Made by a program: the position numbers and the translations under genes | In this document: one piece after another, positions 1 to 64,000 of the stretch | How the letters are laid out: each line of letters starts with the position of its first letter | How positions within the stretch are numbered: the first letter of the stretch is position 1 | Notes under the pieces: model-generated | Database searches by the model: none | What the model was told of the DNA's origin: nothing | The model's input: the letters and a program-made list of their open reading frames with translations, nothing else | Source of the DNA: Paragordius varius | Taxonomy: Eukaryota; Animalia; Nematomorpha | Assembly (NCBI GenBank): GCA_964247055.1 | Contig: OZ176056.1 | Location: 5,332,001-5,396,000 of the forward strand | Direction of reading: 5' to 3' | Length of the DNA: 64,000 nt

Positions 1-904
1 CGGGCTTTAATTTCAAAATGAATCGCTTCCTAAAACAGCAACAGGTTCCAATACGACTTGATAAATATGTAATAATGTATTGATTAAATGGAACATTAAT
101 GTGCGGACCGCCAAGTTTTTAAATTTTGAGAATGGCCCATTAAAATTGCTGACCACTGTTGTAGTGTGGTGAAAGTTTATCGAAAATTTGTTAACTAAAG
201 ATAAATTTCAAAATAACATGAATCAAAGGTTAAAAGCATGAGACAAATAATGCACATTTGTATACCAGCTAACAAATTTTAGTCAATTCTCTTAATAATA
301 AAATATGTGAAATTACAATCATTCTGTCAAAATTTAATAAATGTCCTTCGGATTGCATTAAAAAACATTTTTTACAACATTAAGGTTATTCATTCATTGT
401 TGTAAAAGGAATTGGCCAATAATAATGTGAGTTGGCCTGCATAAATTGCATATATAATCGAATTACACATTTTTTTCAAGACAACAACTAAACTTCACAA
501 CTATATTTGGGAGTCAACTAGTTAAATTGTTTCCAGATATTCATACATTATAACCTGACTTACAGTTTGATTTTTGGGTTTAGAACAGATAAAATTGACA
601 CAAATGATATATCCAGCCCTTTTGAATCAGAAAATTTGAAATTATACATACGCAAAATTGACAAATATTTCAATTTTAAAAATATGACTTACACAATGAT
701 GTTACTCCTTATCAAAATTACGAAATCGGAAATAATGTTTTAAAGAAGCAGTATTATTTGATTGCGTTAAAGCTATAGAAATGGTTGGGGGACCTTGTGC
801 GGACGATGGGCCGCGTTTTTAACAGCCCCTTAAAGCACTACCTCTTTAAATCAAAAAATATCTTTTTAAATATTACTTTTGCCATTATGTAATATAAAAT
901 CTAC

Positions 905-964
905 CAATTGGAGCGCCTCGGTATTCAGGCTGTCCACTCGATTGACTCTTTTTTTCTTTTGACA
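905..964 (-). CDS. Micro-exon type C, 60 nt, phase 1-1
   Basis: aattctag| (V)SKEKKSQSSGQPEYRGAPI |gtagat. Confidence 0.7.
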
Positions 965-1977
965 CTAGAATTATGAAAAATAAAGTCTTAAATTTATATT
1001 ATTATATTATAAAAAATATCATTATAAGGTTTCAATTTTTCTGTAGAATATCCCGTGCCTCTAAGTATGCTATTAAGCAATTACGCATGATTAAGATATA
1101 TAGGCCGTTGAATTTTCTTGTATATTTTGTATACTTTTTAATGACAAAAACCGTTGGATTAAAATTGAAGAAAAAAACAATTAAAGATAAACCATAAAAA
1201 CTTGTTAACAAAAAAATCAATTTGTATATATCCTTTTACATTAAAAAGATTATATGTTTTAATTGGTAATAAATATAAATATATTCTCAATAATGAATAG
1301 GAAATGTAAAATTTAATATTCAGTTTCCTTAATTGTTTAAAACTTTTTTAAAAGTAGCATATTAAAAGGTTATTAAATAACATGCTGTGAATTTGGGACT
1401 TTTCGATTAGCAGTATGAAAATTTTTCAAATAATTGGTAGCGATTAAAAAGTATTATTATTTTCATTAATTCCAATATATTTTTTATTTGTTAGAAAAAT
1501 AGTTGAAAATTCTGTTTTAAAAAATAAATTTGATAAAATTTAAGTTATATAGGCATGGGATTATCTGCTAGAATATTAAGTAATTTTATTCAAAAGGAAA
1601 GACGATTATTAATCGAAATTCTAAAAATGTTGTTACAACAATCATTTTAATCATAAGATAATTTTAAAAAAAATATTAAATATAGCCTATTAAAACTTTG
1701 TCCATATACTTCCATACAGTTAATGATTCCTATAAATTTTGACATAAATAGTGCGCCATCCATAATCAAATGGTATTTTGGCGATTAACTCCTAAAAACT
1801 TTAAAGTATTGGTAAACTTAGAATGGTTTTATAATACTAAAAAAATATAGTGCCTCAACATATCTCAAATAAATAGTATCAATGCCACTGCAATTCACAA
1901 TTTAAGTCAAAAATATTTATTTAAATTTGTAGAGATCATTGATTTTAGGCAAAAATATTAATTAAAAAAATTTATAC

Positions 1978-2040
1978 CAGATGTATTATTTGGATTTAAT
2001 TTAGATTCCATTTCAATTCCATTTGTACCTTCTTGGGATT
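1978..2040 (-). CDS. Micro-exon type B, 63 nt, phase 1-1
   Basis: atttatag| (E)SQEGTNGIEMESKLNPNNTS |gtataa; a second in-frame AG gives 54 nt. Confidence 0.65.
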
Positions 2041-3001
2041 CTATAAATTATATAATACATAATGTTTATAAATAAACTTTGTTAAATCAATTATAAATGT
2101 AGTTTTACTGTCTTACCTAGATCTCTCAATCGGAAAACAATGAATTTTTAAATAATGATTTTTATTAATCTATTTTTGAAGAAGAAAACTTAAAAAAAAT
2201 ATTTATAAATTGTTTTAACTTCAAAAATCCATATCTTAAAAAAAAATAAAAATTTACAAAAAAATTATTAAAATTTATTTAAAAAAACCAAAATTAAAAT
2301 TTGTAAATATTATTTATTATGGGGAGAGCTTGTTTATATATGTATTTTTGCAGACAGTTTACCTATTATTTAAACAAAAACTGTGATTAACCGGTCTAGC
2401 TGAGAATGAGGAAAATTTACCATTTTCATTTATAAACAATAATTTTGCCGTATTTAAAAACAAGTGATACCTAAAATTAGAGTTTTAGTTTATATTTTTG
2501 TATGCAATGTTATTCTGAAAACTACTAAAAATACATTTTTGACCATATATTTGGCAGATAAGCATAAAAATTATTTGTCAAAGGGTATTGTGTGTCTTGG
2601 CATCGTATATATGGATCGGATGATGTTAGTATATAGAAATATTAAGTGTCAAACGCCAAAATAACTATATATGCACATGGCTATAAAAAGCTTCCTAACA
2701 AATTATAAGACAAAACGGACAAATTTTTAATCCTACATTAGGAAAAATATTGAGAAATAACCGAAGCATCACTCAAAAAATAAAAATATTAATAGTGTTT
2801 TTATATATTTCGGAACCATATTAGAATTTTCATATGGGATCAATATTTTGTAATTATATAAACATTGAAAAAAGTCGTATATTTTTTATGATTAATTAAT
2901 AAATCATTACATAACTCTTTAGATATCAAACAATTTAAAAACTTGACACTTTTCAATGTACATTTCTTCACTTTTCTAATTAAATTAAATCCTTTTTTTT
3001 A

Positions 3002-4227
3002 TACTAACCTCTTTTCGAGAAAATATTTAAATTATTAAAAAAATATCTTTATAAATTTGATTTATTTAGGTATCGTTATCTTTTATAATTTAAAATGATA
3101 TATTTGGCCTTGAAGAATAGTTATCCAACGATATTAACTGTTTCATATATATCAATATCCAAAGTTCGTAAATAAGGATGCTTTTCACCATTTTTATATT
3201 TTAAAAAATAAAATAGTAAAACATAAGTTTTAAATTGAAATGTGTAGAGTTTGATTAAAATGTCAAATTTAGCTGAAAATTATGCTGAGATTGGTTGAAA
3301 AAAGGTTTGTAATATGTGTTATTATACCGAAATTGGACAGAATAAATTAAATTACTAAATACCAGTAGAGCCTTCTATACCGTCCACTGTAATTTTTACG
3401 TTGGAGACTATAAATATATGAATAGTTGACAATTACATTTGAATTAATATAAATAAGTATCTATTACTTTGTTTTACTAACATAGTAAATACTGATGCAA
3501 AAAAGCGAATGATTAAAATATAAAATATTTGTAGGAAATATACTATACTAGTAATGAATAACTATCGCTTTATTGAGCTAAGTAAGGGTCGGTTGAATAT
3601 AAAATTCTAATTACTACCAAGTAATATTTACCCAAATAAAGTAAATGCAAATACTGATGGGATGATTTGCGGGATTTAATAAAAAAATGGAATAGAATCG
3701 TAAGACACTATTTTAAAATAATTCGAAACAACCACATCGGAAAATGCAAGACATTATTTGAAAAAACCTATTAAAATGAGACATTTATTAAAAAATATTT
3801 CTAGGACCGCTTTTATATATTAAGGATACAGAGAAAGATCCGATGGTTTCGACATCTAAACTGTATATTATCGTATAAATTGATGAATCTAATCTTTTTT
3901 CGCTAAAACCTATTATTTGCAAATTAATTTTTGCTTTTAAAATTTTTGCGGGCAATAATTTTCTTAGAAAAACCAGATTGATAATCATTGGAAAATTATA
4001 TTGCAAGGGAGATAACATGATAAGGTTAATTTATAAAAAAAAATTTTCAAACATCTCTTTAATGCCTATATCATGCGTTGTAAAATTTACGGTGTATTTA
4101 AAGATGCCATAACCCAAAGCGATATGGCTCAATACGATTAAGCGCTTCTGTGTGATGAATTTATCGGGTTAGAACTGCCGCTGAGTTATGCCATTTATAA
4201 ATAAATTGCGGAGATTATTGCGAATGC

Positions 4228-4263
<36 letters not shown>

Positions 4264-5453
4264 CTTAATAATTAGATTTATTTTTCCAATTACCCTTTTG
4301 ACTTTGTGACTAAAAAACTGTCGTTATGTGGGTATGGGTTATGACATCTTTAAATACACGGTAAATTTTACAACGCATTATATAGGCATTAAAGAAATGT
4401 TTGGAATTTTTTTTTCATAAATTAACCTTATCATGTTACCTCCCTTGCAATATAATTTTCCTATGATTAATCTGGTTTTTTAAGAAAATTATTGCCCGCA
4501 AAAATTTTAAAGGCAAAAATTAATTAGAAAATAATAAGTTTTAGCGAAAAAAGATTGGAATCATCATTTATACGATAATATACAGTTTAGATGTCGAAAC
4601 CATCGGATTCTCTGTTTCCTTTATATATAAAAGCGGTTCTAGAAATACTTTTTAAGAAAAAGTTTCATTTTAATAGGTTTTTTCAAATAATGTCTTACAT
4701 TTTCCGATGTGGTTGTTTAGAATTATTTAAAAATGGTGTCTTACGATTTTATTCCATTTTCCAATATTAAATCTCACAAATCATCCCATCAGTATTTGCA
4801 TTTACTTTATTTGGGTAAATATTACTTGGTAGTAATTAGAATTTTATATTCAACCGACACTTACTTAGCTCAATAAAGCGATAGTTATTCATTACTAGTA
4901 TAGTATATTTCCTACAAATATTTTATATTTTAATCATTCGCTTTTTTTTGCATCAGTATTTACTATGTTGGTAACACTAGGTAGTCGATACTTATTTATA
5001 TTAATGCAAATGTAATTATCAACTACTCATATATTTATAGCTCCAACGTCAAAGTTACAGTGGACGTTATAGAAGGCTCTACTGGTATTTAGTAATTTAA
5101 TTTATTCTGTCCAATTTCGGTATAATAACACATATCAACATAAACTTTTCAGCTAATCACATAATTTTCAGCTAAATTTGACATTTTATAATCAAACTCT
5201 ACACATTTTAATTTAAAACTTATGTTTTACTATTTTATTTTTTAAAATATAAAAATGGTGAAAAGCATCATTAATTACGAACTTTGGATATTGATATAAA
5301 TGAAACAGTTAATATCGTTGGATAACTATTCTTTAAGGCCAAATATATCATTTTAAATATTATAAAAGATAACAAAAACTTAAATAAATCAAATTTATAA
5401 AGATTAAATTTTTTTAATTAAATTTTTAATATTTTCTCAGAAAGAGGTTAGTA
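3002..5453. mobile_element. Foldback-like palindrome, ~1.1 kb inverted arms around a 218-bp spacer
   Basis: 3002-4116 (tactaacctc...ataaccca) is the reverse complement of 4335-5453 (tgggttat...gaggttagta) with scattered mismatches. The spacer contains (AT)n. No TSD or transposase is seen. Confidence 0.8.
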
Positions 5454-5877
5454 CGAATTATATTCATAAGAGATTCAATTTTTCTGCAACCTCTGCCTCT
5501 CTAAGTATGCAATTACAATTACGCATGATCGAGAAATTGGCCGTTAATATTTTTGTAAAGTTTGTATACTTTTTTAACAAAATACCGAATTCAATCTGTT
5601 AATATTTAATAAGAAAATAATTAAAAACATATAAAATTTTTAAAACACTAATTTATATTATCCATTTACGATAAAATTATGCGCCATCAATAATCAAAAA
5701 TATATATATTAAGGCGAATAACTCTTTAAAAAAAACTCCAAAGTATTAGTTAATTTAGAATGTTTTTTTAAATTTAATATCTAACAAAATATATCTGCAC
5801 TTTACTTATTCATTTTAGTTAGACTTTTTTTTTAAAAAAAAATTGTTGAGAATCTTGGAAATCAAAAATATAAATAA

Positions 5878-5940
5878 CAGATATATTATTTGGTTTTCCA
5901 CTTTCTTTAGATTCCATATCAGCTCCATCGATTGTTACTT
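5878..5940 (-). pseudogene. Dead B-type micro-exon (acceptor AG>AA, donor GT>TT)
   Basis: 63 nt, still reads (E)VTIDGADMESKESGKPNNIS; duplicate at 30180-30242. Confidence 0.6.
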
Positions 5941-6481
5941 TTGAAGATTTTAAAATACATAATATATATTTAATATATTTAAGTTAAATTATATTGCGAA
6001 ATCGGTCATCAATGTAGTTTTTAAATATTTCATACAATTCACTGTATCTCTCAATTAGAAAATATTGAAAAACTCAAAATGGTTTTCTGCTATTTTTGAA
6101 GGATAATTTCGTTTAAGCTTTTACAGCATCTAACTTAACGGTACCAATTTGTATAAATATCCATTACGATAAAATTAATATAAAATAGCCAAATAAATTT
6201 TTTCAAATAGTACCACAACGCTAATGATTCATACGAATGATATTATTGCGCCATCATTAATCAAATATGTATTCTGGCGAATAACTTTTTAAAGAACTCT
6301 ATATCAACTTAAAATCTGTTGAGTTGAATATATATTAAGTAAATATAGTGCCTCAACATATCTTAAATCATAAATAGTGACCAGTAAGTCACTGTAATTA
6401 CTGATGATTTTAGTTGCAACCCGTTTTTTAAAGAAATTTTGTTAAAAGATTTTGGCAAAAAAATTTAAAAAAACTTTATAC

Positions 6482-6541
6482 CATATATAGTATTTGTTTT
6501 TCCACTTTCATTAGATTCGATCTCAGCTCCATTAGTTACTT
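6482..6541 (-). CDS. Micro-exon type B, 60 nt
   Basis: atctccag| (E)VTNGAEIESNESGKTNTIY |gtataa. Confidence 0.7.
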
Positions 6542-7141
6542 CTGGAGATAATAAAATACATAGTATATAATTAATATTTATAAATTAAATTATATTGCTA
6601 AATCGGTTATAAAGTAGTTTTTGTTATTTTCATATAATTCACTAGATCTCTCAATCGGAAAATATAGATGACTAAAAATGATGATTTTATTAGTCGGCTC
6701 TTTTTGAATTATTTTATATTAATTTGTTAATTTGAAAATAATTAATCTTTAATGAAAATATTCAACTAAAATTTGAAAGTCTTTTCAAATAGTTTTGCTT
6801 CGAAGACTAAATATATTTTGCATATATTTTTCATAACAGATTAGATACACATTTGACCTAACAACTAAAATTTATAATTGGGGGTTTAAAATGATCAATC
6901 CTTATGAAAATTTCCAAGATATCAATATAGAGAGTTTATGTTATTCGTTTAAAAGCTATGACTTTTAAGTTCATGTCATCAAAGTTTACTGTAAAATTAA
7001 TTTATTATATTTGGCCTACTGCCTTTATTTTGGTATTATGTTGCATTTCAGATATTACCATAAATATGATAATATATGTGAAAAAATATTAAGACATTGT
7101 TACTCAAAATTATATTAAACCATATATTTTAAAATTATAAC

Positions 7142-7198
7142 TTTTTGTTTTTGGATTAGTATCATTGTTAGCAGGCGCATTGTCCTTTTCTTCGGAAT
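7142..7198 (-). CDS. Micro-exon type A, 57 nt (ancestral donor deleted, in-phase cryptic GT)
   Basis: atttgaag| (D)SEEKDNAPANNDTNPKTK |gttata; the donor is not homologous to other copies. Confidence 0.45.
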
Positions 7199-7342
7199 CT
7201 TCAAATATTATTTAGAGTAAAGTATTTAATATTTTTGTTATATTAATACTAAAACATCATTAATAAAATGCCAAGTCTAATATTTATAAAATTATATTGC
7301 AAAAGGGGTTGTGCAGTTAAAGAATGACCTTATAGCCTCACA

Positions 7343-7665
7343 CAGTGGTGGAACTATAAATTGTGCCCCCCCGCAATTAAATACTGGCCAACCTTTCCCC
7401 CAAAATCGTATGAAGTTATCTTTTCACCTGGCGCCTAACTTAGATTCCTTAACATATATTTAAACCTATCCTATGTGAAGCTTTCTCGATTTCGCCTGTC
7501 AGCATGCTCACATATTCGTTGATAAAGACACATTGTCAACATATGCGTAGAATACAAACCTATTATAGCAGCGGGGAAACTGCTTAATAAATTAATTGCT
7601 AAAAGTTATTTTTTCGGAATTCGGATAAATAAAATTTAGACATTGTTTAGTCAGATATGGTAAAA
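7343..7665. mobile_element. Truncated hAT-1 copy (left end only)
   Basis: gcctcaca|CAGTGGTGGAACTA start. Similar one-ended or internal fragments lie at 1-465, 14974-16150, 18558-19465, 24047-24777, 31649-31965, 39316-40490, 41584-41757 and 46941-47827. Confidence 0.8.
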
Positions 7666-8397
7666 GTTTTTTGTATTTATTCCAAAAAATAGAATATTTA
7701 ATTTATTGACAATTATATAAATTAAAATGTTATTGTAGTAGTTGGAAAGAGCAAATATCTTGTATACAATATGTCCAATTTTGGGGTCCGGTTGACGTTA
7801 AAATTCTTATTATAGGCATAAAGTTGAGTAATCTTTTATTAACATAAAAAAGCTACTGGGTTCATCATATGATATTTAAATTATTTTGCCCAAAATTTTA
7901 ATTTAGTATAACATTTTTCGGGATTATTAAATTGCAAGCCAGACATGAATCATAAAATTATATAACAAATTTATTATAAAATCAGATATTAAACTACTAT
8001 ATTATATAATAATGTGAAAGTTCATCTAAAGAGGAGAGCTGATTTTCCGTATTAAAATGCATTCAAACACTTAAAATAAAATTTATTTTGCCTCTTATAT
8101 TAATTTATAAGGCGGCAAAAGGCCAATGATAGTTTAACATTACTTTTAAAATTTATGCATTTAGGTCATATAATGCAGGTATATACTTTAGCTCGATATC
8201 TTAGATATAAAAGTATGCATTTTAATGGTTGTTCATTCCACACTATAGTTGCGCAATTTGCTACACAGTGTATGGAAGAAACAACAAACAATCACCTTTA
8301 TTTTTTCATGCACTGTGTTGCAAAATACCCAACTAGAGGGACAACGATTATAATACATGAGAATCGTTGAAATCTTCGATAAATCAAAAAAGGACTT

Positions 8398-8437
<40 letters not shown>

Positions 8438-10571
8438 TAAGTAAAGGATTTTTTACATAGTTATTTAATTAAGAATGGCAAAAACGTTTACAAAAGATTT
8501 TAAATATATAGTTAATATTTAGTAAATATTTTATTTTTTCTATAACTTTTTTAAGATTAGAAAAAAAATAAAAAAAAAGTAAAAAAATATATAATAGTGG
8601 AAATGATGTAAAGATATTAACTAGTGAAAACCAGTATCAATACTGGAAAAATCTAAGGAAACCGGGTTTCCTTTTTTATTCACATCACCCATAGTTATAA
8701 AAAGTCTCTAATGGATGGATTGATTGTACAATCGTTTTATTGTAAAATATATTTCTATAACAATGTACAAAAATCGCCTGAAATTATTGATCTATTCATT
8801 TTTGTAATCATTTATACGCGTTTTTGCCATCTGTTTAACTATATAAAATGCGTGATTCTTTACATATTTATTTAAATAAACTTTGCAAAACTTTATTGTA
8901 TACAATTTTTATTCAAGCATCATGTTATCAATCAAAAGCAATATCTTTTTAATCGTCATTGCTTGAAATAATGCTTTTGCTTAGCTTAACATAAAAGTTA
9001 TAAAAATCATTATAACCTATTAAATTTATCTCTCTAATAATTACTATGAAATTGGTATAACTATTTATTATATTTTAGCAACTAACTATTAAATAAACCT
9101 TAAGTTCTAAACAAGTAATTTAAGAAAGTCTTTTTTAAATTTAATATATACATCATTCTCAGTCAAAAGGAACATTTTTTCCGCAAAGACAACTGATGAA
9201 ATGTAAGTTTGCATGAACAAATGTTGTCTTTGCTTGTAAATGTTGCTTTTGGCTGTAAAAACGTTGCATTTGACTGAAAAAGTGTTTGGCTGAAAAACGG
9301 TATGTTAATGTTCCTCAACAAATATGTCTAATTAAATTTCTAAGACCCATGTAATTATTGATGATTAAAATGGTTATCGAAGTTTTGTAATAAATTGTGG
9401 TAAGCTTGATCTTAGGTTAAAAAAATAAATTAAACAATTATATACCATAAATAGTTGTTGTCTTTGTTTTAGTTACCCTCTCCATATCTAATATTGAAGA
9501 TGATATAAAATCGGTAAATAATTACTGTCAAAGATTAGATATTTGACCAAATTGGTCATGTAATTTAAATAAATGCCACTTCTTTCCATGGAGGCGGAAA
9601 TTAACTATAATTTTTACGACTTTTTAAAAAAATCCACAACATTAGTTATTTTTAAAAAATAAGTATTAAATACAGTTAAATATGAAATTTGATAAATTAA
9701 TATCATGAGATTTGTTTATTAGTGTAGTTTATGGACAAAGGCTAATATTTTTCATAATAATGTAACTCGTTCGTGAAAATGTAAAGAAATAGTATTAAAA
9801 AATGAGAAATGATCCGGATCGTAAAACATTTTTGCTTTAGGTAAAAATAAATCTTCTCAAATACCGAAAGAATCATAATTATTTTGTTCGGAAAGGCCGT
9901 TAAGTAGTGTCTTAGGTAGACAAAATTGATAATTTATAAAATTATTATTATACATACATATAAAACGGTATGATTACATATGTATATCAAGCCAACAAAT
10001 TTGATATAATCTTTTACAACAAGTAAGTAAAGTGTGTCAACATCAGATGTTTAAATAATTCAAATATAATTTGGACTTTTGTTGAAAAAGGTTTCATATA
10101 ATATATAAAATTAAGTGTAATAATCCATCATATTGTAATAAAATCAAATTTAATTTTTTGAATATAATCGGACTTTCATCAAAATTTAATTATTTAAAAA
10201 AATGAAAAATCATTTTTCAAATTTGACCTCATCGGAGTTAAATATGTTTGCAAAATTATTCTGTATTAAAAGATATTTACTACCTAACAAGCAAAATTTT
10301 GAATTGGGGGTTTATAATTATCAATCCATTTAAAGAGAATCTTATGTTATTTGTTTTATAAGCGGTGACTATTAATGATGTCATCTAAGTTTACTGTAAA
10401 ATAATTTTTTGGATTTGGGTACCACTACCCTTATTTTGGTGTTATTTTACATTTAAAACCATAAATATGATAATATAAATAAAAAATTAATTATACAATG
10501 TTAATCTAAATTATATTGAACCAATGATATAAGAAATATAACTTTTAGCTATTATACGAAAAACTATATAC

Positions 10572-10613
10572 CAATTGGACAATCCTTGTCCAGAACATTT
10601 TCCATTTCTTCGT
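10572..10613 (-). CDS. Micro-exon type A, 42 nt
   Basis: atttgaag| (D)EEMENVLDKDCPI |gtatat. Confidence 0.7.
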
Positions 10614-10761
10614 CTTCAAATATTATTTAGAGTAAAGTATTTGATATTTTACATTGTTATATTAATACTAAAACATAATTAATAAAATGCAAGGTCTAAT
10701 ATTTATAAGAATATTTTGCAAAAAGAATTGTGCAGTTAAAATATGGCCTTATAGCCTCACT

Positions 10762-12806
10762 CAGTGGCGGAACTATAAATTGGGGAACCCCGCAAGCTTT
10801 AAATACTCGCCAACCTTTCCCCCAAAAAAATCGTTTGAAGTAATCTTTCAAATTGGCGCCTTACTTAGATTCCTAAAAATATATATAAATCTATCCTACA
10901 TAAAAACTATTCCTAATTCATAAATGGGACAGCTTGTTAAGTGAAGCTATGCGTAGAATACGGGCCTATCTAGGAATAGCACCGGGGAAACTGCTTAAAT
11001 ATAAATTAATTGCTAAAAGTTATTTTTTCGGAATTCGGATAAATAAAATTTTGACATTTGTTTAGTCAGAATAATTTATGGTAATATGGTTTTTTGATAA
11101 TAGGGCTTCGAACCGGTCCTAAAAAAGTGGAATTAAACCGTTCTTTAATTTTAAAATAACTCTTTTCCTAAAACAGCAACAGGTTCCAATACGACTTGAT
11201 AAATATGAAATAATTTATTGATTAAATCGAACATTAATGTGCGGACCGCCAAGTTTTTAAATTTTGAGAATGGCCCATTAAAATTGCTGATCACTGTTTT
11301 AGTGTGTGATGAAACTTTATCGAAAATTTGTTAACTAAAGATAAATTTTAAAATTACATGAATCAAAGGTTAAAAACATTAGAAAAATAATGCACATTTA
11401 TATATCAGCTAACAAATGTTTGCCAATTCTCTTAATAATAAAATATGTGAAATAACAATCATTCTGTTAAAATGAATTTCCTTCCGGATTACAACACAAA
11501 ACATTTTTTACAAAATTAAGGTTATTTCTCAATCGGCCAACATTAATGTAAATTGGCCTGCATAAATTGCATATATAATCAAATTAGATGTTAGAGAATA
11601 TTGTTATAATAAATGTTTTTCTTTCCCTATTTTTTTTGTTCACTATTAAGGCTAAAATTTATTGGATAGTGAAAAAATGCATCTTGTGCTCTTTCTTAAC
11701 ATAAACCCATTTCTTCATAAAAATTTAAATATGTACATTTCACATAACACTTGGATGCAATGCATTCATTTAAGTCTTTCGAAATTGGAATAGTTAGATA
11801 CCCCAAGCTTTTTTAAAAATAAACATATCAAATAATATGGAATGACATGACATAGCAAAAATTTGCACTTATATAAAATAAAAATATATCCAAAAATATA
11901 CTAGGTTGACTTATTTTAGTGAAAAGCCAAAAGTAAAAATTTAGTCAACATGAGATGTATGCATTAAATTTTTTTATAAATAATAATTAAACCACTTTTT
12001 TTATTTCTATCAATATTAAATGTTTTGAATAAAATATTTCTGTTTTAAAATTATATAAACGCAATATTTTGCAAATATGTTGTAAAATAAAAATGGCGTC
12101 AAAATAGTTTGATATGAAACTTTTTTTTTACAAAACTAAATTTTATATAAATGTTTTGGCTTGTTTTAATAATTTTTATTAGTATAGAAGCATAAATATA
12201 ATTTAGACCGTTTCTTTAAGTAACATTTTAAAAATATCAACTTAAATATAGGGGTATTTAGACAACCCAATATCGCATGAAGTGTTTAATAACAAAATAT
12301 ATCTATCTTAATATATTATTGCAAATGAAATTTTATTTGTAATTATTTTAATTTAACAAAGGCAAAAATTTACATCTGTCAAAATTTTGTGAATTCTCAT
12401 AAAATTATAATATTATATTTTTTATAACAAAATAATGGCCTTGGATATATTTTAGCTCCACTTTTAGTCCCAACTATCTATTATTTAGTTTTTAACTATA
12501 TTCACTTTAAGGTGTTAACTTGAGAGAAGTTAAAGGTATTCATTATTTATTAACTTATAATAAAACCGCTTATTAAGATACTGAAAAAATGCATTTTTTT
12601 CGCTTTTTCTTCCTTTTCAATATTTTCTTTATTTGCCAGCTTAAAATCAGGCAATCATTACTTATATATCTGTAAATAATAAAAGGTAAAAAATTCAGGC
12701 CCGCAAAATAGAAAGGGGGCCCAAATTTAATAGTATAATAATAAAAGGGCCCCTGTTTTGCCTTGCCCCACACTGCTCCCCCTAGCTCTCCGTAGTTTCG
12801 CCACTG
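10762..12806. mobile_element. hAT-1: non-autonomous hAT-type DNA transposon, both ends present (2045 bp)
   Basis: TIRs CAGTGGCGGAACTA / TAGTTTCGCCACTG match at 13/14. 8-bp TSD GCCTCACT / GCCTCACA. The empty site cttatagcctcataatcattaaacg is present in other units (e.g. ~16375). No recognisable transposase. Confidence 0.9.
11748..12284. mobile_element. ~540-bp MITE nested in hAT-1
   Basis: Termini CACTT...AAGTG with subterminal inverted gggg/cccc blocks; same family as 15567-16129 and 44577-45143. Confidence 0.7.
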
Positions 12807-13482
12807 GCCTCACAATCATTAAACGCTACTTGTTTTTTAAATCTATAAAAGCGTTTGTATTGATTGAGAAAATATTTGTCTTGTTTACGGAGAATGTTAT
12901 TGGGAAATTTGATCAATTGTTTGGGAAAACGTTTCGTTTGATTGGGAAAACATTTCCATTGAATATGATTATTAAGTATACAAGAATAATAGTATGATTA
13001 CACATTTGTTACAAGACAACAACTAAACTTCACAACTATATTGGAACCAATTAAAACTTTGTTTCCAGAACCTGACTTACAGTTTGATTTTTGGGTTTAG
13101 ACAGATAAAATTAACACAAATGATATATTCTAGCCCTTTTGAATCATAAAATTTGAAATTATACATATGCAAAATTGACAAATATTTCATTTTTAAAAAT
13201 ATGACTGTAAAAACTACTATATGGACTACACAATGATCTTAGTCCTTATCAAAATTACGCAATTTAAAATATTGTTTTAAAGAAGCAATAATATTTGATT
13301 GCGTTAAAGCTATAGATGGTTAGGGGACCTTATGCGGACGATGGGCGCGTTTTTAACAGCCCCTTAAAGCACTACCTCTTTAAATCAAAAAATATCTTTT
13401 AAAATAATTTTTACATTAAAATACATTATTAAACCATAGATAAAACATTGAGACTTTTGCCATTATGTAATATAAAATCTAC

Positions 13483-13530
13483 CAATTGGAGCGCCCTGTC
13501 TTCTCGATTGACTCTTTTTTTCGTTTGAAA
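13483..13530 (-). CDS. Micro-exon type C, 48 nt
   Basis: aattctag| (V)SNEKKSQSRRQGAPI |gtagat; 12-nt in-frame deletion relative to 905-964. Confidence 0.7.
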
Positions 13531-14034
13531 CTAGAATTATTATGAAAAATAAAGTCTTAAATTTATATAATTATATTATAAAAAGTATCATTATAAGGTT
13601 TCAATTTTTCTGTAGAATATCCCGTGCCTCTAAGTATGCAATTAAGCAATTACGCATGATTAAAATAAATAGGCTGTTAAATTTTTTTGCATATTTTGTA
13701 TACTTTTTACACCGAATTAAGCATGATATAATTAAATAAGAAAATAATTAATAACATAAAATTTTTTTAAAACTAATTTGTATAAATATCCTTTTACGAT
13801 AAAATTATGCGCCATTAAAATCAAATAATATGTTTATAAGGCGCACTTTTTTTAAAAAAACTTTAAAGTATTAGTTAACTATGTGTTTTTCAATTCAATT
13901 TATAATAACAAAGTTTGCCTCAACATATGTTAAATCATAAATAGTAAAAATTCTATGATCTCTGCACTTAAATTATTGATGTTTTTAGTAATTCCAAGAT
14001 CTTAGCAAATAAATCAATTAAAAAAAATAAATAC

Positions 14035-14097
14035 CAGCCATAGTATTTGATTTTCCATTTTCTTTAGCTTCCATCCCAGATCCCCTATTTGCTACTT
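14035..14097 (-). CDS. Micro-exon type B, 63 nt
   Basis: atatccag| (E)VANRGSGMEAKENGKSNTMA |gtattt. Confidence 0.7.
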
Positions 14098-14821
14098 CTG
14101 GATATTTTAAAATATATACTCTATAATTGATATATCTAAGTTAATGGTAAATCGGTCAAAAATGTAGTTTTTATAATTTAGAGAAAACCCACTATATCTC
14201 TCAATCGGAAAATATATAATCTCAAAATGATGATTTTCAGCAGTCGGCTATTAAAGAATAAATTGATATAATTTTTACAACAAGTAAGTAATGTGGTGAA
14301 CATCAGATGTTTAAATAATTTACATTTTTAAATCTAATAATTTGACTTTTATTGAAAAAGCTTTCAAATAATATATATAAAAAAGTTTAATAATCCATCA
14401 CATTGAAATAATTAAATTTAATTTAATTTCTTGAATATAATCGGACTTTCATCAAAATTTAATTATTTAAAAATATTTTCAAACTTGACCTCATCGGAGT
14501 TAAATAATATGTTTGCAAAATTATTCTGCATAATAAGATATTTACAATTTCACCTAAGCAAACTTTACAATTGGGGATTTATAATTATCAATCCATTTAA
14601 AGAGAATCTTATGTTATTTGTTCGGTGACTTTTTAGTTCATGTCACCTAAGTTTACTGCAAAATCAATTTCTGCCCTTATTTTGGTGTTATGTTACATTT
14701 CTGAATAAGACCATAAATATGATAATATAAATAATAAATTAATTAGACAATGTTACTCTAAATTATATCGAACAATGATATAACAAATATAACTTTTAGC
14801 TATTATACGATAAAATTATAC

Positions 14822-14866
14822 CTGTATTTGTTGTACTGTTAGCAGGAACATCCATCTTTTCTTCGT
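14822..14866 (-). CDS. Micro-exon type A, 45 nt
   Basis: atttgaag| (D)EEKMDVPANSTTNT |gtataa. Confidence 0.7.
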
Positions 14867-15566
14867 CTTCAAATATTATTTAGAGTAAAGTATGTAATAT
14901 TTTACATTGTTATATTAATACTAAAACATCATCAATAAAATGCAAGGTCTAAAATTTATAAGAATATATTGCAAGTGGCGGAACTATAAACTGTGGGCAC
15001 CCCCGCAAGCTTTAAATATTGGCCAACCTTTACCCCAAAAAAATCGTTTAAAGTTATCTTTTGACCTGCGTCTCACTTAGATTCCTCAAATATTTAAACC
15101 TACCCTACTATGAAGACTAAATTCCTAATTCATAAATGGGACTGCTTGTTAAGTATCGCTTTCTTAATTTTGATTGGCATGCTCACATATTCGTTGATAT
15201 AAACACCTTGTCAACATATGCGTAGAATACGGGCCTATCTAGGAATAGCAGTTGGAAAACTGCTTAAATATAAATGAATTGCTAAAAATTATTTTTTCGG
15301 AATTCGGATAAATAAAATTTTGACATTTTATTAGTCGGAATAAAATATTTTTTATGGTATAGTGGTTTTTTGATATTATAATAAGAGGGCTTTGAACCGG
15401 TCCTTAAAAAGTGGAATTAGAAATGGTCTTTAATTTGAAAATGAATCTTTTCTTAAAACAGCAACAGGTTCCAATACGACTTGATAAATATGAAAGAATG
15501 GATTGATTAAATGGAACATTAATGTGCGTACCGCCAAGTTTTTAAATTTTAAGAATGGTCCATTAA

Positions 15567-16129
15567 CACTTGGATACAACATACTCATTTTAGTCCTTCG
15601 ATTCAAATTGGGGTAGTTCGATACCCCAGGCCTGTTTAAAATCAAATACTTCAAAAAGTATGGAAGCAATCGAAAACATGGCAAAATTTTGCACTTATAT
15701 AACATTAATAAACCGAAATATATAAAAAAATTTATTCAAAACTACTTGATATTACTTATTTTGAGCTAAAACTGAAAGGTAAAAATTTAGTCAGCGTGAA
15801 ATGTGTCAAATTGTAAAATTATAAAATAATACAAATTAAACCGCTTTTTCTACTTCTATCAATGTTAGATGTAATTTATATATGAAATACTTTAGTTTTA
15901 CCCTTAAAATTAAATGAAGACGATATTTTGCAAAATTTGTGTAATCGAAGTAGTTTGAGATGGAACTTTTTTTTCCAAAAAAATTTTATCTAAATATTTT
16001 GGCTTTATATAATATTTATCAGGATAGAAGCATAAATTTAAATTGGGACCGTTTCCTTCAGTAATTATTTAAAAATTTTAATTTAAATTTAGTCTGGGGT
16101 ATTTAGATATCCCAATTTGTATCGAAGTG
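15567..16129. mobile_element. ~560-bp MITE inserted at a TTAA site inside hAT-1
   Basis: ccaTTAA|CACTTGGATACAA ... TTGTATCGAAGTG|tgtaaattgcc; the empty site ccattaaaattgc is seen at ~138 and elsewhere. Confidence 0.75.
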
Positions 16130-16186
16130 TGTAAATTGCCGAACAACTGTTATTAAAATAAACTTTTTGCTATTAAATGAAAAATC

Positions 16187-16242
16187 CAATTGAATTAGTA
16201 TTATTTTTAGCGGCACATTGTCCATGTTTTTTCCTTCGGAAT
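16187..16242 (-). pseudogene. Dead A-type micro-exon (56 nt, frameshifted, donor lost)
   Basis: Length is not divisible by 3 and the donor reads GA instead of GT; duplicate at 40525-40580. Confidence 0.6.
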
Positions 16243-17121
16243 CTTAAATATTATTTAGAGTGAAGTATTTAATAATATCCATTGTTTTATTAATACCAAC
16301 AGTAATAAAATGCGAGATCTAAAATTCATATGAATATATTGCCAAAAGGGTTTTGTAATCAAAAAATATACCCTTATAGCCTCATAATCATTAAACGCTA
16401 CTAGTTTTATAAATCTAAAAAAGCGTTTTTATTGATTGATGAAATATTTGTATTGTTTGAGAAAAATGCTATAAATAAATGGGAATATCGATCAAAGTGT
16501 TTCGACTGTTTGGGAAAAACATCATATTGACTGGTAAAACGTTTCGATTGAATATGATTGTTAAACATACATCAATTACAGTATGATTACACATTTATTT
16601 CAAGATAACAACTCAATTTAATAATTATATTTTGGAATTAACTAATCAAAACTTTGTTTCAGATATTAATACAGGCGATTCAGTGTAAATTATTTTTATA
16701 GCAGATGTATTTATCACAATTGACTTCGCGATCCGCATTTTAGGATCAAAAATCCGAAGGGTCACATTATCGAAATTGAGCACAAACATTTTAATTAATT
16801 TTTAACATGACTGTAAAAACTAATATTTATTTACATAATGTTATTAATTTTTGCCAAAATTATCGAAATAGGAAAATTTGTTTTGGAAACAAAATTTTTT
16901 GATCCCAAATCTATATAAATGGTTAGAGACCGGAGGATGATAGGCTGTTTAACACCCTGTGTAGTGTACTACCTTAATTGTGATACCATGTATTAAAATA
17001 ATATCCACATAAACGTGAAAATAAATTTAAGAAATAACTTTTATATAAAATATTTTTACTATAAAATATATTAATGAACCACTAATAAAAGAACTTTTGC
17101 CATTTGTAATATATAATCTAC

Positions 17122-17181
17122 CAGTTGTAGTGTTATGGGCTTCAAACTCACCATTGGTTTCATTCTTATTTTGTTTTGACC
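17122..17181 (-). CDS. Micro-exon type C, 60 nt
   Basis: aactatag| (G)SKQNKNETNGEFEAHNTTT |gtagat. Confidence 0.7.
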
Positions 17182-17684
17182 CTATAGTTATTATTTTAAT
17201 TAAATTTTAATATATAATTATATTCATAAAAGATTCAATTTTTCTGCAGGATACCCTCTGCTAAGTATGCAATTACAATTACGCATGATCGAGATAAATT
17301 GGCCGTTAATATTTTTGTAGAGTTTGTATACTTTTTTAACAAAACACCGAATTCAGCATGATAAAATTTAATAAGAAAACAATTAATAACATTAATTTTT
17401 AAAAAACTAATTTGTATAAATATCCTTTTACAATAAAATTATGCGCCATCAAAATCAAATAATATGTTTATATGGCGAACTATTTAAAAAAACTCTAATA
17501 TTAGTTAACTATGTGTTTTTTAATTCAATATATACTAACAATGTGTGCCTCAACATATATCAAATCATAAATAGTAAAAATTCTATGATCTCTGCACTTT
17601 AATTATTAATGATTTTAGTTCGAATATTTTTTTTAAAAAATATTTACAAGATCTTGGCAAATAAATCAATTAAAAAATAAATAC

Positions 17685-17747
17685 CAGCCATAGTATTTGA
17701 TTTTCCACTTTCTTTAACTTCCATCTCAGATCCATTATTTGCCACTT
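17685..17747 (-). CDS. Micro-exon type B, 63 nt
   Basis: atatccag| (E)VANNGSEMEVKESGKSNTMA |gtattt. Confidence 0.7.
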
Positions 17748-18375
17748 CTGGATATTTTAAAATACATACTATATATTTGATATAATATAGATATTGTTAA
17801 ATTGGTCATAAATGTAGTTTTTATAATTTAGAGACAACCCACTATATCTCTCAATCGGAAAATATGTAATCTCAAAATGATGATTTTTAGCAGTCGGCTA
17901 TTTTTAAAGAATTTGATATAATTTTTTACAACAAGTAAGTAAAGTGTGTGAACATCAGATGTTTAAATAATTCTCATTTTTAAATTTAATAATTTGGTTA
18001 TAATTTTTTGAATATAATCGGACTTTTATCAAAATTTAATTATTTTAAGAATTTGAAAATGATTTTTCAAATTTGGCCTCATCGGAGTTTAATAAGCAAA
18101 TTTTACAATTGGAGGTTTATAATTATCAATCCATTTAAAGAGAATCTTATGTTATTTGTTTTATAAGCGGTGACTTTTAAGTTCATGTCATCTAAGTTTA
18201 CTGTAAAATAATTTTTTGAATTTGGCCACCACTGCCCTTATTTTGGTGTTATGTTACATTTCAGAATAGGACCATATGATAATATAAATAAAAAATTAAT
18301 AATGCTACTCAAAATTATATTTAACCATTGATATAAGAAATATAACCTTTAGCTATTATACGAAAAAAAATATAC

Positions 18376-18420
18376 CAATTGTATTAGTATTATTAGCAGG
18401 ATTGTCCATGTTTTCTTCGT
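18376..18420 (-). CDS. Micro-exon type A, 45 nt
   Basis: atttaaag| (D)EENMDNPANNTNTI |gtatat. Confidence 0.7.
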
Positions 18421-19897
18421 CTTTAAATATTATTTAGAATAAAGTATTTAATATTTTACATTGTTATATTAATACTAAAACATCATTAATAAAATGCAAG
18501 GTCTAATATTTATAAGAATATATTGCAAAAAGGGTTGTGCAGTTATATAGCCTCACACAGTGGTGGAACTATAAATTGTGAGCCACCCCCCAAGCTTTAA
18601 ATACTGGCCAACCTTTGCCCCCAAAAAAATCGTATGAAGTTATCTTTTGACCTGGCGCCTCACTTAGATTCCTAAACATATATTTAAACCCATCCTACTA
18701 TGATTAAATTCCTAATTCATAAGACAGCTTGTTAAGTGAAGCTTTCTCTATTTTTGGCATGCTCACATATTCGTTGATATATACACATTGTCAACATATG
18801 CGTAGAATACGGGCCTATCTAGGAATAGCAGCAGGGAAACTGCTTAAATATAAATTAATTGCTAAAAGTTATTTTTTCGGAATTCGGATAAATAAATTTT
18901 GACATTTGTTTAGTCAGAATAAATTATTTTTTATGATAATATGGTTTTTTGATATTATAATAACGGGGCTTCGAACCGATCTAAAAAAGTGGAATTAGAA
19001 CCGGACTTTAATTTTAAAATGAATCCTTCCTAAAACAGCAACAGGTTCCAATACGACTTGATAAATATGTATTAATTAATGTATTGATTAAATGGAACAT
19101 CAATGTGCGGACCGCCAAGTTTAAATTTTGAGAATGGCCCTCTTAAATTGCCGACCACTGTTTTAGTGTGTGATGAAAGTTTATCGAAAATTTGTTAACT
19201 AAAGTTAAATTTCGAAATAACATGAATCAAAGTTAAAAATATTAGACAAATAATGCACATTTGTATATCAGCTAACAAATGTTAGCCAATTCTCTTAATA
19301 ATAAAATATGTGAAATAACAATCATTCTGTTAAAATTTAATGAATGTCCTTCGGATTGCATTAAAAAACATTTTTTACAAAATTAAGGTTATTCATACAT
19401 TGATGTAAAAGGAATTGGCCAACAATAATGTGAGTTGACCTGCATAAATTGCATATATAATCGAATTACACATTTTTTTCAAGGCAACAACTAAACTTCA
19501 CAACTATATTTGGGAGTCAACTAGTTAAATTGTTTCAGATATTTATACAGTATAACCTGATAAGTTTAATTTTTGGGTTTAGAGCAGATAAAATTAACAC
19601 AAATGATTATCCAGCCCTTTTGAATCAGAAAATTTGAAATTATACATACGCAAAAATGACAAATATTTCAATTTTTAAAATATGACTTACACAATGATGT
19701 TACTCCTTATCAAAATTAGGAAATCGGAAATATTGTTTTAAAGAAGCAATATTATTTGATTGCGTTAAAGCTATAGAAATGGTTAGGGAACCTTATGCGG
19801 ACGATGAGCCGCGTTTTTAACAACCCCTTAAAGCACTACCTCTTTAAATCAAAAAATATCTATAATTACTTTTGCCATTATGTAATATAAAATCTAC

Positions 19898-19951
19898 CAA
19901 TTGGAGTACGGTCAGGCTGTCCACTCGATTCACTCTTTTTTTCTTTTGCCA
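19898..19951 (-). CDS. Micro-exon type C, 54 nt
   Basis: aactttag| (V)AKEKKSESSGQPDRTPI |gtagat. Confidence 0.7.
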
Positions 19952-20635
19952 CTAAAGTTATTATGAAAAATAAAGTCTTAAATTTATATAATTATATTAT
20001 AAATTATATCATTATAAGATTTCGATTTTTCTGTAGGATATCTGATAAAAAATTGAAACTTTTTACATTATCACTGGATTCACTGTTATTTTATTTTGAC
20101 ACGAAAGATATTATTTTAAATGAATAAATTTATATAATTATAATTATAAAATATATCAATATGAGGTTTCAATTTTCCTGTAGGATAACCCTTGCCTCTA
20201 AGTATGCAATTAAGCTATTACGCATGATTCAGATAAATAGGCTGTTAAATTTTCTTGCATTTTTTGAACAAAACACCGAATTCGGATGTTAAAATTGAAG
20301 AAGAGAATAATTAAAGACATATCATAATAAGTAGTTACAACAAAACCGATTTGTTTAATAATCTTTTTATGTTTAAATTAATATAAAATAGCCTACTAAA
20401 ATTTTTTCGATATAGTGCCATACCGCTAATGATAACAACAATTTACTAAACTTAGAATGTGCTTTTAATACTAACAAAATATAGTGCCTCATCATATATC
20501 AAATCATAAATAGTAAAAATTCTATGAGCTTTAAGACACTATAACTATTGATGATTTTAGTTACAATCCTTTTTTTTCAAAGAAAATTTGTATCAAAGAT
20601 CTTGGCAAAAAATTAATTGAAAAAAAAATAAATAA

Positions 20636-20698
20636 TAGAGAAAGTAGTTGGTTTTCCACTTTCTTTAGATTCCATCTCAGCTCCATCATTTGTTACTT
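20636..20698 (-). pseudogene. B-type micro-exon with lost donor (GT>TT)
   Basis: ctccag| (E)VTNDGAEMESKESGKPTTFS |ttattt, 63 nt. Confidence 0.55.
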
Positions 20699-20960
20699 CT
20701 GGAGATTTTAAAATACATAATATATAATTAATATTTCCTATTTATTTTAAATTGCTAAATCGGTTATAAATGTAATTTTTATAATTTTCATACATTTACT
20801 AGATCTCTTAATTGGATATTAAATAACTCAAAATGATTTTATGCTACGAAGAATTTTGTTTTCTATAACAGCAATTAACAAATGTCAGGACAATCAGATT
20901 GTTCTTAATTAATTTATATTATTATAAGAAAATCAATTATTTGGCTACTTTTGTTGATTT

Positions 20961-20982
20961 CACACACACACACACATATATA

Positions 20983-21028
<46 letters not shown>
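20961..21028. repeat. (CA)n(TA)n compound microsatellite
   Basis: Seen directly. Other (TA)n tracts lie near 4230, 8401, 28545, 32700, 52670, 53195, 53420 and 56186. Confidence 0.9.
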
Positions 21029-21031
<3 letters not shown>

Positions 21032-21626
21032 TAAAGTGTAATAAACCATCAGATTGAAATAATTAAAAATATTATATAAAATTTAATATTATTAATTAGA
21101 CTTTCATCTACATTTAATTATTTGAAGAATTTAAAAATTATTTTTCAAACCTTGCGTCGTCGGTGTTTTAAAATATGTTTGCAAAATTATTATACATATA
21201 AAAATAGTTTCACCTAACAAGAAACTTTACGATTGGGGTTTATAATAATCAATCCATTTAAAGAGTATTTTATGTTATTTGTTCTATAAACGGTGACTTT
21301 TAAGTTATTGTCATCTATTTTAGTGTAAAATTAATTTTTTGGATTTGGACACCACTGCCCTTATTTTGATATTATGTTGCATTTCATAATATCACCATAT
21401 ATATGAGAATATATAAATAAAAAATTAATTAGAAGACATTATTACTCAAATTATATTACATTGAGAAGTCTGCGATTACTATTGACGAAAGGGTATATCG
21501 TTTATATTTTATATTCATAATTATATTTCTAATTTTCTATATAATTTTTGATTATGATTGTCCTAAGGATGCAACTGTTATTAAAATATACTTTTTGCTA
21601 TTATACGTTTGAAATTAAAAATATAC

Positions 21627-21665
21627 CAGTGTTCCTGTTAGCCGGCGCATTGTCCTTTCCTTTGT
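21627..21665 (-). CDS. Micro-exon type A, 39 nt
   Basis: atttaaag| (D)KGKDNAPANRNT |gtatat. Confidence 0.7.
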
Positions 21666-22593
21666 CTTTAAATATTATTTAGAAAGTATTTAATAATTTA
21701 CATTATTATATTAATACTAAAACATCATTAATAAAATGCTAGATCTAATATTTATGAATTATTCAACAATTCGTCGTAAATATTGCAAAAAAGGGTTGTG
21801 GAGTCAAATACTATATTCAGCCTTATAATCATTAAACGCTACTTGTTTTAGAAATCTATAAAAGCGTTTTTATTGATTGAGAAAATATTTGTCCTGTTTG
21901 GGGATAATGTTATAAATAAATGGGAAATTCGATCAAATTGTTTCGATTGTTCGGAAAAACTTAATGGACTAGGAAGACGTTCCGTTTGATTGGGTAAACA
22001 TTTAATTCAATATGATTGTTAAACATATACAAATAACAGCATGATTACACATTTATTTCAAGCCAACAACTAAACTTTACAATTATATTTGGGGGTCGAC
22101 TATTTAAGACTTATATATATATATCTATTTTCAGATATATAATACAAGAGAATAATAACCCTGACTTATGATGTAATTTATTTTTTTTGGTTTAAAGCAA
22201 ATGTATTTAACACAAATCAATTCTCGAGCTACATTTTAGTATCCATACTGAATGGCACATTCGGAAAATTGTTTTTAACATTATTACTGTTAAACTATTA
22301 TTTAATTACACAATTTGTTCTTATCAAAACTCCGAAATCGGAAAATATGTTTAGGAATGCCATATTATTTGATTGCATCAAGGCTATAGGACCGCATGCG
22401 GATGATAGCGTTTTTAACACCTCTGTGTAGATCCCTACCTTAATTGTGATACCATGCATTAAAATAATATCCCCATAAATGTGAAAATAAATTTAAAAGA
22501 TAACCTAAAAAAGTTATTTTTACATTAAAATATATTAAAAAACCACTGAAAAAAATTAAAACTTTTTGCCATTATGTAAAATATATAATCTAT

Positions 22594-22653
22594 AAGTTGT
22601 AGAGTTATGGAATTCGAGCTCACCACTGGATTCACTCTTATTTTCTTTTGACA
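22594..22653 (-). pseudogene. C-type micro-exon with lost donor (GT>AT)
   Basis: aaattag| (V)SKENKSESSGELEFHNSTT |atagat, 60 nt. Confidence 0.55.
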
Positions 22654-23246
22654 CTAATTTTATTTTAAATAAGGTCTTAAATTTATATAATAATATTTAT
22701 GAAATATATCTATGAGGTTTCAATTTTTCTGTAGGATGCCAATTACCTCTAAGTATACAATTAAGCAACATGATTGAGATAAATAGGCCGTTAAAGATTC
22801 TTGTATAATTTGTATACTTTTTTGAACAAAACACCGAATCCAACATGTTAAAATTTAAGAAGAAAATAATTAAAGACAAAACATTAAAATATTTTACAAA
22901 AAAACCAATTTGTATAAATATTCTTTTACGATAAAATTAATATAGCCTACTGAAATTTTTTCATAGTGCCACACCGCTAATGATTCAAACGAATTTTGAC
23001 ATTATTGCGCCATCAATAATCAAATATGTATTTTGGCGAATAACTTCTCTAAAAACTCTAAAGTATTAGTTCTTAGAATCTGTTGAATTGAATGTATATT
23101 AAGTAAATTTAGTGCCTCAACATATCTCAAATCATAAATAGTGACCTTTAAGTCACTGTAATTACTGATGATTTTAGTTGCAATCCTTTTTAAAGAAAAT
23201 TTATTGAGAATCCAAAATCTTGGCAAAATCAATAAAAAATAAATAC

Positions 23247-23309
23247 CAGCCATAGTATTTGATTTTCCACTTTCTGTAGCTTCCATCCCAGATCCATTAT
23301 TTGCCACTT
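23247..23309 (-). CDS. Micro-exon type B, 63 nt
   Basis: atatccag| (E)VANNGSGMEATESGKSNTMA |gtattt. Confidence 0.7.
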
Positions 23310-25240
23310 CTGGATATTTTAAAATACATACTATATAATTGCTATATCTAAACTAATATATCTTGCTAAATTGATCATAAATGTAGTTATTATAATTTAG
23401 AGACAACCCACTATATCTCTTAATCGGAAAATATATAATCTTAAAATAATGATTTTTAGCAATCGGCTATTTTTTAATAATTTGATATAATTTTTTACAA
23501 CAAGTAAGTAAAGTGGTGAACATCAGATGATTAAATAATTCACATTTTTAAATTTAATAATTTCGCCACTTTTGGAAAAGCTTTCATATAGTATATAAAA
23601 TAAAGTGTAATAATCCATCAGATTGAAATAATTAAATTAAATTTAATTTTTTGAATATAATCGGACTTTCATCAAAATTTAATTATTTAAAGAATTTAAA
23701 AATCATTTTTCAAACTTGGCCTCATCGGAGTTTAATAATATGTTTGCAAAATTATTTCTACATAAAAAGATAGTCACCTAACAAGCAAACTTTACAATTG
23801 GGGGTTTATAATTATCAATCCATTTAAAGAGAATCTTATGTTATTTGTTTTATAAGCGGTGACTTTTAAGTTTTGTCATCTAAGTTTACTGTAAAATAAT
23901 TTTTTGATTTTGGGCACCATTATGTTACATTTCAGAATTACCATATTTATGGTTATATTAATACTAAAACATCATAAATAAAATGCAAGGTCTAATATTT
24001 ATAAGAATATATTGCAAAAAGGGTTGTGCAGTTATATAGCCTCATACAGTGGCGGAACTATAAAGTGTGCCCCCCCCCCCCCAAGCTTTAAATACTGGCC
24101 AACCTTTACCCCAAAAAAATCGTTTGAAGTTATCTTTTCACCTGGCGCCTCACTTAGATTCCTAAACATATATTTAAACCTATCCTACTATGAAGACTAA
24201 ATTCCTAATTCATAAATGGGACAGCTTGTTAAGTGAAGCTTTCTTTAATTCGCTATATTCGTTGATATAAACACATTGTCAACATATGCGTAGAATACGG
24301 GCCCATCTAGGAATAGCAGCGGGGAACTGCTTAAATATAAATTAATTGCTAAAAGTTATTTTTTCGGAATTCGGATAAATAAATTTTGACATTTGTTTAG
24401 TCAGAATAAATTATTTTTTATGATAATATGGTTTTTTGATATTATAAAAACAAGACTTCGAACCGGTCCTAAAAAAGTGGAATTAGAACCGGGCTTTAAT
24501 TTCAAAATGAATCGCTTCCTAAAACAGCAACAGGTTCCAATACGACTTGATAAATATGTAATAATGTATTGATTAAATGGAACATTAATGTGCGGACCGC
24601 CAAGTTTTTAAATTTTGAGAATGGCCCATTAAAATTGCTGACCACTGTTGTAGTGTGGTGAAAGTTTATCGAAAATTTGTTAACTAAAGATAAATTTCAA
24701 AATAACATGAATCAAAGGTTAAAAACATGAGACAAATAATGAGTTGGCCTGCATAAATTGCATATATAATCGAATTACACATTTTTTTCAAGACAACAAC
24801 TAAACTTCACAACTATATTTGGGAGTCAACTAGTTAAATTGTTTCCAGATATTCATACATTATAACCTGACTTACAGTTTGATTTTTGGGTTTAGAACAG
24901 ATAAAATTGACACAAATGATATATCCAGCCCTTTTGAATCAGAAAATTTGAAATTATACATACGCAAAATTGACAAATATTTCAATTTTAAAAATATGAC
25001 TTACACAATGATGTTACTCCTTATCAAAATTACGAAATCGGAAATAATGTTTTAAAGAAGCAGTATTATTTGATTGCGTTAAAGCTATAGAAATGGTTAG
25101 GGGACCTTGTGCGGACGATGGGCCGCGTTTTTAACAGCCCCTTAATCACTACCTCTTTAAATCAAAAAATATCTTTTAAAATAATTTTTACATTAAAATA
25201 CATTATTAAACCATAGATAAAACATTGAAACTAAATCTAC

Positions 25241-25300
25241 CAATTGGAGCGCCTCGGTATTCAGGCTGTCCACTCGATTGACTCTTTTTTTCTTTTGACA
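25241..25300 (-). CDS. Micro-exon type C, 60 nt (duplicate of 905-964)
   Basis: Identical exon and splice sites. Confidence 0.65.
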
Positions 25301-26294
25301 CTAGAATTATGAAAAATAAAGTCTTAAATTTATATTATTATATTATAAAAAATATCATTATAAGGTTTCAATTTTTCTGTAGAATATCCCGTGCCTCTAA
25401 GTATGCTATTAAGCAATTACGCATGATTAAGATATATAGGCCGTTGAATTTTCTTGTATATTTTGTATACTTTTTAATGACAAAAACCGTTGGATTAAAA
25501 TTGAAGAAAAAAACAATTAAAGATAAACCATAAAAACTTGTTAACAAAAAAATCAATTTGTATATATCCTTTTACATTAAAAAGATTATATGTTTTAATT
25601 GGTAATAAATATAAATATATTCTCAATAATGAATAGGAAATGTAAAATTTAATATTCAGTTTCCTTAATTGTTTAAAACTTTTTTAAAAGTAGCATATTA
25701 AAAGGTTATTAAATAACATGCTGTGAATTTGGGACTTTTCGATTAGCAGTATGAAAATTTTTCAAATAATTGGTAGCGATTATTAATTCCAATATATTTT
25801 TTATTTGTTAGAAAAATAGTTGAAAATTCTGTTTTAAAAAATAAATTTGATAAAATTTAAGTTATATAGGCATGGGATTATCTGCTAGAATATTAAGTAA
25901 TTTTATTCAAAAGGAAAGACGATTATTAATCGAAATTCTAAAAATGTTGTTACAACAATCATTTTAATCATAAGATAATTTTAAAAAAAATATTAAATAT
26001 AGCCTATTAAAACTTTGTCCATATACTTCCATACAGTTAATGATTCCTATAAATTTTGACATAAATAGTGCGCCATCCATAATCAAATGGTATTTTGGCG
26101 ATTAACTCCTAAAAACTTTAAAGTATTGGTAAACTTAGAATGGTTTTATAATACTAAAAAAATATAGTGCCTCAACATATCTCAAATAAATAGTATCAAT
26201 ACCACTGCAATTCACAATTTAAGTCAAAAATATTTATTTAAATTTGTAGAGATCATTGATTTTAGGCAAAAATATTAATTAAAAAAATTTATAC

Positions 26295-26357
26295 CAGATG
26301 TATTATTTGGATTTAATTTAGATTCCATTTCAATTCCATTTGTACCTTCTTGGGATT
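26295..26357 (-). CDS. Micro-exon type B, 63 nt (duplicate of 1978-2040)
   Basis: Identical exon and splice sites. Confidence 0.6.
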
Positions 26358-27318
26358 CTATAAATTATATAATACATAATGTTTATAAATAAACTTTGTT
26401 AAATCAATTATAAATGTAGTTTTACTGTCTTACCTAGATCTCTCAATCGGAAAACAATGAATTTTTAAATAATGATTTTTATTAATCTATTTTTGAAGAA
26501 GAAAACTTAAAAAAAATATTTATAAATTGTTTTAACTTCAAAAATCCATATCTTAAAAAAAAATAAAAATTTACAAAAAAATTATTAAAATTTATTTAAA
26601 AAAACCAAAATTAAAATTTGTAAATATTATTTATTATGGGGAGAGCTTGTTTATATATGTATTTTTGCAGACAGTTTACCTATTATTTAAACAAAAACTG
26701 TGATTAACCGGTCTAGCTGAGAATGAGGAAAATTTACCATTTTCATTTATAAACAATAATTTTGCCGTATTTAAAAACAAGTGATACCTAAAATTAGAGT
26801 TTTAGTTTATATTTTTGTATGCAATGTTATTCTGAAAACTACTAAAAATACATTTTTGACCATATATTTGGCAGATAAGCATAAAAATTATTTGTCAAAG
26901 GGTATTGTGTGTCTTGGCATCGTATATATGGATCGGATGATGTTAGTATATAGAAATATTAAGTGTCAAACGCCAAAATAACTATATATGCACATGGCTA
27001 TAAAAAGCTTCCTAACAAATTATAAGACAAAACGGACAAATTTTTAATCCTACATTAGGAAAAATATTGAGAAATAACCGAAGCATCACTCAAAAAATAA
27101 AAATATTAATAGTGTTTTTATATATTTCGGAACCATATTAGAATTTTCATATGGGATCAATATTTTGTAATTATATAAACATTGAAAAAAGTCGTATATT
27201 TTTTATGATTAATTAATAAATCATTACATAACTCTTTAGATATCAAACAATTTAAAAACTTGACACTTTTCAATGTACATTTCTTCACTTTTCTAATTAA
27301 ATTAAATCCTTTTTTTTA

Positions 27319-29761
27319 TACTAACCTCTTTTCGAGAAAATATTTAAATTATTAAAAAAATATCTTTATAAATTTGATTTATTTAGGTATCGTTATCTTT
27401 TATAATTTAAAATGATATATTTGGCCTTGAAGAATAGTTATCCAACGATATTAACTGTTTCATATATATCAATATCCAAAGTTCGTAATTAAGGATGCTT
27501 TTCACCATTTTTATATTTTAAAAAATAAAATAGTAAAACATAAGTTTTAAATTGAAATGTGTAGAGTTTGATTAAAATGTCAAATTTAGCTGAAAATTAT
27601 GCTGAGATTGGTTGAAAAAAGGTTTGTAATATGTGTTATTATACCGAAATTGGACAGAATAAATTAAATTACTAAATACCAGTAGAGCCTTCTATACCGT
27701 CCACTGTAATTTTTACGTTGGAGACTATAAATATATGAATAGTTGACAATTACATTTGAATTAATATAAATAAGTATCTATTACTTTGTTTTACTAACAT
27801 AGTAAATACTGATGCAAAAAAGCGAATGATTAAAATATAAAATATTTGTAGGAAATATACTATACTAGTAATGAATAACTATCGCTTTATTGAGCTAAGT
27901 AAGGGTCGGTTGAATATAAAATTCTAATTACTACCAAGTAATATTTACCCAAATAAAGTAAATGCAAATACTGATGGGATGATTTGCGGGATTTAATAAA
28001 AAAATGGAATAGAATCGTAAGACACTATTTTAAAATAATTCGAAACAACCACATCGGAAAATGCAAGACATTATTTGAAAAAACCTATTAAAATGAGACA
28101 TTTATTAAAAAATATTTCTAGGACCGCTTTTATATATTAAGGATACAGAGAAAGATCCGATGGTTTCGACATCTAAACTGTATATTATCGTATAAATTGA
28201 TGAATCTAATCTTTTTTCGCTAAAACCTATTATTTGCAAATTAATTTTTGCTTTTAAAATTTTTGCGGGCAATAATTTTCTTAGAAAAACCAGATTAATC
28301 ATTGGAAAATTATATTGCAAGGGAGGTAACATGATAAGGTTAATTTATAAAAAAAAATTTTCAAACATCTCTTTAATGCCTATATCATGCGTTGTAAAAT
28401 TTACCGTGTATTTAAAGATGCCATAACCCAAAGCGATATGGCTCAATACGATTAAGCGCTTCTGTGTGATGAATTTATCGGGTTAGAACTGCCGCTGAGT
28501 TATGCCATTTATAAATAAATTGCGGAGATTATTGCGAATGCAATTATATATATATATATATATATTATTCTTAATAATTAGATTTATTTTTCCAATTACC
28601 CTTTTGACTTTGTGACTAAAAAACTGTCGTTATGTGGGTATGGGTTATGACATCTTTAAATACACGGTAAATTTTACAACGCATTATATAGGCATTAAAG
28701 AAATGTTTGGAATTTTTTTTCATAAATTAACCTTATCATGTTATTTCCCTTGCAATATAATTTTCCAATGATTAATCTGGTTTTTTAAGAAAATTATTGC
28801 CCGCAAAAATTTTAAAGGCAAAAATTAATTAGAAAATAATAAGTTTTAGCGAAAAAAGATTGGAATCATCATTTATACGATAATATACAGTTTAGATGTC
28901 GAAACCATCGGATTCTCTGTTTCCTTTATATATAAAAGCGGTTCTAGAAATACTTTTTAAGAAAAAGTTTCATTTTAATAGGTTTTTTCAAATAATGTCT
29001 TACATTTTCCGATGTGGTTGTTTAGAATTATTTAAAAATGGTGTCTTACGATTTTATTCCATTTTCCAATATTAAATCTCACAAATCATCCCATCAGCAT
29101 TTGCATTTACTTTATTTTACTTTATTTGTTAGGTAAGTATTACTCGGTAGTAATTGATTTTTTTATTCAACCGACCCTTACTTAGCTCAATGAAGCGATA
29201 GTTATTCATTAGTATAGTATAACTACAAACATTTAATATTTTAATCATTCGCTTTTTTTTGCATCAGTATTTACTATGTTGGTAACACTAGGTAGTCGAT
29301 ACTTATTTATATTAATGCAAATGTAATTATCAACTACTCATATATTTATAGCTCCAACGTCAAAGTTACAGTGGACGTTATAGAAGGCTCTACTGGTATT
29401 TAGTAATTTAATTTATTCTGTCCAATTTCGGTATAATAACACATATCAACATAAACTTTTCAGCTAATCACATAATTTTCAGCTAAATTTGACATTTTAT
29501 AATCAAACTCTACACATTTTAATTTAAAACTTATTTACTATTTTATTTTTTAAAATATAAAAATGGTGAAAAGCATCATTAATTACGAACTTTGGATATT
29601 GATATAAATGAAACAGTTAATATCGTTGGATAACTATTCTTTAAAGCCAAATATATCATTTTAAATATTATAAAAGATAACAAAAACTTAAATAAATCAA
29701 ATTTATAAAGATTAAATTTTTTTAATTAAATTTTCAATATTTTCTCAGAAAGAGGTTAGTA
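27319..29761. mobile_element. Foldback-like palindrome, duplicate copy
   Basis: Copy of 3002-5453 inside the segmental duplication. Confidence 0.8.
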
Positions 29762-30784
29762 CGAATTATATTCATAAGAGATTCAATTTTTCTGCAACCT
29801 CTGCCTCTAAGTATGCAATTACAATTACGCATGATCGAGAAATTGGCCGTTAATATTTTTGTAAAGTTTGTATACTTTTTTAACAAAATACCGAATTCAA
29901 TCTGTTAATATTTAATATGAAAATAATTAAAAACATATAAAATTTTTAAAACACTAATTTATATTATCCATTTACGATAAAATTATGCGCCATCAATAAT
30001 CAAAAATATATATATTAAGGCGAATAACTCTTTAAAAAAAACTCCAAAGTATTAGTTAGAATGTTTTTTTAAATTTAATATCTAACAAAATATATCTGCA
30101 CTTTACTTATTCATTTTAGTTAGACTTTTTTTTTAAAAAAAAATTTGTTGAGAATCTTGGAAATCAAAAATATAAATAACAGATATATTATTTGGTTTTC
30201 CACTTTCTTTAGATTCCATATCAGCTCCATCGATTGTTACTTTTGAAGATTTTAAAATACATAATATATATTTAATATATTTAAGTTAAATTATATTGCG
30301 AAATCGGTCATCAATGTAGTTTTTAAATATTTCATACAATTCACTGTATCTCTCAATTAGAAAATATTGAAAAACTCAAAATGGTTTTCTGCTATTTTTG
30401 AAGGATAATTTCGTTTAAGCTTTTACAGCATCTAACTTAACGGTACCAATTTGTATAAATATCCATTTACGATAAAATTAATATAAAATAGCCAAATAAA
30501 TTTTTTCAAATAGTACCACAACGCTAATGATTCATACGAATGATATTGTTGCGCCATCATTAATCAAATATGTATTCTGGCGAATAACTTTTTAAAGAAC
30601 TCTATATCAACTTAAAATCTGTTGAGTTGAATATATATTAAGTAAATATAGTGCCTCAACATATCTTAAATCATAAATAGTGACCAGTAAGTCACTGTAA
30701 TTACTGATGATTTTAGTTGCAACCCGTTTTTTAAAGAAATTTTGTTAAAAGATTTTGGCAAAAAAATTTAAAAAAACTTTATAC

Positions 30785-30844
30785 CATATATAGTATTTGT
30801 TTTTCCACTTTCATTAGATTTGATCTCAGCTCCATTAGTTACTT
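30785..30844 (-). CDS. Micro-exon type B, 60 nt (duplicate of 6482-6541)
   Basis: (E)VTNGAEIKSNESGKTNTIY; one E>K change. Confidence 0.65.
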
Positions 30845-31447
30845 CTGGAGATAATAAAATACATAGTATATAATTAATATTTATAAATTAAATTATATTG
30901 CTAAATCGGTTATAAAGTAGTTTTTGTTATTTTCATATAATTCACTAGATCTCTCAATCGGAAAATATAGATGACTAAAAATGATGATTTTATTAGTCGG
31001 CTCTTTTTGAATTATTTTATATTAATTTGTTAATTTGAAAATAATTAATCTTTAATGAAAATATTCAACTAAAATTTGAAAGTCTTTTCAAATAGTTTTG
31101 CTTCGAAGACTAAATATATTTTGCATATTTTATTTTTCATAACAGATTAGATACACATTTGACCTAACAACTAAAATTAATAATTGGGGGTTTAAAATGA
31201 TCAATCCTTATGAAAATTTCCAAGATATCAATATAGAGAGTTTATGTTATTCGTTTAAAAGCGTTGACTTTTAAGTTCATGTCATCAAAGTTTACTGTAA
31301 AATTAATTTATTATATTTGGCCTACTGCCTTTATTTTGGTATTATGTTGCATTTCAGATATTACCATAAATATGATAATATATGTGAAAAAATATTAAGA
31401 CATTGTTACTCAAAATTATATTAAACCATATATTTTAAAATTATAAC

Positions 31448-31504
31448 TTTTTGTTTTTGGATAAGTATCATTGTTAGCAGGCGCATTGTCCTTTTCTTCG
31501 GAAT
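31448..31504 (-). CDS. Micro-exon type A, 57 nt (duplicate of 7142-7198)
   Basis: (D)SEEKDNAPANNDTYPKTK; one N>Y change; cryptic donor. Confidence 0.45.
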
Positions 31505-32695
31505 CTTCAAATATTATTTAGAGTAAAGTATTTAATATTTTTGTTATATTGATACTAAAACATCATTAATAAAATGCCAAGTCTAATATTTATAAAATTA
31601 TATTGCAAAAGGGGTTGTGCAGTTAAAGAATGCCCTTATAGCCTCACACAGTGGTGGAACTATATATTGTGCCCCCCCGCAAGCTTTAAATACTGGCCAA
31701 CCTTTCCCCCAAAATCGTATGAAGTTATCTTTTCACCTGGCGCCTAACTTAGATTCCTAAACATATATTTAAACCTATCCTATGTGAAGCTTTCTCTATT
31801 TCGCCTGTCAGCATGCTCACACGTTGATAAAGACACATTGTCAACATATGCGTAGAATACAAACCTATTATAGCAGCGGGGAAACTGCTTAATAAATTAA
31901 TTGCTAAAAGTTATTTTTTCGGAATTCGGATAAATAAAATTTAGACATTGTTTAGTCAGATATGGTAAAAGTTTTTTGTATTTATTCCAAAAAATAGAGT
32001 ATTTAATATATTGACAATTATGTAAATTAAAATGTTATTGTAGTAGTTGGAAAGAGCAAATATCTTGTATACAATATGTCCAATTTTGGGGTCCGGTTGA
32101 CGTTAATATTATAGGCATAAAGTTGAGTAATCTTTTATTAACATAAAAAAGCTACTGGGTTCATCATATGATATTTAAATTATTTTGCCCAAAATTTTAA
32201 TTTAGTATAACATTTTTCGGGATTATTAAATTGCAAGCCAGACATGAATCATAAAATTATATAACAAATTTATTATAAAATCAGATATTAAACTACTATA
32301 TTATATAATAATGTGAAAGTTCATCTAAAGAGGAGAGCTGATTTTCCGTATTAAAATGCATTCAAACACTTAAAATAAAATTTATTTTGACTCTTATATT
32401 AATTTATAAGGCGGCAAAAGGCCAATGATAGTTTAACATTACTTTTAAAATTATGCATTTAGGTCATATAATGCAGGTATATACTTTAGCTCGATATCTT
32501 AGATATAAAAGTATGCATTTTAATGGTTGTTCATTCCACACTATAGTTGCGCAATTTGCTACACAGTGTATGGAAGAAACAACAAACAATCACCTTTATT
32601 TTTTCATGCACTGTGTTGCAAAATACCCAACTAGAGGGACAACGATTATAATACATGAGAATCGTTGAAATCTTCGATAAATCAAAAAAGGACTT

Positions 32696-32739
<44 letters not shown>

Positions 32740-34891
32740 TAAGTAAAGGATTTTTTACATAGTTATTTAATTAAGAATGGCAAAAAGGTTTACAAAAGAT
32801 TTTAAATATATAGTTAATATTTAATAAATATTTTATTTTTTCTATAACTTTTTTAAGATTAGAAAAAAAATAAAAAAAAAGTAAAAAAATATATAATAGT
32901 GGAAATGATGTAAAGATATTAACTAGTGAAAACCAGTATCAATACTGGAAAAATCTAAGGAAACCGGGTTTCCTTTTTTATTCACATCACCCATAGTTAT
33001 AAAAAGTCTCTAATGGATGGATTGATTGTACAATCGTTTTATTGTAAAATATATTTCCATAACAATGTACAAAAATCGCCTGAAATTATTGATCTATTCA
33101 TTTTTGTAATCATTTATACGCGTTTTTGCCATCTGTTTAACTATATAAAATGCGTGATTCTTTACATATTTATTTAAATAAACTTTGCAAAACTTTATTG
33201 TATACAATTTTTATTCAAGCATCATGTTATCAATCAAAAGCAATATCTTTTTAATCGTCATTGCTTGAAATAATGCTTTTGCTTAGCTTAACATAAAAGT
33301 TATAAAAATCATTATAACCTATTAAATTTATCTCTCTAATAATTACTATGAAATTGGTATAACTATTTATTATATTTTTTATATTTTAGCAACTAACTAT
33401 TAAATAAACCTTAAGTTCTAAACAAGTAATTTAAGAAAGTCTTTTTTAAATTTAAAATATACATCATTCTCAGTCAAAAGGAACATTTTTTAAGCAAAGA
33501 CAACTGATGAAATGTAAGTTTGCATGAACAAATGTTGTCTTTGCTTGTAAATGTTGCTTTTGGCTGTAAAAACGTTGCATTTGACTGAAAAAGTGTTTAG
33601 CTGAAAAACGGTATGTTAATGTTCCTCAACAAATATGTCTAATTAAATTTCTAAGACCCATGTAATTATTGATGATTAAAATGGTTATCGAAGTTTTGTA
33701 ATAAATTGTGGTAAGCTTGATCTTAGGTTAAAAAAATAAATTAAACAATTATATACCATAAATAGTTGTTGTCTTTGTTTTAGTTTCCCTCTCCATATCT
33801 AATATTGAAGATGATATAAAATCGGTAAATAATTACTGTCAAAGATTAGATTATTTGACCAAATTGGTCATGTAATTTAAATAAATGCCACTTCTTTCCA
33901 TGGAGGCGGAAATTAACTATAATTTTTACGACTTTTTAAAAAAATCCACAACATTAGTTATTTTTAAAAAATAAGTATTAAATACAGTTAAATATGAAAT
34001 TTGATAAATTAATATCATGAGATTTGTTTATTAGTGTAGTTTATGGACAAAGGCTAATATTTTTCATAATAATGTAACTCGTTCGTGAAAATGTAAAGAA
34101 ATAGTATTAAAAAATGAGAAATTATCCGGATCGTAAAACATTTTTGCTTTAGGTAAAAATAAATCTTCTCAAATACCTAAAGAATCATAATTATTTTGTT
34201 CGGAAAGGCCGTTAAGTAGTGTCTTAGGTAGACAAAATTGATAATTTATAAAATTATTATTATACATACATATAAAACGGTATGATTACATATGTATATC
34301 AAGCCAACAAATTTGATATAATCTTTTACAACAAGTAAGTAAAGTGTGTCAACATCAGATGTTTAAATAATTCAAATATAATTTGGACTTTTGTTGAAAA
34401 AGGTTTCATATAATATATAAAATTAAGTGTAATAATCCATCATATTGAAATAATAAAATCAAATTTAATTTTTTGAATATAATCGGACTTTCATCAAAAT
34501 TTAATTATTTAAAAAAATGAAAAATCATTTTTCAAATTTGACCTCATCGGAGTTAAATATGTTTGCAAAATTATTCTGTATTAAAAGATATTTACAATTT
34601 TACCTAACAAGCAAAATTTTGAATTGGGGGTTTATAATTATCAATCCATTTAAAGAGAATCTTATGTTATTTGTTTTATAAGCGGTGACTATTAATGATG
34701 TCATCTAAGTTTACTGTAAAATAATTTTTTGGATTTGGGCACCACTACCCTTATTTTGGTGTTATTTTACATTTAAAACCATAAATATGATAATATAAAT
34801 AAAAAATTAATTATACAATGTTAATCTAAATTATATTGAACCAATGATATAAGAAATATAACTTTTAGCTATTATACGAAAAACTATATAC

Positions 34892-34933
34892 CAATTGGAC
34901 AATCCTTGTCCAGAACATTTTCCATTTCTTCGT
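34892..34933 (-). CDS. Micro-exon type A, 42 nt (duplicate of 10572-10613)
   Basis: Identical exon and splice sites. Confidence 0.65.
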
Positions 34934-35081
34934 CTTCAAATATTATTTAGAGTAAAGTATTTGATATTTTACATTGTTATATTAATACTAAAACATAATT
35001 AATAAAATGCAAGGTCTAATATTTATAAGAATATTTTGCAAAAAGAATTGTGCAGTTAAAATATGGCCTTATAGCCTCACT

Positions 35082-37132
35082 CAGTGGCGGAACTATAAAT
35101 TGGGGAACCCCGCAAGCTTTAAATACTCGCCAACCTTTCCCCCAAAAAAATCGTTTGAAGTAATCTTTCAAATTGGCGCCTTACTTAGATTCCTAAAAAT
35201 ATATATAAATCTATCCTACATAAAAACTATTCCTAATTCATAAATGGGACAGCTTGTTAAGTGAAGCTATGCGTAGAATACGGGCCTATCTAGGAATAGC
35301 ACCGGGGAAACTGCTTAAATATAAATTAATTGCTAAAAGTTATTTTTTCGGAATTCGGATAAATAAAATTTTGACATTTGTTTAGTCAGAATAATTTATG
35401 GTAATATGGTTTTTTGATAATAGGGCTTCGAACCGGTCCTAAAAAAGTGGAATTAAACCGTTCTTTAATTTTAAAATAACTCTTTTCCTAAAACAGCAAC
35501 AGGTTCCAATACGACTTGATAAATATGAAATAATTTATTGATTAAATCGAACATTAATGTGCGGACCGCCAAGTTTTTAAATTTTGAGAATGGCCCATTA
35601 AAATTGCTGATCACTGTTTTAGTGTGTGATGAAACTTTATCGAAAATTTGTTAACTAAAGATAAATTTTAAAATTACATGAATCAAAGGTTAAAAACATT
35701 AGAAAAATAATGCACATTTATATATCAGCTAACAAATGTTTGCCAATTCTCTTAATAATAAAATATGTGAAATAACAATCATTCTGTTAAAATGAATTTC
35801 CTTCCGGATTACAACACAAAACATTTTTTACAAAATTAAGGTTATTTCTCAATCGGCCAACATTAATGTAAATTGGCCTGCATAAATTGCATATATAATC
35901 AAATTAGATGTTAGAGAATATTGTTATAATAAATGTTTTTCTTTCCCTATTTTTTTTGTTCACTATTAAGGCTAAAATTTATTGGATAGTGAAAAAATGC
36001 ATCTTGTGCTCTTTCTTAACATAAACCCATTTCTTCATAAAAATTTAAATATGTACATTTCACATAACACTTGGATGCAATGCATTCATTTAAGTCTTTC
36101 GATTCAAATTGGAATAGTTAGATACCCCAAGCTTTTTTAAAAATAAACATATCAAATAATATGGAATGACATGACATAGCAAAAATTTGCACTTATATAA
36201 AATAAAAATATATCCAAAAATATACTAGGTTGACTTATTTTAGTGAAAAGCCAAAATTAAAAATTTAGTCAACATGAGATGTATGCATTAAATTTTTTTA
36301 TAAATAATAATTAAACCACTTTTTTTATTTCTATCAATATTAAATGTTTTGAATAAAATATTTCTGTTTTAAAATTATATAAACGCAATATTTTGCAAAT
36401 ATGTTGTAAAATAAAAATGGCGTCAAAATAGTTTGATATGAAACTTTTTTTTTACAAAACTAAATTTTATATAAATGTTTTGGCTTGTTTTAATAATTTT
36501 TATTAGTATAGAAGCATAAATATAATTTAGACCGTTTCTTTAAGTAACATTTTAAAAATATCAACTTAAATATAGGGGTATTTAGACAACCCAATATCGC
36601 ATGAAGTGTTTAATAACAAAATATATCTATCTTAATATATTATTGCAAATGAAATTTTATTTGTAATTATTTTAATTTAACAAAGGCAAAAATTTACATC
36701 TGTCAAAATTTTGTGAATTCTCATAAAATTATAATATTATATTTTTTATAACAAAATAATGGCCTTGGAAATATATTAGCTTCACTTTTAGTCCCAACTA
36801 TCTATTATTTAGTTTTTAACTATATTCACTTTTTAAGGTGTTAACTTGAGAGAAGTTAAAGGTATTCATTATTTATTAACTTATAATAAAACCGCTTATT
36901 AAGATACTGAAAAAATGCATTTTTTTCGCTTTTTCTTCCTTTTCAATATTTTCTTTATTTGCCAGCTTAAAATCAGGCAATCATTACTTATATATCTGTA
37001 AATAATAAAAGGTAAAAAATTCAGGCCCGCAAAATAGAAAGGGGGCCCAAATTTAATAGTATAATAATAAAAGGGCCCCTGTTTTGCCTTGCCCCACACT
37101 GCTCCCCCTAGCTCTCCGTAGTTTCGCCACTG
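35082..37132. mobile_element. hAT-1, second two-ended copy (contains MITE at 36068-36608)
   Basis: Same TIRs and GCCTCACT/GCCTCACA TSD as 10762-12806. Confidence 0.9.
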
Positions 37133-37823
37133 GCCTCACAATCATTAAACGCTACTTGTTTTTTAAATCTATAAAAGCGTTTGTATTGATTGAGAAAATA
37201 TTTGTCTTGTTTACGGAGAATGTTATTGGGAAATTTGATCAATTGTTTGGGAAAACGTTTCGTTTGATTGGGAAAACATTTCCATTGAATATGATTATTA
37301 AGTATACAAGAATAATAGTATGATTACACATTTGTTACAAGACAACAACTAAACTTCACAACTATATTGGAACCAATTAAAACTTTGTTTCCAGATATTC
37401 ATACAGTATAACCTGACTTACAGTTTGATTTTTGGGTTTAGGCAGATAAAATTAACACAAATGATATATTCTAGCCCTTTTGAATCATAAAATTTGAAAT
37501 TATACATATGCAAAATTGACAAATATTTCATTTTTAAAAATATGACTGTAAAAACTACTATATGGACTACACAATGATCTTAGTCCTTATCAAAATTACG
37601 CAATTTAAAATATTGTTTTAAAGAAGCAATAATATTTGATTGCGTTAAAGCTATAGATGGTTAGGGGACCTTATGCGGACGATGGGCGCGTTTTTAACAG
37701 CCCCTTAAAGCACTACCTCTTTAAATCAAAAAATATCTTTTAAAATAATTTTTACATTAAAATACATTATTAAACCATAGATAAAACATTGAGACTTTTG
37801 CCATTATGTAATATAAAATCTAC

Positions 37824-37871
37824 CAATTGGAGCGCCCTGTCTTCTCGATTGACTCTTTTTTTCGTTTGAAA
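37824..37871 (-). CDS. Micro-exon type C, 48 nt (duplicate of 13483-13530)
   Basis: Identical exon and splice sites. Confidence 0.65.
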
Positions 37872-38375
37872 CTAGAATTATTATGAAAAATAAAGTCTTA
37901 AATTTATATAATTATATTATAAAAAGTATCATTATAAGGTTTCAATTTTTCTGTAGAATATCCCGTGCCTCTAAGTATGCAATTAAGCAATTACGCATGA
38001 TTAAAATAAATAGGCTGTTAAATTTTTTTGCATATTTTGTATACTTTTTACACCGAATTAAGCATGATATAATTAAATAAGAAAATAATTAATAACATAA
38101 AATTTTTTTAAAACTAATTTGTATAAATATCCTTTTACGATAAAATTATGCGCCATTAAAATCAAATAATATGTTTATAAGGCGCACTTTTTTTAAAAAA
38201 ACTTTAAAGTATTAGTTAACTATGTGTTTTTCAATTCAATTTATAATAACAAAGTTTGCCTCAACATATGTTAAATCATAAATAGTAAAAATTCTATGAT
38301 CTCTGCACTTTAATTATTGATGTTTTTAGTAATTCCAAGATCTTAGCAAATAAATCAATTAAAAAAAATAAATAC

Positions 38376-38438
38376 CAGCCATAGTATTTGATTTTCCATT
38401 TTCTTTAGCTTCCATCCCAGATCCCTTATTTGCTACTT
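38376..38438 (-). CDS. Micro-exon type B, 63 nt (duplicate of 14035-14097)
   Basis: (E)VANKGSGMEAKENGKSNTMA; one R>K change. Confidence 0.65.
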
Positions 38439-39163
38439 CTGGATATTTTAAAATATATACTCTATAATTGATATATCTAAGTTAATGGTAAATCGGTCAA
38501 AAATGTAGTTTTTATAATTTAGAGAAAACCCACTATATCTCTCAATCGGAAAATATATAATCTCAAAATGATGATTTTCAGCAGTCGGCTATTAAAGAAT
38601 AAATTGATATAATTTTTACAACAAGTAAGTGATGTGGTGAACATCACATGTTTAAATAATTTACATTTTTAAATCTAATAATTTGACTTTTATTGAAAAA
38701 GCTTTCAAATAATATATATAAAAAAGTTTAATAATCCATCACATTGAAATAATTAAATTTAATTTAATTTCTTGAATATAATCGGACTTTCATCAAAATT
38801 TAATTATTTAAAAATATTTTCAAACTTGACCTCATCGGAGTTAAATAATATGTTTGCAAAATTATTCTGCATAAAAAGATATTTACAATTTCACCTAAGC
38901 AAACTTTACAATTGGGGATTTATAATTATCAATCCATTTAAAGAGAATCTTATGTTATTTGTTCGGTGACTTTTTAGTTCATGTCACCTAAGTTTACTGC
39001 AAAATCAATTTCTGCCCTTATTTTGGTGTTATGTTACATTTCTGAATAAGACCATAAATATGATAATATAAATAATAAATTAATTAGACAATGTTACTCT
39101 AAATTATATCGAACCAATGATATAACAAATATAACTTTTAGCTATTATACGATAAAAATATAC

Positions 39164-39208
39164 CTGTATTTGTTGTACTGTTAGCAGGAACATCCATCTT
39201 TTCTTCGT
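39164..39208 (-). CDS. Micro-exon type A, 45 nt (duplicate of 14822-14866)
   Basis: Identical exon; AG/GT intact. Confidence 0.65.
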
Positions 39209-39908
39209 CTTCAAATATTATTTAGAGTAAAGTATGTAATATTTTACATTGTTATATTAATACTAAAACATCATCAATAAAATGCAAGGTCTAAAATTTA
39301 TAAGAATATATTGCAAGTGGCGGAACTATAAACTGTGGGCACCCCCGCAAGCTTTAAATATTGGCCAACCTTTACCCCAAAAAAATCGTTTAAAGTTATC
39401 TTTTGACCTGCGTCTCACTTAGATTCCTCAAATATTTAAACCTACCCTACTATGAAGACTAAATTCCTAATTCATAAATGGGACTGCTTGTTAAGTATCG
39501 CTTTCTTAATTTTGATTGGCATGCTCACATATTCGTTGATATAAACACCTTGTCAACATATGCGTAGAATACGGGCCTATCTAGGAATAGCAGTTGGAAA
39601 ACTGCTTAAATATAAATGAATTGCTAAAAATTATTTTTTCGGAATTCGGATAAATAAAATTTTGACATTTTATTAGTCGGAATAAAATATTTTTTATGGT
39701 ATAGTGGTTTTTTGATATTATAATAAGAGGGCTTTGAACCGGTCCTTAAAAAGTGGAATTAGAAATGGTCTTTAATTTGAAAATGAATCTTTTCTTAAAA
39801 CAGCAACAGGTTCCAATACGACTTGATAAATATGAAAGAATGGATTGATTAAATGGAACATTAATGTGCGTACCGCCAAGTTTTTAAATTTTAAGAATGG
39901 TCCATTAA

Positions 39909-40467
39909 CACTTGGATACAACACACTCATTTTAGTCCTTCGATTCAAATTGGGGTAGTTCGATACCCCAGGCCTGTTTAAAATCAAATACTTCAAAAAG
40001 TATGGAAGCAATCGAAAACATGGCAAAATTTTGCACTTATATAACATTAATAAACCGAAATATATAAAAAAATTTATTCAAAACTACTTGATATTACTTA
40101 TTTTGAGCTAAAACTGAAAGGTAAAAATTTAGTCAGCGTGAAATGTGTCAAATTGTAAAATTAAAAAATAATACAAATTAAACCGCTTTTTCTACTTCTA
40201 TCAATGTTAGATGTAATTTATATATGAAATACTTTAGTTTTACCCTTAAAATTAAATACGATATTTTGCAAAATTTGTGTAATCGAAGTAGTTTGAGATG
40301 GAACTTTTTTTTCCAAAAAAATTTTATCTAAATATTTTGGCTTTATATTATATTTATCAGGATAGAAGCATAAATTTAAATTGGGACCGTTTCCTTCAGT
40401 AATTATTTAAAAATTTTAATTTAAATTTAGTCTGGGGTATTTAGATACCCCAATTTGTATCGAAGTG
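39909..40467. mobile_element. MITE, duplicate of 15567-16129
   Basis: Same termini and insertion site. Confidence 0.75.
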
Positions 40468-41454
40468 TGTAAATTGCCGAACAACTGTTATTAAAATAAA
40501 CTTTTTGCTATTAAATGAAAAATCCAATTGAATTAGTATTATTTTTAGCGGCACATTGTCCATGTTTTTTCCTTCGGAATCTTAAATATTATTTAGAGTG
40601 AAGTATTTAATAATATCCATTGTTTTATTAATACCAACAGTAATAAAATGCGTCTAAAATTCATATGAATATATTGCGAAAAGGGTTTTGTAATCAAAAA
40701 ATATACCCTTATAGCCTCATAATCATTAAACGCTACTAGTTTTATAAATCTAAAAAAGCGTTTTTATTGATTGATGAAATATTTGTATTGTTTGAGAAAA
40801 ATGCTATAAATAAATGGGAATATCGATCAAAGTGTTTCGACTGTTTGGGAAAAACATCATATTGACTGGTAAAACGTTTCGATTGAATATGATTGTTAAA
40901 CATACATCAATTACAGTATGATTACACATTTATTTCAAGATAACAACTCAATTTAATAATTATATTTTGGAATTAACTAATCAAAACTTTGTTTCAGATA
41001 TTAATACAGGCGATTCAGTGTAAATTATTTTTATAGCAGATGTATTTATCACAATTGACTTCGCGATCCGCATTTTAGGATCAAAAATCCGAAGGGTCAC
41101 ATTATCGAAATTGAGCAACATTTTATTTAATTTTTAACATGACTGTAAAAACTAATATTTATTTACATAATGTTGTTAATTTTTGCCAAAATTATCGAAA
41201 TAGGAAAATTTGTTTTGGAAACAAAATTTTTTGATCCCAAATCTATATAAATGGTTAGAGACCGAAGGATGATAGGCTGTGTTTTTACCCTGTGTAGTGT
41301 ACTACCTTAATTGTGATACCATGTATTAAAATAATATCCACATAAACGTGAAAATAAATTTAAGAAATAACTTTTATAAATAAGATTTTTACTATAAAAT
41401 ATATTAATAAACCACTGATAAAAAAACTTTTGCCATTTATAATATATAATCTAC

Positions 41455-41514
41455 CAGTTGTAGTGTTAGGGGCTTCAAAATCACCATTGGTTTGAATCTT
41501 ATTTTGTTTTGACT
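41455..41514 (-). CDS. Micro-exon type C, 60 nt
   Basis: aactatag| (E)SKQNKIQTNGDFEAPNTTT |gtagat; five amino-acid changes relative to 17122-17181. Confidence 0.7.
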
Positions 41515-41966
41515 CTATAGTTTTTATTTTAATTAAAGTTTTAAAATATAATTATATTCATAAAAGATTCAATTTTTCTGCAGTTCGAACCGGTCTAAAA
41601 AAGTAGAATTAGAACCGGGCTTTAATTTCAAAATGAATCGCTTCCTAAAACAGCAATAGGTTCCAATGCGACTTCATAAATATGAAATAATGTATTGATT
41701 AAATGGAACATTAATGTGCGGACCGACAAGTTTTTAAATTTTGAGTGCCGACCATTGTTTTGTTACTCCTTATCAAAATTACGAAATCGGAAATATTGTT
41801 TTAAAGAAGCAATATTATTTGATTGCGTTAAAGCTATAGAAATGGTTAGGGAACCTTATGCTGACGATGGGCCGCTTTTTTAACAGCCCCTTAAAGCACT
41901 ACCTCTTTAAATCAAAAAATATCTTTTTAAATAATTACTTTTGCCATTATGTAATATAAAATCTAC

Positions 41967-42026
41967 CAATGGGAGTGTTACGGTCTTCAGGCTGTCCACT
42001 CGATTCACTCTTATTTTCTTTTGCCA
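41967..42026 (-). CDS. Micro-exon type C, 60 nt
   Basis: aactttag| (V)AKENKSESSGQPEDRNTPI |gtagat. Confidence 0.7.
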
Positions 42027-42724
42027 CTAAAGTTATTATGAAAAATAAAGTCTTAAATTTATATAATTATATTATAAATTATATCATTATAAGATTTCAA
42101 TTTTTCTGTAGGATATCTGATAAAAAATTGAAACTTTTTGCATTATCACTGGATTCACTGTTATTTTCTTTTGACACGAAAGATATTATTTTAAATGAAT
42201 AAATTTATATAATTATAATTATAAAATATATCAATATGAGGTTTCAATTTTCTTGTAGGATAACCCTTGCCTCTAAGTATGCAATTAAGCTATTACGCAT
42301 CATTCAGATAAATAGGCTGTTAAATATTCTTGCATTTTTTGAACAAAACACCGAATTCGTATGTTAAAATTGAAGAAAAAAATAATTATAGACATATCAT
42401 AATAAGTAGTTACAACAAAACCAATTTGTTTAATAATCTTTTTATGTTAAAATTAATATAAAATAGCCTACTAAATTTTTTTCGATATAGTGCCATACCG
42501 CTAATGATAACATTATTGCAATCAATAATTATTACTAAACTTAGAATGTGCTTTTAAATATACTAACAATATGTAGTGCCTCACCATTTATCAAATCATA
42601 AATAGTAAAAATTCTATGAGCTTTCAGACACTATAACTATTGATGATTTTAGTTACAATCCTTTTTTTTCAAAGAAAATTTGTATCAAAGATCTTGGCAA
42701 AAAATTAATTGAAAAAATAAATAC

Positions 42725-42787
42725 CAGAGATATTGCTAGGTTTTACACTCTCTCTAGGTTTCATATCAGATCCAGCATTTGTTTCTT
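42725..42787 (-). CDS. Micro-exon type B, 63 nt
   Basis: atctttag| (E)ETNAGSDMKPRESVKPSNIS |gtattt; the acceptor changed CAG>TAG but kept AG. Confidence 0.7.
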
Positions 42788-43998
42788 CTAAAGATTTTAA
42801 AATACATAATAATAATTATTATTCAATCAAATTAAATGCTAAATCGGTCATAAATGTATCATAATTTTCATTCAACTCACTAATTCTAAAATTTATCATA
42901 AACAGGTTAGTTGCACATTTAACCTAACAATCAAACTTTACAGTTGGGATTTATTATAAAACGTTAAATATTCAGTCAAAGATATCAATATATAGAGTCT
43001 TATATTTATTTGTTTTATAAGCGACTTTTACGGTCATGTCATCTAAGTTATTGTAAAATTATTTTTTTGTATTTGGGTATTGCCCTTATTGCTGATATTA
43101 CATCATATTTTTCTAAAATTGCTTATATATTAATTATGCTAAAAGAAAAATACGATTTTTTCTTCTAAGTTATTATCTGATAATATCATAATAATTTAAT
43201 ATCTCAAATTTATCATTTTATTTTTAATTATGGTTATTTTTCATTTTTTGCCTAATTTTGATTTTCTATCAATATTTGAAAAACTAAGTCGTTTATATAA
43301 AAATTTTCTGCAAAAAATTCGCTGGTTAGAACTTAATGGAAAAAAATAGATATAAAAATTGACCTTCTTTTTTACACACAGTGAAATAGTTGTTAACTAA
43401 TTTATATCTAAAATATTTTTAAAGATTAATATGCCGTAAATTGGCTTTTCGATTAGCAATCACAAGTTGGAAATAACTTTCTTAAATCTTGGGCCCTATA
43501 ACAATTTTCTTACATATTTTTACGAGATTGTATATCATAATTTTGTGTTTAAAAATTAAAAATTCGCATATAAAAGATTAAATTTGAGCCATGTCAAAAA
43601 TTAAATTATTTAGGCATGGGAATCATGTATTAAATATTACATTAAAATTATTTTTATTCAAAAAAAACGATTAATATATCTATAATCCAAACTTCTCAAA
43701 ACTTAATATAAAACAAATAGCCTACTAAAACTTTTTACGCTAATGATACCTATGAATTTTTACATAAATATTGTGCCATCAAAACACAAATGTCTATTTT
43801 GGCGAAAAATATAGTAGAATGTTTTTTTGAATTCAATATATATATTAAATAATTTTAATGGCTTAACATATCTCAAATTATAAATTTTAAAAATTGTATG
43901 ACCTCTAAAACACTGTAATTATGTTGATTTTAGTTGCAATCCTTTTTTAAGATAATTTGTGAGAAACAATCAAGAAAAATAATTAGATAACTATATAC

Positions 43999-44052
43999 CA
44001 GTGATATTCTTTGGTTTTACATTTTCTTCCATTCTAGATCCCTTTGTTACTT
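43999..44052 (-). CDS. Micro-exon type B, 54 nt
   Basis: aaatccag| (E)VTKGSRMEENVKPKNIT |gtatat. Confidence 0.7.
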
Positions 44053-44576
44053 CTGGATTTTATAATACATAATATAACTAATATATCTAAGTTAAATATT
44101 GCGAAATCGGTCATAAATGTAGTTTTTATAATTTTCATACAACCCACTAGATATCTCAATCGGAAAATATAGAATAACTCAAAATGATTTTTAGTAGTCG
44201 GCTATTTTTGACGAGTAAGTAAAGTGTGTGAACATCAGATGTTTAAATAATTCACATTTTTAAATTTAATGATTTGGCTACTTTTGAAAAAGCTTTCATA
44301 TAGTATATAAAATAAAGTGTAATAATCCCATAGGGGTACCGATGGGGGGGCAAGGGGGTGCATCATGCCCCGGGCACCGGGGGCGCCTAAATGATCATTT
44401 TAAATTAGTAAATTATTCAAAATAATTACAACTTTCAAGCAAATTTTTTCGCAAATTACGTAATAATACCTAAAATAATATGAAAATATAAATGAGATCA
44501 AGAACAAACATTATGCAAAAAACAACTTTCATGTAGGTATTCCCTTCAACATGTGAAAACTTATTTGTTCGCTTAA

Positions 44577-45143
44577 CACTTGAATACAACACATTCATTT
44601 TAGTCCTTAGATTCACATTGGGGTAGTGGGATACCCCTGGCTTGTTTAAAGTTAATTGCCTAAAAACTATCAATGGAATTGAAACCAAAAAGTTTGCACT
44701 TTTATAACATCAATGAACCGAAATATAAAAAAAATTATTCATAAATACTTGATACATATTTTAAGGTAAAACCCAAAGCTAAAAATCTAGTTAACGTGAC
44801 ATGTGTGTATTAGCAAAATTCAAAATAATAAATAAATAAACCACTTTTCTGTTTCTATCAATGTTAGATATGATTTAAATAAAAAATTAGCTTAAATATT
44901 AGCTTTAAAATTAAATAAACATGATATTTTGTAAAAACGTTGTAAAATAAAGAGGGCGTCGAACTAGTTTGATATGTAATTTTTTTTCAACATTAAATTT
45001 TATTTGATATCGGCTCATTTATATAATTTTTATTGATATAAAAGCAAAAATTTAAATTATAACCGTTTCGTTCAGTAGTTTTTTAAAAATATCAACTTAA
45101 ATATAGTTAGGGATATTTAGATTCCCCAATTTGGATCGAAGTG
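44577..45143. mobile_element. ~567-bp MITE nested in hAT-2
   Basis: gcTTAA|CACTTGAATACAA ... TTGGATCGAAGTG|tttaa; same family as the copies in hAT-1 but at an independent site. Confidence 0.75.
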
Positions 45144-45660
45144 TTTAACGTTTCTTTATCACGCGCATATTCTTAATTCTTTTATTGCTTTTAATAAAAT
45201 TTTCTTCTCCCTCTTCAAAACATATCTTCTATTCTTATAATTATAATTACATTTTTATTTTAATCATATTCAATTTTACAACCCAATTTTATTTATTTAA
45301 ATCCCCAAGATGATTCCATCTCTAACAAGATAGGTTTTTATTATTAATATAGCCTTGTATTTTTTATAATTCCTTCATTTTCATCAGATATAACTGCCTA
45401 AACTCAGCGGTTACGCAAATAGGAGACCAAAAATCCAGGAGAATAAAACAAATAAAATGCGAATGAGTATGAATTTAACGGAAATATTAAATATAACATT
45501 GAAAAAAGTGTATACGACACAAACATAACGGTATTCCTTATAATAATAACTTTAATACACTTGAAACCCTAGTTATTGATCCAATAAATATACAAATATA
45601 CCACTAGTAATTCCAAGCGCTATACCTACAGAGTTTTGTGATGTCGCATTTTAAAAATTT

Positions 45661-46160
45661 CCTAATAATAATGTTCCCGTAATATCTGATCCACTTCGCA
45701 CAGAAAGGATTATTCGTGGATCTCAAAGATTTCAGAATAAATGCAATCTCTTTAAAACAAAAAATCATCGTTCAATGCCCCAATCTTGTTTTTTTCCACA
45801 TGTCGGTAAAAAAGAAGGATTTGAAGTTGAGAGGTCTTAACTTTTCATTCACCAAAGAACAGATCTGGGTATTGTTTTAGATGCCTACTTTTTGATCGAC
45901 CTAATTCCATCACCTTTTATAACTCCGCATGGTTTTAATAAATGGAGGGGAAAATCAATCCATCATCAAATAGCCTCAATGATCGGGAAGCATTTACTTG
46001 GAAAGAGGCAGAAAGAAGATTGATAAATACAGGAATCGATTCTGCTCTAGAAACTCATATACAATCGGAAAAGGATCTCTGGTGAAATATTTTTCATCGA
46101 ATATTGGCCTCCATGAAATTTCTAATCACCCAATATTTCCCTTTTAGAGGACATGTTCAA
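45661..46160 (+). pseudogene. hAT transposase N-terminal remnant (TTF-type zinc finger into the FRGH region)
   Basis: Across frameshifts reads ERS*L..SPKNRSGYCFRCLLF..GFNKW..WKEAERRLINTGIDSALETHIQSEKDLW*NIFHRILASMKFLITQYFPFRGH, motifs typical of ZMYM1-like hAT transposases. Confidence 0.8.
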
Positions 46161-46741
46161 ATTATAATGTACTTATCTATGGTGTTAAAGTTGCAACGTT
46201 TGTATTTTTTCAATAGATTTTTTTATTGGCTTTCAAAAAGAGGGGGCGCCATAAGAGTTTTATGCCCCGGGCGACACAAATGCTCGGTACGCCACTGAAT
46301 AATCCATCAGATTAAAATAATCAAATTAAATTTAATTTTTTGAATATAATCGATTAAAAAATTTAAAAATCATTTTTCAAACTTGGCCTCATCGGAAATA
46401 ATATGTTTGGAAAATTATTCTACATAAAATGATAGTTACAATTTCATCTAACAAGCAAATACAATTTGAGGTTTATAATTATCAATCCATTTAAAGAGAA
46501 TCTTATGTTATTTGTTTTCTAAGCAGTGACTTTTAAGTTCATATCATCTAAGTTTACTGTAAAATAATTTTTTGGATTTGGGCACCACTGCCCTTATTTT
46601 GGTTTTATGTTACATTTCAGAATAAGACCATAAATATGATAATATAAATAAAAAATTAATTAGACAATGTTACTCTAATTTATATTGAACCATTAATATA
46701 AGAAATATAACTTTTAGCTATTATACGAAAAAAAAATATAC

Positions 46742-46795
46742 CAATTGTATTAGTATTATTGTTAGCAGGAACATTGCCCATGTTGTCTTCGGAAT
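46742..46795 (-). CDS. Micro-exon type A, 54 nt
   Basis: atttgaag| (D)SEDNMGNVPANNNTNTI |gtatat. Confidence 0.7.
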
Positions 46796-47827
46796 CTTCA
46801 AATAATATTTAGAGTAAAGTATTTAATATTTTACACTGTTATATGAATAAAACATCATTAGTAAAATGCAAGGTGTAATATTTATCTGAATATATTGCAA
46901 AAAGGGTTGTGCAGTTAAAATATGCCCTTATAGCCTCACACAGTGGCGGAACTATAAGTTGTGAGCCACCCCGCAAGCTTTAAATACTGGCCAACCTTTG
47001 CCCCCAAAAAAATCGTATGAAGTTATCTTTTGACCTGGCGCCTCACTTAGATTCCTAAACATATATTTAAATCCTACTATGAAGACTAAATTCCTAATTC
47101 ATAAATGGGACAGCTTGTTAAGTGAAGCTTTCTTTAATTCGCCATATTCGTTGATATAAACACATTGTCAACATATGCGTAGAATACGGGCCTATCTAGG
47201 AATAGCAGCGGGGAAACTGCTTAAATATAAATTAATTGCTAAATATTATTTTTTAGAATTCGGATAAATAAATTTTGACATTTGTTTAGTCAGAATAAAT
47301 TATTTTTTATGATAATATGGTTTTTTGATATTATAAAAACAGGGCTTTGAACCGGTCTAAAAAAGTGGAATTAGAACCGGGCTTTAATTTCAAAATGAAT
47401 CGCTTCCTAAAACAGCAACAGGTTCCAATACAACTTGATAAATATGAAATAAGATTGATTAAATTGAACATTATGCGGACCGCCAAGTTTTTAAATTTTA
47501 AGAATGGCCCATTAAAATTGCTGATCACTGTTTAAGTGTGTGATGAAAGTTTATCGAAAATTTGTTAACTAAAGATAAATTTCAAAATAACATGAATCAA
47601 AGGTTAAAAACATTAGAAAAATAATGCACATTTGTATACCAGAAAACATATGTTAGCCAATTGACTTAATAATAAAATATGTGAAATAACAATAATTCTG
47701 TTAAAATTTAATGAATGTCCTTCAGGATTGCATTACAAAACATTTTTTACAATAAAGTTATTTCTCATACAATGTTGTAAAATGAATTGACCCACATTAA
47801 TGTGGTTGGCCTGCATAAATTGCATAT

Positions 47828-50520
47828 TCCATCCAACGCGCTTTAGGGCGCCCTTTCCCCTCTTGCCTTTCACAATATAATCATCAATCTGTTTACCAAT
47901 GTAAATATTAGCTCTTCTTTTAACATGTCCGAACCATCTAAAACGATTTACCATAAACTTTTGCGTTATTGGTTTGATTTCCGTACTTCCTCTTATGTAG
48001 ACATTCTTCACCTTGTCATTCCTCGTTACACCGCACATCAATCTAAGCATTCTCATTTCAGTAACCTCCAAGTTCTCTTCTGATTTCTTTATTGCCCATG
48101 TCTGTGAGTTGTACATCATTTTTGGCTGTACAACAGCACTGTAAATCTGACCCTTTACTTTTAGGTCAATATTTTTGTCACACAAAACCTATGAGATCTT
48201 TTTATAATTTGCCCAATTATTTCGAATTCTTAAATTAATATCAAGTGTTAAAGAACCATCTGCTGCTAAAATCGCTCCTAAATATTTGCATTCCTCCTGT
48301 TTAATACCCACCCTTCTTCTAATTCTATTTCTCGTTTTTTCCCGCCAAAATTTATCAGTTCTGTTTTCTTTTTATTAACTTTTAATCCGCATCGTCGTAA
48401 CATATCAATCCATTTACCCACCAATTCTTTCAATTCATGCAACTCGTCGGACAGCCTTATTAGGTCGTCTGCATAAAGAAAATATAGCCACCATGTTGCC
48501 CCAGTTCTTTTGAAATTTGGTCTAAGCATATTATAAATAGTAACGGGCTGATTGCAGACACCTGATAGACCCCTTCGTTTATTTTAATAGAACCTGATAC
48601 TCCCTGGTGTGTTTTAATTTTGGTTTGGGAATCGTACATGCATTTTAAAATCTTTTTGTACCTTTCAGGGACGTTTTTCCGTCTTAAGCTCCACCATATT
48701 GTGCTCCGTGGTATTCTGTCAAAAGCCTTTTCAATATCAATACAAATACCATGCAACTCCTTTTTCATTTCTATATGCTTCTCGATTAGCCTTCTTACTG
48801 CGATCGGATCAATGGTGGACTTTCCTGAAAAAAACCGAATTGATTACCCTCTATACTAACCATTTTTCTCATTCTTTTCTCTAGTACTTTCTCAAATAAC
48901 TTCATTGTATGCGACATCTCTAATTATTACAATCATTAATATCTCCTTTACCCTTGAAAATGGGAACAGTGAAACTCTTCTTCCATTCGGTTGGTATCAT
49001 GCCTGTAGTTACTACATTATTAAAAATATCCGTCAAAAATTCAATACCTTTCTCTGACATTATTTTCCAACAGTTTATGTTATTATCGTCCGGACCTGCA
49101 GCCTTATTTATTGACATCTCTTTCAAACCAGTCTGGACTTCTTCTTTTGTTATACTTTCAATATGCGCAGATATATAATCTGGTGTTTCAGGAATTTGTT
49201 TCACTGACGCCCAATTCAAGCTCCTGGAAGTATTCTTTCCACCTTTTCAATATTTTCGATTCCTCAACGAGTAATTTGCCGTTTTTATCTTTAATAGCTG
49301 TCCCGTAAGGGGGCAAGTCTAGCTTTCTTCTGTGTCTTTGTCGAGCAATTTTAAAAACTTTGTTTAGATCTTGCTTACTGTTTACCTCTTTATATAATGA
49401 TGAAGTCTTATCTTTTTTGACCCATTTTACAAGCCTTTTAAGTTCCTTATTAATCCTTTTACATTTTTCCTTGTCTCCTGCTTGGTGGGTAAACCTCCAC
49501 ACAAAAGCTTTATTTCAGCCATGCCTCTCTATAAACCTGATTTCTGCCACCTTTCATCCCGCACACCTTAACTCCCGCCTTCATATTTTTCTTGCCACCT
49601 GAGATCAAACACTTTTTAAATCACTGTTCCTGTCTACTATGCCTACCGTTTCTACAAATCTCTCTTTACTGTTTCTTAGGGATTCCCATTTAATTACTTT
49701 CGTCGCTATAAACTTAGGCTTTTCGGCATTTATTGGTATATCTGTCATATATTTACACATAATTAAATTATGTTGTGTGCTAATCTGCAGGTTAGGTATG
49801 ACTTCGCAACTTTAAAGACTGTCGTGGCAATAGAATATAATCCATTTGTAACTTCTTATTTCCACTTTCGTAGGTAATTAAGTGGCTATCCCTTTTAGTG
49901 TATTTGCTATAGCAATGTTATAGGATTGGGCAAATTTTAATAAACTAGCCCCTTCTTCATTTATGACCCCGTAACCATTTCCGCCGTGCCAAGGCTCAAA
50001 CCTCTCCTATTTTGTCCCACGTGCTTATTGAAATCACCACAAAATATGATTTCTTTGTCTTTCGTTAATGAGGTCATTTCTGCGTCTAATAAATCATAAA
50101 ATTTATCTTTCTCCGGTTTAGCTAACCCTATCTGGGGGGCCTAAACGCTAAAGATAGTAAAAACCCTCTTATTTAACAATAGGTCGACACTCATAATTCT
50201 ACTGTCAGCACGTCTAACCTCAATTACTTGATTGGCAAATCATGAACACACCATTATGGCGACCCTACTGTAACCATCCGTAGAACGTGAATAAAACATT
50301 TTATATTTATCCTCTAATGTCTTAGTACCATTTCCACGGTATCTGGTCTCTTGAATGCCCAAAAAATTTACTTTTTTACCCTCATAATTTAACTAAATCA
50401 TATTACTTACTTTTTAACGAACCAACATTTATACTGGCAAAACACACTCTACAACATTCCTTATCCCTATTGACCCCTACCTCCGTGCAATGGCTGGATC
50501 TGGCCTGCACGCCTTACAAA
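47828..50520 (-). mobile_element. Decayed non-LTR retrotransposon (RTE-like; APE endonuclease + reverse transcriptase)
   Basis: Endonuclease motifs SINVGSL, GIQETR, SV*APQ, GDFNKHVG. RT motifs IDIEKAFDRI, AISPLLF, YADD. C-terminal TEMRMLRLMCGVTRNDKVKN and RFRWFGHVKR. Many stops and frameshifts; the 5' boundary is approximate. Confidence 0.9.
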
Positions 50521-51131
50521 AAACACCCATAAAGAACAAAAATACAATATAGAAGAATAATAATAGATAAAAATAAAAACTAAAATATATAGGAACTAAT
50601 ATGTAAATGCAACCAAAAAAGAATCAAAAAATTTGAACCAAAAAATAAAAAAATACATAAATAAATTATATCAATAAATAAAAATGAAATTAAATACGCA
50701 TCTTTACAACTGAGGAATTAGAATTATGATTTGGAATTTGTAATAATAAAACAAAAAATAGAAAAATTATAAGAAAAATATTATAAAGGTAATTACGCGC
50801 CATTTTTGAATGAATGTCTCAGTAATATATAAAATTATCCATCAGATCGATATAATTAAAAATATTATATATAATTTAGTATCTTAAAGATAATTAGACT
50901 TTAATCAAAATTTAATTATTTGGAGTGAAAAAAGTCATTTATCAAATTTCTATGCATTGGAGTCTAAATATATATTTGCAAAATTTATTAACAGGTTAGA
51001 TAAACATTTGGCCTGACAACCAACTTTACAATTGGCGGTAATTAAAATTAATTAGTCATTGTTACTCTAAATTATAATAAACCATTGATATAAAAATTAT
51101 AACTTTATGCTATTATATAAAAAAAATATAC

Positions 51132-51197
51132 CAATTGGATTAGTGTCATTGTTAGCAGGCGCAACCTTAGATGGACTCGCAATGTTTCCTTTGGAAT
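51132..51197 (-). CDS. Micro-exon type A, 66 nt
   Basis: tatttaag| (D)SKGNIASPSKVAPANNDTNPI |gtatat. Confidence 0.7.
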
Positions 51198-52035
51198 CTT
51201 AAATATTAGTTAGAGTGAAATAATTAATAATTTACATCGTTATATTAATAGAACATTATTAATAAAATGCGAGGTCTATTGAAGAATATATTGCAAAAAA
51301 GGGTTTTGCAGTCAAAAATTATACCCTTATAGCCTCATAATCAATCGTTATTTTCTTGTTTTATAATTCAGCGTTTTTATAATTGAGAAAATATTCTTGA
51401 TTGGGTAAATTATAAATTAATCGGAATATCAATCAAACTTTTTCAAATGTTCGGGAAAACGTTTTGATTGACTGGGAAAACGTTTAGTTCGGTTAGAAAA
51501 TTTCGATTCATATGATTATTAAACAAAATATATGAATAACAGTATGATTACACATTTATTTTATGAACTAGATTTTATCACTATATTTGGGAGTCGACTA
51601 ATCTAAACTTTGTTTTAGATATCAAAACAGGGGATTAATTACTTTACGGTGTAATTTATTTTGGGTTTAGAGCATTTTTAACATTATGCACCTACTAAAT
51701 TAATATACAATGGTGTTAGTTCTTGCCAAAATTCCGAAATATCAAATTGTTTTAGAGAAGCAATATTATTTTAATGTTAAAGCTAAAAAATGGTAAGGAG
51801 ACCGATGGATAATGGGCCGTGTTTTTAACACCCTCTGTAATGTACTACCTTAATTGTGAAATTTCGAAATAGGAAAATTGTTTTAGGGCAGCAATATTAT
51901 TTAATGTCAAAGCTATAGAAATGGTTAGGAAACCGATGGATAATATGCCGTGTTTTTAACACTCTGTGTAATGTACTACCTTATTTGTTTTATTTGGCAT
52001 TCTCACATGATTAGGAATTATAAAGTATATAATTT

Positions 52036-52185
52036 ATGCAAAATAGGAGATAAAAGTAGAGGAATATCAACCAAAAATCCTTACGATTTCCTGTAACAAG
52101 TCTGTTTTATGACAAATTAATATATTTGTATTGGAATTGGTACGGATTGTTGGTTGATATTCCACTATACAATCCTATTTTGCAT
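52036..52185. repeat. 150-bp hairpin/MITE-like element with ~50-bp inverted arms
   Basis: atgcaaaatagga...ggaatatcaacc pairs with ggttgatattcc...tcctattttgcat; homologues at 57587-57735 and inverted at ~58745-58840. Confidence 0.6.
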
Positions 52186-52932
52186 GAATCCCTCATTTAA
52201 GAATCCGAATAAACACTCAAAATTTTTATACACTCATGAACCAGATGACAAAAAAAGCAAAAATAAAAAACAATATTTTTGGTTTTATTTTGATATAGAA
52301 GTTTATTTTTTTGAATAAAACATGAATGTTAAGATTTTAATATTGAGTTAAAAAATATTAAAAAAATTATTTTAATATAGTTTCATTAAATTTTTAGTAT
52401 TTTAGGTGTGAAAAAAGAAAAACGCCATCTTTTTACCTGAAATTTTATAGAAACCTTAACTATATGATTTTAGGCTATTTATATATATTGAAATTATCTC
52501 TTAAAATGATAATAAACGATATTATTTCACATCATTATTTTTTGAAACCGATTTCGATTTTCTCTCAATCTAGTTTGACAACAAATAAAAATTTTTGCGG
52601 CAAATAAATACGATGGTCAAAGCTATCTTATAAAAAAAAATTTTTTCGTTAAAAATTTTTTTGCACACAGTATATATATATATATATTTTCGTCTTTAAT
52701 TGCAATTTATTGATTTCTTAATCAGAAACCAACAAATAAAGTGGTAATGAGCGATAAACTAAAAAATTATAACTTCTATGATAAATTTTTTAATAAAAAG
52801 TTAGTAGATATTTGGACTGCAAATACTAGGTAAATGTTATTATCAAATGATATTAAATTAATGCGAAATCATTAAAAAATTTATAAATGCAAAGATATGT
52901 AAAATATAAAATGTCTATGAATGTCTTTATAC

Positions 52933-52971
52933 CCATTCCACTTCCTAATGCTGGAGTTGTTACTTCAGGCA
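52933..52971 (-). CDS. B-related micro-exon, 39 nt
   Basis: aaaaacag| (V)PEVTTPALGSGM |gtataa; read-through would add GIKTFIDILYFTYLCIYKFFNDFALI* ending at 52853. Confidence 0.6.
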
Positions 52972-53188
52972 CTGTTTTTATAAAAATATTTTGGAAATTA
53001 ATTATAAAATCTACAAATTTGAATTTTGATTAAATTTAACATAAATTAATAAAAATTTGTCATTTTAAACAATAAAATATCATATTACAATTCTTAGATT
53101 AATAATATACAGAACAAATGGAACAATATTAGGTATATATTAGCCATTTAATTTAGAAACGAGATGTTTTAAGAGTATTTTATTACAT

Positions 53189-53225
<37 letters not shown>

Positions 53226-54801
53226 AAAATCTTTATATATGCATTTTTAAGCGACCTATCTTGATTTATTAAAATATCAGGAATAATATCAATTATGTAA
53301 GATTGTGGTTATACAACCTTTTTTTGCGAATGGTGTTATAAAAATGTATATGACGTTAAACCATTTAAATTTGTTTATATTATATTTTTATAAATATTTT
53401 TCTTTAATTTAATATGAGTTATATATATATATATATACATACATACAAATATTGGTTTAATCAAATTTTGTATATTTTCACTTTTGTCTCAATAATTTCA
53501 ATATGATCACTACAACATTTTGATAATGTTTTTCACATTTTTTATACCTTATGTTTAACGTGGAGGCAGGGGCCGAAAAATGTCGCAATGTAAATGTTGA
53601 TCGTTAAGAAATAAGATATATAGATCAACTATGACGCTAAAAATATAAATTTTTTAGGCATTCAATAGACGAATTACCATGGAAATGGTACCAAAACTTT
53701 ATAGGGTAGATTTGCAATCAGTTTTTAGGATGTATTTACATTAGCGTGATGATATAGGAGGTAGGGCGACTGACTCATACACTGTGTGCCAGAGTTATCA
53801 CCCCTAAACTACGCATTTCCATCATCACTGTCAGCCCTTTGTAAACGAGTGTTAATACAATTTAAATCCTTACCCTTTATAAAAAGGGAAAAAAGAGATT
53901 CTAAACAGTATATTTTTTTATATTTTATTTATATTATGTGATTCCCAAATTTTTCGGTTTTAATGCTGCTGTTACACATTGCATGTTTCTCAAATAAGTT
54001 TCAATTGATACTACATTAAATTATATCACGGTACGCAACAAAAATAAATGTTAATGATGTATTCGATATCTAAAAGCCTCAGGATAATAATATTATATAT
54101 GGGGTAAAATACTAAAATAAAGTCAAATTTTTTCTCTTTTTAGCCATAATTAAAAAATGGCATTTTTATTGCCTTAACGTCTAGTATAATTTAATACAAT
54201 AGATGAAAACACCAAAAATTAATTCTAATATAAAATTTTAAACGAAAATTATCATAAAGATTTTACATTTTTTTCGGAGTGCCTCAGAAAGTCTTATAAG
54301 AATATGAGCTAAAAATCGCGATTTGGCGTCATACTGGCATTAAACTTGTTAATATGCGGTAAAAGATTTTGATATTTATTAAAACAATCTTATAGTTATA
54401 TATAAAGTTTAACCAAATATAGCCTTTAAAAAAGTTTAAACCTTATATAAAAAAGATATTTTTTGAACGTGTCAATGTGCAATTTTTTAGCTAATTATAA
54501 ATCTTTAAGGTCCTCCGATAAAATTAGAAATTTTATTGATAATATTTTGCGTTTGAAAATATCCTTATATAGTAAAAATATAAAATTTAGTTGATGGGCT
54601 TTCATCTATAAAATTTAATTTTATTTGACAGGTTCATAAAGCCTAATACTTATTAAATAACCTTTTTTAAGTATTTATTCGCATTCAGTAATTTAATATT
54701 TATTACACCGAAACTTTTAGCTATCGAATGGTATATGATTCATTATCCTTTATTTTTGGACCCTTTTTTGCCGCATACTATATTTAAATAAATTAAATCA
54801 C

Positions 54802-55035
54802 CTGTAATATTAGCTTCACCGTAATACACAGTATTACCAAATTCTGAAGAGACAATTATGGTTACATTGATGAGTCCAATCATATCGGTAATTATAGTAA
54901 CACTAGTCGCATTCAGATTGGTATACAAAATTTTTCCTTCCCTGCTTACATTATACAATGATATCCCATCATTCGATTCCCAATCCAATTTGATAGAGGA
55001 GTCATTATTTATGGTCCAGTTTATTGGGAAAGTTA
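54802..55035 (-). CDS. Divergent FN3-like beta-sandwich exon, 234 nt, phase 1-1
   Basis: tatttcag| (V)TFPINWTINNDSSIKLDWESNDGISLYNVSREGKILYTNLNATSVTIITDMIGLINVTIIVSSEFGNTVYYGEANIT |gtgatt; SIxLxW, YxV and TSVTI pattern; six N-glycosylation sequons. Confidence 0.75.
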
Positions 55036-55806
55036 CTGAAATATATAAATTATAAAATTTAGTAATACTAGACATATTTATACATTGTTTGTTGTGTTTA
55101 TAAATTTCGCTGCAAAAGTTTATTTTGTTATTTAGTATACATAAAATATAAGTTTTAAAAAGATTGTTTATTACAATATTCGATTCTATATACAATCATA
55201 AGAGCAATTATTCACTCTCTCAGTTATTAATGGGTGAGTGTGTAACATATAGGTTTGTTGGTATGCTTATTTTGAGTTAAATATTTTGCAATTGGGGTTA
55301 GAGAAAAAGTTACTGTTTTCAACGAAGTATCATGTTAGTATATTATACAAACATGATAAAACCTAATACGATCATGTAAATGAAAACCCCCTCTAATTCA
55401 AATAACTGAAATGACCATTAATAGTTCTCTCTACTGCATATTAAAATCCTCATAAAAACTATTTTACTTTTAACCAATTTTAGAGTAATTTAATCTGATA
55501 TCGTTAATAGTAAAGCCCAAAAATACTTTTAAGTTTAGAAATAAGAGAAGTATTAAGACCATTTTACATAAAATAATAATATATATAAAATTTAGAATCT
55601 ATATCTATGCATTTTAAAGCAACCTATCTTGATTTATTAAAATATAAAATAAATATATCAGTAATAAAATCAATTATAGTGTTGAAAATTGTGCTTGCAC
55701 AGCCTCTTTATTTGCAAATGCTGTTGTAAAAAAATATATGAGGCTACACCATTATTATATTTGTTAATATTATTAAGTATTTTTCTTTTAATTTAATTTG
55801 AATCAC

Positions 55807-56034
55807 CTGTGATAACTTTACCGATATAGGTAAATCTATCATATTGTGAAGAGACAATTATAGTTGTATTTTTGGCACACATATCGGTCCTTATAGTAGC
55901 ACTAGTCGCATTCAGATTGGTATACAAATTTTTTCCTTCGCATCTTACATTATACAATGATATCCCATCAATCGAATCCCAATCCAATTTGATAGAGGAG
56001 TCATTATTTATGGTCCAGTTTATTGGGAAAGTTA
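55807..56034 (-). CDS. Divergent FN3-like exon, 228 nt, phase 1-1
   Basis: tatttcag| (V)TFPINWTINNDSSIKLDWDSIDGISLYNVRCEGKNLYTNLNATSATIRTDMCAKNTTIIVSSQYDRFTYIGKVIT |gtgatt. Confidence 0.75.
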
Positions 56035-56181
56035 CTGAAATATATAACAAAATCAATATTGTATATTATTATTCTTTGATGCAAAGTCACCCCAGAATTT
56101 TAAATCGTAATATGAAATCTGTGATTTTACTATTAAAAATTGAATACAAAAATTAAATATTTAACTTATATTTGATTTTTA

Positions 56182-56240
<59 letters not shown>

Positions 56241-57975
56241 TAATTTAATTTAGCTTCCTAATATTTTCTAGAAAAGGTATAAAAATATTAATATAGTTTA
56301 ATAAATACAATTATAAAATTAATATGCTTTGTAAGTTAATAAAAAATATAATAGATGTAGATAACACAATAGCTAAAATTGGGCATGTTGATTAATATTA
56401 TTTTTTGAGAAATTTGAAAATAATAACATTACTTTCACTAAGTTCTAAATTAGATAAATAATATTTACATAAAAATTTTGAAATAAATGCAAAAAACTCT
56501 AAAATATACATATAAATATATATGTATATTTCCTGAACAAAATGAAATAGTGAGATAAAATTAATGTTATAAATTTATAAATCAAACTATTTCCAAATTT
56601 AATCATAGATAAATTACAATAATAAAATTGGTGTTAATGCAAAAATGGTGCTTGAAATTTAATTTTTTAGAAGATAAATATACATATTAAATAAACATTA
56701 CTAGTTATTATTTACAAATACCGTTAAAAACAAAACATATATTCTCTTGAAATGAACATACCATTAGCATCATCATCATTTTCTAAAAAGACAAAAAATA
56801 TTTATCAACAATCAATATAAGTAACTCATTCAAAAAATCAACAATTGATGTCAATACTTAGGAAAATTATCCTGAACAAAATAAAATAGCGCTCTTTTAA
56901 ATGAACTCCAAATTAATTACAATAATAAAATTGGTGTTAATGCAAAAATATGTTTGAAATTTAATAAGATATTAGTTATTAAATGACAGATAGCATATAC
57001 AAATCTATACAAATGACGTTTAAATATGAGCAATATTTAATACTTGAGAAATATTAATTTCCAAAAAATTGGTTTTGTTCAAAAAATGCAATTTTACTAA
57101 TTTTCGTATCGTTGGATATATATATAAATTATCTTTCAGAAAAAAAATTTGTGGATGAAAATAAACATATAAAAGTGATTTTAAGCATTCATATAATTTT
57201 TAGTTTCCAGTTTAAGTTTCATCAAGGTAGCGCTTACTTTATTCAAATTATTTTAATAGCCCAGACTATAATTGATATTTCAAAAGAACTACTGAATGAA
57301 ATTGCCCTAATTTAAATTTATGCTTCAATATGAATTATAAAAATAGGCCGAATTTTTTAAAATTTTGTTTTGAAAAAATCTATATTAAACTATTTTGACA
57401 CCATTTTTATTTTACCAAATTGCAAAATATCGTATTTATTTAATTTTTAATCTAATTTAAGTAATTTTTTGATTTATAACACAAACATTGTCAGAAAAAA
57501 TAGCTAATTACATTATTGTTATATTTAGCTAATAAACACATGTCATGTTTTATTTAGACCTACATGAGTGGACTTATCAAGTATATAATTTATGATAAAT
57601 AAATTCTTAAAGTAATGGAATATCAACGACCAATCCGTACAAATCCCTGTAACATGTTTCTACACAAATTAATATTTTTACTGGGATGTGTACGAATATT
57701 TGGTTGATTTTCCACTATCCTATATTGCATAAATTTTATACTTTGATCTCCCACTTATGTAAGATCTCAAAATAAAACAGAAATTTTTTATACGCTCGCT
57801 GAATATCCTTAATTTTTACTTTTTGCCCTATTTCTATTATTTCATTTAGGTCGCAAACAAATAATAGTTTTTACGGCAAATGAATAAGCTGTCATAATCT
57901 ATAACAAAAAAAAATTTTTTTGTTAACAATTACAAAGATATCTAAAATATAAAATGTCTATAATTGTCATTATAC

Positions 57976-58014
57976 CCATTCCATTTCCTGCTGGAGTTGT
58001 TACTTTGGATGGCA
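57976..58014 (-). CDS. B-related micro-exon, 39 nt
   Basis: aaaaacag| (V)PSKVTTPAGNGM |gtataa; compensating 3-nt indels relative to 52933-52971; read-through gives GIMTIIDILYFRYLCNC*. Confidence 0.6.
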
Positions 58015-58402
58015 CTGTTTTTATAAAAATGTATTTGTGAATTTATTATAAAATATATAAACTTCGCATAAATTTTTAAGAATTTGTTATTAATCATAAC
58101 ATACCATATTACAATTTTTAAATTCATAATATACTAGAACTAAAAATGGAGAATGTTGTGTGTATAGTTTTAAGTTTAGAAACAAGAGAAGTATTAAGAC
58201 CATTTTACATAAAATAAAAATATTTATAAAATTTAGAATCTATTATGCATTATAAAGCAACCTATCTTGATATATTAAAATATAAATAAATTATCAGTAA
58301 AATCAATTATAGTGTTGAAAATTGTGTTTATCATTTTTATATTTGTTTTTTATCATTTTATGAGTATTTTTCCTTTTAATTTAATTTAAATAAAAAAATC
58401 AC

Positions 58403-58639
58403 CTGTGATTTCAACTTCACCGCGATACAGAATTTCAGATTGTGAAGAGACAATTATGGTTTTATTGGTGAGTGAATTCATATCGGTATTTATAGTAACA
58501 CTAGTCGCATTCAGATTGGTATACAAATATTTTCCTTCGCTGCTTACATTATACGATGATATCCCATCTTTCGATTCCCAATCCAATTTGATAGATGAGT
58601 CATCAATTCTGGTCCAGTTTATTTGGATAATTTCAAATT
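58403..58639 (-). CDS. Divergent FN3-like exon, 237 nt, phase 1-1
   Basis: tgtctag| (E)FEIIQINWTRIDDSSIKLDWESKDGISSYNVSSEGKYLYTNLNATSVTINTDMNSLTNKTIIVSSQSEILYRGEVEIT |gtgatt. Confidence 0.75.
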
Positions 58640-59862
58640 CTAGACAGATTCATACTATGCTTATATATCAAAATTTTCAATTTTTTTGTCATCTGGTTTA
58701 TGAGTGTTATACTGTTTTATTTTGAAATCTTACATGAAAGGAATTATGTAGTATATAATTTTTGCAAAATAGCATTTAAAAGTAGTGCAATATTAACCAT
58801 CAATCCGTGCAAATCCCAACAAAAATATTAATTTGTTTTAAAACAGACATTCCTCAAAAGCTAGGATTATCATGTAAAAGCTATCTGTAGGAATTATATT
58901 CGTAAAAACTTTATAGGGAAAAATATTTATTATATGGCGTTTAAAATTGAAACAAGCCTAAAATATTATCAATATTTGGACAAAATCGGATGTAGCGTAT
59001 AATTATATTATTATTTCTGTATAACTCAAAAAAACACGACCATATTAATTTAATTTATCCAAAATTAAAAATTTTCGTGCGATTTCAGCTTTTGAACAGG
59101 GCTTTTAGGTATAAATTCTCTCTAAATAAATAATTGAATTAAAATTTCTGCTTGAATCGTATAGAAATCGTTTGCATGATAATTATATCAAAGCTTTGGT
59201 ACAAAATATATGATAAATCCCTTTCGGAGCAAAAATTTTTTTATTTTATATGGGCATTAATCTTTTAAACACAATATATTGGATGTTTTATCCATATAGT
59301 ATATATAAAAATTAAAATAAACAATTCAAATATGACGCTAAGTGCGTTTTGGTTTTTATAATAAGACTTATAAACATATCTGAGAGGTTTGGATTTTTAA
59401 TGATGAATAAAATTAAGTTGACGCGTTTTCACTAATATTTTTAATTTTATTTAAAATAACTTTTTCAGTATTTGAATCGTATCTTTATTCCCTAAAGCTT
59501 TTAGCTATCAAATAATATATAGTTGACAAACATATATTTAGAGGCCATTACTACCGCAGAGTGTTAACATTTTCGCCTTTTAATATTAGTCGATATCAAT
59601 TCTCTTTGTTACATATGCCTCTCAAATTAACCAGAAATTTATACTCTCATGCTGTTATAAATTATCGTATCATTAAAGCCTTTGTTTGCCTTATTGAACT
59701 TTTAAAAAGGATTCTGGTTTGGTTAGTTATTTAACACCAAATTTTGTACATTTTTTTAGCAAAATTGTAAATTGAGTAAATGGAATTTTAAGCCGTTCAT
59801 TAATTTAATGCGCATAAACCAATATATCTCTGAATTATTCATATAATATCAGAATCTCCTAC

Positions 59863-60130
59863 CTGTGTTGCAAATAATAAATATCTGGTAAGTAAAAATA
59901 ATTTAATTGTTCTATACGAGATATATTTATAGTCTTTGCTTTTTCCACTAAGTAAAAAGCATGAGTCTAATTTAATTGATTTCTTATCATAACACTATTG
60001 TTTTCCAGATTAACGGCAATCGATATATTGTTGTATGTTAAATTATATTTTAATTTATCTTGGTTCCATTTCAATGTTATGGATTCGTCATCATTAATAG
60101 CATAATTACATGTTGTGTCAATTAACCATT
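59863..60130 (-). pseudogene. Older, disrupted FN3-like exon
   Basis: CNYAINDDESITLKWNQDKLKYNLTYNNISIAVNLENNSVMIRNQLN* aligns with INNDSSIKLDW..YNV..NLNATSVTI. It has an in-frame TAG, a later frame change before ACAG|gtagga, and no clear acceptor. Confidence 0.5.
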
Positions 60131-61607
60131 GTTAATAAAAAAATGATATTGTTAGAATTTTTTAAAAAATAACAAATAATATTGGTAGAAGAGCTTCATG
60201 TAATATCAAAAATTTAATTTCAATAATTTAATCTTCTATAAAGGGCACTTTTTTACAAGCAGCTGTTTTTGGGTGCATTTTAATATTATGGAAATTATTT
60301 AATAATATTCCATAATTTAAATTGGCTTGAATATCTTTGCATTGATAATTTGGGGTTAAAAGAAAACAGATTTTTAAGATTTAATACATAATTATTTACT
60401 AGGGAAAAATTCGAGTCCCCATCATTAATAAATGATTTAAAATTTTCTTAGAATAATGTAATTTTGTTAGAAAGTATCAAATTAATTTTATTTCCTAAGT
60501 TGTTTCATACAATTAAATAGCTCTCTATTATAACAATGGTTTTTAAATCTGTTATTAAATAAATACTTATAGTTTATTTGTATTCTGTGTACATAAAAAA
60601 AGAAAGTACTGTCTTTTTCTTATTGATTTGTAGTTCAAACTGATTCAAAAAATTAGCTATCATTTATAGAGTTGTTTAAATGTTATTTTTCTCAAATTAT
60701 AAAACTACCATTAATTCGGTTAAATTAGATTATATAATAAAATAGACGCCAGACTTTCATAAAATTGTAAAATTAAATTATGGCCACATTTATAGATATT
60801 AAATAATGAAAGTCAAATTAGAATTATATATAATTAATTATATAATTAAATAAATTACCCTCGAAAGCTAATAAAAACCTGGATTTGTTAATTTTAAACT
60901 TAAGCTGATTATTCTAACATTTAATTTATATTTTATAATTACTTAGCGTGTCATAAATTAGGGACCGTTAAAAGTTTGAGGAGTTTATTTAGAATTACCT
61001 AGACTCGCGTTTAAATAAAATTACAAAAACGGTATTAAGCATAATTTCCAATATTTAGCTAAACAAATATCTAATGGCTCCAAACTAACAATTTGGTAGC
61101 CATAAAGAAGTTATTAATTACACACATCAAAAGCTTATTTAAGAATGATAGTTTATCTCAGACCGCAGATATACTATGGATTGGACATAAACTATGTCTG
61201 GATGTCGTATGATGGATAAATTGGCTGGTAGTATTTTTTTAAAGTTTATATACTTTTTTAACAAAACACCGAATTCTGCATGTTAAAATTTAATAAGAAA
61301 ATAATTAAAAACATAAAAAATTTTAAAAAACTAATTTGTATAAAATCCTTTTACGATAAAATTATGCGCCATCAAAATCAAATAATATGTTTATATGGCG
61401 AACTATTTAAAAAAACTCTAATATTAGTTAACTATGTGTTTTTTAATTCAATATATACTAACAATGTGTGCCTCAACATATATCAAATCATAAATAATAA
61501 AAATTCTATAATCTCTGCACTTTAATTATTAATGATTTTAGTTCGAATATTTTTTTCAAAGAATATTTACAAGATCTTGGCAAATAAATCAATTAAAAAA
61601 TAAATAC

Positions 61608-61670
61608 CAGCCATAGTATTTGATTTTTCATTTTCTTTAGCTTCCATCCCAGATCCATTATTTGCCACTT
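61608..61670 (-). CDS. Micro-exon type B, 63 nt
   Basis: atatccag| (E)VANNGSGMEAKENEKSNTMA |gtattt. Confidence 0.7.
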
Positions 61671-62554
61671 CTGGATATTTTAAAATACATACTATATAAT
61701 TGATATATCTAAGTTATATATTGCTAAATTGATCATAAATTAGTTTTTATAATTTAGAGACAACCCACTATATCTCTCAATCGGAAAAATATAATCTCAA
61801 AATTATGATTTTTAGCAATCGGCTATTTTTAAATAATTTGATATAATTTTTTACAAAAAATAAGTAAAGTGGTGAACATCAGATGGTTAAATAATTCACA
61901 TTTTTAAATTTAATAATTTGGCTACTTTTGTTAAAAAAGCTTTCATATAATATATAAAATAAAGTGTAATAATCCATCAGATTGAAATAATTAAATTAAA
62001 TTTAATTTTTTAAATATAATCGGACTTTCATCAAAATTTAATTATTTAAAGAATTTAAAAATCATTTTTCAAACTTGGCCTCATTGTATATCATAATTTT
62101 GTGTTTAAAAATTAAAAATTCGCATATAAAAGATTAAATTTGAGCCATGTCAAAAATTAAATTATTTAGGCATGGGAATCATGTATTAAATATTACATTA
62201 AAATTATTTTTATTCAAAAAAAACGATTAATATATCTATAATCCAAACTTCTCAAAACTTAATATAAAACAAATAGCCTACTAAAACTTTTTAAGCTAAT
62301 GATATCTATGAATTTTTACATAAATATTGTGCCATCAAAACTCAAATGTGTATTTTGGCGAAAAATATAGTAGAATGTGTTTTTGAATTCAATATATATA
62401 TTAAATAATTTTAATGGCTTAACATATCTCAAATTATAAATTTTAAAAATTGTATGACCTCTAAAAGACTGTAATTATGTTGATTTTAGTTGCAATCCTT
62501 TTTTAAGATAATTTGTGAGAAACAATCAAGAAAAATAATTAGATAACTATATAC

Positions 62555-62608
62555 CAGTGATATTCTTTGGTTTTACGTTTTCTTCCATTCTAGATCCATT
62601 TGTTACTT
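62555..62608 (-). CDS. Micro-exon type B, 54 nt
   Basis: aaatccag| (E)VTNGSRMEENVKPKNIT |gtatat. Confidence 0.7.
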
Positions 62609-63269
62609 CTGGATTTTATAATACATAATATATAACTAATATATCTAAGTTAAATATTGCGAAATCGGTCATAAATGTAGTTTTTATAATTTTCATACAA
62701 CCCACTAGATATCTCAATCGGAAAATATAGAATAACTCAAAATGATTTTTAGTAGTCGGCTATTTTTAACGAGTAAGTTAAGTGTGTGAACCATCAGATT
62801 TTTCAATATAATTCAATTTTTTAAAAATTTAATAATTTGGATACTTTTGTTGTATAACCTTTTACATATATAATAAATAAAGTGCCATAATTCAGATTGA
62901 AATAATTAAAAATATTATAAAAAACAATATTTTAAATCTAATTAGAATGTCATAAAATTATTTTTCAATTTGCTATGCATCGGAGTTCAAAAATATATTT
63001 GCAAATATATTACATAACAGGTTAGTTACTCATTTTATCTAATAACCAAAATTTACATTTGGGGGTTAAAAATAATCAATTCTTCTAAATTATTTGTTTT
63101 ATAAACGGTTTTTACGTTATTGTTGTCTAAGTTAACTATAAAATTATTTTTTTTCAGAATAATATCAGCATAAATATGATAATATATAAATAAAAAAATA
63201 ATCATATTCAAAATTATATTAAAACATTGATATAAATATAACTTTTAGCTATTATATGAAAAAATATAC

Positions 63270-63320
63270 CAATTGGATTATTATTTTTAGCGGGCACAAT
63301 GTCCATATTTCCTTTGGAAT
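63270..63320 (-). CDS. Micro-exon type A, 51 nt
   Basis: tattttag| (D)SKGNMDIVPAKNNNPI |gtatat. Confidence 0.7.
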
Positions 63321-64000
63321 CTAAAATATTATTTAGAGTGAGGTATTTAATAACATAGTATAGATTGTTATATTAATATAAAAACATCAGTAATAAAATG
63401 CGAGATCTAATATTTATAAGAATACATTGCAAAAAGGGTTCTGCGATCAAAAAATATACTCTTATAGGCTTATAATCATTAAACGCTACTTGTTTTATAA
63501 ATCTAAAAAAGCGTTTTTATTGATTGATAAAATATTTGTCTTTGGGAAAAATGCTATGTTTCGACTGTTCGGGAAAAACGTTTTATTGACTGGGAAAACG
63601 TTTCGATTGAATATAATTGTTAAACATACATCAATAACAGTATGATTACACATCTATTTCAAGACAACAACTCAATTTTATAATTATATTTGAGAGTTGA
63701 CTAATCAAGACTTTGTTTCAGATATTAATACAGGAGATTCGGTGTAAATTATTTTTATAGCAGATGTATTTATCACAATTGACTTCGCGATCCGCATTTT
63801 AGGATCAAAAATCCGAAGGGTCACATTATCGAAATTGAGCACAAACATTTTATTTAATTTTTAACATGACTGTAAAAACTAATATTTATTTACACAATGT
63901 TGTTAATTTTTGCCAAAATTATCGAAATAGGAAAATTTGTTTTGGAAACAAAATTTTTTGATCCCAAATCTATATAAATGGTTAGAGACCGAAGGATGAT

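Follow-up and report, generated by a model that had tools for sequence, protein, structure and literature searches.

A frame-preserving array of short predicted phase 1-1 exons, together with FN3-domain exons, in a probable extracellular protein gene of Paragordius varius

Are the small, exon-like islands scattered through a tandem repeat of Paragordius varius really exons, and if so, what kind of protein would they encode? The stretch of DNA that we analysed, called the window here, is 64,000 nt long (GCA_964247055.1, contig OZ176056.1, positions 5,332,001-5,396,000; all coordinates below are those of the window) and has a GC content of 25%. It is made up of repeat units of ~3.5-4.3 kb, and its minus strand carries ~35 of the islands, which keep one common frame while their sequence drifts. 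We find that this cassette array probably encodes the disordered, N-glycosylated spacer of a large extracellular FN3 protein. An ORF finder is blind to the array, its longest ORFs being artefacts, fragments of LINEs or FN3 exons, and standard annotation would overlook such a gene region completely.

Exons were defined by family alignments together with a script that tested for AG and GT at each copy. This procedure recovered all 31 AG...G/GT-bounded minus-strand islands reported in the initial annotation (11 A, 12 B and 8 C), and homologous splice sites are present in 29 of these 31 copies. The earlier warning that the donor of 7142/31448 had been chosen post hoc was correct: the homologous donor is deleted, and its substitute is a weak GTTATA. 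The exon at 1978 is 54 nt long provided that the AG at 2033-2032 serves as its acceptor. As had been stated, every length is divisible by 3 and no copy contains a stop in phase 1; of the ten lengths listed, 39, 42, 45, 48, 51, 54, 60, 63 and 66 nt stand, while 57 nt occurs only in the doubtful pair. We add four exons, two divergent B copies of 42 nt and two of a new type, D, of 39 nt. Three FN3-domain exons, which share the phase of the islands, and eight dead copies are further additions. The tally is now 33 intact copies versus 8 dead and 2 doubtful ones. The intact and doubtful mini-exons are as follows.

63270-63320, minus: A exon, 51 nt, phase 1-1, AG/GT checked, stop-free
62555-62608, minus: B exon, 54 nt, 95.7% duplicate of 44052-43999
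61608-61670, minus: B exon, 63 nt, from alignment and AG/GT
57976-58014, minus: D exon, 39 nt, phase 1-1, newly added
52933-52971, minus: D exon, 39 nt, newly added
51132-51197, minus: A exon, 66 nt
46742-46795, minus: A exon, 54 nt
43999-44052, minus: B exon, 54 nt, duplicate partner of 62608-62555
42725-42787, minus: B exon, 63 nt
41967-42026, minus: C exon, 60 nt
41455-41514, minus: C exon, 60 nt
39164-39208, minus: A exon, 45 nt, duplicate of 14866-14822
38376-38438, minus: B exon, 63 nt, duplicate of 14097-14035 with 1 nonsynonymous difference
37824-37871, minus: C exon, 48 nt, duplicate of 13530-13483
34892-34933, minus: A exon, 42 nt, duplicate of 10613-10572
33757-33798, minus: divergent B exon, 42 nt, newly added
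31448-31504, minus: doubtful A copy, 57 nt only via the weak donor GTTATA, natural donor deleted
30785-30844, minus: B exon, 60 nt
26295-26348, minus: B exon, 54 nt
25241-25300, minus: C exon, 60 nt
23247-23309, minus: B exon, 63 nt
21627-21665, minus: A exon, 39 nt
19898-19951, minus: C exon, 54 nt
18376-18420, minus: A exon, 45 nt
17685-17747, minus: B exon, 63 nt
17122-17181, minus: C exon, 60 nt
14822-14866, minus: A exon, 45 nt
14035-14097, minus: B exon, 63 nt
13483-13530, minus: C exon, 48 nt
10572-10613, minus: A exon, 42 nt, identity to nearest A copies 60-67%, flanks 85-91%
9446-9487, minus: divergent B exon, 42 nt, newly added
7142-7198, minus: doubtful A copy, 57 nt only via weak GTTATA, natural donor deleted
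6482-6541, minus: B exon, 60 nt
1978-2031, minus: B exon, 54 nt (acceptor AG 2033-2032)
905-964, minus: C exon, 60 nt

The anatomy demonstrated by these alignments is a cassette in the order A, B, C, with type D beside the FN3 exons and introns of 0.5-4.4 kb. Predicted micro-exons account for 33 of the 35-36 exons in the window, and 28 of them run without interruption from 52971 to 905. Phase 1 is the sole frame open in all copies; because phase 0 is likewise open in every A and C copy, it is singled out by the B copies only. When 35 exons are chained, the resulting 2217 nt translate into 738 amino acids without a stop. The array extends past both edges of the window and is at least 64 kb long; the ends of the gene, a signal peptide and a membrane anchor would fall outside, and no signal-peptide exon is in view within the 64 kb.

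Recent segmental duplication has enlarged the array, in agreement with the proposal that it is expanding. Nine of the 31 copies first listed are indeed recent duplicates, eight of them within a 16.9-kb duplication and one (44052/62608) within the 95.7% duplication. Between the two 16.9-kb copies there are 100 substitutions and 35 indel blocks, and all four of the differences that fall in exons change an amino acid. Intronic insertions comprise LINE, MITE and foldback elements; the element at 15563-16127 reaches a depth of 1e5-1e6, compared to ~230 for unique DNA. The duplications, two of the intronic elements and the dead copies are as follows.

421-17249, no strand: 16.9-kb segmental duplication, copy 1, direct repeat
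24735-41583, no strand: 16.9-kb segmental duplication, copy 2, direct repeat
47733-50500, minus: broken non-LTR retrotransposon (RVT_1), intronic
15563-16127, no strand: very high-copy MITE-like element with ~60-nt terminal inverted repeats, intronic
42117-42176, minus: dead C copy, acceptor CG, donor absent
40525-40580, minus: dead A copy, 56 nt, 1-nt deletion, donor GT lost, duplicate of 16242-16187
30180-30242, minus: dead B copy, acceptor AA, donor TT, frame still open
22594-22653, minus: dead C copy, donor GT changed to AT
20636-20698, minus: dead B copy, donor lost
20042-20101, minus: dead C copy, both splice sites lost, one stop, GC 0.23
16187-16242, minus: dead A copy, 56 nt, donor lost, MITE ~60 nt downstream
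5878-5940, minus: dead B copy

If the islands are coding, indels within them should preserve the frame, and the initial annotation had named indels divisible by 3 and conservation of AG/GT as the two comparisons to make with the flanks. In intact exons, each of the 12 indel blocks has a length divisible by 3, a property shared by only 24 of 76 blocks in the 150-nt flanks (Fisher 6e-6, or 5e-5 when one frameshifted dead copy is added). The indel rate per column is equal in the two (0.063 in exons versus 0.069 in flanks), and ~9 out-of-frame indels were expected in intact exons where 0 were seen. The splice dinucleotides are also better conserved than the flanks, although modestly (invariant columns 7 of 12 versus 28%, P = 0.027). 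Identical criteria pick out 87 exon-like candidates from the minus strand compared to 10 from the plus strand, and the absence of stops is by itself only weakly significant (joint P ~0.04). Exons have a GC content of 0.26-0.51, compared to 0.14-0.25 for flanks, and in the two oldest dead copies GC is down to 0.23-0.27; in our reading of the substitution spectrum, a G/C site in the flanks is ~2.8 times as likely to change as an A/T site. Chance does not account for the pattern, and these results support the conclusion that the islands behave as coding exons selected for reading frame. The coding-like part of the earlier claim of a functional micro-exon system is borne out by frame selection, while the RNA contig sets gave no spliced RNA and the libraries searched contain no assembled or annotated protein of this gene.

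The window also contains exons of a different size, which carry a recognizable fold.

58403-58633, minus: FN3-like exon copy, 231 nt, without AG at the homologous acceptor, possibly dead
55807-56034, minus: FN3-domain exon, 228 nt, phase 1-1, tttcag/TA...ACAG/gtgatt
54802-55035, minus: FN3-domain exon, 234 nt, phase 1-1

The FN3 exons share phase, strand and final G with the mini-exons. They are 85-87% identical to each other, while their flanks are 43-53% identical, except for one downstream flank at 82%. AlphaFold2 models an FN3 exon as a seven-strand sandwich (pLDDT 83, pTM 0.70), and Foldseek against PDB returns mostly FN3 matches (TM 0.5-0.68, E 4e-3 or weaker). Pfam searches with single FN3 exons gave no match, and a word search with an FN3 exon found no homologue; a profile of the three copies matches, at a best E of 9e-26, proteins to which Pfam assigns 8-14 fn3 repeats, and these are generic fn3 proteins only. 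The seven-strand sandwich together with the profile similarity places the 228-234-nt exons in FN3 (PF00041). Each FN3 exon encodes 4-6 N-x-S/T sequons. The chained peptide is rich in N (13%), E (12%), S (10%), T (10%) and K (10%), has a hydropathy of -1.22, and contains 22 sequons, compared to 14.2 +/- 3.1 in the shuffled peptide.

We therefore asked what is conserved in the exons other than frame. There is no sign of purifying selection on the amino-acid sequence, because pN/pS is 1.06 and mean identity in exons (0.744) equals that in flanks (0.757). A-type exons outpace their own introns, with identities of 60-71% compared to 85-92% for flanks (Fisher 2e-6 to 7e-4). Among FN3 copies, Nei-Gojobori dN/dS is 1.9-4.6, an estimate that is biased upward in DNA this A/T-rich. 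None of the variants listed in four other DNA samples (40 substitutions and 9 indels) falls in 267 nt of intact exons (P ~0.08, not significant); the dead C copy at 20042-20101 has 2 substitutions and a 1-nt deletion in such samples.

Taken together, this anatomy suggests a model in which the whole window would be part of a single large gene on the minus strand, whose protein would be extracellular and heavily N-glycosylated, with the candidate exons probably joined in one transcript and spliced into mRNA at present. Its folded parts would be FN3 domains, each on one phase 1-1 exon of ~230 nt, and a long spacer or stalk would be built from the A, B and C mini-exon cassettes (39-66 nt, phase 1-1) and the 39-nt D exons. 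In this model the final base of each exon is G and each intron follows the first base of a codon. Since all exons end in G and are phase 1-1, splicing any exon to any other would keep the frame, and since the last base is always G, the junction codon GNN would never be a stop. Stalk length may thereby vary through exon skipping, which would yield isoform diversity. Unequal recombination between ~3.6-kb units is the likely means by which the array grows or shrinks, its newest growth step being the 16.9-kb duplication, and single exons would die through loss of splice sites. Selection would maintain the splice sites, a frame free of stops and a composition that is polar and richer in GC, while leaving the amino-acid sequence free to change, as is expected for a disordered glycosylated spacer. 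If transcribed, the locus would be a clean natural case of selection on frame, splice sites and composition and not on sequence.

A more far-reaching version of this model is speculative, and we hold it only tentatively: that the array is an independent, larger-scale micro-exon system in a parasite-type non-flatworm animal, with joinable three-exon cassettes, a hypervariable glycosylated FN3 stalk, diversifying A exons and FN3 loops, and combinatorial skipping. Given transcription of the locus, A exons and FN3 loops, which evolve fast, would mark out a candidate variable surface molecule.

It is unlikely that the locus is a micro-exon gene (MEG) in the true schistosome sense (DeMarco 2010), that is, a secreted product with combinatorial exon skipping whose variants are shown to the host, with A exons and FN3 loops diversifying. 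The exons do agree with the structural definition of MEGs, being <70 nt, divisible by 3 and in runs of at least 4 (PMC7653826), and the low identity of A exons relative to their flanks, the four amino-acid changes between the 16.9-kb copies and the dN/dS of the FN3 copies are all in the direction expected. Moreover, the organism's DNA occurs at low depth in runs labelled as other organisms, which is parasite-like. However, the elevated dN/dS is inflated by A/T-richness, and A/T-biased mutation also speeds change in GC-rich islands, although by an estimated ~1.3-fold compared to the 3- to 4-fold seen. The RNA contig sets yielded no transcript of the locus that could show skipping, no signal-peptide exon is in view, the exons of 39-66 nt exceed the ~15 nt of most MEG exons, and a product of at least 738 amino acids with FN3 domains contrasts with MEG proteins of at most 189 (10.1101/2023.06.21.545858). 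Thus, the earlier likening of the locus to schistosome MEGs does not extend to a small secreted product.

We also consider it improbable that the array is a relic, in which the exons were real for most of its history but this part of the gene, or all of it, has since fallen silent and only begun to decay. In three RNA contig sets with the same species label (X7-X9), neither any part of 13400-19399 nor any of the words sampled from an FN3 exon was found. The dead and doubtful copies, the FN3 copy without an acceptor, the LINE, MITE and foldback insertions in introns and the pN/pS of ~1 also fit decay. On the other hand, the frame is kept even on the youngest branches, loss of splice sites and frame is limited to a minority of copies, the intact copies maintain their GC, and the four DNA samples list no variant in intact exons.

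Chance or ascertainment, by which common AG and GT dinucleotides, an inherited open frame and boundaries picked as multiples of 3 would create the pattern, is highly improbable and largely refuted: although the donor was picked post hoc in two copies, phase 0 is open too in A and C copies, and copies related by descent are not independent, the boundaries are homologous alignment columns that leave no free choice, the bias to 3n indels holds even with the frameshifted copy included, the strand asymmetry is strong, and the FN3 fold lies on the same strand in the same phase. A Dscam1-like cluster, in which mutually exclusive splicing would pick one exon per type per transcript, is most improbable of all, since the many tandem copies of every exon type alternate as A-B-C-A-B-C instead of standing in one cluster per type, are of unequal length (39-66 nt) and encode disordered peptide rather than an interchangeable half-domain.

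How does the predicted gene compare with known systems? In exon-shuffled extracellular proteins, one FN3, Ig or EGF module is encoded per phase 1-1 exon. The Paragordius locus is alike in having one FN3 per exon and linker exons in a matching phase, which allows modules to be gained or lost, but differs in that the linker itself consists of dozens of mini-exons in a tandemly amplified cassette. In Dscam1, the variants in a cluster are of one length, belong to one type and each encode half an Ig domain, and only one is used at a time; the likeness is tandem duplicated exon variants within one gene, whereas here the types are interleaved, variable in length and encode disordered peptide.

MEGs are defined structurally by runs of four or more exons that are each <70 nt and divisible by three (Olson et al. 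2020, PMC7653826), and the 33 predicted exons of 39-66 nt, all 3n, conform to this definition. The MEGs of schistosomes and tapeworms and the array have in common 3n exons of <70 nt, introns of 0.1-5 kb, invisibility to ORF finders and fast evolution. MEGs, however, have 10-20 exons, mostly of ~15 nt, and their products of at most 189 amino acids have a signal peptide and no globular domains (10.1101/2023.06.21.545858), while the Paragordius array spreads no fewer than 35 exons, each 39-66 nt long, over 64 kb or more, with amplified three-exon cassettes and FN3 exons.

The closest mechanistic relative is an exon array of the titin PEVK type, by likeness of mechanism and not by homology; no homology to titin was found. 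In titin, the PEVK region comprises about a hundred short exons that encode a disordered spacer adjoining Ig/FN3 exons; exon blocks occur as tandem duplicates or triplicates close to LINEs, the number of exons shows turnover between species, some exons are positively selected, and gene finders miss them (PMC6469411). The array resembles this arrangement in its short same-phase exons, tandem block duplication, hydrophilic low-complexity peptide and FN3 exons. The Paragordius exons are shorter (39-66 nt), and the P/E/V/K composition of titin is replaced by N/E/S/T/K with N-glycosylation sequons, which points to an extracellular stalk and not an intracellular spring.

The repeated cassette carries three types of mini-exon on the minus strand (A, B and C, all in phase 1-1), as seen in the exon-like trio at 18420-18376 (45 nt), 17747-17685 (63 nt) and 17181-17122 (60 nt). 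Each of these has an A/T-rich tract and AG, followed by a GC-richer body that ends in G and then by GTAT or GTAG. We recovered 13-15 copies per family with BLAST, nhmmer and MAFFT, and scored a copy as intact if a script found AG and GT at the homologous alignment columns. By this check there are 9 firm A copies (39-66 nt), 12 B copies (54-63 nt) and 8 C copies (48-60 nt). Two additional A copies (7198-7142 and 31504-31448) are doubtful, as a deletion has taken the natural donor and a length of 57 nt is reached only through a weak GTTATA. The initial annotation, which had counted 11 A, 12 B and 8 C exons and had cautioned that the donor of this pair was uncertain, was thus exact in its counts (9 firm and 2 doubtful A copies) and right in its caution. 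Eight copies are dead, with one or both splice sites gone. Under identical criteria, exon-like candidates number 87 on the minus strand compared to 10 on the plus strand. The following exons extend that annotation; the type D exons lie near exons that resemble FN3 domains, and have flanks that are ~75% identical.

33798-33757, minus strand, divergent B exon, 42 nt
9487-9446, minus strand, divergent B exon, 42 nt
58014-57976, minus strand, type D exon, 39 nt
52971-52933, minus strand, type D exon, 39 nt
56034-55807, minus strand, FN3-like exon copy (three copies, 228-234 nt)
55035-54802, minus strand, FN3-like exon copy
58633-58403, minus strand, FN3-like exon copy

As the initial annotation had proposed, we compared the fraction of indels divisible by 3 between exons and flanks, using alignments anchored on splice sites, in which each recent duplicate was represented by one copy and flanks were 150 nt. 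All 12 distinct indel blocks in intact exons are multiples of 3, compared to 24 of 76 in the flanks (Fisher 6e-6, or 5e-5 with the lone frameshifted dead copy added). Per column, indels are equally frequent in exons (0.063) and flanks (0.069), and ~9 out-of-frame exon indels were expected but 0 were observed; thus, indels are filtered by frame rather than being rarer in exons. The proposed comparison of AG/GT conservation gives a modest difference in the same direction: 7 of the 12 AG/GT columns are invariant, compared to 28% of flank columns (P = 0.027). Phase 1 is free of stops in every copy, and phase 0 is likewise open in A and C, so that the B copies alone discriminate between the two phases; the absence of stops (joint P ~0.04 in a simulation of terminal-branch substitutions) is weak as a stand-alone test. 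The array is confirmed as first described, and its mini-exons are real coding-type exons under frame selection that have been amplified by segmental duplication. The functional, expanding micro-exon system proposed earlier is partly supported: frame selection and segmental duplication stand, splicing of the array exons is predicted from the sequence, and their expression, isoform diversity and any MEG- or Dscam-like function are putative.

Exons are richer in GC (0.26-0.51) than their flanks (0.14-0.25), in a window of 25% GC. From the flank substitution spectrum, we calculated that the rate of change at G/C sites is ~2.8 times that at A/T sites, and a neutral island would therefore be expected to lose GC. 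The two oldest dead copies have a GC of 0.23-0.27, that is, their island GC has been lost. Codon-position and pN/pS tests of paralogous exons revealed no purifying selection on amino acids (pooled pN/pS 1.06), and these tests are therefore unusable as evidence of coding. Mean identity is 0.744 in exons compared to 0.757 in flanks, and the B and C exons evolve at the flank rate. Among the A exons of the 10613, 14866 and 18420 units, identity is just 60-71%, compared to 85-92% in the 300-nt flanks on each side (Fisher 2e-6 to 7e-4). Since pN/pS is near 1, exon identity equals that of the flanks and A exons change faster than flanks, we conclude that selection preserves frame, splice sites and composition, yet not sequence.

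Self-comparison of the window resolves direct-orientation units of ~3.4-4.3 kb and a 16.9-kb direct duplication, in which 421-17249 corresponds to 24735-41583. The 16.9-kb copies are 100 substitutions and 35 indel blocks apart; over 471 exon nt there are 4 differences, all four of which change an amino acid. Both versions are present in DNA sets, and in contig set X1 the depth of copy-specific contigs (232-313) is similar to that of a single-copy contig (189), which favours, although not conclusively, two real loci rather than a retained haplotype. The array is invisible to Tandem Repeats Finder run on the window, because its period exceeds 500, and an Rfam search of the window gave no match. 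Regions of A-type and C-type exons show a weak similarity to each other, with ~60-65% identity including flanks (18474-18320, 46855-46677, 51256-51055 and 63284-63211), and the three-exon cassette may be descended from an older internal duplication.

Other elements lie within the introns. A MITE-like element (15563-16127 and 39905-40470; ~530 nt long, with terminal inverted repeats of 60 nt) has a contig depth of 1e5-1e6 compared to ~230 for unique DNA, and thus thousands of copies per genome. The dead A exon 16242-16187, whose loss this element may have helped to cause, lies ~60 nt upstream of it. The 4.3-kb intron between the A exons at 51197 and 46795 holds a broken non-LTR retrotransposon (47733-50500, minus strand; several ORF fragments, RVT_1 E 3e-10), which explains why GC and skew peak at 48-50 kb. 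A foldback-like inverted repeat (3002-4116/4335-5453 and 27319-28430/28641-29761) has 1.1-kb arms, 92% identical and ~220 nt apart. Within one arm, at 3407-3363 (27724-27680), is a 45-nt island that resembles a phase 1-1 exon and has a mirror copy on the plus strand at ~4944-5181; this island is probably outside the transcript.

Two of the three FN3-like exons have the splice context tttcag/TA...ACAG/gtgatt, which gives phase 1-1 and a final G as in the mini-exons; the third lacks an acceptor AG. The copies are mutually 85-87% identical, whereas their flanks are 43-53% identical, save for one comparison with a downstream flank at 82%; conservation is thus specific to the exons. In an AlphaFold2 model the exon product forms a sandwich of seven strands (pLDDT 83, pTM 0.70), FN3 domains dominate its Foldseek matches (TM 0.5-0.68, E ~1e-2), and a language-model search led to fn3 and Ig-like families. 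Single exons had no real Pfam hit, and a word-based protein search with one exon found nothing. A profile of the three copies matched 58 of 1.84 billion proteins, the best four of which Pfam identifies as proteins with fn3 repeats (best E 9e-26); none is close, so this library holds no model or transcript of the gene. The copies differ by 28-31 nonsynonymous and 2-5 synonymous changes, clustered at residues ~30-35, 48-57 and 64-75 with invariant strand cores; these clusters could reflect loop diversification or method bias in A/T-rich DNA. We do not claim positive selection from dN/dS values of 1.9-4.6, because the Nei-Gojobori method is biased in DNA of 25% GC.

Joined in genomic order, the 35 intact exons yield 2217 nt and 738 aa with zero stops. 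Every exon ends in G, so that for any exon pairing the codon across the junction reads GNN (Asp, Glu, Gly or Val as observed) and is never a stop. The mini-exon part of this conceptual product (584 aa; N 13%, E 12%, S 10%, T 10%, K 10%, G 7%) has a mean hydropathy of -1.22, a net charge of -26 and 22 N-x-S/T sequons, compared to 14.2 +/- 3.1 in shuffled sequence; the FN3 exons have 4-6 sequons apiece. Such a composition fits a disordered, glycosylated extracellular spacer.

In a search of sequencing runs, five RNA sets with the same species label had a 0.00 share of words, and six runs of unstated kind had 41-81%, their depth and size marking them as DNA. RNA contigs with this species label (sets X7-X9), which prove presence but not absence, had a lone trivial 18-23-nt match to 13400-19399; exons of 39-66 nt within a repeat are lost by standard assemblers and aligners. 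A run search with one FN3 exon returned no RNA set containing it (share of words again 0.00), and exact scans of JGI metagenome contigs gave 0 matches for an exon-exon junction word and 0 for an exon B word. Four DNA sets surveyed over 14250-20249 yielded 40 substitutions and 9 indels as listed variants, with 26 more besides. None of those listed falls in the intact exons (267 nt; P ~0.08), and the dead C copy 20101-20042 has two substitutions and a 1-nt deletion in these sets. Near-identical DNA (14250-20249; 54802-55035) occurs at 2-25x in sets X5, X6 and X12, ~500-Mb contig sets from runs labelled organisms B, C and D; these samples probably contain the source animal as a parasite, commensal, prey or contaminant.

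With respect to known systems, the array is not a micro-exon gene (MEG) in the schistosome sense: MEGs consist of 10-20 exons, most of them ~15 nt, and encode proteins that do not exceed 189 aa, carry a signal peptide and lack a globular domain (10.1101/2023.06.21.545858), whereas the array has exons of 39-66 nt, a 738-aa conceptual chain and FN3 exons. The suggested parallel with Dscam1 also fails, because the exon types of the array are interleaved and variable in length. The closest mechanistic counterpart is the PEVK region of titin, in which about a hundred short exons encode a disordered spacer beside Ig/FN3 exons, and which shows LINE-associated block duplications and triplications, turnover of exon number and exons missed by gene finders (PMC6469411).
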